Part shown: piece after piece, positions 1 through 64,000 of the stretch | Position numbering within the stretch: the first letter of the stretch is position 1 | How the letters are laid out: each line of letters begins with the position of its first letter | Source: Stegostoma tigrinum | Taxonomy: Eukaryota | Assembly (NCBI RefSeq): GCF_030684315.1 | Contig: NC_081377.1 | Coordinates: 1,922,001 to 1,986,000 of the forward strand | Reading direction: 5' to 3' | Length of the DNA: 64,000 nt | Made by a program: the position numbers and the translations under genes | The notes under the pieces: generated by a model | Database searches by the model: none | Seen by the model: only the letters and a program-made list of their open reading frames with translations | Told to the model about the DNA's origin: nothing

Positions 1-1370
1 TTTCTTCCCCACTCCAAGCGTTTCATCAAATTCCCTCCTTGAAGCCTCAAATTGAAGCTGCCTCTACTAAACCCTCAATCAAATGCAGACTACAACCACA
101 TGCTGTATTAAGAGATCTTTTCCTCATGCCACCACTGCATCAATAACACCAAAAAAAAGGATCATCTATGTCTCAACCCTTTCACCAATGCTAATAGTTT
201 TTCCCCTTTGCATTTTGTTTATACTCAAGATACCTAACAAATCTCATTGTAATTGGTTCCCCAATCCATCCTCAATTAAAATCTCATTCTTGGAGCTATT
301 ACAAGTATTTTATGCACTGTCTCCAACTCCTTTGCAATATTCTGGAAGTGTGCCAACTGAGGTTGAATCAGTGTTTTGTAAAGGTTTGGCAAACTATTCC
401 TATGCTATTTAAGATATTTTCTACTCAACCCATTCAGAGATGTAATGACATACCCTCTGGAGCAAGGTGGAACTTGAACTGGCGCTCCTGGCTCAGAGAT
501 AGGGACATTACCACTATGCCACTAGAGACTCTCGTATGCTTTTTAACTACTTTCTCAACCAGCCTTGTCACCTATAACAATTTGTGCAAAACTATTTCCA
601 GTCTCCCTGAACCTGTGCCACCAGTAGAATTATGCAACAAATTATGTTGCGTTATCTTGATTTGCCAAAATTAACTCTCACTTCTTCTGCATTAAATTAA
701 ATCTTTTATCACCTGTCCATCCATTTCACCAGACTGTGTCCTCATCACTATCCTCCTCATAGTTCATAATATTTCAAGGTTTTGTATTGACTGCAAATTT
801 GCAATTGTGCCTTATACACCCAAGTCTAAGTCGAAAATACATAAAAGGAAAATGAGCAATAACTCTAGTTCCAAACATTTGTCTCAAGTCTGAAGAGTGA
901 AAATTCCCCAATCTGGTTTCTTATGACAGCCAATTTCTTATCCATGCAGCTACTGTTCCTTTCATTCCACAACATTAATGCTGCTGAAAAGCTTATTATA
1001 TAGTACTTTATCTAATTCCTTTTGGAAGTCCACGTATACCACGTCAACCATTAAACCTTCAAAAACCCTGTTACTTCATCAAAACCATATTAGTTGAATG
1101 TGACTTGCCATTAATAAATCTAAGACTGCTTTTCTGAATGAATCTACAAATGTCCAAACGACCACTAATTTACTCCTAAATTATTGTTTCTACAAGCTTA
1201 CCAACCACAAAGATTAAACATACTTTCCTGTAGTCGCTGGGTTTATCCTTTCCACTATTCTCTGAACAAAAATGCAAGCATTGCAATTCAAACATTTCCT
1301 GGCATCAGCCTATGAAGGGTAGGAAAATTATGGCCAGAGCCAATTTCCTCTCTTACTTCCATCTGCATTC
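1..1370 (-). mobile_element. Old, degenerate CR1-type LINE fragment (RT to 3' end), interrupted by a SINE head
   Basis: Reverse-strand similarity to CR1 3'/RT sequence seen elsewhere in the window (e.g. 'ttggaagtccacgtatacc'); no intact ORF. Confidence 0.6.
430..530 (-). mobile_element. tRNA-derived SINE 5' head
   Basis: Minus strand reads gtggcatagtggtaatg...gttcaagttcc, resembling Pol III A and B boxes. Confidence 0.55.
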
Positions 1371-1793
1371 TTGGAGAGTAAGCCTCAATTATTGGTTTGA
1401 GGGAGATTTCTCTGGAGGGAGACCGAGAATAAGTGAGTAACTGGAAACTCTGGTCAAAGTGGGAATTCATGGCAGAGTTAAGACTTACTGAAAGAAGCGT
1501 AGTCTCTAGACTGAGCGGGAAGTGGGAGAGGATCCAAGGCTTACCTGCATGAGACCAATCACAATGCTTGGGAAGCAGATTAGTGAATAAGTTTTGTCAG
1601 TATTTGCAATTTTTTTTTAAGTGAAAAGCTTATTATATAGTACTTTATCTAATTCCTTTTGGAAGTCCATGTATACCACGTCAACCATTAAACCTTCAAA
1701 AACCCTGTTACTTCATCAAAACCATATTAGTTGAATGTGACTTGCCATTAATAAATCTAAGACTGCTTTTCTGAATGAATCTACAAATGTCCA
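985..1793 (+). repeat. 172-bp direct duplication (985-1156 = 1622-1793)
   Basis: The two copies differ at one visible position (gtccaCg versus gtccaTg). Confidence 0.95.
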
Positions 1794-2666
1794 CTTTGTG
1801 TTTAAGTTTCTAGACTTCTGTCTCTTTTCTGAGAACCAGTTGGTTAACTTTTCATAGTGACTCAGTACTTATTCTAAAGGGTAACAAATAGATTTTAGTT
1901 AAAAGATGGCCAATTAGAAAGGCCAAGTGCAGTCATGGACATAGCCTGCGTCCCAAACCAACACATTGGCAGGAACTGAACTTGGATGCACAAGCTTGCC
2001 AAGGAGCTGGAGTTACTGCAAGGCTGAGGACTATGTGGATAGTACATATAGGGAGATGATCAAACCCCAGATTAGAAGCATACAGGCAGCAAGGGAATGG
2101 ATGACTATAAGGTGGTCTACAAGAAAAGTAGGCAGGGAGCATAGCTGTCCCTCAAGTTCAAGTTTACCATGCTTACTAATTGCTACTGTATTTTGAAAAT
2201 TTGGTGAGGGCAACAGGGAAGGTAGAGGCAGGTCCATGGCATCACAACTGACTCAGCTTTACAGGGTAGGAGGAAGAACAGAAAAGCAATAGAGATTTCT
2301 TTGTCAGATGTTCAGACAGGTTTTGCTTTGGCAGTGAACTTGACTCCAGGATAAAGTGTTGCCTCCTTGGTGCTAAGGTCAAAGATGTCACAGAGTGGTT
2401 ACAGAAAATCTCTCAGGAAGAAAATCAGTCAGAAGTCATGGCCCACACTGGTACCTGACATAAGTAGGAAGAGAAGTCAGATTTCATGGAGACAGAAAGG
2501 AAGTTAGAAAGTAGGATCTCAAGAGCAGTAATCTCAGGATTATTCTCAATGCCACATATTAGTGAGTATAAGAACAGGAGGATTGATCAATTAAAAATGT
2601 GGCTAGAGAACTGGTGCAGGAGGGAGGACAAAAGGGAGAATTGGTACTGGTTCTGGGCCAGAAGGG

Positions 2667-2973
2667 ACATAGTACAGGCCCTCCGGCCCTCCATGTTGTG
2701 CCGACCTGTCATACTGATCTGAAGTCCATTTAACCTACACTATTCCATGTACGTCCATATGCTTGTCCAATGATGACTTAAATGTACTTAAAGTTGGAGA
2801 ATCTACTACCGTTGCAGGCAAAGCGTTCCATTCCCTTACTACTCTCTGGGTAAAGAAACTACTTCTGATATCTGTCCTATATCTTTCACCCTTCAATTTA
2901 AAGCTATGCCCCCTCGTGCTCGCCATCACCATCCTAGGAAAAAGGCTCTCCCTATCCCCCTATCTAACCTTCT
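2667..2973 (-). mobile_element. Young CR1 (HER1-like) LINE 3' fragment nested in an older CR1
   Basis: ORF 2735-2932 (TRGHSFKLKGERYRTDIRSSFFTQRVVREWNALP) nearly identical to the C-terminus of ORF 43872-44711. Confidence 0.9.
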
Positions 2974-4239
2974 GACCTGTACAAGCTGAGCGGATTACAC
3001 CTTAATAGGACCGGGACCAACATCCTTGCACTGGAGAGTTGCTTGTACTGAAAGGTTAATAGAATAAAACAAAGAAGGACCAAGAAAATGATAAGGAAGG
3101 GGAGAACTAAATATGAATGCAATCTAGCAATTAAAAAACTGATTATAAAAGCTTTTATGGGCGTATAAAAAGAAAGCAAATAAGGACTGTGTCAGGAGCA
3201 TTCGTAATCAGGAAGAGATAAATTGGAGAGAAGCTAAACAATTATTGTGCGTCTGTTTTCACTAAGGAAGACACCAGAAATCTCCCAGGGCTACAGGGCC
3301 GAATGGCAAGGGAGAATGAGGAATTGACGTAATTAATATTAATGAGAAGATCGTACTGAAGACATTAGAGATGGCAGAACTTGATAAATCCCCATGATCT
3401 GAACTCCAGAGTGTTGAAGGTGATAGAGATAAGCGATTTTGATTTTCGAATTATTCCTGCGGACAGGAAAGTAACAAACATCATCCTATTTCTAAGAAAA
3501 GAGCGATAAAACAAAGGCACTACAGGTCTGTTAGTCTTATATCAGTTGGAGGTAGAATGCTTGAATTTATGATAAAGGATGGGACAAATAAGCTGGTTGA
3601 TAATGATCTGATTAGTCATAATGAACATGGATTTGTGAATAGAAAAGAGTGTTTGACAAACTTGTTATAGTTTTCTGAACATGTTACTAATACAATCGAT
3701 CAAGGAGAACCAATGGATGTAATACACCTAGATTTTTGAATTTTTTTTTTTAAAAAGAGTTTCCCACAGGAGGCTTATTAGAAAGATTAAAACACATTGG
3801 ATAGGAGGTAATGTATTAGTATTAACAATTGGCTAATAAATAGATATCAGTAGGAACAAACAGGCCATTGTTGCTTTGGCAGGCTGTAACTCGTGGTTAA
3901 CACAAGGATTAGTACTTGAACGCCAGCTGTTCACCAAATGAAGATGTAAAGCTGCTTTACGAGGTTTTAGGCAGAGTATATCATCAACAATATGACAGGT
4001 AGAATATAGTGTGGAAAAATGTAAGGTTATCCACTTTGGCAAGAGCTTACTCCTCATTGCAGTATATTATTCTCATAGCTGGAGTGTAATAACAAAGGTT
4101 CATCTAATTGGTTCCTGCAGTGGCAGACTGTCCTGTGAAGACAGAGAAAACTAAACCTGTACTCATTCAAGTTTTGAAGAGTGAGGGGTGATCTCACTGA
4201 AATCGACAAAATACTTAAAAGGGATAAAACAGGGTAGAA

Positions 4240-4450
4240 AACATAGAACAGAGAACAATACAGTGCAGAACAGGCCCTTCAGCCCTCGAAGTTGCGCCGA
4301 CCTGTGAACTAATCTAAGCCCCTCCCCTTACACTATCCCATCATTATCCATATGCTTATCCAAGGACTGTTTAAATGCCCCTAATGTGGCTGAGTTAACA
4401 ACATTGGCAGGCCGGGCGTTCCACCCCCTTACCACTCTGAGTAAAGAACA
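4240..4450 (-). mobile_element. CR1 LINE 3' fragment
   Basis: catagaac...caggcccttcagccc 3'-tail signature on the minus strand. Confidence 0.75.
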
Positions 4451-4754
4451 GATATAGGTAAAATGTTACCTTTGATTCGGGGTCTAAAATTGGGGGAACA
4501 ATTTAAAAACAAAAAGGGGGATTCACAGGTCTCAGACAAGGAGAAATTATTTCACTCAGAGGGTTGTTAAACGTTTGAATCCTCGACCACGCAAGGTTGC
4601 ACAGATTTGGTCTTTGAATGTGTTTTAAATTTGAGATTAATAGATTTCTTCCTACCAACAGCATTCATGGTTATGGGAATGTGGACAAGTAAAAGCACTG
4701 AAGTGTTTGATCAGTCATGATTGTATGAATGGCAGGGAGGCTTGACGGGCTAAC

Positions 4755-5178
4755 AAAGAACTAAGAAAATTACAACACAGGAACAGGCCCTTCGGCCCTC
4801 CAAGCCTGCGCCAATCGAGATCCTCTGTCTAACCCGTCATTTATTTTCTAAGGGTCTGTGTCCATTTGCTCCCCACCCATCCATCTACCTGTCCAAATAT
4901 ATCTTAAAAGACGCTAACATGTCTGCGTCTACCACCTCCGCTGGCAACGTGTTCCAGGCACCCACCAGCCTCTGTGTAAAGAACTTTCCACGCATATCTC
5001 CCTTAAACTTTGAACTCATGACCCCTAGTAATTGAGTCCCCCACTCTGGGAAAAAGCATCTTGCTATCCACCCTGCCTATACCCCTCATGATTTTGTAGA
5101 CCTCAATCAGGTCCCCCCCTCAATCTCCGTCTTTCTAATGAAAATAATCCTAATCTACTCAATCTCTCTTCATAGCTG
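4755..5178 (-). mobile_element. CR1 LINE 3' fragment
   Basis: caggcccttcggccc tail plus RT C-terminal coding remnant on the minus strand. Confidence 0.75.
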
Positions 5179-5589
5179 ACTGGCCTACTGCTCTTTTTAT
5201 GTTCCTACATGCCAATTAATCTGAGGGATTCATCTTTTAAGTAGAAGCAGCCTAACACCTCAATCACTTGTTGAGTAAACAAATTAGCACCTCATCATAT
5301 TCTTTGCATCGTATTTTGGTCCCATGCCTCCATTTACTCCTTTTTACCGTTAATACGTCAATTGAAGATTTTTCATTCCCATTTATATTTGCTGCAAACC
5401 TTTTGCACATTCTCAATCTGGCAGGTATGATCTCAGATTTATTCAGCTAAAGATCCCTCCTTCAAATGCAAACAAAACTTCAGTTCAAGGAGATATGTTT
5501 CTGCATTTTTCACAGTTCAATTGCACTTCACTAAAATCCAAGAGATAACAGTGGAATATCAGCAAACAGAAATTAGAATTAGCTCCAAC

Positions 5590-6445
5590 TTTTAACAACA
5601 TGAGAGAGAATCACCATATGCAAAGGCAACATCATCAAATTTCAGAGATGAAAGGCCTGTCTTATGAGGAGAGATTAAACAGTTTCGACCTATGTTTGCT
5701 AGAGTTTAGATGGATGAGATCTAATTGCAGGAAAGAAGATGCCAAATAAGTTGATAAGGTGGATGCAAAGTGAATGTTTCCCCTTGCGGAGAAAATCCAG
5801 AATGAGAGATCATAGTTTTAGACTAAGGGGTGACAGATTTCAACTTGAAGAGGAAGAGAAATTACTCCTCTCGAAGGATTGCGACTCTATGGAATTCACT
5901 ACAGCAGAGTGCAGTAGAGGCCAGAATAAATTTAGACAGTGTTTGCTGATACGCATTAAGTAGAACTTACGTGGAATGTCATGCACAAATTAAGAAGTGC
6001 TCTGGGAAGTGAGCATGACTTTGAAATGAAGTTCAGCAGTGGCATACCAGATGCAGAATGGGGCATGGGGAAGGATCCCTTAGAGTGAGGAGGGAAGGTG
6101 GCCCAGAAGTAGTCACCCCTTCACCTGGCTTTCTAGCCCCCGACAACTCAACTTCTGGTTCTCAACTGGATCCTGAAACCCCCATCCTCCTGATCTCTCC
6201 CTCTCCTGGACTGTGTCCCCTGGAACTATCTGCATGTGCAAGATCATCTTGAAGATGCTCAAACAGCACATGTGCTGGTGTCAGCGACTGCAGCTATAAA
6301 TTTGAGGAGATAGGCATTTTTTAATTAGTAATGGGTTGAAAGGTTACGGGGAGCAGACAGGCAAGTGGAGTTGAGGCCAAGATGAGATCAACCAGGATCA
6401 TTTTAAGTGGCGGAGCAGGCTTGAGAAACTCAACTGACTACTCTT
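5590..6445 (+). mobile_element. Degenerate CR1 3' fragment interrupted by ~340 bp of unrelated sequence
   Basis: Remnants of the YEERL and KSRMRDHSFRLRG type; CR1 tail resumes at ~6296. Confidence 0.6.
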
Positions 6446-7049
6446 TATGTAAATGTGGTACAGGTTATTCAATAAGATAAATCTGGGCTGACACGCCAAG
6501 TTGGAGAATGTGCAAGAGTGGATAGGTTCCATCGGTCCTCTGGGTAATTAGGGGTACAAAAAACACAAATGCTTTGATTTTGGTGACTTTAAATAGAAAT
6601 TCATTGCATTTTATAACCCGGAACTTCCCCAGTTATTCATTTATTGACACTTTATACTCAAAACTATCACATGATGAACTGAGCTTACCCAACTGAATGC
6701 AGGATAATTAAATACTTTCAAGAGTAATAACTTTGTAGAAACAAGCATTTATTTTTCCCCAAAACTATTTACATTAAACCAAATGCAAATATATCTAAGA
6801 AAACACCACAGAACTTCAGAATAACTGAACTTGACTTGGAAAAACACACAACTTTCGGTCTGGACTAGTGAACAGAATGCAGAAAGTGGTGAAGTACAAA
6901 GATTAGTTGATATTTTCCAGATGGACAGCTGTGTTTTGGTACCTTCTGCAAGTAAAATTTATTCAGGCTCATCCCTAATTGCCCTGGAGATGACTGCACT
7001 TCTAACGACCACCCAAGAATCTTTACAGCACCCAGGAAGTTTCCAACTT

Positions 7050-7530
7050 GAATGACTGTAGTCCCATGGTTAAGCGACAATACTATAGGCAGAGGAGATC
7101 CAGAATTTGTCCCAGCAAGATGAAAGAACACTACGATTAGGGTATGAATGGTGAGAAGCTGGCAGGAAACTTGCAGGTGGCAGTGTTTCCAGGCACCCTT
7201 GTCCTTCTAGATGGTAATGGTAGTGAGTTTGGAAGGTGCTCTTTAAGGAGTCTTGGTAAGATGCTGCAATCCATCTTGAGGATACACACTACTGACACAA
7301 TGTGTTGGTGGTTAATGTGGCAAAATTCAGCAAGTTGCTTTGTCCTGAGTACTGTGAAGATTCTTTAGTGTTGTTGGAACTGCAATCTTCCATTACGTTA
7401 CTGACATGTGTTTTATAGGCCATGGGCAGGGGGAGTCAAGAGGCAATTTACTCACTGCATTATTCCTAGTTTCTGACGTGCTGTTGTAGCCACAATCATA
7501 ACTAGTTCAGTTTCTGGAAGTTTCTAAAGT
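7050..7530 (-). mobile_element. Degenerate fragment of LINE family B (see 51340-53185)
   Basis: Similar to 27850-28700 and 57290-58305. Confidence 0.6.
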
Positions 7531-7739
7531 CGTCAGAAGGCAATTGAGAAGTCACAACATTAGATAAATGACAACCGTTAACAGGAGAAAAATTGTGTTT
7601 AAGAAGAAATATACTGGAGTTTGCTGACGGTGCATTGAGACAGGCCCCTTAACTAAAATCAAATGTGGCATCATCACTCACTCCTGAAAGAAACTAACTG
7701 CTGACCCTCTTCAGCCTTGTTAAGTCTTGTCCATTCTCC

Positions 7740-8140
7740 AAAACCTCCCACTCCAAAGCTCCTTGGATCATTCTGTCACTTTGCAAATTTGTGCCCATCT
7801 TTCTTGGAACTCTACGTTTAACACATTCTGCTCAGGTTTTTAAACTCTGCTACATTACTAAAATAATTTTTATCAAAGTCACAAATGACATCTAATGAAA
7901 TTGTGACAGAAGTTCAACATAGATCTATAGCTTCCAACACAGCTGTTCACATCACCCTTCTGTAATACTGCTCTATTCCAGCTGGGTGGGAGTGCACTCG
8001 TCTGGTTCCACTTTTACTACCTAATCGTACCCAAGAAAACACCATCATTAGCTTATCTTCATATTTCTACAGTCATTTCTATTGTCCACCAAATAAGAGC
8101 ACCCCTTATATTTCTAATCTACACGTTGTCCCAGGGCAAC
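7740..8140 (+). mobile_element. L2-like LINE RT remnant, apparently continuing at ~10440-11130 after a CR1 insertion
   Basis: atcaaagtcacaaatgacatc (IKVTNDI) and FNT/VH-like L2 RT motifs. Confidence 0.5.
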
Positions 8141-8144
8141 TGTA

Positions 8145-10420
8145 ATGGTATCAGTGCCAGCTGGCTAAGATAAATTGGGGAACATTACTTAAAAAGGATC
8201 TCAGTGGATGGGCAATGATAAATGTTTAAAAAGTGCATGAATGAACTGCAACAAGTGTTCATTCCCATCTGGCACAAAAAACACAAAAGGTGACCCGCCC
8301 AAGATTAGCAAAGGAATTCAGGGATAGCATTAGATCCAAGGAAGGGACCTAAAAATTGGCCAACAAAGCAGTAGACCTAAGAATTGGAAACGGCTTACAT
8401 TTCAGCAAGGGAGGAAAAAAGGATTGACTTGGGGGGGGGGGAGAAAGAAGGTTTGAGAATAAGTTTGCAGAGAACATACAGACTGCTTGTTAAAGCTTTT
8501 GTAGATATGTAAAAAGAATAAGTGTAGTGAAGACAAATGTAGGTCCTTTAACAGTCAGAAACAGAAAAGTTGAGGAACAAATACATGACAGGCCAATTAA
8601 ATACATACTTGAGTCTGTCGCCACAAAGGAGGACACAAAGAACATCCCAAAAACGTTGGGGAACATAGTGTCGAGACAGGGGCGAGCACAGGGTCTAGAG
8701 AGAGAGAGAACAACTGAACAAATTAGAATTAATAGGGAAATAGTCTTGGGAAATTTCTGTGAGTAACGCGAATAAATCCCTAGGGCTTGATGATCTACAT
8801 CCAAGAGTAGTTAACGAGGTGGCTCTTAGAAATATTGGGTGCGTGGAAGTTATCTTCCACAATACTAGAGAATCTAGAATGATCCTTATGGATTGGAAGG
8901 TAGTCAATGTAACCCCACTATTCGAAAATGTAGAGAGAAAACAGATAATTATAGACTGGTTAGCCTGACATCGGTGGTGAGAAAAATGCTAGAATCCATT
9001 GTAATATATTGAACAGAAGAGCACTTGGAAAACAGTGGCAGGATCAGATAGAGTCAGCATGGATTTACAAAGGGGAAATCATGCTTAAAGGTGTACTGAA
9101 AAATTGAAGATGTAACTAAGGGGGATAAGGGGAAAACCAGTGCATGTGGTTTACTTGGACTTTCAGAAAGCTTTCAATAAAGCTCCACATTAAAGATGAG
9201 CATATCAAATTAAAGCGTACTGAGTGGAGATGGTACCACTAAGATCTGTACTTGTACCTTCATTATTCACAATATATGATTGAGATGACCGAACGTTGTT
9301 TTCAAAAACAAGGCGGCAGATTATCTGAATGGTGATACATTGGGAAAGGTGCAACAAGACCTGGGTGCCCATCTACACTAGTCACTGAAAGTAATCAAGC
9401 AGTTGCAACAAATGGTATTTTGGCCTTCGCAGAGAGAAAGGATTCAAGTTCTGGAGCAGGGATGTTTTGTAATTGTATCCGGCTTTGGTGAGACCACACC
9501 TGGATTATTATGTGCAGTTTTGTTCTACTTATCCAAGGAAAGAGGTTCTTGCTGCGGAGGGAATGCAACAAAGGTTTATCAAACTAATTCCTAGGAAGCC
9601 AGGGCCAACATATGAAGACGGGGTACATTAAGACTATATTAACTGGTGTTTAGAAGAATATAAAGAGATCCCAAGGAAACCCATAAAATTCTAAAGGAGG
9701 TAGATGGGGTAAACACAGGAAGGATGTTTCCAGCAACAGAGGGGGTCACAGTTTAAGGATGCTGGTTAGGACAGAGATGAGGAGTAATTCTTCACCCAGA
9801 GAATAGCGAGTTCCTGTTTTGCAGTCCTGTCCATGCTCAAGAAGGAGCACACTGTGTTCACTGGCATGATACGGACCTTTAGAAACTGGTGGGCACCACA
9901 TCAGAGATAATAGGAACTGCAGATGCTGATGAATCCGAGAAAACAAGGTGTGGAGCTGGATGAACACAGCAAGCCAAGCAGCATCTTAGGAGCAGGAAAG
10001 CTGATGTATCGGGCCTCTAGGCTCCTAAGATGCTGCTTGGCCTGCTGTGTTCATCCAGCTCCACACCTTGTTATCTCGGCACCACATCATCACCCTGGCC
10101 ATTATTTTGACTTACTAAGTTTCCATTCACCCCAAGTAAGTTTCTGTTGACCATTAATCATTATTTTGTTATGGCCACACATTGTGGGCTAAATCCTTTT
10201 CATTTATTAACAATTTAAAACATGGAAATCTCTGCCACAACAAGAAAAGTTGAAGTCAATGCATTGAATGTTTTCAAAGGATTAGATACAGTTTTTAGGA
10301 CTAAAGGAATCAAAACACATGGGAGGTAGAGGGAACAGGGCTGAGATGGATGATCAATCATGACAAAGTTGAATGATGGATCAGAATAGAACTGTCAAAT
10401 GCTGCTATTTTCTGTGTTCC
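8145..10420 (+). mobile_element. Degenerate CR1 LINE (ORF2 RT region and tail)
   Basis: KSLGLDDLHPRV, DWKVVNVTPLF, SQHGFTKGKSCL and VVYLDFQKAF motifs with frameshifts. Confidence 0.85.
9904..10077. mobile_element. PLE-derived fold-back mini-element, family A
   Basis: Inverted arms; 12-bp TSD ggcaccacatca at 9892-9903 and 10078-10089; arms match the 3' end of the Neptune PLE at 36136-37445. Confidence 0.9.
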
Positions 10421-10619
10421 TCTGTACTATTTCCTGACTGGTTTCTAAACACAGGTTGATAACACCCAGCCAGCTCTAACTCACCACCTTTCAATGTTTG
10501 TGCTGTCCCTATATTGCAAACTACTTAACTGACATTGAGGGCAGTTTTTGCATACATTTCCTCAGATTAAATACAGCAAAAACTGAAGATACTGCCTTTG
10601 ACTCTTGGCTCAAAACCAG

Positions 10620-10747
10620 TTTTCTGAAGAAGGGTACTGACCCAAAACTTCAGCTTTCCTGCCCCTCTGATGCTGCCTGGCCTGCCGTGTTCCTCCAGCT
10701 TCACTGTGTTATCTCTGACTCCAGCATCTGCAGTTCATACCATCTCT
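10620..10747 (+). mobile_element. PLE 3' fragment, family A, with a degenerate hammerhead
   Basis: ctgaagaagggtactgacccaaaacttcag followed by the family-A 3' sequence. Confidence 0.75.
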
Positions 10748-11529
10748 GTTTCCATCTCTTCCTGTTACCATACTGTTCACAAATTCAAGGTTTGACCAAA
10801 ATGAATTTTAAAACATATGTCTGGCTGTCTCCAAGACTCATATAAAAGCACAGACGCTCAAAATCTGAAACAAACAGAACACTGCAGAAACTCAGCATGT
10901 CTGGCAGTATCTTTGGGAAGAGGAACATAGTTAACATTGAGTATAGTATGACTCATCTTCAGAATACTGTGCGTTTGTTCTAAGATTGCCTATTTTGATC
11001 TCTAACATTACCTGTTTCAATTCCTTGCCTAAATTTCTTCATCTTTCTAATTCAGTCCTAAGACAGTCCTTTAAATCTATCTCTTCGACAAAGCTATTAG
11101 TCATCTGATCTATTATCTCCTTAACTGTAGACAGAAAATTCTGAAAAGATTCAGGTCAGGCACCATCTGTGGAGACAGAATTAGAATCAATGCTTCAGAT
11201 CAATCACCTTTCATGAGAACAAAAGGTCATTTACTTGAAATGTTCACTTTGACCTCTCCGCAGAAGCCGAATGACCTGCCCAGTATTCCTGACACCCATC
11301 TTGTTTTTATTTCAGATTTCTAGAATCTGCATATTGTGCTTTTGTCAAAAACAGCTTTTAAGGCTTGGTATCATATTTTGTTTGAAAATGCCTTTTAATC
11401 TACTGGGATGTTTTATTATATTGAAGGTGCTATTTCAATACAAGTAATTAACATGCAGATACGATAAGCAATTATGAAGGCAAATTGGATGTTATCATAC
11501 ACTGTTTCCCTCTTCGCAGTGTAAGAGTA

Positions 11530-12065
11530 AGGAAGTCTGGGTGCAACTGTTTCCAGCTTTGATTAAACAGTACAGATTTGATTTTTGCCCATGTAAAAAT
11601 ACAGTTGTCTTACAGAAAATGTAAAGAAGATTCACAAGATTGATTTCTGGAACAAAGATGTTGTCCAATGAGGAGAGATCAAGTACATTATTCATTAGTT
11701 TTAGAAAAATTAGACATAAAATTCTAATTAAGCAAATTCTTAGAGAGATTGACGTGACAGGTAAATACAGCACATTTTCCTATCTGGAGAATTGAAAATT
11801 AAAAGGTCATAGTTTCAGGATAAGTGTGTGTCGGTTTAAAATTTAGTTGAGGAGAAATGCCTTCATTCAGTATTGTGCAACTTTAGCCTTCTCCACTCTA
11901 AAAGGTCTCTGGTGATACATACAAGACAGAAATTGACTAATTCTTGGACACTAAGGGAATGAAGACATTATGAGAAAGTAGAGTTGATGATGTAAAAGGT
12001 CAGCCACACTCTTACTAAATGACACAGCAGGCACTAGTGGCTGAATAGCCAGCTCTTGTTCTCAT
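11530..12065 (+). mobile_element. Old CR1 3' fragment
   Basis: RRFTRLI...NEER-like remnants and tail. Confidence 0.6.
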
Positions 12066-12321
12066 ATCCAGTCAGTGCAAGACTTAGTAAGCATTACCAA
12101 AGTTCTTCAGGAATATGACAGCGTTGTGCTACAGGAAGATGCCTGGAGCCCAACAGGATTGTGTATAACTCAGTATTTTAAAAAGTGCAAACTATATCTT
12201 GTTAGGAGAAATTCTAATTTTAGGTTATGCAAAATACAATTGTTTGAAGTGAGAAGGTGTAATTATATTCTGGTAGCATTATATCACACTAGGACATTTA
12301 AAACAACAGTTCCTTATGACA

Positions 12322-13112
12322 GAGATAACAAGGTGTGGAACTGGATGAACACAGCAGGCCAAGCAGCATCTCAGGAGCACAAAAGCTGACTTTTCAGGCC
12401 TAGACCCTTCAGAAAGGGGGATGGGGAGAGGGCTCTGAAATAAATAGGGAGAGAGGGGGAGGCAGACCAAAGATGGATAGAGGAGAAAATAGGTGGAGAG
12501 GAGAGTATAGGGGGGAGGTGATAGGTCAGTCCGGGGAGGACGGACAGGTCAAGGAGGCGGGATGAGGTCAGTAGGTGGGAAATGGAGGTGCTGCTTGAGG
12601 TGGGAGGAGGGGATAGGTGAGAGGAAGAACAGGTTAGGGAGGAGAGGGGGATGGGGAGTGGGTTCTGAAATAAGTAGGGAGAGAGGGGGAGACTGACCGA
12701 AGATGGATAGAGGAGAAGATGTGGAGAGGAGACAGACAAGTTAAAGAGGCGGGGATGGAGCCAGTTAAGGTGAGTATAGGTGGGGAGGTAGGGAGGAGAT
12801 AGGTCAGTCCAGGGAGGATGGACAGGTCAAGGGGGTGGGATGAGGTTAGTAGGAAGGAAATGGGGGTGCGGCTTGAAGTGGAATAAGGGGATAGGCAAAA
12901 GGAAGAACAGGTTAGGGTTGCGGGGACGAGTTTGGCTGGTTTTGGGAATGCGGTGGGGAGAAGGGGAGATTTTGAAGCTTGTGAAATCCACATTGATACC
13001 ATTGGGCTGCAGGGTTCCCAAGCAGGATGTGAGTTGCTGCTCCTGCAACCTTTGGCTGCAGGAGGCTTAGGATGGACATGTCGTCTGAGGAATGGGAGGG
13101 GGAGTTGAAATG
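12322..13112 (-). mobile_element. Neptune-type PLE 3' part (GIY-YIG C-terminus plus partly tandem-duplicated pLTR)
   Basis: Minus ORF remnant QEQQL..CLGTLQPNGINVDFTSFK; purine-rich pLTR occurs twice (12322-12636 and 12640-12915); degenerate hammerhead at 12385-12413. Confidence 0.85.
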
Positions 13113-13259
13113 ACTGATACTTAATTCCAAGAACTGCTGCCACTCTGTATACGTTTAATACACTATGGGTTTCAGCAGATTTCTTTTACCTTCATCAAGA
13201 TTTGCATGCTGACTGTCAGAGGTTGTTTTAAAATGCAAAGTTTGTTTTTGTTGCGAATA

Positions 13260-13459
13260 ATAGAACATAGAACATTACAGCACAGTACAGGCCCTTCGGC
13301 CCTCGATGTTGTGCCAACCTGTCGTACCGATCTCAAGCCCATCTAACCTACACTATTCCACGTACGTCCATATGCTTGTCCAATGACAACTTAAATGTAC
13401 TTAAAGTTGGCGAATCTACTACCGTTGCAGGCAAAGCGTTGCATTCCCTTACTACTCTG
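13260..13459 (-). mobile_element. Young CR1 (HER1-like) 3' end
   Basis: Near-exact reverse complement of 44640-44841. Confidence 0.9.
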
Positions 13460-13689
13460 TTGTCATGTTTACCTAGTCTGACACTGGATTGCGTTTTTCA
13501 GTTGAAACAGATGAAAACATGTACACAATACACATATTTGAGTAAAATAAGATAATGCTGGAGATTGGAGACAAAAATAAAACACAAATTGCTGCGAAAT
13601 TTAAAAGTTCTGGCAGCATCTGAGGGGAAAAGCAGAATTAACGTGGCAGCTCAGAAAAAGTGACATAAAACCTCACATTTACGTGACCT

Positions 13690-15170
13690 GTATGAGGGAA
13701 CCAAATGCAACAGTTTTCTGGGATATATAGAGGCTTTAAGATGATTTAAACCAGCTGAGTGGGCCAACACCTGCTATATGTTGAACAAAAGTGGCTAATA
13801 CGAAGTTATATACTTAAGTGTGAAAAAGGAAGAGTGATAATATCAGGAAATGTGAATATACAAGAGGATTTGGGCATCCTGTATACCAGTTAAGGAAAGT
13901 AGGCACCAGGTGCAACTATTTGATTTGATTTGTAGAACAGATTCCCACTGTGTGAAAACTGGCCATTTAGCCTAATAAGTTCGCACCCACTCTCTGAAGA
14001 GCATCCCACCCAGATTCACCCTCTACCGTATCCTGTAACACTGGATTTTCCATGTCTAATCCACCTAACCTACATATCCCTGGACACTATGGGCAATTTA
14101 GCATGGCCAATCCACCTACCCTGCACATCTTTGGACTTTAGGAGAAAACCAGAGCACCGGGATGCAAACAGAAAGTGCAAATTCCACACAGATAATTGCC
14201 CGAGGGTGGAATTGAACCTTGGTACCTGGCACTGTGAGGCAGCAGTGCTAACCACTTTTTAAACCAAGGTTCATTTAATTTACTTACTATTGTCACATGT
14301 ATCAAGGTACAGTGAAAAGTATTCTATTGCATTCTAAACAGGCAAATTACACTTTATGTAAGTACATCAGGGTAATAGAACAGAATGCAGAATATAATGC
14401 TACAATTAGGGAGACATATGGTACATTGGCCTTCATTGCAAGAGGATTTCGAGTTTAGAAGGATGCTTTACTGCAGTTACACAGGGCTTTGGTAAGACCT
14501 GAAGTAGTGTATGATGTTTAGTTGGTGGGGAGAACAAAGTAGGTAGCAATGTACATTCTCAGCACTGATTGGTGTCAGCACATGGCATTGACTTCTGGTT
14601 CCAGAAGTCACTGTGTGCACAGATCTTAGAGGACCAGGCAGCCAGAAAAGAAAATCAGAGGGAATGCTGCTTATAACATAAGAAAGAATACTTGTCATAC
14701 AAGGAGTGCAGTGTAGATTCATTAGGTTGATATCAGGGATGGTAGAATTGTGTTATGAAAAGAGAATGGTTTGACTGTGCATGTAATTCAGTCAAGTTTA
14801 GAAAGTTGAGATGGGGGTCACATTAAAACTTCTGAAATTTTAGCAGAGCTGGAAAGACTAGGTACATGGAAGATGCTTTCTCCAGCTGAGGAGACTACAG
14901 CCAGGGAAGACCATTTAGGACTGAATTGAGGGAAGAAAAATCTTCACTCACAAGGATAATGAACTGTGGAATTTTCTAACACAGAAGTCTGTGGAAGCTA
15001 TGTCACTGATCATATTCAAGAAAGAGCTAGATACACCTTTAGATTTTAAAGGCATCATGGAGTATGTGGAGAAAGCCGGAATATAGCATTGATATAGGGG
15101 ATCTGAAGGGCAAAACAAGCTTGAAAGACTGAATGGCATACTCCGGCTTCTCATTCCAATGTTTCTGTGT
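13690..15170 (+). mobile_element. Old CR1 3' half with nested HE1 SINE and other inserts
   Basis: LLQLHRALVRP-, VQCRFIRLI- and YEKR-like remnants. Confidence 0.6.
13920..14255 (-). mobile_element. HE1-like V-SINE
   Basis: Reverse-strand homolog of 15807-16111 (gtggttagcactgctgcctcacag, V-domain, CR1-like tail). Confidence 0.85.
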
Positions 15171-15806
15171 GGATCTCCATTTCCTGAAGGTTTGCAGAGA
15201 TGAATAGCGGACTGTGATATCGGTATGACATCTGACTGTGCAGTGGCGAGTTGTATACCTTCCAAATGCTTAGCAATACTGGATCAGGTAAGGTTAAAAC
15301 AAAACAAATTTGTCAACTGCTCTTAATGAGAACAGTTCATCTTGTAGCTTTCCTCAAGGTAACAGCATAGATTCCACAGTGTAATGTACAAATATACAGG
15401 GTATTGAGGCAAAGTAGTACAATGGAAGCAGTACCACCTACAATTGTTGTGCGCTCAGAAGATTACAAAAACAGGAACTTCAGACATGAAGCATTTTAAA
15501 AGCACAAACTCTGGGGTTATGTTGCAGACAAACAGCTACCTTGGATAAATTTCAAATCACAGACAGGAAATGTTAAGATGCAACATGGAAACAGTTGCTG
15601 TAGGAAGAGGTTCTACTTGTTATGAACAACTGTACTATGCCCACATAAGGAGGATTGCTATAAAAAACAAAAGATGGTATACACCACCATCATAGAATCA
15701 TAGAATATTAGATCTGCAAGAGAATTACATAGAATTCTGAGCAAGGTGTCAAACCCAGAAATTGCACAGTGAGATAGCAAGAAAACAGAAAGGGAGAGAA
15801 ACATCT

Positions 15807-16111
15807 GGGACGGCACGGTGGCTCAGTGGTTAGCACTGCAGCCTCATAGCACCAGGGACCTGGGTTCGATTCCAACCTCGGGCGACTGTGTGTGGAGTTT
15901 GCACATTCTCCCCGTGTCTGTGTGGGTTTCCTCTGAGTGCTCCAGTTTCCTCCCACAGTCCAAAGAAGTGCAGGCTAAGTGGGTCGGCCATGCTAAATTG
16001 CCCGCAGTGTTCAGGGGTGTGTGGGTTACAGGGGGATGGGTCTGGGTGGGATGCTTCAAGGGCGGTGTTGGGCCGAAGGGCCTGTTTCCACACTGTAGGG
16101 AATCTAATCTA
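15807..16111 (+). mobile_element. Full-length HE1-like V-SINE (tRNA head, V-domain, CR1-derived tail)
   Basis: A box tggctcagtgg, B box gttcgattcc, V-domain tgtggagtttgcacattctccccgtg, tail gggccgaagggcctg shared with the CR1 3' end at ~44800. Confidence 0.9.
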
Positions 16112-16200
16112 CTGAATATTTTGTGAGTAAAGTTCTACTCAATAAAGACAATGTCATAATCAAACCTCACCTGACTTTCACATTCATATCCTTCACTTAC

Positions 16201-16220
16201 CAAACATTGTAGAAATACTG
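16201..16220 (-). other. Candidate 20-nt (or 17-nt, NAGNAG) micro-exon of the unidentified minus-strand gene
   Basis: Minus strand: ctgattttggtttaacag|cagtatttctacaatgtttg|gtaagtga. Confidence 0.35.
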
Positions 16221-16549
16221 CTGTTAAACCAAAATCAGGAAGTTTATTATATATCGCTGGTACTTATAAAATACTAGAATTGCTACACTTTTCTTCCTCT
16301 TATCTTTGCTACTTTGCACACATTCTCCCCTTGGTTCATCTGCCACATTGTTCATAGTCTAACATCTGCATAGGTACAATGATTTCATAGAGGCAGCCAG
16401 AATTCACAGGTACTAGGCAGCACTAATGGATCTGATTGGGCTTGCTTTATAGAAAACTGACATGGATTCAAAAGCCCACTCTGTAGCCTCCTGTGTTAGG
16501 ACCATTCTATGATTCATTGTGTGTGTTTGTGGTACCACGATACATATAG

Positions 16550-17220
16550 TTGTTAGGGAGGGCATTGCAGGTTTTATTCCCAGCAATGATAAATAAAAGT
16601 GATGTTGTGTAGTTCTATGTTAGGATGAGAGAGACCTGGGGTTGAATTTGCAGGTGGTCGTGTTCCCATGCGATTACGGGCATGGCCTCCTTGCTGCTAG
16701 AGGTCACAGGTTTGGAAGATGCTGTCAATGGCAGATTGTTGAAATGCATCTTGTAAATGGTACACACTGTGCAGCAGTGAGGAATGGAGTGAACACATAA
16801 AAACGGTTGAGTTAAATGTCAAATCGAGAAAGCTGCTTTGTTTCGGCTGATATCATAATTGAGTGTTGTTGGAGCTGTAGTCACCTAGGCAAGTGGAGAG
16901 ACTTTCATTAAGCTCCAGAATTCTGCCTTGCAGTTCAGAGGAATGAGGGCACTTAGAAAGAGTTACTCTCTACAGAATTCCCAGCCCATGACTTCTCTTG
17001 TAGCCTGAGTATTAATGTGGCTGGCAGAGTTAAACTTCTGGTTAATTATCATCGACTGGACATTGGTCATGGGTGATTCAGTGTTGGTAATGCCATTGAA
17101 TTGCATGGGCAGATAACTAGATTTTCTTTCGTCAAAGATGACCATTGTCTGGCACCTGTGAGATATGATTGTTACTTGTCACTTATCTGTCAAAAACTGA
17201 ATGTTCTCCAGGTCTTGCTG
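16550..17220 (-). mobile_element. Degenerate LINE family B fragment
   Basis: Similar to 27850-28700. Confidence 0.6.
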
Positions 17221-18019
17221 CATATAAACTAAGGAGGCATCAATACCTGAAAAGTCTTGAATTGTACTACACTAAATGGCTTCATGTGCCTGACAGAGTT
17301 TCTGCTATGCTGTTTTACCTGGATGGTTACAGCATTCCTGGACTGGGCAAAAGTTTTATGAGTTATATGGCGCTTAACTATAAATGTTTAATTTTGTGCT
17401 TTATTTGCACATTGGACGAGAAAATCTTTCCTTTGAAAAGAAATATAATATACCTTGATTCAGATGACAGGCTGATCAATGGGACAGCAACAACCTAGAA
17501 TGAGTCCAATACAAGAAAGCTGTAAAAGAGAAAAGGCTGTATTGGAAACAGAAGTATAAATATGCTGACACCTGTAGATCATCAAGATACTTTGACATTT
17601 GAGCTGCAGCAAAAAGCTCGTTTAGCAAGTCAAATTTTCCAGTCTTGCAACATTCAAAGTAACTGCAACTTTCAATATGGGATTATAAATTAACAGGTTC
17701 CCATTACATACACTGAATATTTTGCACTCAAACTTATTGTCAAGGTCAAGAACAGCATATGTTAGTTTATATGCATAGACAGCACAGTTTTCTATCTAGT
17801 CGAGTACTCGTAGGTCAGACAAAGGATAAAGTTCCCCTGCGTACTTCAATTCCTACTGCACTGCAACAGTCATTTACATACTTCTTCCAAGTTGTCTAAT
17901 TTGGAACTAATTTTATGAGTAGTGCTGTGCTGTGAGTTTGTAGATTCTTCAATAAGGGATCAGGCCATTTGAAACTCAGGAATTTTGCTCTAAGTTCTAA
18001 AGTTAATCAGTTCAGAGAA

Positions 18020-18375
18020 ACCTTGCATTTAAACACAGTTTCTTTATCTTAAATATTCCAACTTCCTTGACATATGCTGCATTAATTGGAGCTTTGGTCA
18101 CTTATGAGGACAAATGCAGATGCCATTTTGTGCACAACACAATTGACAAACAACAACAAAATAAATAACTAAACTGGGAGGAGCAGTGTTAACCAAGATG
18201 TTGCTCTTCTTCAGACTGCACATGTTTTAATACAGCATCACGGAATCAATATTCTGCTTTTATTGTCACATCTAAAGCATGAAACTCTTGGCAATACTAC
18301 ACTATAGTAGTTAGCCCAGTTTTTGCACAAGTGAGGCTTGACCCTAAACTTCATGATTTAGATCCAAGCTACTGT
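18020..18375 (-). mobile_element. Old Deu-domain SINE remnant
   Basis: Patchy reverse-strand similarity to 58900-59300. Confidence 0.45.
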
Positions 18376-20651
18376 TAATTATGTTAAGGAAGCATTTGTA
18401 ATGCGACATCCTGTTCCCATGATCATAATTTCAATGTCAGATATTGAATCACAACTACAACCGATATGACTTTTATTTGCGAGTTCTCAGACAAACAAAC
18501 ATTTTTTTCAGTATGTTCCAAAAAGTAAATGGTCATTCAGTAATATGTGTTATTCTTACTCCCTATGCTTAGTGTAACCAGCAATTAAAACAAGTAGTCT
18601 TACAGAAAGGATGCAGTGGCCAGTGTTGAAGGGATTGTTGGGGGAAGAGGGCGAGAGCGAGATCAATGACATACATCAAAAATGAAATCTCAACAGCACA
18701 TCCTATTGTTGGCCACAACAACTATGTATATGTATTCACAATATTTGATGATACAACATTTCTATGTACACAATACTGTAGTGCTGCAGGGAGGTAGTGT
18801 ACACCGGTTTTGGCTGTAACCCTAGAAGATCATGCAAAGTAGTCAACAAACAGCAATTGGTAAAGCTCTTCTCTGCTTTCCAAAACACCAAATAGCTTGT
18901 AATAATGGGAAACAAAGCAATTTGGCATTTGAGGAAATGGGCCTATTTTAATTGCTGAGACAGGAAGACACCCAATCTCTGACTAAAAATAGACAGCTGA
19001 ATTTGTCACAAATGGCAGATCACTCCAGGAATTGGGACTTTCTATCACCATCTGGAAATATACCCTAGCCTTGGCAGTCCAGAACGCATGCAACCAAGGC
19101 ACTTCTGTATACTCTAATTTTGTTTATAAAATGTCAGAATGCTAACCATAAATATGTGAACCTGAAAGAAACACAAATGTAAACATTTAGAACAATGATA
19201 AAACATCATAAAGCAGTATACATCTTACATGTTTCTGCCCTCAAAGTACTGCACTAAAAAATGACATTTTTTTTTCCAGAAAAGCTTCTGAACAACTGGT
19301 GCTTCATCTCCTGTCTGTAAATTTATCTCCTCTAATTATTTTGCTTTATTGATTTGCTAACCATTTGATGGAGGAGCCCAATTGGAGAGAAGATACTGTG
19401 AAGTTTCATTCATCACTGTGAACGAGAAACTTCTATAAACACACTGCTCTCCTACCACAGAGAGAATTATAAGCCCAGTAAGAGGAGAAATTATCCCTTG
19501 GTCACCTTTTAAATAGTTGTCCCTGTCAAAAAGCAAAAACTTGGACACTGACTATCTATTTGCACCTGAAGCATGAACATTGTTACATTAACTTTGACAA
19601 TAAGAGCTACGCATGAGCAGTGAGATTATTTAACCTTAGTCAATTGTAGTCCGTTCTCAGTAAATGAATTAACCAGTCTTGATCAATATAAAATCTAATT
19701 GCAGTTTAATTTGTTACAGAGTAATCAAAGACCTGGGGCCTTTTGGGTAATACTCTTCTCATCTTACAGAATGTTGACAGTTTCAAACAGTAAGGTTAGT
19801 AATGCAGGCATCACTGTGAAGGAACTCAGTGAATATCATCCTTTCCACCCCTCTTCCCCACACCCTACCACTAAGAAAAAAAACTGGGCCAATCAGAATC
19901 AACAATATCAGAACGGCAGCAATATAAAGAGCTATGCCGTGGGAGGGTTTTGGACAGTGCCGGCACTTCCCAGAATAAAATGCTATCTTTGATTACTACA
20001 TTATAGCACTGCATGCCTCCAGATATGTGGTTGCTACTTACTGAAAATATTTTTATATTGCATTTAGCAACAAACTTATCCTGGCAATGTAAGAATTTCA
20101 TGCACAAGTATATTCTGACATTTTGTTAAAATGGTGGGTGCTGCAATGTAAATAATGAGGACATTATGTGGAACCAACAATAATGCAACAGAATCATGTG
20201 AAAGTTGAAGAAAAACAAAAGAACACTAACTCAAAGGCTTTGAGAGTCTGGGACTCTGAAGGGTTAGCTGAAATGTACTTGAGACAATTAATTGTTTCTG
20301 GAGATGGATCAGAGCAAGACCAAGAAACATTCCAAGAATGCTTGTAGATGGAGCTGATCGAAAACAAATGTCAATTGGACACAACAACTTATTTACCTTA
20401 TGATATCAATGTCCCCTTGTCTAATCTGGAAGAAACAAATGCCCTACACAGGCAATACTTCCTCTGTATTTAATAGGGAAATCTTAATTTTTGGAGGGAC
20501 ACCATTCTTAAAGATTAACATATATTCAGCACAATGGCAATGAGTTATACATCACAGTGTCTCCCAAAGAATTAATTCACATTGACGTGAATTATACATA
20601 GCTACTGTGATTCCGAACAACATGAAGTTTCAGACAGGTAAGACAAGGTAT

Positions 20652-20858
20652 GAAAACAGAAGTTGCTGGAAAAGCTCAGCAGGTCTGGCAACATCTGAGA
20701 AGGAAAAAACAGAGTCAGCATTTCGGGTCTAGTGACCCTTCTGAGGAACATTAACTGTGTTTTTTCCTTCACACATGCTGCCAGACCTGCTGAGGTTTTC
20801 CAGCAACTTCTGTTTTTGCTCCTGATTTACAGCATCTGCAATTCTTTTGGTTTTTATT
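20652..20858. mobile_element. PLE-derived fold-back mini-element, family B
   Basis: acagaagttgctggaaaagctcagcaggtctggca ... tgccagacctgctgaggttttccagcaacttctgt; hammerhead remnant at the apex. Confidence 0.8.
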
Positions 20859-22697
20859 AAGACAAGACAAGAGACAGGAACAGGAAGAGGCCATTTGTCC
20901 CATCAAGCTTGTTCTGCCAACCAATAAAATCATGGTTAATCTGCATTGAGTTCCACTGTTCCACTTACCTTGAACAACCTTTAATTCACTGCTCAATAAA
21001 AATCTATTACTTCCACCTTAAAAATATTCAGTGACCCTGCCTCTACTGCTTTCAGAGGTAGACAGTTCCAAAGTAATATAACTCATAACGGTAATATTGG
21101 AGCACTGTTGATCTTTTAAAAAATGAGGGAAACTTACAAAGAACATTTTAAACTATGTTCAAGTCCTAGTTTTGTGCAGTTACTCCAATAAATTGACATA
21201 TTTTCGATTCTCTACTTGTCCTTGTAACCAAATCTGTCATCATAGGCAAATTACATGAGGTCAACTCATCGTCTTTAGTGTGCATGCAGCAGCTAGTATC
21301 GTAAGAAATCACAACAATCCTGGAGTTGTTCCTTGATGGCCCCAATTTCTTTAAAAACATTTTCAGCATATTACAATACATAAAAAAAATCAATCTCCTT
21401 ATCAGTTATTTTCATAAATTGCAACCATACATCCATATTACAAAGTGTACAGAAGGCAATTATATTCAAGGTAGAAAACCCCTCTAAAGTTATGAAACAC
21501 TTAGCAAGTATAACAAAATTTTTTCATAGCCTGCACCCATTCCCACCCAATGGATTAATCACACCCCTTGAACAGCCAACAGCAACCGTATCTCAAGGTC
21601 ACTTATTTTCAGTTCAAGGCCCAGCTACGCCAACTTCAGACATACTTTGTTAAACCTTTCACAACAAGGACAAAGCAGACCGCCATTCTAACAGTATAGA
21701 GATAAGAGTCCTAATGGACTTTTAGAAAAAAAAGCATTTTAGTCACCACTACTTCCATTTCTCTTGTGGGCGTGTTACAATACTTAGTTTGAGACAGGCA
21801 GTGACTGGCTGAGCTATTCCAAACCAACATTCCAGTGACCTTCACACAATTCTCAAGTCAAACGTGCACAGGACTGGGCACTCGCCTGTTCCTCTCCTTT
21901 TACAAGGCATTGTGTGTTGCCTACATAACAGAGGAAGGATTGCTGAATTTCAAGCATCTGTCCTCAATAAGCCAATTGAAACTATATGTCAACAATAAAC
22001 TGAAGCCCCACGATTTCTAATTAAAATATCATTGTTCATGGTGAAAAAAAGCATCAAAAACCATGATAGTCTCTTCTATTAAGTGTCTTGTAGTCTGTCA
22101 CCTGAGGATAGTAGCAGGATTTCAAAACAGTCTGGTTCACAGATTCAAAGTTGTATGTTTGTCATCAAGTTTTGATATATTGTGTAAAGTCTGTTGATCC
22201 TGCCTAGTTTGAACATCCGCTCCATATCAACTCTAGCATACAGCAAATCCAAAATAACACTGACACACAGGACTTAAAACAAAAATCCAGATTTTATTTT
22301 TTGGAAATATGGGAATAAGAAACGAAAAGTAGGACATTTTCATAAACCTCCACATACTGAACTTAGGTATTGTTCACTTGTAGTTAAGAAAAGAAAATCT
22401 ACAATCCTTCCTCACCAGAAGTAGAACAAAACAAACATCTGAATGGCCTCTCCTTTAACAACCACTGTCTACTCACTAGCCCTCGAGGAATTCAAGGTTG
22501 CTCAAAGCCCTTCGATCACTTGATTGTGACTTGTAAAGCAGAAAGCTGAAGGACACAGCCTAAATACTAGAACAGTCATACGAGAAGGATTTTACTTCGT
22601 CTAAATTTTGAGAGGGAAACCCAGTTTCTTGCGAATCCACCACAGTATTTATGCAGCCATTCACTCATTTTGATTGAAAAAAAATTCTCAAACTTAC

Positions 22698-23620
22698 CCC
22701 AACATCCAGCTTCATAGTACGAATGTACTCTTTCCTCTCCAGGTCCGGAAGGAGAGGAAAAGGAGCACTGGAAGACACTCCTAGGCTCCAAAAAAACAAG
22801 GAGGCCAACAATCAAAACCTTCTCAAATGCAGCGAACCCCAAACGCAGCTGCAGTGCAATACAGACAGGACACAGTGCAAAGTAGAAAGCTTGCAGCTCT
22901 GAAGCCAGTAAATGAACGCAATCGCCATTTTTCTTTGTCTTTCACTTGACCCCTGTCTCAGTGATAAACTCACTACAACAAACCTGCAGCCTTTTCTCTC
23001 CCCCCCCGGCAAGTGAAGGCTGAAACTCAGCCCAACCTGCTACTCGTGCAAGACCCGCCTCCCCAGCATAGCAGCCTGCCATTGGAACGCCACCTCGCGT
23101 TTCCCCGGGGTGTTGCATCCTGATTGGACAGTCAGCACGCCAATCAGCTGGCCATTTGACACTTCCGGTTTCAGGTTCGGTTGTCCGACAGAATAGGGGT
23201 CAGAAGAGATAGGGGAGGCCTGGATGGGCAAAGGAAACACTCAACACAAGCATTAATTCAGGGAGAACACCACGAAACAATTGTAGGATACTGTGAACAA
23301 AGAACTGCAGCAGATTTTCGGATTAAAGCGATCAGTACATCGTTTGTTTATTAGCTTGTGTATTTGCACATTTTCCTTTGGCAGTACGAGTAGATTCCAT
23401 TGCCAACAGCACCATGTAAACTCTCTTTGTTTCTCTCTGCTTTCACAGCGAAGAGGTTTTTTTTACAAACTTTCCACCGCTTTTCTCCTTCATCACACAA
23501 ATCCCGCCTCACGCCCTCCGAGATTGGTCAGAACTGGGTTGCAAACATTCCATTCCAGCACCGCCTAATACTCGATTGGCCAGCAGCTATATCAATTATT
23601 GCAAAGGGATCGCGTCATCC
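22698..23620 (-). promoter_or_regulatory. Promoter-like block(s) with a candidate alternative first exon ending at a GT donor (22698|22697)
   Basis: Local CpG enrichment; GC boxes at ~23054 and ~23503; CCAAT/ATTGG boxes at ~23082, 23123, 23140, 23523, 23575; ETS acttccgg at 23161; YY1-like cgccattt at 22923; minus donor ggg|GTAAGT. Confidence 0.55.
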
Positions 23621-24944
23621 TAAAGGCTCTTTCCCCCAATTACCTTTGCTGAAATCGCCAAAAGATTGAGCTAGATCAGACACTTCAAGCTACTATTACT
23701 CAAGCAATTTTGGCAAAACTAAACGCAACTGCCATAGGTAATAGGTGGCATCAACAAGAAAAATGTTCTCGAGACTATTTAAGCCTGGATTTCAACACGC
23801 AACTCATTTTTCTACAAAAATCTTGACCAAAATGATCCCATTCTCTGTCTCCGACGTAAAGAGTTCCGTTCTTGGGCAGATTCTTAATCCGGTAACAATC
23901 AAGTTAACCACCAGGGTCAGACAGGTCAACTACAGGCAAAACACCAGAACTAGCTGCGCCAACTGGAGGGCAAAACAAAATCACAGACTGACAGAACATC
24001 TGCAGGCAGAACACAGGGATTTGTCATAGCAACGACAGATAGGATCGGAAAGACAAATTACAGGCCCTAGCAACAATGGCATCAGACAAGGCAACTAGAG
24101 GCACAATTTGGGGATCAGACACGGCAAGGGAAAGTACAGCAACACCCAAGGATCTTCCAGGATCAGTTTGTGGCAGGGCAGAAGGGATAACATCCTGAAA
24201 TGTACTTTAGTCAGGTTCAATCTAAGCAACAATGTTTAGTAATGCAGGCACCCAGCACAGTGAACAATAACAAATGTTAATATCCTTTACTTATTAATCC
24301 CAGTTGGAGCAAATATGCAGGGAAGTTTGTTGCAGAAACTGATGCAATGATATTCAAGAAAAGTGTTTCTATTTTGTCACCACCATAAACGTAATAACCC
24401 AATACATCATTGGATATGCAACATATAAACAGGCTATTCGGATCAACTAGTCTATGCCAAAGGGATAAATACATTTTTCTGGCTAATGCAGCGCAATTCA
24501 AAGCTGTTCACATCCAAACTGATTCACCCAGAATCTAACTGGAAAAACAATCTGGCAATTACATTAATTAGCTAAATTATAATTCAGACAACATAACATT
24601 TACTCATACGAACACTGACCCTGATACTTACAACACCAACAGTTCAGCCTCATTATCTTACATCAAATATAAAAGTTTAGAGAATCTTATAAAAGTGAAT
24701 TTGACCTACATTCCAGAAAAACCCATATGATGAGCTGACTAATCTCATAGTTAAGCATCACTTGTTGAATCAGAATTACTGCAGGAAGTATCAATGAATG
24801 TACAACTTGATACCTATTTGGTTGCAATATTCCAAATCTCATCACCTGCACTTTGACAGTAAGTCAATTCTACATTTGACCATTACTTCCCACTGCACCC
24901 TGTACGTCACTTACTAAAGAACATGCACTGGAAAATATACTGAC

Positions 24945-25310
24945 ATAGCACCTTTCAAATTCCGGCACCCTTTGCAGTCAATTTCAAAGTGAAGTTGCAC
25001 TGTTATGATGAAAGTAGACACAATAAAATCCATAACTAGCAATGTGATGAATGACACATTAGGTTATCGGGGTTGTCTGAGGACAAATATTGGTCAGGGC
25101 ACTTAGAAGAACTTGCACATGCTTCTTTGAAATATTACCATGAAATCATACCCAAATGCAGGGACACAGACCTTTGGACATTCTCTTAAAAAGTCAACAC
25201 CTCTGACAGTGCAGTACTCTTTCATTGCCAGGCTAGTGTGTCAGCCAGGATTTTGTGTTCACATCTTTGGAATAAGAGTTGATCACACAATTTTTGAAAG
25301 CTGCAAAAAT
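24945..25310 (-). mobile_element. Deu-domain SINE (SacSINE1/AmnSINE-like)
   Basis: Reverse-strand match to 58900-59300 (agcaatgtgatgaatgac, caaatattggtcaggg, ctctgacagtgcagtactc). Confidence 0.6.
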
Positions 25311-25559
25311 GCTGTCCACCGATTCACGTCTCTTTTCATGCCAAATACTTATTAAATTGTGGTTAATGTTATTTTATAAGCAAATACAGCCATAACTTGC
25401 ATTTTGCAAAGTCCCACAAACAGCAAGGAGCATCAACCTAGATTACAGTCTGGGAGAACAGCTTAAACCCATGACTCTTCAGAGTTTGTGTGCGGTGAAC
25501 AAAGCCTATTTGACACTATGGAACATAATGCCAAGTTACCATAAACTATGAAACAGTTA

Positions 25560-25715
25560 CAAACTGCTGGAAAATCTCAGCAGGTCTGGCAGTATTTTGA
25601 CTGAAGAAGGGTCACTGGATCTGAAATGTTAACTCTGTTTCTGCCGGACCTGAGTTTTCCCAGCAATTTCTGATTTTGTTTTCCAATTTCCAGCATCTGC
25701 AGTTCTTTGGGTAAT
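25560..25715. mobile_element. PLE-derived fold-back mini-element, family B
   Basis: Inverted arms around ctgaagaagggtcactggatctgaaatgttaac (CpG-decayed hammerhead). Confidence 0.8.
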
Positions 25716-25885
25716 TTTTTAAAACCATAAACTGTGCCTGTGACGGTATCCAGTCCAGCCGTTGTCCACAGCGCTGGCACAGTAATGGATGCACAGAAAG
25801 CACATTATGGCTGAGTGTATAACAACACAGTTAAGAGTTTGGTTCACATGGGAATTTGATGCTGAGAAGGTAACATACACTCCTT

Positions 25886-25913
25886 CCAGCATCTGCAGTT
25901 CCCATTATCACTG
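25886..25913 (+). mobile_element. 28-bp PLE 3'-tail-only insertion
   Basis: ccagcatctgcagttcccattatcactg matches the family-A 3' terminus; 11-bp TSD atacactcctt at 25875-25885 and 25914-25924. Confidence 0.8.
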
Positions 25914-27844
25914 ATACACTCCTTGCAGTACTTCTTTTCAACCTCCGGTGGCTGACTCCTTTGGCTCCAAGTTAGGACAGAGTAACTTTCTATTAGTTCT
26001 GTTGTGTGTGAGTTAATAGCTAATTGATTAGTTAAAAATCTGTCTATCTAAGTTTTGAATATACTTAAAAATCAAGCCCTCACAGTCCTCTGCGTTGAAT
26101 ACATGTCAATAAATAAACTTTTTCACATATTCACTATCCTCTGAGGTGAAATTCTTTCCTATCTGTATGTTAAAAGGGCAATCCCTTATTCTAAGATTAT
26201 GCTTCATTATCCTAGATTCTCCCACAATGGAAAACAACTTTTCCATATGTAAGCTGTTAGATCACCTAGGAGGGAGGATCAGCCCCTGACTTTTAAGTAT
26301 GAGAATGAAAAGAATGAATGAATGGACAAACTATGGTATAGAATGCCATCCAAGCAGGCATGAATGAAAAGGAACATAGTACCATTAAGAGGCAGTGTGG
26401 TCAGGGAGTGCGTACTGTTCTCTAAAGTGTGAACTGTAGGTAGAATCAGGAATAATGCACTTCTAAGATAGTCTGTACAGTCACGGCCCAAATCAATGTT
26501 ATCCGAGCAAGATGCCAATTTATATCAGCACAGGTTGAGCAAAGAATGCAAAGTACAGCTCAAGGAGAGGTGTGGGAAGAAGGTGGTTTCAATGTATGAG
26601 GTGCCAACATCAGTATTCATGGATGGATGAGCTATTCAGCTGGGATATGCTCCACTTAACAGTATTCTGGCGAGTCACAGAACTAAAATTGAGGACAGAG
26701 CTTTAAACTAGCAGTAGAGGGGTGAGGGAGTGGAGTGTTGGGAGAATCTGAAATCTGAAAAGCAATAAATATTGTAGTGATGCAATAAAGACAAAGTGAG
26801 GATGACCAAGAACTGAGTTGAACATAACTTGTACATCAGCAAATAAGGTAATTGCAAGAAACAGAGGTTATAAAAAAAATTGAAAGTTGATTGTCTAAAT
26901 GCATGAAGCATCTACAATACCATAGATGAACAAGTGGCACAAATAGACGGAGATCATTTAATCGCCAATTCAAAGACATGGTTGCAAGGTGTTCAATGTC
27001 AGGAAGTATTCTAGTATACAAAATATTTTGGAGATAGCCAGAATAGCAAGTGGAGAGGGGTAGCATTGAAAGTAAGGATGACACAAGAACATCAGTGAGA
27101 AAGTATCTTGTTTGAGAAGATCGTGAAGCAGAATCGGTGTAGGTGGAAATCAAAAAGCATTGTTGCGACATTTATAGACCCCTGCATCAGTAGGACAGAG
27201 TATTAAATTAGAAATCATTGGTGTTTGTAATAAAGGCAATGAATTAACTATGACAGACTTTATCTCCATATGGGTGATGATAACTAAATTGGCAAAAGTT
27301 GTCTAGAATCTTATGGTATTATGACAAGACGTGATGGAAGAATATTTTTAAGACAGATTTCAAAATCAGAAATTGCTGGGAAAACACAGGTCTGGCAGTA
27401 TCTGTGGAGGGAAAACAGAGTTAACATTTCAGATCCAGTGACCCTTCTTCAGTCAAAATACCGCCAGCCCTGCTGAGATTTTCCAGCAGTTTGTAACTGT
27501 TTCAAAGTTTATGGTAACTTGGCATTATGTTCCATAGTGTCAAATAGGCTTTGTTCACAGCACACAAACTCTGTAGAGTCATGGGTTTAAGCTGTTCTCC
27601 AAGACTGTAATCTAGGTTGATGCTCCTTGCTGTTTGTGGGACTTTGCAAAATGCAAATTATTGCGGTATTTGCTTACAAAATAACATTTAACAAACAATC
27701 TTAAAAGTAATATACATTATGTTACTAAGTAGGGTCAAAACTAACTTATATTTAGCACTGTGAAATGAGGCAAGGTTAATTAGTAATGTAATTTTTTTTC
27801 CATACACTGATGGGATAGCGACATCATGCCTGGCCAACTCATTA

Positions 27845-28700
27845 TTGTCCATCCCTAGTTGCCCTTGAGAAGGTGATGGTGAGCTGCCTGCTTGAACAAC
27901 TGCAGCACACATGCTGTGGGTTGATCCACAGTATCCTGAGGACAGGAATTCCAGGATTTTGACCCAGTGACAATGACAGAACAGTGACATACTTCCAAGT
28001 CAGGATGGTGAATAGTTTGGAGGGGATTTTGCAGATGGTGGTGTTCCCATGCATATGCTGCCCTTGTCCTTTGAGATGAAAACGGTTGTGGGTTCAGAAG
28101 GTGCCGTCTAAGGATCTTTAATGAATTTCAGCAGTGCATCTTGTAGATAGTGCACACTGCTGCTATTGAGTGTTGGTGATGGAGGGAGTAGGTCCTTGTG
28201 GATGTGGTGCCAATCAGTGGGCTGCTTTGTCCTGAATGGTGTCAAGATTCTTGAGTGTTGCTGGAAATGTACCCATCCAGATAAGTGGGGAATATTACAT
28301 CACATGCCTGACTTGAGCCTTGTAGATGATGGACATGTTTTGGGGAGTCAGGAAAGTTACTCACGTCAATATTGCCAGCGTCTGACCTGCTCTTGCAGCC
28401 ACTATGTTTATATGTCAAGTTCAGTTGAGTTTCTGGTCAATGGCAACCCTAAGGATATTGATAGTGGAGAATTTGGTGAAGGTAACTCCACTGAAAGTCA
28501 AAGGGCAATGGTTAGATTGTCTCTTACTGGAGATGGTCACTACCACACAAATATGTGGCGCAAATGTTACTTGGCACTTGTCAGCCCAAGCCTGGATATT
28601 GTTCAGATCTTGCATATGAACTTGGGCTGCTTCAGTAATGGAGTGGCAAATGGTGCTGAACATTGTTGACTGAAGATTGCACATGCACATCTCTGACGTA
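27845..28700 (-). mobile_element. LINE family B 3' fragment
   Basis: ORF 28421-28762 (MQDLNNIQAWADKCQVTFAP...INILRVAIDQKLN) matches the plus copy at 52370-52560. Confidence 0.85.
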
Positions 28701-29024
28701 TGATGGAGGCAATAAAACATGCTGTTGGCATCCCTGTGCAAGGTAACCAGCCATTCAGCCAAATGAGCTAACCAACTTCCTTCTTAGTCAGTGTAGTTAA
28801 TTTCCAAGGTTACCATGAAGGGCCATCCTTCACAATCTCATCCCTTGCCTAAGGAATAGTGTCCCTCACACTAAACTCACTGCCAGTTGTCTTTCACTCT
28901 AATGAGAAAGCATCCCTATGGTCCTCTGGAACTACAATGACTTCTTTCCACTAAATGATCCATTGGGAAATAGCAATCACAATACCACTGAATGCAGTGT
29001 TCAGTTTGAATACAATATACTTTT

Positions 29025-29360
29025 ATTTCTTTATTCACAAACAGGATGAGAGCATCGCTGGCTAGGCAGCATTTATTGCTCATCCCTAATAATCCAGAGG
29101 ACAGTTCAGAGTCAACCACATTGCTGTGGGTCTGCAGTCACATGTAGGCCAGACCAGGTAAGGAAAGTAGTTTCCTGCCCTAAAGGACATTAGCAAACCA
29201 GATGAGTCTTTCTGACAATCAGCAACAGATTCATTGTCATCATTAGATTCTTAATTCCAGATATTTTTACTGAATTCAAATTCCACCATCTGCCATGGCG
29301 GGATTCAAACTCAGGTCCCCAGAATATTATCTGGGTCTCTGGATTAACATTCCAGCGATT
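29025..29360 (-). mobile_element. tRNA-derived SINE, family of 61963-62310
   Basis: Reverse-strand homolog including cctggtctggcctacatgtgact core and tail. Confidence 0.85.
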
Positions 29361-29759
29361 CTATCTCAAAATTTCGGAGAGGAAATACTATAGTGGATTT
29401 GATGCTCAAGATCAGCCATGATCATACAGCATGATGCAACAGGATAAGCAGTTCAGACAGTGATCTATCTCCTACGTTTATTTATGTTCTTCTCAAGTAG
29501 CCATGGGTGACAATGAGCAGCTGAGAAACAGTACACCATGAGTTACAACGAAGAACTGTAGCCCTCTGGCCCAGTGCACCAAGAAGTACACTGCACGTCA
29601 AGCCCAGAACATCCAGTGAGCTTCCTCCTGTATCCTGAGCCATTTATAAGTCCTCCTGCAATCCGTATTTAGTAAGCCTGGAACCATATCAAGAGCATCC
29701 AATAATGCAAGGACTTGCTCTGAGCCAGGCACTAGCTGGTGTCAATCAATGCCTGTGTT

Positions 29760-30350
29760 GTTGTGACCGGGGGTGGGTTCGAGGCGCAGGTTGGGTTCCG
29801 GCGGGAAGGTGGGGGCTCTCGCTCAATGGCGGCCTGGCGACTCTGTAAAATGGCCCGTTTCCTCCATCTCCTCCGAAGCCCAAGGATGGCTGGATGGATG
29901 TAAGGCGGGCGGGCAGGCTGCTCAAGGCTCACACCCCGGGCCCAAGGCCCAGGGTCCGGGCCCGCGAACCAATAGCGGCCGAAACCCTCAGACCAATCAA
30001 ACCTCTGACCCGTGTCCACCAATGAGAGCAGCGGCACACCGAGGCGGTGAAAAGATGGCGCCCGAGCGGCGGCGGCACGCAGCCACCTGCCGCCGCTTCT
30101 TACCCTTTCTCCCCGCCGCCCCCGACACAGACCCTACACTCACCCGGCAGCGTGTGAAGTGCCACCCTGTCTTAGCGCCTGCCTGCCCGCCTCGCTTGTC
30201 TCCTTCTCCGCTCGCTACCCCTCCCCCCTCGCACGGAAACAAGATGGCTCCCGCGTTGCTTCAAGGAGACAGAAAGGCGCACCTCGCGATAGTTCGGCGC
30301 CAACTCCCGCTTCTTAAAGGGGCTGCTTCGAATTTCTGCGGGCCAACATT
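29760..30350 (-). promoter_or_regulatory. CpG-island promoter with a candidate non-coding first exon (about 30300 to 30144)
   Basis: Only strongly CpG-rich block in the window; YY1-type aagatggc at ~30053 and ~30241; E2F-like ggcgccaa at ~30296; ctcgcga at ~30283; minus donors cgg|GTGAGT (30144|30143) and agg|GTAAGA (~30103). Confidence 0.75.
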
Positions 30351-32354
30351 AAATGTCTCTTAAGGGGAGTTTTTGACCATAGCACCAGTTTTGGTGGAAT
30401 CTCATATAGAAGGGAGGCCATCATTTAAAATTGTACCATTTAACCTGATTAATGCCCCTAATTTTTTTCAACTAAATTTGTCACTTCATATTTTCGTGCA
30501 TTAAATTTAATCAACTCATTTCACCGTCCTGTGTTCAATCTGTGGTCTGCTACAGTCCTTCCCACGGTTCATTAAATTATTGAACATTGTTATCTGAAAC
30601 TGAACAGGACAGGACCTGGCACTTTAGCCCACCGTATCCGTGCTATTGAAAACAATACGCCGGATAGTGTATATAGAGCAGATCAATGGTCCTAATACTA
30701 ATCATTGGCAAACACCAGCGTGTGCTTGCCATCATAGAATTGTTGCAGCAGAGGAAAGGCCTTTAGGTATCAGTGGCTATCTCAGGAGTTGGGCTGCATT
30801 ATCATCCCATGATAACAATGCTTTGATTTAATTTTGATAAGGCCCCATGTACTTCTGTTGACAATTCAATTTTTATTCTTTTTGTTACAGTGCCCCACCT
30901 GGTGCTGTCTAACTTTTAAACGTTTTATTTGAAAAGAGTAGAAGGAGACCATTCAACCCAGCTTACCTGTGCTTACTTTCAGAATGAGTGATTTGCTTAG
31001 CACTACTCATATGCACTTTCCTTATGGCCCTTGACATTCTTTGTTCGCAGATTATGATCTAATTCTCAAAGTCTAATGGGAGTAGTCCTCATTCAAATTT
31101 TCTTTCTACAGCAGTAGTCCCCGATAACTCAGATTTGACTTTTAGTGGACAGGCCTTCATGAGTGACTTTGGCCTTGCTCCTTAATTGATTTGACTGGGC
31201 AGCTAACTGATGACTGGCCAGATCTCTGAAATCCAGACTCGAAACGTTAGCATGCTGTCTCTCCATGGATGCTGTCTGACCACTGTGATCTCGAGCATTT
31301 GTTGTTTTCAGTATCGATTCCAGCAGCTGCAGTAATTTTTCTCCTACTATCACTGGGATGTTCACTTTATATGCTTGGACCTCAGACAGTAAAATTGACA
31401 AGTTATAGACAATTAACAGATAGACAATTGGATAGGAATATGAAGATGTTCCAATGGTTAGGGCTACCAAGAAGGGAATGTGTACAGTTGAGGATTCACC
31501 ACATGTCCGAAGCTGAGATTGTGACTCATGTATGAAACCGCAACAGCTATTCTCTTCCATCAAGGTACATAGAACAAAAACACAATGGATCTGTATTTGG
31601 CTGTTGCAACAACCCAGCGTGTGGGGTAAGTTTCATTCTATGAATGTGGGGGCTTCATATTTGAGCAATGTGAGGGCTTGCAATGGGCACATGGTATGAG
31701 TGACATTAGGCATTAATCTCTGTGTCATATAGTTCCTGGTCCCAAACACATTTGACCACATTAGATAGCATCAGCAATCAATACCATTAATGTCTGTGAT
31801 GCACAACAATGTATTATTGACTAGAAAGAATGACCCTAGATGCCAGGGTAGCAATTACCTTCCAACTTTCCATAGCCTGCACATGGTGCAGGAGCTGTTA
31901 TTTCACACCTTGGACCATCAAACCAATGCTAAGGATGGTGGACTTTGTACCTTAAATCTTCTAGTTACTGTTAGACAGATATTCACTTGGAAAATAAATG
32001 AAGAAAAGTAAATATATGTTTTCAAATGTGAGAACGTAATTAGAATAAATTTCCACCCGTGCCTTTTGTGTGCCTTCAAAAGGTCCTCGTTTCCCTTACA
32101 TTGCAACAAAGTGCAGTCCCAGTCCAAGCCACCATGCCACCCGACAGTTCTGTGGAATACCATTGTAAACCGCTCTCCATTCGCAAAAACATCTCAGTCC
32201 TAGAGATCTATAAACGGAAAAAGACCCTTCAGCCCACTGAGTCTGTGGCAGTCAACAATCACCAAGTAACTATTCTAATTCCATTTTCCAACAGTTGGCC
32301 ATGGCCTCATGTGTCTCATATGTACAAGTGCAATCTAAATACTTATAAAATGTT

Positions 32355-33167
32355 GAGAGAGGGAGATAATGGGAACTGCAGATGCTGGAGAATCCAAGAT
32401 AACAAAGTGTGAAGCTGGATGAACACAGCAGGCCAAGCAGCATGTCAGGAGCACAAAAGCTGACGTTTCGGGCCCAGACCCTTCTTCGGAGAGGGTTCTG
32501 GAATAAATAGCAAGAGAGAGGGAGGTGACTGAAGATGGAGAGAAAAGAAGATAGGTGGAGAGGAGAGTATAGGTGGGGAGGTAGGGAGGGGATAGGTCAG
32601 TCCAGGGAAGACGGACAGGTCAAGGAGGGAGGATGAGGTTAGTAGGTAGTCGCGAACCATTTTAACTCCCCCTCCCATTCCTTAGACGACATGTCCATCC
32701 TGGGCCTCCTGCAGTGCCACAATGATGCCACCCGAAGGTTGCAGGAACAGCAACTCATATTCTGCTTGGGAACCCTGCAGCCCAATGGTATCAATGTGGA
32801 CTTCACAAGCTTCAAAATCTCCCCCTCCCCCACTGCATCCCAAAACCAGCCCAGCTTGTCCCCGCCTCCCTAACCTGTTCTTCCTCTCACCTCAAGCCAT
32901 ACCTCCATTTCCTACCTACTAACTTCATTCCACCTCCTTGACCTGTCCGTCTTCCCTGGACTGACATATCCCCTCCCTACCTCCCCACCTATACTCTCCT
33001 CTCCACCTATCTTCTTTTCTCTCCATCTTCGGTCCGCCTCCCCCTCTCTCCCTATTTATTCCAGAACCCTCACCCCATCCCCCTCTCTGATGAAGGGTCT
33101 AGGCCCAAAACGTCAGCTTTTGTGCTCCTGAGATGCTGCTTGGCCTGCTGTGTTCGTCCAGCTTCAC
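32355..33167. mobile_element. Neptune-type PLE fold-back insertion (inverted pLTR, GIY-YIG C-terminus, pLTR)
   Basis: ORF 32691-32873 (RRLQEQQLIFCLGTLQPNGINVDF); inverted arms; TSD actta(t/c)aaaatgtt at 32341-32354 and 33168-33181. Confidence 0.9.
33085..33116 (+). ncRNA. Minimal hammerhead ribozyme, probably inactive (G12 to A)
   Basis: CTGATGA-A-GGGT-ctag-GCCC-aAAAC-GTC-AG. Confidence 0.65.
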
Positions 33168-33181
33168 ACTTACAAAATGTT

Positions 33182-33900
33182 ACGAGGTTCACCACCCTTA
33201 CAGGCAGTGAGTTCCAGACTCCTACCATCCACTCAATGAAAATGTTTTTAATCACATATCCTCCAAAGCAAGTGTCCCCTAACTTCAATGTATGCCCCCG
33301 GTCATTGATCCCTCCATCATGGGAAAAGACCCTTTCTGCCTACCCTGTCTTTGCCACTCTCAATTTTGTACATCTCAATCATGTCCCCTCTCAATCTCCT
33401 CTGTTCTAAGGAAAACAACCCTAGCCTGTCCAATCTTTCTTCATTACTGAAGCTCCCCAGCCCAGGCAAAATCCTGGTAAATCTCCTCTGCACTCTTTCC
33501 AGTGCTACCACATCCTGCCTATAATGTAGATTCCAGAACTGCACACAGCTCTCCGGCTATGACCTAACCAACTGTTGACCAAAACCCTTTGTTTCCTGTC
33601 CCTTAGTCAAGTTTGGACCCAACTCACCACACTTCTCTTATCCCATGTGTGTTAATTTTCAAACCGGTCTGCCATGTATGCCTTTGTGAAATGCCTCACT
33701 AAAATCCATGTCGGTACATCCACTGCACTATATTCATCAGAACTCCTTATTCATTCCTCAAAAAAAAATTCAGTTGAAAAGTCACAACCTTCCCTATACT
33801 GACCATCCCTGATTAACCCGTGCCTTTCTCAGTAACAGTTAATGCTTTCACTATCAATTCCAGTAATTCTCCCACTACCATTTCAAACTGTCTATAATCG
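33182..33900 (-). mobile_element. CR1 LINE fragment (its 3' tail lies at ~32200-32354, split by the PLE)
   Basis: ORF 33317-33544 (VQRRFTRILPGLGSFSNEERLDRLGLFSLEQRRLRGD). Confidence 0.85.
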
Positions 33901-34452
33901 TTTTGAGTATACTCACACCCTTTTAGAAAAACATTCATGGATCTCAAATCTTCTGTTAGTTTGCTTTTATTTTTGTATTAATGAATTCAATGACAAAGCA
34001 GGTGCTTTAGTCACCCGAGAATCATTAATTAAGTATTAATGAGTGCACTCAAAGAATTACACAAGTTATAGAGTCATAGAGCCCTATAGCATGGAAACAG
34101 ACTCTTTGATCCAATGCACCCATGCAGTCCAAACATCTCAATCTCACCTGGTTCCATTTGCCAGCATTTGACCCATAGCCCTCTAAACCCTTCCTACTCA
34201 TATACCCATCCAGATGCCCTATAAATGCAGCTCATTCCATACAGGCACTACCCTCTGCATGAAAAAGTTATGCCTTAGGCCCTTTTTAAATATTTCCCCT
34301 CTTACCTAAAACCTATGTCCTCTAGTTTTGAACTCCCCCACCCTAGGAAAAAGACCTATCCATGCTCCTCATGATTTTATAAACCTCTATAAGGTCAACC
34401 CTCAGTTTCTGGTGCTCTGGGAAAAAGCCCCAGCCTACTCAACCTCTCAACC

Positions 34453-36127
34453 ACTGCCCAGTTTATGTCCTGTACACAAAAGCAGGTTCCAGCCCATCAC
34501 AATCCTATCAGCCAACTCTTGATCATCAGTTAGACATGGAAGGTGTCATCATAAGTAAGATCAAGCAGCACCTGCTCAGTAATAGTAACCTCAGTTTTTG
34601 CAGGTCAATCATCTCATCTCCAAGACAATACTGCAGGGATTCTTCAGAGTCGTGTCCTAGGCCTGAACATCCTTAACTGCTTCATCAATGACCTTTCACT
34701 CCATCAGAAGAGGGATATAGCTCAAACCCTTCAGTCTTGGCAAGATCTTTGTAAATCTTTGCTGCACCTTCTCAAGTTTAACATCACCCTTCCTATTGAA
34801 AGGTGACCAGAATTGTACGCACTATTCCAAAAGTGGCCTCACCAATGAACTGTAGAGCTGCAACATGACATCTCAACTTCTACGCTCGATGTTATTAGGG
34901 TGAGTGTCTGCTGTGTAAATGTTGTGTGCCTAACTCTGGGTGAGAACGTCCAAGTTAAAGTACCATTCGCAATAAAGTTGTGTCATAATGTGTCCAGACA
35001 GGTCAATTAAAAATCAGGTGCTTGTACTAACACAGTATCAACACTTCATCAGAAGGTGGACACCTCTGGTACAACCAGAAAATTGGTGTACAAAACAAAT
35101 GTTATTTGTTGATTCACAAAGAGGTTATTTTAGCTATTGATTAGAAATCAGAAAAATACACATGTTTGAATCTGTATAGTGTCTTCCACAAGCCCAGGTT
35201 GCTGCAGTGGTGTAATGTTGTGCCCTTCCTGAAGGTGGGTTTGGTAGAGCTGGGGTCATTCTTTTGGATGGGAAGTGGTAGGTGGCTCTCCTGCTGCTAT
35301 TCTTACCTCACCACCCCATTTACCTAGTTCAGTTCATTAACCTAATGACGGTTTCTGTGCAGGCTGCAGGGCTAGGAATTCCTGAATAAGGCATTCAGTG
35401 TTTCGTTGAGGGGCCCAACATTAGGAAGGGGAGAAATGGACAGCTGGAATAAATTTCTCTGGCCTTACTGTTGACATTCTCACCCTAAGACCCTAATACC
35501 TTGATTATCCACCCTCACCCACCGTACCCTAGCTTCTTCCTCAGTACTCTCAGATGGGTGCAGTGTTAGCAGTGGCCACTGCCTATTGAATGGAAACACT
35601 GAGTACAAAAGTGCTGCCATCCTCCAGCTGGCTGGAAGCTGTCAGTAGGTGGAACTTCATATCCACCATCCCCCACACCGCACCCACCCACCCAGACAAG
35701 TGTCTTTGCTCCTGGCCCTTTTCGATGCCTGACACAAGATGTCGTAAGCTTTCCTGAAAAGAGGCCATGTGTGGCATTTGAACATGGACTTTCAAATTTT
35801 GAGTTGCAAATGGCACTAAACATTGTACATTCATCAAGGAACATTCCCAATGCCCCCACACACTCCCCTCTTCTGATGGAGTGAAAGGTCATTGATGAAG
35901 CAGTTAAGGATGTTCAGGCCTAGGACACGACTCTGAAGAATCCCTGCAGTATTGTCTTGGAGATGAGATGATTGACCTGCAAAAACTGAGGTTACTATTA
36001 CTGAGCAGGTGCTGCTTGATCTTACTTATGATGACACCTTCCATGTCTAACTGATGATCAAGAGTTGGCTGATAGGATTGTGATGGGCTGGAACCTGCTT
36101 TTGTGTACAGGACATAAACTGGGCAGT
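34453..36127. repeat. 262-bp inverted duplication (34453-34714 / 35866-36127)
   Basis: No mismatch seen on inspection; the left copy interrupts a CR1 fragment (34065-34890). Confidence 0.95.
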
Positions 36128-36135
36128 TTTCAACA

Positions 36136-37445
36136 ATCCCTCTTTCATAGCCCCACCCCTTCCTCTGTTACATCTATGACTGTATCGGACCTGCCTCATG
36201 CTCCCATGAGGAGCTCAAACAGTTCATCCACTTCTCCAACACCTTCCACCCCAACCTTAAGTTCACTTGAACCATCTCTAATACCTCTGTCTCCTTCCTG
36301 GACCTCTCTGTTTCCATCTCTGGCAGCCACCTGGAAACCGATATCCATTTCAAGCTCACCGATTCCCACAGCTACCTAGAATACACCTCCTCCCACCCAC
36401 CTTCCTGCAAAAATGCCAACCCCTATGCCCAATTCCTTTGCGTCCGCCGCATCTGCTTCCAATATGAGGCATTCCACTCCCAAACATCTCAATGTCCTCG
36501 TTTTTCAAGGACTGCAACTTCACCCCCCTCAGTGGTCGAGAATACCCTCGACCGTGTCTCTCGCATTTCCCGCAACTCATCCCTCACACTCCCTCCCCGC
36601 AATAAAAACCAAAACAGAATCCCCCTCATCCTCACATACCACCCCACCAACCTCCAGATCCAACGCATCATCCTCCAACACTTCCGCCATCTGCAATCAG
36701 ACCCCACCACCAAAGACATTTTTCCCTCCCCACCCTTACCTGCTTCCTGGAGGGACCACTCTCTCCGTAACTCCCTTGTCAGCTCCACACTCCCCTCCAG
36801 CCCCACCACCCCCGGCACTTTTCCCTGCAACCACAGGAAGTGCTACACTTGTCCCTACACCTCTCCCCTCACCCACATCCCAGGCCCCAGGAAGAATTTC
36901 CACATCAAGCAGATGTTCACTTGCACATCTGCTAACGTGGTATACTGTATCCGCTGTTCCCGTTGTGGCCTCCTTAATGTGGGCTTCACAAGCTTCAAAA
37001 TCTCCCCTCCCCCGACCGCATCCCAAAACCAGCCCAGCTTGTCCCTGCCTCCCTATCCTATCCTTCCTCCCACCTATCCCCTCCTCCCACCTCAAGCACC
37101 ACTCCCAACTCCTACCTACTAACCTCATCCTGTCCATCCTCCCTGGACTGACCTTTCTTCTCCCTAACTCCCCACCTACACTCACTTTTACTGGCTCCAT
37201 CCCCACCTCTTTGACCTGTGTCTCCTCTCCACCTATCTTCTCCTTTATCCAGCTTCTATCTGCCTCCCCCTCTCTCCTTATGTATTTCAGAATCCCCTTC
37301 CCCTGCCCCATTTCCGAAGAAGGGTCTAGGCCCGAAACGACAGTTTTCCTGCACCTCTGATGCTGCTTGGCCTGCTGTGTTCATCCAGCTCTACACCTTG
37401 TTATCTCAGATTCTCCAGCATCTGCAGTTCCTACTATCTCTGAAA
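36136..37445 (+). mobile_element. 5'-truncated Neptune-type PLE (RT C-terminus/thumb, Cys-rich linker, internally deleted GIY-YIG, pLTR)
   Basis: FHPNLKFT..SVSFLDL..HSYLEYTSSHP, PCNHRKCYTC, VVYCIRCSRCGL; the YIG core is deleted at ~36975; TSD cagttttcaaca at 36124-36135 and 37446-37457; degenerate hammerhead at 37314-37343. Confidence 0.92.
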
Positions 37446-37457
37446 CAGTTTTCAACA

Positions 37458-38370
37458 TTGTCAAGTAGTTGCTGGTGCTATAACCTGTACTGGAACAGCT
37501 TGACCCAGCATGTTCTGGAGCACAAGTCTTCCGTCCTATTACCAGAATGTTGTCAGGGCTCATAACCTTTGCAGTATTCAGTGCCTCCAACTGTTTCTTA
37601 ATTTCACATGGACTGAATCAAATTGGCTAAAGAACGGTATCTGTAATGCTGGAGACTATTGGAGGAGGCACCGATGGATCATCCCGTAAATACTTCTGGC
37701 TGAAGATTGCTGCAAATGCTTCAGAGTTAACTTTTTTCAGTGATGTGCTGAGCTCTTCCATTATTGAGGATAGGGATATTTGTGGAGTCTACTCCTCCAG
37801 TGAGTTGTTTAATTGGCCGCTAGCATTCATGACTGAATGTGGCAGTACTGCAGAGCTTAGATCTGATTCATTGGTGTGGGATCACTTAGCTCTGTTTATC
37901 GCTTGCTGCTTATGCTGTTTGGCGTGCAAGAAGTCCTGTTTAGTAAATTGATGGTAATGGTTAAGTGGGGGATATTGCCAGGCCATGAGGCTGTGGATTG
38001 TTTTGGATTCTGTTGAATTTGGATTTTGTTAATTGCCCAAAGTGCTTCATGGATGCACAATCTTGAGTTGCTAGATGTGTTTAAAGTCTGTCCCATTTAA
38101 CATGGTGATAGTGTCTCACAGCACAATGTAAGGTCTTAGCTGTGTGAAGGCAGGACTTTGTCTCAACGAGAACTTATGGTGGTCGTTCTTACTGATACTG
38201 TCATGGACAGATACAACTGCAGTCAGCAGATTGGTGAGGATTAGGTCGAGAACGATTTTCCCTTATTTTGGTTCCCTCAGCACCTGCCGCCGACCCTGTC
38301 TTGCAACTATGTCCTTTAGGACTCAACCAACTCGATCAGTAGTGCTGTGCTGAGCCACTCTTGGTGGTGG
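37458..38370 (-). mobile_element. LINE family B fragment, contiguous with 35870-36135 before the PLE insertion
   Basis: ORF 37381-37590 (LEALNTAKVMSPDNILVI..KTCAPE) matches 51377-51607. Confidence 0.8.
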
Positions 38371-41300
38371 AAATCACAGGTAGGCCAGGCCAGTTAAGGG
38401 CAGCGGTTAAATCCCCTAAAGGGCATTAGTGAACCAAATGGATTTATGTTCATTGTCTTATACCGATCTAATCGTGAACATGATCCTAGTTACCACACAG
38501 TTCCCTTTGGTAGTTAACTTGGTCCAAAACATTTCTGATCAGTTTATCAGAAGAGCCTGTTGAAACAAAGTGACAATTGTGGATCAAGTGTTTGGAAATC
38601 AGAAACTTAGTCAAGGCTTGTTTGATATACTAAATCTCATTGTTCAATCTCTAAAAGATTTTAGAAATTTAATCCCACATTTACAATGCAAATTTTGTGA
38701 AACCATTAGTGGGGGAAGCAGTTAAAATGATTGATGACAACTCAATTTTGCTGCAAATTGTTGAATTTCAAAGATGCCTGATTTTTCAGGTGGCTGAGGG
38801 GACCATCTGAGTCAGGCATGACTCTCGTACATTTATGCAGTGTCCTTTTATTTCAGTTAGATGTTGATTTGATCTTAACAAGGAAGTAAATGGGCGTTCC
38901 TGTGACTGGCAAGACTGACTGGGCTGGTCCTCAAAAAGGTACTGCATGCTTAATTCATAGCTTTCATTTTTAGGTCTGAGGAGGGGGATTCCTTTCTGCT
39001 GGAAGGGCCAGTGCTTGCTAGACCTAGCAGTCAAAATTCTCAGTTTGAGTGTTAGCAGTGAGTTCTAAGTGGAACAAAGTCAAAGCATTAACTAAACTGT
39101 TAAAGTCAACTCCAAGCTTTACCAAAGCTTCCTATTCATCGGATTTAATGCAGGCTGGGTTTTAACAAATTTAACAATTTACATAAATTAACAATTTATA
39201 AAAGCAAACCAAACTTGACAATTTAGTCCAAAAGCCTTTGAGCTAATGACAGAGACTCACTACATCCAAATACACAGACATCGAGATTCAAGGGCAAGTC
39301 AGGTGGGACATTATTTATGCAATTATTCAGTTATGGAATAGGTTACCAGGACAGCTGCAAAAGTGTATGGCGTAAATGGGAGCAAGAAACATTTGGACAA
39401 GCTCTAGCAGAGAAAACTTTGTGAATTGCATCAGCGTGTGTTCTACATAATATACATGTGGCAGCCACTGCGTAATAGTGATGGAGTGGGTGGCTTTTGA
39501 GGCTCGGAGTCGTGGTCATTCAAGAAAACTCATGTGACCGAATGTTGAGATGCTTTTTAGAATTTGTAACAATTGTTAAGTGTATGGTAGAGAAGCACTG
39601 AGGGATCAGGAGATGAATCACATGCTACAGAATACCCAAATTCTGACCAGCTTTCATAGCCACAGCATTAATGTGGTTGATTTAGTTAAACCTCTGATCA
39701 ATATTGAGTCCATAAGATACTACTTCTGCTTTGATTGAGTTGGCATCATGGACTAACGTTCCTTCCTGCCAAGATTTATGTGTTTAGCACTAAAGAAGCA
39801 AGGCCAGCATTTACTGTCCTTCACTACTTACTTGCAAGAAGGTGGTGGAAGTGAGCTGCTATCTTGACCCATTATGGATTATTTTGGTCAAATGCTGTTC
39901 AAGAGGACCCAGCAAAGGTGAACGAATTGTCTTATTTTCTGTGTTTTTCCTGTGTCCCTGCTGTTCTTCTTTAAAACTGTGAGTGTTACAGGTTTTGGAG
40001 ATGGTTAGACTTTTTCATGTTGAAAAGGGGGTGGAGAAGTGGGTACTGTTGCAGGAACCTATCCATAAGGATTGGGGTGCTGCAGGCTAATGTTCTGGTG
40101 GTGGGGGTGCGGTGGGGGGAGCGGAATGGCAGTTGTGAAGGGTGCAACGAGGAGGCTATCAGGAAGGGGATCCAGATGTTTGGGGGCTCACTGATATGCA
40201 GAACTGGTGACCCAGAGCCACTGCCCAAAGAAAAGGGGTGGTGAAGTGGGTACTGTTGCAGAACTGGTGACCCAGAGTCACTGCCCAAAGAATACTCCAT
40301 CACATTGCACTGTGCTGGAAACACAAAATATGTAAAAGGAATGAAAATGGCTGACCACACTCGGAGTGAGCAGGGCAATGTCTTGACCCTAAGGGAGATG
40401 GCTGCAGAAGCAAACAATGATGTATCAGCCATGGAGTGTACAAGACACAGAGCCGCTGTGGGTGTTGGAGCAGGTTGGGAAAAGGCGGTGAAGTGTCCTG
40501 CTGAGTGAGCAGATGTACAGAGGCCGTGCAGTGTTAGTTATGTGAGAGATTGGGTGGGGGTGAGAGCAAGTGAGGGAAGATATTGCTGGCAATAGTGAGA
40601 GTCGCAGAGCTTGATCCTGAATGGGAGATGCTGAGTAAGTATCAGCTGAGTGGCAAGTTGTTCCAGGAAGGGTGTGTGGTGAGATGATGCTAGAATCAGA
40701 CATGAGAAACCGAGGGGGTGGGGTAGGTAGTTACTGAGGCGGATTTTGTAAGATATAGTGAGAATTTTCACGAAGTCTTGCAGAGAAATTGTGACAACCA
40801 AGAGAAACATAAGAATCAGCTCTCTACATTCATTCTAATTGGATTGGATATGACGTTTTTGAACTCCTTAAGGAGAAATAGTTCAAAGTTTTTCATAAGT
40901 GCCTATAACCACTGGTCAAAATTAAACTGCTTCAGACTTTCAAATTCCAAGTATGTCTGGTCAGGCCATTTTCTGAGGGTATGGAACTTTTGAGAAACTA
41001 TCAGCAGGAGTAGGCCATTCAGGCTTTCAAACCTGCTCCACCATTCAATCTAGTCATAACTTCCTTGGGGTGGTATACCATTCGAGTTACCACTTAAAAT
41101 AGCCTTCTTAACTACCTTATAATCAATAATCTCTCTCTTTCTCCCGTTCCTTCTCTTTTCTTTGAAATTCTACTTTCCATTCCAATTTTAATCCCTTTAC
41201 CACGACCGTCTCCAATTAACCTAGCCCAGTTTCCACCTACAAACTACTGACCATGTCTTTTAAAGTTTTTGGGTCGCTGGGTTTTGGGCAAAATTGTCAA

Positions 41301-42184
41301 ATCTTCTCACTGTTTGAGGGACAGAGTTTTTAAATCTCAAATGTAACTTCCCCTAATTCTGCCAGGAATGTGCTGCCATTGAATTGTGATTTTGAATCAT
41401 CACAAGCTCAAAAAAGCCCTGTCTAGTTTCTTATTTTTAAAAAAATGGTTTCAATGTGACAAATGACCCACTCCAGTTCTTTTGTTTAAGCTGTGGGACC
41501 AAATTATGGCAAAAGCCTTCAATTTGTTACACTTAGGCCCTGGCTGAGGCTCCTCAATTTGTTCCAGATGGGATAGCTCAAAGTCCCTTTCTTTATTCAT
41601 CCCACCCACCCTTCAGTTGTTTGCAATCAGGTTAATTTAGAAAGGAACTGTTCTCTTCACATTGTCTCACTTCATCCTGGTCTTCCACGATATTGTGAAG
41701 TTTTAATATCTTGGACTGCGATGGGAGATGCATTCATTTTCTTAATAATTCTGCTGGTCTTAATCCATTTTGCGCTGGCGATAGTCTGGAACTCAACTGA
41801 AGCAAATCAATATCATTTTTCTTCAGCAAACATTTTATTGTTTTCACTCCTCATTCTGTTTCACCATTTGCTGAAGTGTAATGAGGTGAACTCAATTTGT
41901 GAATGAAGCCATTTTTGCAGACAAACTCTCCAAATTGCTTGATTGCAAACTGTGGCTTGTTATCAGGTACCATTGTATTTGGTATACTCTGAATCAAATA
42001 GATTCATTTCAATGATTTTATTTACAGGCCTATTGTAAAACTCTGTTTACAATTTATGAAATAACAACAATATGGAATAAGAGGAGAAGTAGGCCATTTG
42101 ACACATGGAATCTGTTCCAGCAATCAATAAGATCCTGGCTGTTCAATTTGTGTTTTGGATTTGACATTCCTTTGACCCATCTAC

Positions 42185-42570
42185 CGCTGGTTTCAGCAGG
42201 CCATCAGTCCTTGGCAGTTTCGACAGCACCCGGTCCTCAGTGGTTTTGAGGGGCCCCTTGTCCTCGACAGTTTCAACTGGACCCCAGTTCTTGACAATTT
42301 TGAGTGGGCCCCAGTCCTCAGACGTTGGACAGGTCTCTAGTCCTCAGCAGTTGGGCAGGCCCCGGACTTCGGCCGTTTCAACAGGCCCTGGTCCTCTGCA
42401 GTTTCAACAGACCCCTGGTCCTTGGCAGTTTCAGCAGGCCCCTGGGCCTCAGCAGTTTCAGCAGACCTCTGGTGCTCAGCAGTTTCAACAGGCCCCCAGT
42501 TCTTTACAGTTTCAAGAGGCCCCCAGTTTTCAAAAGTTGGACAGGACCCAATCTTCAGCAGTGGCCAGTT
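42185..42570 (+). repeat. Degenerate ~26-27-bp minisatellite inside an unclassified insertion (~42185-42735) in a CR1 tail
   Basis: Units like cagcagtttcaacaggcccctggtcct; ORF 42240-42575 reads QFQQ(A/T)PG repeats. Confidence 0.8.
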
Positions 42571-42739
42571 TGTGAAACCAAGAGGTCATGGAATGAACAA
42601 TAAGTTATATTTGTCTTAACTTTTTCTTATTTTTTAAAATATATAATTTATGTAATTAAATAGCACTGTTTTGTGGCAACTTATACATATTTACTGTATT
42701 TTCACAAATACAAGTAACACTAAGTTTCTACCTATCTAT

Positions 42740-43680
42740 TTATCCCCAATAACTCTTCATTCATTTTCCTAACAAGAATCAATCCACCTCTAACTTAAAA
42801 AAATTCAATGAACACGCCCCCTCTACAGCCTTCTGAGATAGTGAGTTCCAAAGCTGTAAAATCCTCTGACAGAAAGAAAATGATCATCATCTCTGTCCTA
42901 AAAGGGTGACCCCAAATTTTAAAATAATAGCCCCTAGTTCTGGTTTCCCCTACAAAAGGAAAACCCTTTCCACATCCATCCCATCAAAACTATTTAAGAT
43001 CTCCTAAACATCTATCAAGTCACTCCAGACTCTTCTAAACTCTGGTGGAAACAAGTCCAGTTTGTCCAACTTATCCTCGTAAGACAATTCACTTATTCCA
43101 TGTGTCCATCTAGCAAACCTCCAATGTATTTACATCCTTTCTTAAATAAGGAGATCAAAATTGCGCAGGGTATTTGAGATGCATTCTTACCAATATCCTC
43201 CACAGCCCTGGAGCACACCGTTTATGTTCAATTCCTTTCATGATAAAGGCTCGCATCCATAAGCACCCTTGATAATATGCCTACATACTAACTTGCTGAG
43301 ACTCACACACCATTACACCTAGATTCCTGTGCCCATCAGAATTCCCCCATTCTTCTCCATTTAAGCAATGCTCTTACTTTTCTCATTCTTCCTGTCAAAG
43401 TCAGCCAACCTGACATGTTCCCAGATTATACCCCATTGGCAAGATTTTTGCTCACTCAACCCACCCAAATCCTTATTTCTTCTACACAACATGCTTTTCT
43501 ATCAGTTTTTGTGCATTATCTGTGCCTTTCTCCCCTAATCAGTTATTTCTGTAAACTGTAAACCTGAGGCTCCAGCATAGTTCCCTATGGGATCCCACTC
43601 ATTATCGCCTGAACAATCAAAGGCCCATTTCTGCATATTCTGTTTTTTTTTGCCAGCTGGCCAAACTTCTAGCTGTAACA
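42740..43680 (-). mobile_element. Old CR1 3' fragment
   Basis: Minus-strand YEDKLDKLDLFP-like remnant; tail at 42070-42180. Confidence 0.65.
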
Positions 43681-43869
43681 GTTGATAATTTTCAAAAATA
43701 TTTAGTAATGGGATGTGAACATTGTTGGTCTGGTCAGCATTTATTACCCATCCCTAAAGGGCAGTTAAGAGTCAATAATATTGCTGGGGGTCTGGAGTCA
43801 CATGTAGGCCAGACCAGATAATGATGGCAGATTTCCTTCCCTGAAAGGAGATTAGTGAACCAGATGAGT

Positions 43870-44841
43870 CAGTGTTGGGTCCACTGCTGTTTGTCATTTT
43901 TATAAATGACCTGGATGAGGGCGTAGAAGGATGGTTTAGTAAATTTGCAGACGACACTAAGGTCGGTGGAGTTTTGGATAGTGACGAAGGATGCTGTAGG
44001 TTGCAGAGAGACATAGATAAGCTGCCAAGCTGGGCTGAGAGGTGGCAAATGGAGTTTAATGCAGACAAGTGTGAGGTGATGCACTTTGGTAGGAGTAACC
44101 GGAAGGCAAAATACAGGGCTAATGGTAAGATTCTTCGCAGTGTAGATGAGCAGAGAGATCTCGGTGTCCATGTACACAGATCCTTGAAAGTTGCCACCCA
44201 AGTTGACAGGGCTGTTAAGAAGGCATACAGTGTTTTAGCTTTTATTAATAGAGGGATCGAGTTCGGGAACCAAGAGGTTATGGTGAAGCTGTACAAAACT
44301 CTGGTGTGGCTGCACTTGGAGTATTGTGTACAGTTCTGGTCACCACATTATAAGAAGGATGTGGAAGCTTTGGAAAGGGTGCAGAGGAGATTTACTAGGA
44401 TGTTGCCTGGTATGGAGGGAAGGTCTTACGAGGAAAGGCTGAGGGACTTGAGGCTGTTTTCATTAGAGAGAAGAAGGTTGAGAGGTGACTTAATTGAAAC
44501 ATATAAAATAATCAGAGGGTTAGATAGGGTGGATAGGGAGAGCCTTTTTCCTAGGATGGTGACGGCAAGCACGAGGGGGCATAGCTTTAAATTGAGGGAT
44601 GAAAGATATAGGACAGATGTCAGAGGTAGTTTCTTTACTCAGAGAGTAGTAAGGGAATGGAACACTTTGCCTGCAACGGTAGTAGATTCGCCAACTTTAG
44701 GTACATTTTAGTCGTCATTGGATAAGTATATGGACGTACATGGAATAGTGTAGGTTAGATGGGCTTGAGATCGGTATGACAGGTCGGCACAACATCGAGG
44801 GCCGAAGGGCCTGTACTGTGCTGTAATGTTCTATGTTCTAT
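43870..44841 (+). mobile_element. Young 5'-truncated CR1 (HER1-like) LINE; 279-aa RT C-terminal ORF 43872-44711
   Basis: LGPLLFVIFINDL, KFADDTK, WQMEFNADKC, LEYCVQFWSP; (tgttcta)n tail; inserted into a minus-strand SINE (43708-43868 / 44842-45020). Confidence 0.95.
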
Positions 44842-45194
44842 GGGTTGTTACAACAATTGATAGTGGATACATGGTTGATTGGGCTAGATTTTTTAATCCA
44901 AGTCTTTAAAAATATCGGATACAGATTTCACCACTTGCTACGGCAGTATTTGTTTCCATGTCCTACAGCATTAGCCTGGGGTTCTAGATTGCCCGTCCAG
45001 TAAAGGTAACATTACCACCTCCTCTATTAAACTCCACTCTTAGCCTTTCTCTAGTTCTTGTTGGGAATATTGATGGCAATAAAAGTTTTTTCGTGTTCCT
45101 GACTGTTGATTGTGCAAATTCTGCAGTTCACTTTCATCTCTTCAATTCATTGAGTACTTTCTGCTCGCCAAACTGACTGTCAAGCTCCTACTCT

Positions 45195-46205
45195 GCATTT
45201 TTAAATGTTGTAATTGTACTTGCATCCACCACTTCCTCAGGAAGTTCAATGTGCCTATCCAATAGTCGCTTAAATGTCCCTAATGATGACTGTGAATCCA
45301 TTGTCGATTGTCAGAAAAACCCATCTGGTTCACTAATGTTCTTTAGAGAAGGAAATGGCCATCCTTACCTGGTCTGGCCTACACATGACTCCAGACCCAC
45401 AGTGATGTGGTTGACTCTTAACTGCCCTCTGGGCAATTAGGGATGGGCAATAATTGCTGCCTGGCCAGTGACATCCTCATCCCATGAAAGAATAAAGACA
45501 GTTCATTTCACACACGAACCACCCTCTGTGTAAAAAACTTGCCTGTTATATCCTTTTTAAATCACTCTCCTCTCACCTTAAAAATGTGCCCCCTAGGCTT
45601 GAAATTCCCCATCCTTGGGAAAAGGCAACTACCATCAACTCCATCTATACCTGTCATTATTTTATAAATGTCAACCTTCATTGCTCAGTCCATTGAGAAG
45701 AGGAGTGAGGAAGTCATATTGAGGTTGTACAGGAGATTGGTGAGGCCACTTCTGGAATACTGTGTCCAGTTCTAATTGCCCAGTTACAGGAAGGATATTA
45801 TCAAGAAGGACAGGGTTCAGAATAGATTTACTAAGATGTTGCTGGGTATGGAAGGTTTGAGTTATAAGGAAAGACTGGGACATTTTTCACTGGAGTGCAG
45901 GAGGTTGAAAGGTAGCTTGATAAAAATTTATAAAATAATGAGAGGTGTAGATACAGTTGATGGTAGTTGTCTTTTCCTTAGGATGGAGTATTTCAGACTA
46001 AGGGGCACATTTTTAAGTTGAGAGGAAAGACATTTAAAAAAAGATATAAGAGGCAAATATTTAACCCAGAGGGTGGTCACCTGTGAAGTGAAATTCCTCA
46101 GGAATTGGTGGATCCAGGTACAATTACAATGTTTAAAAGACATTTGGACGGATATAGAGTCGGAAACGTTCGGAGGGATATGGGCCAGGAGCAGGCACGT
46201 GGGAC
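45195..46205. mobile_element. CR1 fragments in opposite orientations (minus 45195-45670, plus 45690-46205) with a nested SINE piece (45283-45497)
   Basis: ORF 45776-46021 is CR1-like; the reverse-strand partner is the same family. Confidence 0.7.
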
Positions 46206-46206
46206 T

Positions 46207-47070
46207 AGAACATAGAAAGAACAGTACAGCACAGTACAGGCCAGGCCCTTCGGCCCATGATGTTGTGCCAGCCTATTATCCTACTCTAAGATCAAACTAC
46301 CCTGCATATCCTTCATTTTACTGTTATCACTGTGACTATCCAAGTGTTGCTTAAATGTCCCTAATGTATCTGACTCCACTACCATTGTCAGCAGCGCATT
46401 CCATGCACCCATCAGTCTCTGTGTAAAGAAACTACCTCTGACATCTCCCCTATACTGTTTTCCAATCACCTTAAAATGATGTCCCCTCATAATACTTACT
46501 TCTGCCCTGTGTAAAAGTTTCTGGCTATCCACTGTATCTATGCCTCTCATCATCTTGCACACCTCTATCAAGTCACGTCTCATCCTTCTTTGATCCAATG
46601 AGAAAAGCCCTAGCTCCCTCAAACTTTCTTTGTAAGACCTGCCCTCCAGTCCAGGTTGCATCCTGGTAAATCTCCTCTGCACCCTCTCTAAAGCTTCCAC
46701 ATCCTTCCTGTAATGATGAGACCAGAACTGAACACAATATTCCAAGTGTGGTCTAACCAGGGTTTTATACTGCTGCAGCATAATCTCACGGATCTTAAAC
46801 TCATTTCCCCTGCCAATGAAAACCAACGTACCATACACCTCCTTAACAACCCTATTAACTTGGGTGAAAACTTTGAGGGATCTAAGAATGTGAACCCCAA
46901 CATCTCTCTGTACTTCCATACTGCCAAGAATCCTGCGATTAACTCTGTGTTCTACATTCAAATTTGACCTTCCAAAATGAATCAATTCTCATATTTCTGG
47001 GTTGAATTCCATCTGCCACTTCTTTGCCCAGCTCTGCATTCTGTCAATGTCCCGTTACAGCCTACCACAG
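46207..47070 (-). mobile_element. CR1 LINE 3' fragment
   Basis: ORF 46281-46985 (234 aa; RPHLEYCVQFWS, RRFTRM, FFTQRL). Confidence 0.92.
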
Positions 47071-47278
47071 CTAGTCGGCATATACTGGTTGGGCCGAAGA
47101 GTCTGTTTCCATGCTGTATGACTCGAAGCCACCTCTCAACCTCCTATGCTCCAGTGAAAAAGTGCCAACCTATCCAGCCTTTGTTTATAACTCAAACCTC
47201 TATCGAGTTTTGAGAAGATTTGTAGCTCAGGTTGAGATTCTGGATGTGAGTTTGCTCGCTGAGCTGGAAGGTTAGTTT

Positions 47279-47318
47279 TCAGACGTTTCGTCACCATTCT
47301 AGGTAACATCATCAGTGA
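47279..47318 (-). ncRNA. Minimal type I hammerhead ribozyme, intact core
   Basis: Exact reverse complement of 48026-48065. Confidence 0.85.
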
Positions 47319-48025
47319 GCCTCTGACGAAGCGCTGGTGTTATGTCCCACTTTCTATTTATCTGGTTAGGTTTCCTTGGGTTGGTGATGTCATTTCCTGT
47401 TCTTTTTCTCAGGGAATGGTAGATTGGCTCCAAATCAATGTGTTTGTTGATGGAGTTCCGGTTGGAATGCCATGCTTCTAGGAATTCTCGTGCATGTCTC
47501 TGTTTGGCTTGTCCTAGGATGGATGTGCTGTCCCAATCAAAGTGGTGTCCTTCCTTACCTGTATGTAAGGATATGAGTGATAGTGGGTCATGTCGTTTTG
47601 TGGCTAGTTGATGTTCATGTATCCTGGCGGCTAGCTTTCTGCCAGTTTGTCCAATGACAAACACTACATTGGACAAACTGGCAGAAAGCTAGCCACCAGG
47701 ATACATGAACATCAACTAGCCACAAAACGACATGACCCACTATCACTCGTATCCTTACATACAGATAAGGAAGGACACCAGTTTGACTGGGACAACACAT
47801 CCATCCTAGGACAAGCCAAACCGAGACATGCACAAGAATTCCTAGAAGCATGGCATTCCAACCGGAACTCCATCAACAAACACATTGATTTGGAGCCAAT
47901 CTACCATCCCCTGAGAAAAAGAACAGGAAATGACATCACCAACGCAGGAAATGACATCACCAACCCAAGGAAACCTAACCAGATAAATAGAAAGCGGGAC
48001 ATAACACCAGCACTTCATCAGAGGC

Positions 48026-48065
48026 TCACTGATGATGTTACCTAGAATGGTGACGAAACGTCTGA
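48026..48065 (+). ncRNA. Minimal type I hammerhead ribozyme, intact core
   Basis: UCA-CUGAUGA-U-GUUACC-uagaau-GGUGAC-GAAAC-GUC^UGA: 3-bp stem I, 6-bp stem II, GUC cleavage triplet; overlaps the end of the GIY-YIG reading frame. Confidence 0.85.
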
Positions 48066-48309
48066 AAACTAACCTTCCAGCTCAGCGAGCAAACTCACAT
48101 TCAAACCTCTATACCCAGCAACATCCTGGTAAGTCTCTTCTGAACACTCTCCAGCTTAATAATAGCCTTCTGGGCAACAAGAACTGGACACAGTATTCCA
48201 GAAGTGGCCTCACTAATGTCCTGTACAACGTCAACATAATGTCCTAACTCCTATACTCAAAGGACTGAGCAATGAAGGCAAGCGTGTCAAATGTCTTTTT
48301 AAACGCAAC

Positions 48310-48535
48310 AAGAACAGAAGCTGCTGGAAGCTCAGCAGGTTTGGCACTATCTGTGAAGAAAAAGTTAGAGTTAAAGTTTTGGGTCCAGTGACCCTTCCTC
48401 AGAACAATTTTGAAGAAGGGTCACCGGACCCAAAACGTTAACTCTGATTTCTCCTCATAGAGGCTGCCAGACCTGCTGAGCTTCCAGCAACCTTTGTTTT
48501 TGTTCCTGATTTACAGCATCTGCAGTTCTCTCACA
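48310..48535. mobile_element. PLE-derived fold-back mini-element, family B, with two back-to-back decayed hammerheads
   Basis: gggtccagtgacccttcctcagaac ... tgaagaagggtcaccggacccaaaacgttaac. Confidence 0.85.
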
Positions 48536-48794
48536 TTTTTAACTATCCTGTCTATATGTGATGCAAAATTTAAAGAATTATATACCTGCACCCTTAGATC
48601 CCTCTGTACTACAACACTGCCCAAGGCCCTACCATAAACGATATAAGGCCTATCCTTGTTTGTTTTACCAAAATGCAATACTTCACATTTATCCAGGTTG
48701 AACGCCATCTGCCATTTTTCAGCCCACTGACTCATTTGATCAAAGATCCCTTTTATGTTCTCATCCAAATCATTTATCTAAATGATACAAAAAA

Positions 48795-50490
48795 GGGGGG
48801 AGGGTAGGAGAGATGGTGACAGGGGCTTATCATGATCGGCCCCTGGGAAGGGAGGAGCAGATAGGTGAGTAGGAAGATGGACAGTTTAGGGCAGGGCAGG
48901 GAGGTGAGGAGGAGGGGGAGGGTTGGACATGGGATAAGGCTGGGGGTGGAGGGATTTCTAAACTGGTGAAGTCAATGTTGACACCATTGGGCTGTAAGCT
49001 CCCAGGGTGAAATATCAGATGTTGTTCCTCCAGTTTATGTTTGGCCTCACTCTGATAATGGAGGAGGTCAAGGATGGACATGTCGTCAGGGGAGTGGGAG
49101 GGGGAATGTCGTCAGGGGAGTGGGAGGGGAATGAAAATGGATGGAAACCAGGAGGTTGGGTTGGTTGATGCATTCTGTATGCATCAACCAATCCAACCTC
49201 CCGGTTTCCATCCATTTTCATGGTCTCATGTTTTTGGTCTCCCCAGAGGGGAGACCACATCAGGAGCAACGAATACAGTAGATCAGGTTGGATGAAGTGC
49301 AGGCGAGTCTCTGCCAGATCTGGAGGGATTGTTTGGGGCCTCGGACAGAGGTGAGAGGGGAGGTGTAGGGGCAGGTGTTGCACCTCTTGTGGTTGTAGGG
49401 AAAGGTAACAGGTGTGATGGAGACATTGGTGGGAGTGTACAACTGATGAGGGAGTCACGGAATGATCGATCCTTGTAGAAAGTGGACAGGGGTGGGGAAG
49501 GAAAATATGTTTTTGGTTGTGGGATCTGATTGTAGGAGGTGAAAATGTTGGAGGATGATGCATTGGGTTCAGAAGTTGTTGGGGTGGCACACAAGGTATA
49601 AGGGGACTCAATCCTTATTGTTGTTGGGGAGAGTGGCAGGGGTGCAAGCAATGGAGGAGATGCGGTTGAGGGCATCCTTAATTACAGAAGAGGGAAAACT
49701 ACAGTCCCTAACTTAGGAGGATATCTGGGATGTCCTGGAGTAGAATGCCTCATTCTGAGAGGAGATGTGGCAGAGGATTTGGGAGTATGGGGCAACATTT
49801 TTTGCAGGAGGGTGGGTGAGAGGAGGTATAATCGATGTAGAGGTGTGAGTCAGCGGGTTTGAAGTGGGTATCAGTGCTGAGTCGGTTTCTGGAGATGGAC
49901 ATGGAGTGGTCCAGAAAGTGGGTGGGGGACAGGTGATAGTGTCAGTAATGGTCCAGATGAATCTTACAGCAGGGTGGAAGGTGTTGGTGAAGTTGTTGCA
50001 CTGCTCAAGTTCCTCACAGAAGCACGAGGCCGCACTGATATAGCAGAGAAAGAGATGAGGGATGGTACCAGTGTAGTTGTGGAAGAGGGACTGTTTCACA
50101 AATCCTACAAAGAGGCAGGCATGGCTCAGGCCCATATAGGTGTCCATGGTCACCTCTTTGGTTTGTTCATGTCCAGCTCTTCTTCCACCTCACCTTCCTG
50201 ACCTGACCTAACCTGTCCATCTTCCTACTCACCTTTCCACTCCACCCTTCCCACAGACCAAGCACAATAACCCCACCTGCCTCCCCCTAGCACCATGTCT
50301 CCTCCCTTCTCCCAGCAACGCTCTCCCCCTTTATTTACTCCTGGGCTCCCCTCCCCCTCCCCAGTCCTGACGAAAAGTTTTACCCAAAACGTTGACTTTC
50401 CTGCTCCTCTGATGTTAGCTGCCTTGCTGTGCTTTTCTAGCCTCACACCTATAGACTCTGACTTCCAGCATCTGCAGTCCCTATTGTTTC
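48795..50490 (-). mobile_element. Older Neptune-type PLE (minus arm 48795-50165 with RT and GIY-YIG; plus-strand pLTR arm 50168-50490) nested in a CR1
   Basis: MGLSHACLFVG, FHPAVRF, KRCNTC, SSNLIYCIRCS, KLEEQHLIFH.GSLQPNGVNIDF; decayed hammerhead at ~50363-50396. Confidence 0.88.
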
Positions 50491-51143
50491 CCTGTGGAAC
50501 ACAACTGGGGATAGGCCTCCACTACTAAAGCAATCCTCCACCATTACCCTCTGTCTCCTGCCATTAAGCCAAGTATGTACCCAATTGATAAACTTACCCT
50601 GAATCCTATGTGATTTAATTTTACTAATTAGTTTACAATGCGGAACCTGGTCAAAGGCTTTACTAAAATCCACATAAACAACACCTACTGCTCTGTCATC
50701 AGCAATCTTCATGGTAATTTCCTCAAAAACCTCAATCAAGTTTGTGAGACATGATTTTCCTCATGCAAAACCATGCTGACTATAAATTTTTGTTTCTCTA
50801 AATGTCCATAAATCCTATCCTTTTTAATCACCTCCAACAATTTACCCACAAGCAAAGTCAGACTCACAGGTCTACAGTCCCCTGGTTTTTCCTAAGTACC
50901 TTTCTTAAACAAAGGTAGAACATTAGCCACCCAACAGTCACCCATAGTTATAGATGATGCAGATATTACTGCACCTTGCTGTATGGCAGTAAGTTGAGTT
51001 AATCTCACACTTACACCATGTCGCAGCAGCTCATGTGGCAAACACTCTGCATGTGCAGCCATCAAGCAGCCATGTTTTAAAGTTTTAGGGGAGTCGTCCT
51101 CATCAAAGTCCACAGAGGTACCATATCAGCACAACAGATACCA

Positions 51144-51320
51144 ACAGGTCTGCCAGCATCTGTGAAGAGAAATCAGAGTTAACGTTTCGGGTCCAGTGAC
51201 CCTTCCTCAGACGCTAACTCTGATTTTCTCCTCCACAGATGCTGTCAGACCTGCTGAGCTTTTCCAGCGACTTCTGTTTTCGTTCCTGATTTACAGCATC
51301 CGTGGCGCTTTTGGCCTTTA
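51144..51320. mobile_element. PLE-derived fold-back mini-element, family B
   Basis: Inverted arms; acagatac repeated on both flanks. Confidence 0.8.
51178..51211 (-). ncRNA. Minimal hammerhead core (family B, GUU triplet); stem I cut by the fold-back junction
   Basis: Minus strand CUGAGGA-A-GGGUC-acug-GACCC-GAAAC-GUU^AAC. Confidence 0.65.
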
Positions 51321-51339
51321 TGACAGATACTGGTCTTCA

Positions 51340-53185
51340 GCCAATTTGATTTACTCCATGTGATATCAAGAAACAATTGGAGAAACTGGATACTACAAAG
51401 GCTACGGACCCTGACAACATTTTGGCAATAGCACTGAAGATGTGTGCTCCAGAACTTGCTGCTCCCCTAGCCAAGTTGTTCCAGTACAATTACAACACTG
51501 GTATCTACCCGACAATGTGGAAAATTGGTCAAGTATGCCCTGTACACAAAAATCCAACCCAGCCAATTACCACTCCATCAGTCTACTCCCGATCATCAGT
51601 AAAGTGATGGAAGGTTCATAAGATCATATGATACAGGGGCAGAATTAAGTCATTCTGCCCATCGAAGTCCGCTCCGCCATTTGATTGTGGCTAATATGCT
51701 CCTCACCCCATTTTCCTGCCTTCTCCCCATAACCATTCAACCTTTTACTAATTAAAAATCTGTCTAACTCCTCCTTAATTTTGCTCACTGTCCCAGAATC
51801 CGCTGCAATATGGGGTAGTGAATTCCACAGATTCACAACTGTTTGGGAGAAATAGTTTTTCCTCAACCCTTTTTAAATCTGCTACTCGTTATCCTAAGAC
51901 TATGGACCTGCATCTTAGTATGCCCCACAAGATGCCCAGTTTGGTTCTGCCAGGGCCACTCAGCTCCTGACCTCATTACAGCCTTGGTTCAATCACGGAC
52001 AAAACAGCTGAATTCCAGAGGTAAGCTGAGAGAGACAGCCCTTGATATCAAGGTGACATTCAACCAAGTGTGGCGTCAAGGGGCCCCAGCCAAACTGAAA
52101 TCAATGGGTACCGGGGCAAACTCTCCTTTGGTTAGAGTCATACCCGACACATAGGAAGATGGTCACGGTTGTGGGAGGTTAAGCATCTCAATTCCAGGGC
52201 ATCTCTGCAGGAGCTCCTCAGGCTAGTGTCCTCAGCCCAGCCATCTTCAGCTGCTTCATCAATGATCTTCCCTCTGCTTTAAGATTAGAAATGCAGATGT
52301 TCGCTGATGATTGCACAATGTTCAGCACCATTTGCATCTCCTCAGATACTGAAGCAATCTGTGTCCAAATGCAACAAGATCTGGACAATATCCAGGCTTG
52401 GGCTGACAAGTAACATGCGTGCTACACAAATGCCAGGCTATGACCATCACCAATAAGAGACAATTTAACCATCACCCTTTGATATTCAATGGTGTTATCA
52501 TCACTGAATTACACACTATCAACATGCTGGGACTTATCATTGACCAGAAACTCAACTGGGCTCACCACATAAACACACTGGCTACAACAGCGGATCAGAG
52601 GTTAGGAATACTGAAGCGAGTAACTCACCTCCTAATTCCCCAAATCCTGTTCACCATCTACAAGGCATAAGTCAGGAGTGTGATAGAATACTCCCCACTT
52701 GCCTGCATGAGTGCAGCCCTAACGACACTTAGGAAGTCAGACATGATCCAGGACAATGCAGCGACTTGATTGGCATCACATCCACAAGCATCCATTCCCT
52801 CCATCACCGACGCTCAGTAGCAGCAGTGTGTACTATCTACAAAATGCGCTGTAGAAATTCTACAAAGATCCTCAGACTGCACCCTCCAAACCCACAACCA
52901 TTTCGATCTCGAAGGACAAGGGCAGCAGATACATGGAATACTACCAACTTGAAGTTCCCCTCCAAGCCACTCACCATCCTAACTTGGAAGTGTATTGCAT
53001 TTCTTCACTGTCACTGGATCAAGATCCTGGAATTTCCCCCCTAACAGCACTGTGGGTCAACTCACAGCAGGAGGACTGCAGGTGTTCAAGAAGGCAGCTC
53101 ACCATCATCTTCTCAAGGGCTGCTAGGTCCGGGCAAGAAATGCTGGCCAGCCAGCAACATGCACATCCCATAAAATGAATAAATT
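51340..53185 (+). mobile_element. LINE family B (CR1-group, clade not resolved) RT and 3' end, with a nested CR1 tail at 51617-51930
   Basis: KMCAPELAAPLAKLFQ, QGHSAPDLITALVQS, ALDIK.TF.QVW, FADDC, IDQKLNW; tail gggcaa.aaatgctggcc. Confidence 0.88.
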
Positions 53186-53500
53186 AAAAATAGTCAAGGG
53201 CAGAAACCCAAGGGGATTGGCAATGATCAGATGTCTGGTCGGGGTGATCTCAGTCATGGCGGGGGTTTGGGGGGGTGGTGGGGTCATTCTCAGTCCTGGG
53301 TCTCCATAGCAGCCAATCCTGGTGGTAGGGCTAATGCAGTCAAGGAGACGCACAGTCCAGGGCCTGGGCATATTTTGCTGAAGTTTGAAGGTTATGATCT
53401 TTTGTGAGATGCCTGTATGGAGGCAGAGTTAGGTGTAGTATGCCCCTACGAGCATGAGGTAACAGAAGGTAGTCTTATCCCAGCGGAACATAACAGGTCA

Positions 53501-53647
53501 ACAAAGTGTGGAGCTGGATGAACACAGCAGGCCAAGCAGCATCTTAAGAGCTTTTGTGCTCCTGAGATGCTGCTTGTCCTGCTGTGTTCATCCAGCTCCA
53601 CACTTTGTTATCTTGGATTCTCCAGCATCTGCATTTCCCATTATCTC
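53501..53647. mobile_element. PLE-derived fold-back mini-element, family A
   Basis: Inverted arms; TSD ggaaca(t/c)aacaggtca at 53485-53500 and 53648-53663. Confidence 0.9.
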
Positions 53648-54177
53648 GGAACACAACAGGTCATTCACTTCCTTCCTGCACTGCTTGTAGTCCAGTTTGT
53701 GAGGACCACAGGCTCTGAATTGAGTTGCCCCTAGCCCCGTATCTGGCAGGTTTGGACAGTGACCGGGTATCATCCACTGGGAAAGGAACCTTGTCTCCTT
53801 TGTGACTCCATCTGAGAGAGTATGAAAGGAAGGGGCACTGAACCAAATGGTCCTGCTCCTCTGGGAGGCTTTTCTTAGCTCATGAGTATAACCCCCAAGG
53901 GTTCCTGGAAATCTCCACCTTAATTGAATGAAGCGGTGTCCAGGTGGCTTTCAAACATGGCACCATGACCCTTGACCCTAGAGGCTAGACAAGAATGACA
54001 TTCCTGACAGGTGATGCACCCAATCAGTCATACAACAGCAAAATAAGGTGAAAAATACATAATCACTCAAGAGAATGTGCCCAGGGCATTGGCAGATCTG
54101 AGATGCTCACTGTCATACTTTAACTTAAAAATCTTGGCCTAGTTTCAGAGTGTTGTAAACATGCCTCCTTAGTACTT

Positions 54178-54275
54178 GAGATAACAAGGTGTAGAGCTGG
54201 ATGAACACAGCAGGCCAAGCAGCATCAGAGGAGCAGGATGGCTGACGTTTTGGGCCTAGACCCTTCTTCAGAAAA
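54178..54275 (-). mobile_element. Family-A PLE fragment with a decayed hammerhead (54241-54271)
   Basis: gctgacgttttgggcctagacccttcttcag. Confidence 0.8.
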
Positions 54276-54319
54276 AAAAACAAAAAAAATGGCTGGGACG
54301 ATGTCTCTATGGCTTGACT

Positions 54320-54575
54320 GCAACTTCCTGTTTGTGGAGAATAGCAGTGGTGTGGCGGCTGCTGCTGCAGAATGAAATAAGTGCCTCACCTGTTGCTCGG
54401 AAATCTTAGGAGAAATGTGTGCTTTTTCAGAGCCTGAATGGACGCAGGAGCTGGGATTCAGAGAGCAGCCCCAGAAATCTACTTGCCTACCACAAGGTGG
54501 TGCTCATTAGCTTTATATCAGCCATTGGCTATCTCAAAGACTGGATTGAGCAGAATTGGCACTGAGTCACGCAGA
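54320..54575. promoter_or_regulatory. Candidate enhancer/insulator: ETS, CTCF-like and AP-1 motifs
   Basis: acttcctg at ~54323, ccacaaggtggtgct at 54490-54504, tgagtca at 54563; motif matches only. Confidence 0.35.
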
Positions 54576-54668
54576 CTGGAATAATATTGCCCAGTATTAC
54601 ACAGACAGCTTAATTCACACAGCTCTTTCATACTCTGCCTTGAATAAAACAGGGCTATCTTATCTGCA

Positions 54669-54844
54669 GAGATAGTAGGAACTGCTGATGCTGGAGAATC
54701 TTATATAACAAGGTGCAGAGTTGTATGAACACAGCAGGCCAAGCAAAATCAGAGGATGCCGGAAAATTAAATCTGAAACATCAGCTTTCCTGCTCCTCTG
54801 ATGCTGCTTGGCCTGCTGTGTTCATCCAGCTCTACACCTTGTTA
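54669..54844. mobile_element. PLE-derived fold-back mini-element, family A
   Basis: TSD tatcttat(c/t)tgca at 54656-54668 and 54845-54857. Confidence 0.88.
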
Positions 54845-55083
54845 TATCTTATTTGCACTTATGCATCTTCACAACTTTCCAAATGCATTACATGTAAATG
54901 CTGGTTTCAAAAATTTAGCAAGAGCTGAGTAACAGTCCAATAAAGTGGCTACTATCTTGAGTACTCCTGATTTCACAAGGACTGCTCCTCAGGGTTGGGC
55001 CTGCAGCTGTCTGTTGACAAAACATTGCTGTGTTTAATTTAACACAAAAGGTCGCTGCAATCCAGGAGCAACACAAACATGCT

Positions 55084-55420
55084 GAGATAGCAAGAACTGC
55101 AGATACTGGAGTCAGAGGTAGCAAACTGTGGAGCTGGAGGAACACAGCAGGCCAGGCAGCATCAGAGGAACAGGAAAGCTGATGTCTTCAGTTGGGACCC
55201 TTCTTCAGAAGGTCTGTTCCTCTGATGCTGCCAGGCCTGCTGTGTTCCTCCAGCTCCACAGTTTGCTACCTCTGACTCCAGCATCTGCAGTTGTTACTAT
55301 CTCAGCACGTTCAGAGGAACAGACCTTCTGAAGAAGGGTCCTGACCCGAAACGTCAGCTTTCCCATTCCTCTGATGCTGCCTGGCCTGCTGTGCTCCTTC
55401 AGCTCCACACTGTGTTATCG
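55084..55420. mobile_element. Double fold-back family-A PLE mini-element
   Basis: Hairpin ~55079-55310 followed by an inverted copy of the apex and a third arm. Confidence 0.88.
55326..55357 (+). ncRNA. Minimal hammerhead ribozyme, intact core
   Basis: CUGAAGA-A-GGGUC-cu-GACCC-GAAAC-GUC^AG. Confidence 0.7.
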
Positions 55421-56206
55421 CAAGCTTGCTGAAGTTCAGTATTCATGTTGCAATTTGGGGCAGGCCGCAGACAGATTTCAAGTTGAATTTTCATTATAGA
55501 GAACAGGAGAAAGGCTCTGAACTTGGTTTTCAAGTTGGTGACCCTTTCCCAACAAAGTGAGAGTCTGACTAAAAATAATCACAACTTTCACAATATTTGT
55601 GGTGTATGTTTTAACCCTGTTCAATTCAAGCCAATAGCAGTGAACACAAAAACGGGCCTTAGAGTCATGAAGGCATTGCCAGCATACACCATACTGGTTC
55701 ACTTCAGAAAAATCCAGAGGGAAGTGATGGGATAGTGGGTGCCAGTGCAAGCAATACTAACCTAACATTGAGGGATAGATGGGAAGGAGGATGCCCCTTC
55801 CCAGCAGGTTGGAGGAGATGACTGCTCTAAAAAGACGCAGTCGAGGGAGTACATCTTTCAGCCCTCCTGGAAGGGCTCAGGGCCTGCACCCTCCAGCATT
55901 ACAGCCATTTGTGAAGCAGCCTTGTGGGTGCTGCTGCTTCTGACTATGGGTGGGGCAGGAGAGGGAAGAGTAGCAAATTCATTGACTGACCTCCTTGGAC
56001 TGACTCACAGCCGTAGTGCTGTTGCTGTTTCTCCACTGAGCTGTGCACATTCTAATGATGAAGCACATGTAATAGTGGACACAGGAAGACAGTGGTGCTT
56101 TATCTTGGTCATCCAGGAGATGGTCCAGAGGGAGGAGCTGTGCCTCTCTGCTGAATTACCCCATCAAGCAGATGGTGATATGCATAAACAGAAAAGCGGA
56201 TGAGGA

Positions 56207-56313
56207 TAAAATTGAAGGGATGAAGGGTCTAGGCCCGAAACGTCAGCTTTTGTGCTCCTGAGATGCTGCTGGGCCTGCTGTGTTCATCCAGCCTCACATT
56301 TTATTATCTTATT
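56207..56313 (+). mobile_element. Family-A PLE mini-element starting inside the hammerhead
   Basis: gatgaagggtctaggcccgaaacgtcag; 14-bp TSD aaagcggatgagga at 56193-56206 and 56314-56327. Confidence 0.88.
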
Positions 56314-56496
56314 AAAGCGGATGAGGAGGCAGTCAAGTCTGCCCAAGTGGACCTGGTTATCATAGAGAGGGTAAAGTGATAATTGAGGTTCAGATCACTG
56401 CATCCTACCTCACAGTATTCCACACTGTAACACTGGGACATGCCAGCACTGTAAAAACTTCCTCCCTAAAGGCAAACTCACATCACCTCTTCTTGT

Positions 56497-56890
56497 GATA
56501 ACAACGTGTGAAGCTGAATGTTGACGTTTCGGGTCGAGACCCTTCTTCAGAAATGGGGGAGGGGAAGGGGATTCTGAAATAAATAGGGAGAGGGGGGAGG
56601 CGGATAGAAGATGGACAAAGGAGAAGATAGGGTGAGAGGAGACAGACAGGTTAAAGAGGTGAGGTTAGAGCCAGTGAAGGTGAATGTAGATGGGGAGTTA
56701 GGGAGGGGATATTTTGGGTCGAGATCCTTCTTCAGAAATGGGGGAGGGGAAGGGGATTCTGAAATAAATAGGGGGGGGGACAAGAAATGCCAACTTTCCT
56801 GCTCTCTTGATGCTGCTTACCCTGCTGTGTTCATCCAGCTTCACACCATGTAATCTCAGATTCTCCAGCATCGGCAGTTCCTACTATCTC
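56497..56890. mobile_element. Family-A PLE fold-back insertion with tandem inverted pLTR pieces
   Basis: 12-bp TSD acctcttcttgt at 56485-56496 and 56891-56902. Confidence 0.88.
56521..56552 (-). ncRNA. Minimal hammerhead ribozyme, intact core
   Basis: Minus strand UU-CUGAAGA-A-GGGUC-uc-GACCC-GAAAC-GUC^AA. Confidence 0.7.
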
Positions 56891-57114
56891 ACCTCTTCTT
56901 GTATTGCACAGGCACAGGGTTCTGACTCAGTCTTCTTGCTCAACAGGCCTGTAGGAGCAGAAGCTGACAAAGAAACTCAGACACACCTTACTATTACAGC
57001 ACAGATGCACTGGGTCCTCACACATGGTCGGATTGGGTAGCTTTGGTGAACAGCATGGCACCAATGGGCAGCAGAAGCTGTCGCAGGCACACCCAGATGG
57101 ACATAGTTACGCTA

Positions 57115-57282
57115 GAAGAAGAGACGACAGGCAGAATGAGAAAGATGAAGTGAGAGAGAGAGAGAGAGAGAGATAGAGCCAGGCAGGATCAGAGAGAGAT
57201 AGAGGGGTAGTAAGAGAGGCAGAGTAAGAGAGGCAAGGTGAGAGAGATAGGGTGAGAGACAAAGAGTGAGAGAGGCAGAGAT
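57115..57282 (+). repeat. (GA)n-rich low-complexity tract
   Basis: Direct observation. Confidence 0.85.
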
Positions 57283-57284
57283 TT

Positions 57285-58305
57285 TTATTCACTCATGTGA
57301 CGTGGGTGTCGCTGGCTTGTCAACATTTATTGCCCATCCTTAGTTGCCCTTGAGAAGGTTGTGGTGAGCTCCCTTCTTGAATTGCTGCAGTCCACCTGCT
57401 GTGGGTTAACCCACAATGCTATTAGGGAGGGAATTCGAGGATTTTGACCCAGTGATAGTGAAGGAATGGCAATATACTTCCAAGTCAGAATGGTGAGTGG
57501 CTTGGAGGGGAACTTGCAGGTGAGGGTGTTCCCATATGTCTGTTGTCTTTGTCCTTCTAGATGGACATGGTTGTGAGTTGGAAGGTGCTGTCTGAGGATC
57601 TTTGGTGAATTTCTGCAGTGTGTCTTGTAGATGTTATGCACACTGCTGCTGCTGAGTGTTGGTGGTGGAGTGTGTGGATTTTTGTCACTTAAGCAGGCTG
57701 CTTTGACCTGGATGGTGTCAAGATTCTTGACCGTTATTGGAGCTGACCTATTACACGGCTGACCTGTGCCTGGTAGATGGTGGAAAAGTTTTCAGAAGTT
57801 TGGAGGTGAGTTACTACTGCAATATTCCTGCCTCTGGCCTGATGTCTTAGGTGCTGTAGTTGTACGTGAAATCCAGTTGAGTTTCTGGTCAATGGTAACA
57901 TCCAGGAAGTTGATAGTGGAGTATTCAGTGATGGAAAGGCCATTGAATGTCATGGGGCAATTGTTAGATTATCTTTTATTGGCAATTGCCATAGCGTGGC
58001 ATTTGTGTAGTGGAAATGTTACTAGCCATTTGTCAGTTCATGCCTGGATATTGTCCAGATCTTGTTGCATTAGACCATAGACTGCTTCAGCATTGGATGA
58101 GTCCTGAACATTGTGCATTCATCTGCGAACATCCCCATTTCTGACCTTATAATGGAGACAAGGCCATTGAGAAAGCAGCTGAGAATGGTTGGGCCTAGGA
58201 CACTACAGGAAAAACTCCTGCAGAGACGTGCTGTAGCTGAGATGACTGACCTCGAACAGCCATGACCATCTTCCTATGTGCCAGGTATGACTCCAACCAG
58301 TGGAA
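57285..58305 (-). mobile_element. LINE family B 3' fragment
   Basis: ORF 57327-57641 (IYKTHCRNSPKILRQHLP...KFPSKPLTILTWK) matches 52766-53044. Confidence 0.88.
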
Positions 58306-58311
58306 TCCAAA

Positions 58312-58540
58312 CTGAGAGGGCAAGAAAGAGAGAGAGAGAGAGAGCGAGAAGTGAAAGATAGAGGAAAGTGCAAGCGGGACAGGGTGAGAATGAGAAATAC
58401 AGAGTGACAGTGAGAAAGGCAGAGTGAGAGAGGGAGGCAGAATGAGGGAGGGAGAGGAAGGTAGATTGAGCGTGAGAAAGAAAGAGAGAGAGAGAGAGAG
58501 AGAGAGTCAGAGCCAGAACTAGAGTGAGAAAGAGACAGGA
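58312..58540 (+). repeat. (GA)n-rich low-complexity tract
   Basis: Direct observation. Confidence 0.85.
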
Positions 58541-58899
58541 TGATCAGCCAGGTACAGAAGCCAGGCCTCAGAAGCCCACTCTGCGTTCTCACTTCAGCTG
58601 CTATACCATCCAGTGCTGGTTCTCCTCTGTTTACTACATTTCTGTATATGACCCCAGACCCACAGCAATATCGTCACTCTTAACTGCTGTCTGGAGTGGC
58701 TTAGAAAGCTGGTCAGTTCACTGGCAGTTAAAGATGGGTAACAAGTTCTGGCCCTGCCAATGGCACCCACATTATATATAAAGATAAAGAAAAAGAACTC
58801 CATCAAGTTAATCAGGCATGATCTTCCTTCAAAAAATCCCTGTTGGCTGTAAATTTGAAACAAAAGATGGAGGAAATCTGCCTAAGGCAGATTTGTCCG

Positions 58900-59300
58900 T
58901 TATGACTTAGTTGGGAATACTCTTCACTCGAAGTCATAAGGCCCAGGCTTCAAGCCACATTCCAGGAATTGAGGACTAAAGGCAAGCTGGTCAGCCCACT
59001 ACTTTTGGAGTGCTGCAGAGTGCAATATTAAAAGGAGTTCCAGTTGCCTGCTGTGGTGGATGGAAAGGATCCTGTAGTGTTATTTGAAGAAGTAAAATGA
59101 AGTTATTCCCAATGTCGTGGCTAGTTTCTATTCATCATCCAGCATCATAGAAACACGTTATCTGGTCATTCTTACATTGTTGTTTGTGGGAGTTTACTGA
59201 GCAAATTGGCTACCATGTTTCCTATATTACAGCAGTGGCTACACATCAAAAGTACTTCACTGAGTATCAAATGCTTTAGAAATACAAGTCATTCTTCTTT
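58900..59300 (+). mobile_element. Deu-domain SINE (SacSINE1/AmnSINE1-like) with an L2-type tail
   Basis: ttatctggtcatt..cattgttgtttgtgggag..caaattggct..caaaagtacttca..aaatacaagtc, recognised from memory of the Deu-SINE consensus. Confidence 0.7.
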
Positions 59301-61962
59301 GTCTGAGCTTGCACCTATGGGCTAATGACCAGTTTTTTGGCCTTTCTTTTACACATACATGTAGACAAATTTTGAGAGAGATCCCGTGTGATCAGATTTC
59401 TGCAGATTAGCACGAGAGAGACAAATTGCACTTTAGATACTTAGGCTCTGTACCATTGGTGGTCAATCCCAAAGTGATTCATAAACTGTTTGTGGTTTTA
59501 CTGTTAAGATTCTCTGCAGATTGTCTTTCTGAATTTTGATCTATCGCTAGAACAGCTCAACCCTGATATTTCTTTTTATACCATTCATCTGCTTTCTACA
59601 ACACTGCTTTCTACAACTCTTTGGAGTTGACATATTTCAAAATCTCTATCCAAGCTGTCATTATAGCTCTACTCATGTGAGGAACATGCACATTTAAAAG
59701 ACATCTTAACTGACAACATCCATTGAATGAAAGAGAAATTAATTTGCTTGGTTATTCCTGTTGGCCATATTCTGCCTCCTTTCTTTACATATTCACTGGT
59801 AGACTCTTCAACTACGATAACCCAATAGACAGGACCTGGTGTATGCACTGCCAGTGGCCAGCAATGTGAATGCTGCACTCAACCTATTCCCTTCCCAATC
59901 CTTCCTTGGCACTATTAGAGACATATCCAGAATCACCCCGCACTAAAGGCTTAATGGACATCACTGATGGATTGGTTGTCAAGTCTAGTATTTTACTAAC
60001 TTTCCATGTGATGCCTGAAGACATAGCTTTCAGTCACCAACTCAGAAATCATCTCTAGGCATACCATCTCCCACCAGTAGGACTGGCCCACTAGAAATGG
60101 TAGGCATAGTGCCATACATTCAGGAAGGAAAGGCCCTGAGGCTCTACATTGGCTCAGGATCTCATCGAGGCATTAGGTTAAACATGAGCAAGAAAGGACT
60201 TATGGATTACCCCCCAGAAACACAGTTGCTAAACAGCAGGTCAGAGGCTAGGAAACCTGAGTGAGTAACTCAATTCCTGCATCCCTAACGCCTGTCCACC
60301 ATCTACAAGGCACAAGTCAGAATCCAATGGAGAACTACCCCCTTGCCTGGATGAGGGTAGCCCCAACTACACACAAGAATTTCAATACCATCTAGAAAAA
60401 AATTTAGAACGCCATCAAAAATTCTCAACACCATCTAAAAACAATCTGCTTAATTTCACCCTACCTTTACCATTCACTCCCTTTCTCATTGTTGACGTAC
60501 ATGGTTTCGTTTTGACAAGATGCACTGCAACAATCCAAAAACACTTCTTGGACAAAACCTTTAAAGAGTTTTTTTCCTTCCTGGTGCATAAGAGTGTAAG
60601 GATCTGAAAGGATTAGTATTGAGGAGTTCTTTAAGCAACACTCACTATCATGATATCAGACAGATCATTTAATAGTAGGAGTACAACTAAAGGTCTTAGG
60701 GGAGGAAGATCTGTGGCCAATGAACCCCCTCATACTCTCTGTAGCAACATGTCAGTGTAACTTATCTTAAGATGTTTTCGTCAACCACAGGAGACCTAAT
60801 GGGCCATGTTGATGCCTAAATGGTAGGAGCAAACTGACTCCATGGAGGGCAGTAGCGTGGAGAGCCTCATACAACATGGTGATAAGTAATGCAGATTGCT
60901 CATATAGTTATTGGGCATGGAGAAAGACACTCAGCGCATCAAAAGCACACTGGCTCTCTGTAGAGTAATTCAGTGACTTTCACTCTACCACTTCATTTCT
61001 TTGTATTTTGAAATCATTGACCATTACTATTTTCATGACCCTTGAAGATCATGGACAGCCAGAATGCCCCCAGTACCTGTTTTTTCCCACTATCTTGGAC
61101 AATCACCCATGTAACCTCCTGAACCCTCACTACCTGTGGGTGACCATTTCTTAAAGCAGATAATTCAGGGACTCTCATTATCCCTGACACTGAGTAACTC
61201 CCATTGAATCTCACACACCTGAGCTCAAGCTACAGCAGCTGGAGATACTTTCTGTACACAATGTTCCCCTGAGACATAAAAACTGTCCTGAACTTCCAAC
61301 AAGTTACAGGAAAGAAAAACAACAAAAGTGCAACTGGCCATCCAAGATCTAAAAGCAGCACAATTCCCTCTTTAAAATCTAGCAAGTACTGTGTTGAAAC
61401 TATTATTTCCAATTTATGCTTCTTGACTTGCTCTATGCTAATAATCTGTTGTCAATTCCTGTAATGGGATATTGAGCCCAAATGAAAAGTTTAATTTATT
61501 GGTTCCCAATTTGTATCATTGCCTTCCAGATCACAACAGATTATTTATCTGCTTTCTTGTGATGCTGAAATTTGATTTTTCTTTCAAACTGGGTCTGCAG
61601 CGCCCAACAGAGATCATCTTCTCCTAGTCTCAGGCTGACTCTGCACTCCGCTTCTCCACATGCTCCAAGGACTACCATAGTTTAAGACAGTGACTCACCA
61701 CCATCTTCTCTAGGACAATCAGTGCTTGGGATACTAAGGAGTCCTGAGAAAGCAGTAGTTCATCGAGCTGAAATCTTATTGACTGTTCCCCTCAACATCA
61801 CCATCTCATGCACTCCAACACCTTGTATTGAACAGTCCTTCAATAACCTTCTCGACCCAGTGCACTTTCCTCCATACACTTCCTCCCAGTGCAACTCCTC
61901 CCAGAGTCCCACTTCTCAGTGTGCCTCCTCACAGTGAACCACACCCAGTATGCCTCCTCCCA

Positions 61963-62310
61963 GGAGGTAGTGGCCATGGATATTATCACAAGACCGTTAA
62001 TTCAGAGACCCAGACAACGTTCTGGGGACCTGGGTTTGAATCCTGCCACGGCAGATGGTGATATTTGAATTCAATTAAAATAACTGGAATTAAGAATCTA
62101 ATGATGACCATGGATCCATTGTCAATTGTTGGCAAACTCCATCTGGTTCACTAATATCCTTTAGGGAAGGAAACTGACATCCTTACCTGGTCTGGCCTAC
62201 ATGTGACTCTAGACCCACAGCAATATGGTTGACTCTCTGGGCAATTAGGCATGGGCAATAAATGCTACCTAGCCAGCGACACCCTCAGCCTATTACTGAA
62301 TAAAAAGTAA
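61963..62310 (+). mobile_element. Full-length tRNA-derived SINE with a LINE-B-derived tail
   Basis: B-box-like gggtttgaatcc; tail gggcaattagg.atgggcaataaatgct similar to LINE B 3' ends. Confidence 0.85.
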
Positions 62311-62314
62311 ACCC

Positions 62315-63515
62315 TCCTTCCAGTGAACCTCTCCCAGTACACTTCCTTTCTGTGCACCTTTGCCCAGAGCGTTTCCTCCCAGTTCACTTCCTCCAAGTAT
62401 GCCACCTCCCTGTGAAACTTCCTTCAGTGAACCATTCCCAGTTCACCTTGTCCCAACGAATTACTCCCAGCGTACCTCCTCCCAGTGAACTACTCCCAGT
62501 GTACCTCCTCACAGTGAACTACTCCCAGCGTACCTGCTCACAGTGAACAATTCCCAGCGTACCTCCTCCCAGTGAACTACTCCCAGCGTACCTCCTCCCA
62601 GTGAACTACTCCCAATGTACCTTATCCCAGTGAACTACTCCCAGTGTACCTTGGCCCAGTGAACTACTCCCAGCGTACCTGCTCACAGTGAACTACTCCC
62701 AGTGTACCTTATCCCAGTGAACTACTCCCAGCGTACCTCCTCACAGTGAACTACTCCCAGTGTACCTTGTCCCAGTGAACTATTCCCAGCGTACCTCCTC
62801 CCAGTGAACTACTCCCAGTGTACCTCCTCCCAGTGAACTACTCCCAGTGTACCTTATCCCAGTGAACTACTCCCAGCGTACCTTATCCCAGTGAACTACT
62901 CCCAGTGTACCTTGGCCCAGTGAACTATTCCCAGCGTACCTCCTCCCAGTGAACTACTCCCAGCGTACCTGCTCACAGTGAACTACTCCCAGTGTACCTT
63001 ATCCCAGTGAACTACTCCCAGCGTACCTCCTCACAGTGAACTACTCCCGGTGTACCTTGTCCCAGTGAACTACTCCCAGTGTACCTTGTCCCAGTGAACT
63101 ACTCCCAGTGTACCTTGTCTCAGTGAACTATTCCCAGCGTACCTCCTCCCAGTGAACTACTCCCAGTGTACCTTCTCCCAGTGAACTACTCCCAGCGTAC
63201 CTTCTCCCAGTGAACTACTCCCAGCGTACCTTATCCCAGTGAACTACTCCCAGTGTACCTTGTCTCAGTGAACTATTCCCAGCGTACCTCCTCCCAGTGA
63301 ACTACTCCCAGTGTACCTTCTCCCAGTGAACTACTCCCAGCGTACCTTCTGCCAGTGAACTACTCCCAGCGTACCTCCTCACAGTGAACTACTCCCAGTG
63401 TACCTTGTCCCAGTGAACTACTCCCAGTGTACATCCTCCCAGTGAACCAGTTCCCAGAGAACCAACCCCAATACACCCTCCAGTGCACCTCCTTCCCACT
63501 GCACCATTCCCAGTG
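62315..63515 (+). repeat. 29-bp minisatellite (cccagtgaactactcccagYgtacctYNt), homogeneous core ~62466-63443
   Basis: About 33 tandem units built from two related 14/15-bp halves; degenerate edges. Confidence 0.95.
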
Positions 63516-63881
63516 AAAATTATATCATGAAAATTACAATTGTTTGTGTTGCAGTTTTAAGGCAGTCCTGGATAAGATATGAATGTGGAATTTTTTTTAA
63601 AAACAGAAGCATAAAATATTTGGGCAGGTCACATGTACAGCTGTTCCTGTCATCAGTGTCTGTGCATACTCACTTGTAAACTATGAATCTTCAGGTGACA
63701 AACCAACTAGCCATCGGTCTGGGCTCACTGCAACGCGAGTGCCTCCACTAAAATGTGGCTGTGGTCCCTATCAGCTTGCACCCTCAGAAGGAATGAGCTA
63801 ACCTGACAGATTGCCTTTGTGCAGTCCTAAAACATATGAAGAAAATTGATCCTGTTCCTTTCTCTATATCTTGTTTCTCAG

Positions 63882-64000
63882 TAAATGTGAGAAGAAGACT
63901 CCAGCAGAGTGTTGCCACCTCTCTGGGGCTGTCATGAAATGTCCAGGAATTAGCAACCGGTCATCTGGACACTACAGTGATCAGCAGAGAGACAGAAATT
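63882..64000 (+). CDS. Candidate exon of an unidentified gene, running off the window edge
   Basis: Strong polypyrimidine acceptor cctgttcctttctctatatcttgtttctcag; one frame open to the end (KCEKKTPAECCHLSGAVMKCPGISNRSSGHYSDQQRDRN) with an in-frame ATG at 63934. Confidence 0.3.

What the first reader, a model, noticed from the sequence alone, without database searches (positions are those of the whole stretch)
9904..56890. A population of hammerhead-linked, fold-back Penelope-derived mini-retroelements with 11-16 bp TSDs
Seen: about 15 insertions from three sequence families (A Neptune-like, B, and Poseidon-like). Most have two inverted arms, and the apex of the short ones lies in or beside a minimal hammerhead motif. 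Clear TSDs flank 9904, 25886, 32355, 36136, 47204, 53501, 54669, 56207 and 56497. Many are only 100-230 bp and non-coding, so they look like MITEs but derive from PLE 3' ends. Established: PLE pLTRs carry minimal hammerheads and PLE insertions often have an inverted pLTR. Inference: in this genome the process makes a high-copy class of ribozyme-delimited hairpin elements (about one per 4 kb here). These are either abortive integrations or non-autonomous, retrozyme-like elements.
Basis: partly seen in the sequence, partly recalled or inferred. Interest (0 to 1): 0.85.

Follow-up and report, generated by a model that had tools for sequence, protein, structure and literature searches.

The report
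Fold-back Penelope retrotransposon stubs in shark
The window is peppered with short, often hairpin-shaped remnants of Penelope-like retrotransposons whose inner ends pile up at the element's small hammerhead ribozyme; they are real insertions, but their architecture is the one already described for this class, so it is mostly ordinary, with one testable twist.

Summary
I count 21 Penelope-like-element (PLE) insertions, 13.7% of the window, from at least three families. Twelve are fold-backs. All nine claimed target-site duplications (TSDs) check out: 11-17 bp, against 6 of 400 random site pairs scoring as well. Two independent runs of a related species carry an exact empty site with one TSD copy at 53501.

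Long family-A copies encode the C-terminal GIY-YIG endonuclease of a Neptune-type PLE just upstream of the repeat. There are 5 intact minimal hammerhead cores against 0 expected by chance. 3' ends fall at two fixed points about 33 nt apart, the known PLE "tail".

Of 20 arm inner ends within 180 nt of the ribozyme, all 20 lie from -38 to +17 of the cut site. Nine of 10 fold-backs carry a tail on exactly one arm (P=0.011).

High 5' truncation, an adjacent inverted 5'-truncated copy, a one-sided tail and a minimal hammerhead are all published PLE hallmarks. The best reading is therefore per-insertion template switching during target-primed reverse transcription, not retrozymes or MITEs. Apex junctions differ between independent loci. 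One complex copied 7 nt of flank in inverted orientation.

A self-propagating short element is not excluded. Another first-stage note (s1-881875) describes the same architecture elsewhere in this genome.

The parts
9904..10078 (.). Family A fold-back, 175 bp. The left arm (- sense) runs from -13 to the +100 tail end. The right arm (+ sense) runs from +10 to the +66 no-tail end. TSD GCACCACATCA.
   Evidence: folds as a -123 kcal/mol hairpin, z -20.5
10618..10747 (+). Family A single arm, from the hammerhead 5' border (about -33) to the tail end. No TSD found.
10851..10975 (-). Old, diverged B-like single arm with a decayed hammerhead.
11140..11331 (.). Old, diverged B-like fold-back.
   Evidence: read by eye
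12322..13130 (-). Family A long single copy: endonuclease C-terminal coding remnant, CT-rich UTR with an internal partial duplication, hammerhead, then the no-tail 3' end.
20648..20857 (.). Family B fold-back. The left arm runs from -32 to the no-tail end and the right arm from about -8 to the tail end. 9-bp TSD TAAGACAAG.
25346..25712 (+). Family B copy with about 250 bp of extra upstream sequence, a short inverted piece (+17 to +57) fused to the hammerhead 5' border, and a tail. It is 95% identical to 27361-27709.
25886..25913 (+). Family A tail-only insertion (28 bp, +73 to +100) inside the 11-bp TSD ATACACTCCTT.
27361..27709 (-). Sister copy of 25346-25712 with the same internal junction, ending at the no-tail site.
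32363..33171 (.). Family A fold-back, 809 bp. The left arm (-) has 287 bp and a tail. The right arm (+) has 514 bp, starts in endonuclease C-terminal coding sequence and ends at +55. TSD ACTTAyAAAATGTT.
36136..37445 (+). Family A 5'-truncated copy, 1.3 kb: RT-thumb/linker, CX4CX2C motif, GIY motif, an internal deletion, UTR, hammerhead, tail. TSD CAGTTTTCAACA.
47206..48103 (.). Family C fold-back, 898 bp. Arms are about 440 bp and 96-97% complementary. The apex (10-nt loop) lies at the YIG motif of the endonuclease. Each arm has an intact hammerhead near its outer end. The tail is on the left arm only. TSD TCAAACCTCTAT.
48307..48535 (.). Family B fold-back with two divergent CpG-decayed hammerheads. 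The apex lies at both 5' borders. The tail is on the right arm only.
48795..50490 (.). Old family-A-like fold-back. The long - arm carries ORF remnants (50043 down to 49250, and the endonuclease C-terminus at 49105 down to 48941). The short + arm (50168-50490) has a hammerhead and tail.
51142..51300 (.). Family B fold-back. The left arm has an intact hammerhead core (51181-51210, - strand). The right arm starts at about -5.
   Evidence: sharp genome-wide boundary at 51211
53500..53647 (.). Family A fold-back, 148 bp. The right arm starts at +1, the predicted cleavage site, and has a tail. The left arm runs from +10 to +62. 16-17-bp TSD. The insertion is absent from the related organism B.
   Evidence: (records 23 and 29 join 53488 to 53652)
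54177..54274 (-). Family A single arm, from the hammerhead 5' border to the no-tail end. No TSD found.
54668..54848 (.). Family A fold-back, 181 bp. The left arm runs from +3 to the tail end and the right arm from -7 to the no-tail end. TSD TATCTTATyTGCA. Its right end is present in organism B.
   Evidence: (record 30)
55076..55422 (.). Family A three-arm zig-zag. Arm 1 (-) and arm 2 (+) both have tails, and their symmetry extends 7-8 nt into the left flank. Arm 3 (+, intact hammerhead at 55328-55355) is a reverse copy of arm 1 plus the apex junction.
56209..56314 (+). Family A single arm, 106 bp, from about -30 to the no-tail end, inside the perfect 14-bp TSD AAAGCGGATGAGGA.
56497..56890 (.). 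Family A fold-back, 394 bp. The left arm (-) has an intact hammerhead core (56523-56550), an internal deletion and a partial duplication, and ends at the no-tail site. The right arm (+) runs from about -8 to the tail end. Perfect 14-bp TSD TCACCTCTTCTTGT.

Best explanation
These are ordinary integration products of endonuclease-encoding Penelope-like retrotransposons. At least three families are present, and family A is of Neptune type. They accumulated in an elasmobranch genome both before and after its split from a relative that differs by about 6-9% in unique DNA.

Shown:
- Each copy sits in a 9-17-bp target-site duplication.
- Each copy ends at one of two fixed 3' points about 33 nt apart (the 'tail').
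- Each copy carries a minimal type-I hammerhead 66 or 100 nt from that end.
- About half the insertions carry an inverted partner arm.
- Arm inner ends either lie far upstream or cluster within the hammerhead zone.

Inferred mechanism:
1. The element's GIY-YIG endonuclease makes staggered nicks.
2. Reverse transcription starts inside the RNA at one of the two start sites.
3. cDNA synthesis frequently ends at or in the hammerhead. The possible reasons are an RNA 5' end there (a cleaved end at +1, or a transcript end at about -35) or a roadblock from the ribozyme-protein complex.
4. The polymerase then switches template to nascent DNA, or a second cDNA is primed on the other nicked strand. Either route builds the inverted arm.

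The short hairpins are therefore dead-on-arrival by-products made anew at each insertion. They are not a separate hairpin transposon.
For: PLE identity:
- The ORF piece 36271-36975 hits 136 proteins, with E down to 2e-79. They come mostly from rays and sharks and include sea-cucumber proteins named 'GIY-YIG domain-containing'.
- Full-coverage homologues carry Pfam GIY-YIG exactly where the query is cut, and one carries RVT_1 upstream.
- 32652-32810 aligns at 55% identity to the last 53 residues of such a protein.
- The family C apex encodes the YIGQTGRKL motif.

TSDs and the empty site:
- TSDs are verified at nine sites.
- Two runs of a related species, from different studies, join window 53488 directly to 53652. 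That removes the element plus one TSD copy.

3' ends and tail:
- 3' ends fall at +66/67 or +99/100, matching the two RT start sites and 30-40-nt tail of PLEs (PMC11167929, PMC8557442).
- 9 of 10 fold-backs have the tail on exactly one arm (P=0.011).

Hammerhead:
- Five intact cores occur against 0 expected.
- They show the extra base after A9, the G10.1-C11.1 pair and the loopless palindromic C-G helix III that define PLE minimal hammerheads (PMC4209133).

Junctions made per insertion:
- Independent loci have different apex junctions.
- In the 55076-55422 complex the inverted symmetry runs 7-8 nt into host flank, and the third arm reproduces the first junction in reverse. This shows DNA-templated copying.

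Continuum and clustering:
- Fold-backs range from 148 bp to 1.7 kb, with the apex anywhere from the cut site to the endonuclease or RT-thumb coding region.
- 20 of 20 inner ends within 180 nt of the cut lie between -38 and +17.
- Published biochemistry shows a PLE protein nicks and extends both target strands (PMC11167929).
Against: - No full-length PLE, and no PLE-type RT core, lies in the window. Descent from an autonomous master is inferred from partial copies.
- The sample is small: 30 arms. Arms shorter than about 25 nt would escape detection.
- A sharp genome-wide boundary just 5' of the hammerhead, followed by heterogeneous AT-rich flank (thousands of contigs), looks more like a defined element terminus than like random truncation.
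- 25346-25712 and 27361-27709 are 95% identical. They share an internal inverted junction and differ by the tail, as if a junction-bearing template was copied twice.
- 13 contigs of the same species share a junction of the type 'inverted arm fused to the hammerhead 5' border' (joint 53544 to 56219).
- Which switch operates is not resolved. Self-primed snap-back fits the near-symmetric family C hairpin and the flank copy at 55076. Two independent primings fit the canonical outer ends of both arms.
Confidence: 0.72

Rival explanations
1. A self-propagating non-autonomous short element, SINE-like. The unit runs from about -35 (just 5' of the hammerhead) to the internal RT start site, with or without a hairpin. 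It is transcribed from its own copies and mobilised in trans by PLE protein. Because reverse transcription starts internally, 3' flank is never carried along. The hairpin forms are variants that can themselves be recopied.
For: - Very high abundance of exactly this short unit in three related organisms. Summed contig depth is 1e5-1e6 on PLE bins against 10-40 on unique bins.
- Thousands of contigs stop matching 1 nt 5' of the CUGA box at 51211, or about 8 nt 5' of it at 56219, and continue into unrelated AT-rich sequence (agreement 0.37-0.41).
- 9 of 20 short arms in the window start at -38 to -25.
- The sister copies 25346/27361 share a junction but differ by the tail.
- 13 contigs share one junction type.
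- In vitro, the RNA needed for PLE priming is only the short region around the RT start sites (PMC11167929).
Against: - No promoter was identified, and there is no tRNA-like head (ARAGORN finds 0 genes).
- Loose ends at 51211 are partly forced by the reference locus, whose own arm ends there.
- Independent fold-backs in the window have different junctions.
- Many copies are truncated elsewhere (+1, +3, -7, -13, tail only).
- Long copies show the same 3' region is simply part of the PLE.
Confidence: 0.2
2. Retrozyme-like elements. Hammerhead-bounded units are cut out of a multimeric transcript, circularised, and reverse-transcribed from the circle.
For: Non-LTR retrozymes are reported to be related to PLE pLTRs and to occur in one cartilaginous fish (bioRxiv 10.64898/2026.07.22.740005). 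Two tabulated arms start within 3 nt of the predicted cut site (53549 at +1, 54668 at +3), and by my own reading of the apex sequences two family B arms may also start within a few nt of it.
Against: - No head-to-tail arrays of hammerhead units exist in the window.
- Units are not bounded by two same-strand hammerheads.
- Most short hairpins lack the CUGANGA half, or the whole ribozyme.
- In a hairpin transcript the ribozyme would be locked in a stem of -96 to -123 kcal/mol.
- 3' ends are RT start sites, not cleavage sites.
Confidence: 0.04
3. MITE-type DNA transposons, or assembly or library palindrome artefacts.
For: Terminal inverted symmetry, small size, and flanking direct repeats.
Against: - TSD length varies from 9 to 17 bp.
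- The arms are asymmetric, with a 33-nt tail on one side only.
- The arms are homologous to PLE 3' regions.
- The arms have diverged by 3-19%.
- The flanks of two elements are found in another species' independent reads, and a third element has a clean empty site there.
Confidence: 0.02

Closest known systems
Canonical EN+ Penelope-like element insertions (Evgen'ev & Arkhipova 2005; Arkhipova 2006; Craig et al. 2021, PMC8557442)
   Same: Heavy 5' truncation, an inverted 5'-truncated copy abutting the forward copy, a 30-40-bp tail at one end only, variable TSDs, a hammerhead in the pLTR, and a GIY-YIG endonuclease with a CX2-5CxxC linker (Neptune type).
   Different: Here the extreme short end dominates (100-230-bp hairpins, even a 28-bp tail-only insertion), and inner ends cluster at the ribozyme. 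I found no statement of that clustering in the papers I read.
Minimal hammerheads of PLEs (Cervera & de la Pena 2014, PMC4209133)
   Same: The CUGANGA and GAAA boxes, an unpaired base after A9, the G10.1-C11.1 pair, and a loopless palindromic helix III implying dimer action. Most motifs are solitary in truncated PLEs, and pairs on opposite strands 100-700 bp apart were noted.
   Different: Three shark families with distinct helix II sequences. Helix I is barely detectable (2-3 bp). No activity data.
In vitro mechanism of the Anolis Poseidon element PAc (Frangieh et al. 2024, PMC11167929)
   Same: Two internal RT start sites that explain the tail, AT-rich targets, both target strands nicked and extended, and a hammerhead cut site roughly 90 nt upstream of the RT start (66-100 nt here).
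   Different: That study found hammerhead cleavage dispensable and saw no RNA ends at the cut site. The genomic fossils here include a few arms that begin at or within 3 nt of it.
Non-LTR retrozymes (Cervera & de la Pena 2020, PMC7229834; Li et al. 2026 preprint)
   Same: Non-coding, hammerhead-bearing and PLE-related, with long TSDs.
   Different: Retrozymes are direct tandem repeats processed to circular RNA. These are inverted or single copies ending at RT start sites.
L1 5' inversion by twin priming (my own knowledge: Ostertag & Kazazian 2001; categories in PMC2912911)
   Same: A second priming or switch during target-primed reverse transcription gives an inverted 5' segment inside one TSD.
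   Different: In L1 the inverted piece is a different, more 5' part of the RNA. Here both arms are the same sequence, forming a true palindrome.

Membership tests
EN+ Penelope-like element (Neptune type) | C-terminal GIY-YIG endonuclease with cysteines between GIY and YIG, plus an upstream CX2-5CxxC linker motif | tested here: met
   36271-36975 translates to ...CNHRKCYTC...NVVYCIRCSRC.... Homologues with E down to 2e-79 carry Pfam GIY-YIG at the aligned continuation. The endonuclease C-terminus at 32652-32810 is 55% identical to the homologue's end. The motif rule is from PMC8557442. Pfam did not hit the window fragments themselves.
EN+ Penelope-like element (Neptune type) | PLE/telomerase-like reverse transcriptase core | tested here: inconclusive
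   Only the post-RT (thumb/linker) part is present in the window. One homologue has RVT_1 upstream. The only RT core in the window (43872-44711) sits beside CR1-type LINE sequence, not PLE.
EN+ Penelope-like element (Neptune type) | Insertion anatomy: 5' truncation, adjacent inverted 5'-truncated copy, 30-40-bp tail at one end, variable TSD | tested here: met
   The tail is about 33 nt, sits on one arm in 9 of 10 fold-backs, and TSDs are 9-17 bp.
PLE minimal hammerhead (type I, dimer-acting) | CUGANGA and GAAA boxes, helix II closed by G10.1-C11.1, an extra base after A9, palindromic 15.2-16.2 with no loop 3, and a UH cleavage triplet | tested here: met
   5 exact cores against 0 expected. Helix II differs between families but stays paired: GGGU/ACCC or GGGU/GCCC in A, GGGUC/GACCC in B, GUUACC/GGUGAC in C.
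PLE minimal hammerhead (type I, dimer-acting) | Helix I of 4-5 bp formed by the flanks | tested here: inconclusive
   Only 2-3 contiguous pairs can be drawn in any family. Single arms fold no better than shuffles, z -0.5 to -1.2.
PLE minimal hammerhead (type I, dimer-acting) | Self-cleavage | not testable with these tools
   No Rfam hammerhead model matches, even at E<=10. Activity needs a bench assay.
Non-LTR retrozyme | Two or more direct tandem units, each with a hammerhead, so that a unit-length RNA can be excised | tested here: not met
   No such arrays were found by Tandem Repeats Finder or self-BLAST. Hammerheads are single, partial or on opposite strands.
MITE / DNA transposon | Fixed-length TSD and terminal inverted repeats related to a transposase-encoding element | tested here: not met
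   TSD lengths are 9, 11, 11, 12, 12, 12, 12, 14, 14 and 16-17 bp. The arms are unequal and are PLE sequence.
SINE | A pol III-type head (tRNA, 5S or 7SL) and a LINE-derived tail | tested here: not met
   ARAGORN finds no tRNA-like sequence in the window, and Rfam finds no 5S or 7SL match. Another internal promoter is not excluded.

The most novel reading that the evidence does not exclude
The inner ends of these arms are a fossil record of where PLE cDNA synthesis stops in vivo. They show two discrete stops. One is at the hammerhead cut site (+1 to +3). The other is just 5' of the ribozyme (about -35).

If this holds genome-wide, it would be the first in vivo evidence that the PLE hammerhead, or the RNP built on it, shapes the template RNA during retrotransposition. 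It would also mean that the resulting 100-135-nt unit, with or without a hairpin, has become a self-propagating, very high-copy non-autonomous element in sharks.
Probability: 0.25. Interest if true: 0.65.

Novelty: new member of a known kind. Interest (0 to 1): 0.4.

Why it matters
The role of the hammerhead in Penelope-like elements is an open question. The one biochemical study found cleavage dispensable in vitro and saw no RNA ends at the cut site (PMC11167929).

A genome holding on the order of 1e4-1e5 short PLE stubs (a rough figure from contig depth) is a natural experiment. A histogram of arm 5' ends against the cut site, family by family, would show whether the ribozyme or its protein complex terminates templates in vivo.

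The fold-backs also record template switching. The evidence is one tail per hairpin, and flank copied in inverted orientation. This bears on how the complex tandem and inverted PLE structures arise.

On the practical side, these hairpins break short-read contigs, draw sub-threshold miRNA-precursor matches in Rfam, and make up about 14% of this window. Annotating them matters for shark genome work. Otherwise the finding fits known PLE biology.

Tried and rejected
- Rfam at gathering threshold and at E<=10 gave no hammerhead, only sub-threshold miRNA-precursor hits on the hairpins. These are generic stem matches.
- Pfam on the window's own ORF fragments gave no GIY-YIG hit. Identity had to be shown through homologues.
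- I tried to collect more copies from public collections. A hammerhead pattern in viral contigs gave 0 hits. A 20-mer in metagenome contigs gave 2 chance hits with no similarity to the window.
The 5'-end statistics therefore rest on 30 arms plus the top rows of one read-laying run.
- Arm-to-arm identity (81-97%) is no higher than identity between copies. It cannot tell one template from two.
- My whole-palindrome alignment mixed loops with arms, and I did not use it.
- The 'opposite strands' joint at 51170/51234 is an alignment ambiguity between similar arms. It is not a recurrent fold-back.
- I found no microhomology at the 9904 apex. At 53501 a 3-nt AGC/GCT overlap is compatible with self-priming.
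- The MITE, retrozyme, tRNA-SINE and artefact readings were considered and rejected (see the membership tests).

Full report
**What is there**

The window has no N runs. It is rich in short repeats that pair as inverted arms. Mapping them on natural reference copies shows three families. The references were family A, window 36976-37441, and family B, window 48408-48535.

All three families share one layout. A minimal hammerhead comes first. About 66 nt downstream lies one possible 3' end. About 33 nt further lies a second possible 3' end.

I count 21 insertions between 9904 and 56890. They total 8.75 kb, which is 13.7% of the window, or one per 2.2 kb. Twelve are fold-backs. Two carry a short inverted piece. 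Seven are single arms. One (25886-25913) is only the 28-bp terminal piece.

**Are they insertions?**

Only 6 of 400 random position pairs scored 10 or more. Lengths run from 11 to 17 bp. A further 9-bp TSD flanks 20653.

Public runs gave direct proof for one element. Contigs of a related species ('organism B') come from two different studies. Each joins window 53488 directly to 53652. That omits 163 nt, which equals the 148-bp hairpin plus one copy of its 16-bp TSD (records 23 and 29). Unique DNA of the two species differs by about 6-9% in those records.

A third contig of organism B runs unbroken from 54827 to 55108. The right end of the 54669 element and the left end of the 55084 complex are therefore older than the split (record 30). 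The families were thus active both before and after that split.

**Are they Penelope-like?**

Long family-A copies continue upstream of the hammerhead through about 330 bp of CT-rich sequence into coding remnants.

- The piece 36271-36975 has 136 database homologues, with E down to 2e-79. Most are from rays and sharks. Some are sea-cucumber proteins named as GIY-YIG domain proteins.
- The full-coverage homologues carry Pfam GIY-YIG just where the window copy is interrupted. One has an RT domain upstream.
- The start of the forward arm at 32652-32810 aligns at 55% identity to the last 53 residues of such a protein.
- The family-A remnant has a CX4CX2C motif ahead of the GIY motif, with two cysteines after it. 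Craig et al. (PMC8557442) give this as the Neptune/Nematis signature that Penelope/Poseidon lack. 'Neptune-like' is therefore reasonable.
- The family C hairpin (47206-48103) encodes the YIGQTGRKL motif onward on both strands from its apex. Its clade could not be tested.
- No PLE-type RT core is in the window. The one RT hit (43872-44711) lies among CR1-type LINE fragments.

**The hammerhead**

Rfam models do not detect it. This is expected for the PLE 'minimal' type, which lacks a helix III loop. The core pattern CTGANGA-N10-22-GAAACGTY occurs five times against none in 100 shuffles.

The copies show the published hallmarks (PMC4209133):

- an unpaired base after A9;
- a G10.1-C11.1 closing pair;
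- a C-G palindrome in place of helix III;
- a helix II that differs between families yet stays paired.

Most other copies are decayed, chiefly at CpG. Helix I is at best 2-3 bp. Single arms fold no better than shuffled sequence. Activity is unknown.

**3' ends and the tail**

Arm outer ends fall at +66/67 or +99/100 from the predicted cut. The 33-nt difference corresponds to the PLE 'tail'. Frangieh et al. (PMC11167929) traced the tail to two internal RT start sites. Twelve tails are found against 0.01 expected by chance.

In 9 of 10 fold-backs exactly one arm has the tail (P=0.011 if arms were independent). Single arms split 4 to 4. This matches, and puts a number on, the published remark that the tail is often present at only one end (PMC8557442).

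Loose-end consensus in the read data shows AT-rich flanks. That fits the known target preference.

**Where the arms end inside**

Thirty arms were placed relative to the cut (tally).

| Inner end relative to cut | Arms |
|---|---|
| more than 180 nt upstream | 9 |
| -180 to -39 | 0 |
| -38 to -25 (5' border of the ribozyme) | 9 |
| -24 to -14 | 0 |
| -13 to +3 (helix III and cut site) | 7 |
| +8 to +17 | 4 |
| tail only (+73) | 1 |

All 20 arms within 180 nt of the cut lie in the 56-nt ribozyme zone. Only 53549 (+1) and 54668 (+3) sit within 3 nt of the cut.

Arms shorter than about 25 nt would be missed, and the sample is small. The gap between -39 and -180 cannot be a detection effect.

The read data agree in part. 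Thousands of contigs in three organisms stop matching 1 nt 5' of the CUGA box of family B (51211), or about 8 nt 5' of it in family A (56219). They run on into heterogeneous AT-rich sequence. The 51211 boundary is partly imposed by the reference locus. The low agreement of what follows (0.37) argues that most copies really end there.

**How the hairpins form**

Independent fold-backs have different junctions:

- Family A: -13|+10, +1|+10, +3|-7, -33|+8, about -250|-8, -290|-510.
- Family B: -32|-8, -32|-30, -30|-5.
- Family C: -440|-440.

Sizes form a continuum from 148 bp to 1.7 kb.

The 55076-55422 complex is the most informative. The symmetry of its first two arms runs 7-8 nt past the tail into host flank. 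Its third arm is a reverse copy of arm 1 plus the first junction. At least there, the partner arm was copied from DNA rather than from a second RNA. The near-equal 440-nt arms of family C point the same way.

The canonical outer ends of both arms fit two primings better, one on each nicked strand. That has been seen in vitro (PMC11167929). I cannot decide between these variants.

In a transcript the hairpins would fold at -96 to -123 kcal/mol (z -16 to -20). Most lack half or all of the ribozyme. They are therefore not self-cleaving units.

**Hints of heritable junctions**

- 25346-25712 and 27361-27709 are 95% identical. They share about 250 bp of upstream sequence and the same inverted-piece junction. 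One ends with the tail and the other without. No TSDs were found for either, so a local duplication is not excluded.
- Thirteen contigs of the same species share a joint of the type 'inverted arm fused to the ribozyme's 5' border'.

These hints keep alive, at about 20%, the reading that a short unit has become a trans-mobilised element in its own right. No tRNA-like head exists.

**Comparison with what is known**

The following are all published for PLEs (PMC8557442, PMC4209133, PMC11167929):

- heavy 5' truncation;
- an adjacent inverted 5'-truncated copy;
- a one-sided 30-40-bp tail;
- variable TSDs;
- a minimal hammerhead;
- paired hammerheads on opposite strands 100-700 bp apart;
- solitary motifs from truncated copies.

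Retrozymes (PMC7229834; preprint 10.64898/2026.07.22.740005) require direct tandem units, which are absent here. MITEs require a fixed TSD length, which is not met.

What I did not find stated in the papers I read:

- the clustering of 5' ends at the ribozyme;
- the numerical one-tail rule;
- the sheer dominance of sub-250-bp hairpins.

**Limits**

- The census rests on one 64-kb window and one read-laying run.
- Collection scans found no further copies.
Natural copies served as coordinate references.

**Earlier notes of this scan**

Other first-stage notes describe the same architecture elsewhere in this genome (s1-881875) and describe parts of this window (s1-882215, s1-882249, s1-882305, s1-882306). 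I treated them as leads only.

**Verdict**

These are new members of a known kind. The 5'-end clustering is a worthwhile question for a genome-wide test.

Noticed in passing
window 34453-34714 and 35866-36127: A perfect (100%) 262-bp inverted repeat with a 1151-bp spacer. The right copy ends 8 nt before the family A insertion at 36136, inside its TSD (36124-36135). Perfect identity beside an old, decayed PLE copy is odd. It may be a recent templated event, gene conversion or an assembly issue.
   Followed up: no
window 49131-49221: A 91-nt palindrome (92% complementary) lies inside the old PLE copy at 48795-50490. It draws sub-threshold miRNA-precursor matches in Rfam. Next to it, at 49080-49133, is a 26-bp unit repeated twice.
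   Followed up: no
window 62376-63517: A tandem array of a 29-bp unit, about 35 copies at 88% match. A related short stretch lies at 61856-61963.
   Followed up: no
window 43872-44711, 44028-44832 / 46218-47033, 45675-45860 / 48101-48278: LINE fragments. They include an RT ORF (Pfam RVT_1, E 1e-7) and CR1-type C-terminal coding remnants, some in inverted pairs. They are not PLE.
   Followed up: partly
window 985-1156 and 1622-1793: A 172-bp direct repeat at 99.4% identity, with copies 637 bp apart. Nature unknown.
   Followed up: no
window 27842-28666, 52129-53183, 57282-58299: Another repeat family of about 0.8-1 kb at 73-81% identity. It lies in both orientations around the PLE cluster and gives high-agreement loose ends in the read data (52952, 52989, 53120). 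Probably a LINE or other transposon. Not classified.
   Followed up: no
window 42329-42538: A 27-bp (81-bp higher-order) tandem repeat, about 7 copies at 75-80% match.
   Followed up: no
window 36976 (copy 36136-37445): This family A copy has an internal deletion. It joins the GIY motif region directly to the last codons of the endonuclease. The ORF remnant also has at least two in-frame stops upstream.
   Followed up: partly

What the first reader, a model, noticed from the sequence alone, without database searches (positions are those of the whole stretch)
47204..48100. ~900-bp near-perfect hairpin with two intact, identical, divergently oriented hammerheads and a GIY-YIG ORF on each strand
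Seen: arms of 413 and 434 bp with a 10-nt spacer, a 21-bp internal duplication in one arm only, a 12-bp TSD, and an identical 40-nt ribozyme (3-bp stem I, 6-bp stem II, extra U after A9, GUC site) on each strand. A transcript from either strand would contain one sense ribozyme and fold into ~400 bp of dsRNA. Inference: a potential endo-siRNA or ADAR substrate and cruciform-prone site. Survival of such a tight palindrome suggests a young insertion.
Basis: partly seen in the sequence, partly recalled or inferred. Interest (0 to 1): 0.7.

Follow-up and report, generated by a model that had tools for sequence, protein, structure and literature searches.

The report
Ordinary head-to-head Penelope retrotransposon insertion
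This 900-base mirror-image stretch is real but ordinary: it is two truncated ends of a very common shark jumping gene (a Penelope-like element) joined head to head, the usual shape of this family's insertions, likely built on landing by copying element RNA from both cut DNA strands.

Summary
The hairpin is real: arms of 413 and 434 bp with 12 substitutions, a 12-bp TSD, and identical 40-nt minimal hammerheads. It is a head-to-head insertion of two 5'-truncated 3' ends of a high-copy Penelope/Poseidon-type retroelement inside a CR1-type LINE fragment. The form is published and is this family's norm: 57 of 80 sampled loci are head-to-head, and the hammerhead core has 6,988 exact copies. The 'GIY-YIG ORFs' are stumps lacking the GIY half. 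The 21-bp duplication is a family polymorphism. The copy's divergence is within the family range, so it is not unusually young. In a read-through transcript each ribozyme is predicted to be fully paired to its antisense copy. The tail sits on the arm that is shorter at the junction, which rules out simple fold-back, so priming from both target strands is likely. Across TSD-flanked pairs, the arms differ at 16% of subfamily markers against about 2% background, which suggests some insertions used two RNAs. This scan has noted such palindromes, and both one-RNA and two-RNA readings, many times on other DNA.

The parts
47192..47203 (+). Left copy of the 12-bp target-site duplication (TCAAACCTCTAT)
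   Evidence: 12-13 bp is the modal TSD length in the family
47204..47243 (-). One-sided 40-bp PLE 'tail' (start of the element's ORF), on the left arm only
   Evidence: 84 of 90 head-to-head pairs have exactly one tail, 0 have two
47244..47656 (-). Left arm: 5'-truncated 3' end of the PLE (endonuclease C-terminus plus pLTR), without the 21-bp duplication
47279..47318 (-). Minimal type-I hammerhead motif, left arm
47655..47666 (+). Head-to-head junction: 2-nt microhomology (47655-47656) plus 10 nt of right-arm sequence forming the loop; unique in the genome
   Evidence: 1 match genome-wide with up to 1 mismatch
47655..48100 (+). Right arm: 5'-truncated 3' end of the same PLE family, ending at the tail-less end point
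47924..47965 (+). 21-bp tandem duplication, a family polymorphism
   Evidence: present in 36 of 74 position-sampled arms that span it; differs between arms in 11 of 49 pairs
48026..48065 (+). Minimal type-I hammerhead motif, right arm; predicted cut after C48062; overlaps the inferred start of the element's ORF
48101..48112 (+). Right copy of the 12-bp TSD
47120..48290 (-). Host repeat: 3' fragment of a CR1-type LINE (name recalled) split by the insertion
   Evidence: the flanks map contiguously onto another copy, 45918-45853 and 45847-45675; a related window ORF has an RVT_1 hit

Best explanation
This is a single insertion of a high-copy Penelope/Poseidon-type retroelement, two 5'-truncated 3' ends joined head to head between a 12-bp target duplication, likely made by reverse transcription primed from both nicked target strands. 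Inferred steps: the element's GIY-YIG endonuclease made staggered nicks 12 bp apart. One cDNA started at the tail end and the other about 40 nt inside, matching the two start sites reported in vitro for Anolis Poseidon. Both stopped in the endonuclease region 12 nt apart, their 3' ends annealed through a 2-nt microhomology, and each was filled in on the other. For this copy the template was probably one RNA, or two RNAs of one source, with a slip at the 21-nt repeat. In a minority of other family insertions it was probably two different RNAs. The copy has no RT and half an endonuclease. Its ribozymes are passengers that would be trapped in duplex in any read-through RNA, so it most likely does nothing.
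For: Family identity: 5'-longer copies encode RVT_1 (E 8e-10, above cutoff) followed by a GIY-YIG stretch (E 0.0035, below cutoff). The ORF begins inside the pLTR, and near full-length copies exist. Abundance: 6,988 exact hammerhead cores versus 0 for the reversed control. Form: 57 of 80 position-sampled loci are head-to-head, 1 is tail-to-tail. Of 90 pairs, 84 have one tail and none has two. TSDs are 12-14 bp in 50 of 90, against 1 of 300 mismatched controls reaching 9 bp. Against fold-back: the loop is sense on the top strand and the tail is on the arm that is shorter at the junction, so neither strand can have copied itself. The tail arm is the shorter one in 31 of 70 pairs. Zero-loop junctions occur, for example L133, L098 and L161. 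Made in place: the window junction occurs once in the genome. Template sharing: the window arms agree at 12 of 12 markers, and all pairs together share 58 rare variants against about 5 expected. Literature: both target strands are cut and extended, there are two RT start sites, and a dimer is predicted (PMC11167929, parts 1-2 of 4 read).
Against: The mechanism is inferred from end products; no intermediate was observed. A 2-nt microhomology is weak. An extrachromosomal hairpin later trimmed by the endonuclease could also give one tail; PMC8557442 (passages) ascribes the tail to endonuclease resolution, and PMC3846280 (passages) favours self-priming. Why 22 of 47 position-sampled pairs stop within 30 nt of each other (null 4.5) is not explained by two independent RTs. 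One identical junction at two sites (L122, L124) hints that some palindromes may move as units.
Confidence: 0.75

Rival explanations
1. Self-priming (fold-back): one cDNA or an antisense template folds on itself and is copied back, and the endonuclease then trims one end to give the one-sided tail.
For: Proposed in PMC3846280 (passage). There is an excess of near-symmetric junctions (22 of 47 within 30 nt, null 4.5). Pairs within 12 nt differ at only 4 of 90 markers, and the window arms agree at 12 of 12.
Against: In the window the tail is on the arm that would have to be the copy, and the 21-bp duplication differs between the arms. Zero-loop junctions exist. TSD-flanked pairs differ at 51 of 314 markers against 2.1% background.
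Confidence: 0.15
2. The palindrome is a self-propagating non-autonomous unit (retrozyme- or MITE-like) that is transcribed and re-inserted whole.
For: L122 and L124 share an identical asymmetric junction with different flanks.
Against: The window junction is unique genome-wide. Only 4 look-alike junction pairs turned up among 91 insertions, and one of them has its tail on opposite arms (L076, L148), which points to recurrence at natural microhomologies.
Confidence: 0.04
3. The locus is a functional hairpin, a source of endo-siRNA or an ADAR substrate with active ribozymes, kept by selection.
For: The predicted duplex is very stable (-785 kcal/mol, 420 pairs).
Against: In 90 arms the hammerhead is no more conserved than upstream sequence (1.1% vs 1.0%; downstream 1.8%). 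The ribozyme is 40 of 40 paired in the read-through fold. There is no A>G excess on the sense strand (7.4 vs 9.4 per 1000 for T>C, 136 arms). Of 37 long window ORFs scanned, one hit Pfam, and that was a LINE RT; short exons would be missed.
Confidence: 0.04
4. Assembly or fold-back read artefact.
For: None. Public contigs were too swamped by family copies to bridge the junctions.
Against: TSD, one-sided tail, 12 substitutions, an indel, a contiguous empty site and dozens of like loci with their own TSDs.
Confidence: 0.02

Closest known systems
EN+ Penelope-like element insertions with an inverted 5'-truncated copy, a one-sided 30-40-bp tail and a TSD (Pen2a_Av, PMC3846280; general description, PMC8557442; passages read)
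   Same: Head-to-head inverted copy, tail at one end only, single TSD, pLTR that contains the start of the ORF.
   Different: Here both arms are short stumps of nearly equal length with no direct 5' pLTR. The TSD is 12 bp against 8-10 bp in the rotifer. The form is the majority in this family (57 of 80 loci).
Minimal hammerheads of metazoan PLEs (PMC4209133, parts 1-2 of 4 read)
   Same: Type-I core, unpaired base between positions 9 and 10.1, G10.1-C11.1 pair, long stem II, palindromic 15.2-16.2 in place of helix III. That paper already reports dual motifs about 100-700 bp apart on opposite strands; here they are about 710 bp apart.
   Different: Stem I is 3 bp, against 4-5 bp given for Schistosoma. 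Cleavage was not tested here.
Poseidon of Anolis carolinensis, PAc (PMC11167929, parts 1-2 of 4 read)
   Same: The ORF starts at stem II of the hammerhead (cut site 26 nt after the start there, 28 nt after an in-frame ATG here). There are two 3' end points about 40 nt apart that define the tail. Domain order is RT then GIY-YIG.
   Different: No sequence comparison with PAc was run. In the parts read, the paper does not explain inverted insertions.
L1 twin priming (recalled from memory, no call)
   Same: Both target nicks prime cDNA, and the ends join by microhomology.
   Different: L1 copies two different parts of one RNA. Here both arms copy the same 3' region.

Membership tests
EN+ Penelope-like element | Single ORF with RT followed by a C-terminal GIY-YIG endonuclease (in full-length family members) | tested here: met
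   RVT_1 E 8e-10 and GIY-YIG E 0.0035 (below the curated cutoff) in L180; the window stump is 95% identical to its C-terminus
EN+ Penelope-like element | pLTR formed by partial tandem or inverted copies, containing the ORF start | tested here: met
   L178, L008, L063, L232 and others carry the same end sequence upstream of the ORF
EN+ Penelope-like element | Optional 30-40-bp tail at one end | tested here: met
   3' ends cluster at two points about 40 nt apart; 84 of 90 pairs have one tail
EN+ Penelope-like element | Hammerhead motif in the pLTR | tested here: met
   descriptor scan finds it in both arms; Rfam models do not
Penelope/Poseidon clade | [quoted passage not shown] | tested here: met
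   the linker read by eye in the translations has no cysteine cluster
Penelope/Poseidon clade | RT phylogeny groups it with named Poseidon elements | not tested
   no named PLE references were available; protein hits are unnamed
Active hammerhead ribozyme | Self-cleavage after GUC | not testable with these tools
   minimal motifs were inactive as monomers and weak as dimers (PMC4209133) or needed the PLE protein (PMC11167929); 1 of 30 N-terminal loci starts exactly at the cut site
Retrozyme or self-propagating palindrome | Same unit, junction included, repeated at many loci or in tandem | tested here: not met
   the junction occurs once in the genome

The most novel reading that the evidence does not exclude
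The thousands of head-to-head stumps record a two-RT (dimer) insertion machine that primes on both target strands with one RT at each start site. It copies either one RNA twice, giving tight symmetric, same-haplotype palindromes like this one, or two different RNAs, giving mismatched arms within a single TSD. In TSD-flanked one-tail pairs the arms differ at 4 of 90 markers when their ends lie within 12 nt and at 47 of 224 otherwise (p=0.00015, threshold chosen after seeing the data). Six of 31 testable pairs reject a 5% mismatch rate at p<0.01.
Probability: 0.4. Interest if true: 0.55.

Novelty: new member of a known kind. Interest (0 to 1): 0.25.

Why it matters
The locus itself matters little: it is one of a roughly estimated 4,000 double-hammerhead palindromes of this family in the genome (scaled). 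Its value is as one data point on an open question, how Penelope-like elements make inverted insertions, which PMC8557442 calls still undefined. The family record argues against simple fold-back and suggests a mix of one-RNA and two-RNA events, which a marked-RNA assay could test. It also shows that long, near-perfect palindromes can persist in large numbers in this genome.

Tried and rejected
Rfam: 0 hits at gathering threshold in the window, and only generic hairpin (miRNA) and snoRNA matches below threshold at E<=10. Pfam on the two window ORFs: no hit. Sequencing runs: no RNA holder listed, which is no evidence on expression. Leading/trailing RTs on one RNA (tail-less arm always longer): rejected, since the tail arm is shorter in 31, longer in 28 and level in 11 of 70 pairs. 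Equal-length arms (offset of +40 nt): rejected, since offsets centre on 0. The 21-bp duplication as proof of two templates here: rejected, since most duplication-discordant pairs agree at the markers. Symmetric versus asymmetric pairs at a 30-nt cut: no significant difference (41 of 306 vs 62 of 347, p=0.13; p=0.13 again). Pairs with and without shared rare variants do not differ in marker mismatch (p=0.66), which is against a clean two-class split. ADAR footprint: none. In-vivo ribozyme cutting: only 1 of 30 N-terminal loci begins at the cut site, so it is not claimed. L124 was dropped as a presumed duplicate of L122 and later proved to be a separate site. Paper searches for 'Penelope + twin priming + inverted' and 'Penelope, pLTR, two RNA, template switch' listed nothing on this mechanism (listings only); the library lacks most subscription papers. 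No supplements were read; those of PMC11167929 and PMC4209133 may bear on the claims.

Full report
Observation. The inverted repeat is real. The arms are 47244-47656 and 47667-48100, with 12 substitutions in 413 aligned bases and a 21-bp duplication in the right arm. The 12-mer TCAAACCTCTAT lies at 47192 and 48101. The flanks map contiguously onto another copy of the same LINE in the window, so one insertion split a LINE fragment (the name CR1 is recalled). The two 40-nt hammerhead motifs are identical. Rfam does not detect them, but a minimal descriptor does.

Identity. Each arm has over 2,000 first-look candidates in the 3.2-Gb genome, and the 34-nt hammerhead core has 6,988 exact matches. 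Longer copies encode RT followed by GIY-YIG, and the ORF starts inside the terminal repeat. The RT-EN linker has no cysteine cluster, which fits the Penelope/Poseidon clade as described in PMC8557442 (passages); no tree was built. The closest named proteins are from a carpet shark at 89-91% identity, so the host is likely a shark.

How common the form is. I took the first 100 of the 6,988 matches (contig C1, 0-39.5 Mb), which collapse to 81 loci, and analysed 80; L124 was dropped in error. Of these, 57 are head-to-head, 47 carry two divergent hammerheads and 1 is tail-to-tail. Scaling gives roughly 4,000 double-hammerhead palindromes genome-wide (my estimate). Adding loci found by similarity to the window arms (a biased set) gave 91 pairs among 169 loci, 90 after the drop. 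Of those 90, 84 have one tail, 6 have none and 0 have two; TSDs peak at 12-13 bp. The arrangement is published: inverted copy, tail and TSD in PMC3846280 and PMC8557442 (passages), inverted pLTRs in PMC8969392 (passage), and dual minimal hammerheads on opposite strands 100-700 bp apart in PMC4209133 (parts 1-2 of 4). The retrozyme preprint 10.64898/2026.07.22.740005 (passages) concerns tandem forms, not this one.

Age. The window arms differ from the family majority at 7 and 8 of 378 sites, against a median of 2.9% and a lower quartile of 1.9% in 64 arms. About 1% non-CpG change per arm would be of the order of ten million generations at the epaulette-shark rate of 7e-10 (PMC10587355, passages). 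This is an upper bound, since RT errors and source differences are included and the species may differ. Survival of the palindrome therefore does not show youth.

Mechanism. The loop is sense sequence of the right arm, and the tail is on the left arm, which is 12 nt shorter at the junction. A top-strand fold-back would leave an antisense loop. A bottom-strand fold-back could not add a tail that its template lacks. The tail arm is the shorter one in 31 of 70 pairs, and zero-loop junctions occur. Priming from both target strands, one cDNA from each of the two start points and joined by microhomology, explains all of these. It agrees with in vitro data for Anolis Poseidon: both strands cut and extended, two RT start sites, a predicted dimer (PMC11167929, parts 1-2 of 4). 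The junction is unique in the genome, so the palindrome was most likely built in place. These steps are inferred.

One template or two. The arms of a pair share subfamily variants far more than chance (470 of 575, null 361 +/- 9) and share 58 rare variants against about 5 expected. Yet they differ at 103 of 653 strict markers (15.8%), between the 2.1% background and the 31.5% expected for independent templates, with strong overdispersion (p=7e-9). In 63 pairs with one tail and a TSD of 9 bp or more, 51 of 314 collapsed markers differ. Six of 31 testable pairs reject a 5% rate, and pairs ending within 12 nt differ at 4 of 90 against 47 of 224. The caveats are real. The markers and the threshold came from the same data. 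The 30-nt cut is not significant. Some markers (2049, 2137) behave like hotspots, shared rare variants do not separate two classes, and gene conversion is not excluded. The window pair agrees at 12 of 12 markers and differs only at the slippage-prone 21-bp repeat, which is present in 36 of 74 arms and discordant in 11 of 49 pairs.

Function. On either strand the antisense arm is transcribed first, and the ribozyme is 40 of 40 paired in the predicted fold, so it would not fold in a read-through RNA. The motif is no more conserved than upstream sequence among 90 arms, and there is no A>G excess in 136 arms. No host gene was found among 37 of 44 long ORFs scanned, though short exons would be missed. 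Expression was not testable.

Earlier scan notes. After forming my reading I found 535 fitting notes in this genome describing such palindromes as twin-primed Penelope stumps, mostly from one RNA, and several proposing two RNA templates. None lies near this locus. They are unchecked AI notes and not independent support, but they show that the scan has met this feature many times.

Verdict. The feature is real and well explained, a new member of a known kind. Interest is 0.25. The by-product, a mix of one-RNA and two-RNA events, has probability about 0.4 and would merit about 0.55.

Noticed in passing
L122 and L124 (G000:C1 near 19.85 and 20.50 Mb): Two insertions with different flanks share an identical asymmetric head-to-head junction and nearly identical arms: either a re-mobilised palindrome or recurrence at a short microhomology.
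   Followed up: partly
L179, L208, L209, L212, L213, L218-L227, L229: Sixteen loci share at least 1.4 kb of upstream flank (92-95% identical) before the same PLE 5' end, which starts inside the hammerhead after a splice-acceptor-like sequence. This is probably one old insertion amplified with a multi-copy host unit.
   Followed up: partly
L178 (same locus as L205): A near full-length copy begins exactly at the predicted hammerhead cut site, joined to its inverted arm by 3 nt of microhomology; 1 of 30 N-terminal loci.
   Followed up: partly
family position about 17 nt upstream of the hammerhead core (window about 48012): The commonest 5' end point of arms (7 position-sampled arms; also L214-L216), beside a short palindrome. 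It may be the RNA's 5' end or a self-annealing site.
   Followed up: partly
window 48307-48504, 25601, 27452, 51210, 55328, 56550: A second, shorter family of hammerhead-like motifs; the one 200 bp downstream of the finding forms a decayed palindrome. The motifs at 25601 and 27452 are identical on opposite strands.
   Followed up: no
L144, L193, L215, L233: Complex insertions with three to five alternating direct and inverted pieces, suggesting repeated template switches.
   Followed up: no
L178:1599-3263 (-): After two carpet-shark proteins, most of the best 120 hits are from tapeworms and flukes (about 37-55% identity) or unnamed records, with a few other shark proteins at about 61-63%; possibly worth a horizontal-transfer test.
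   Followed up: no
window 49131-49221: A 43-bp-arm inverted repeat with a 5-nt spacer, not part of this family.
   Followed up: no
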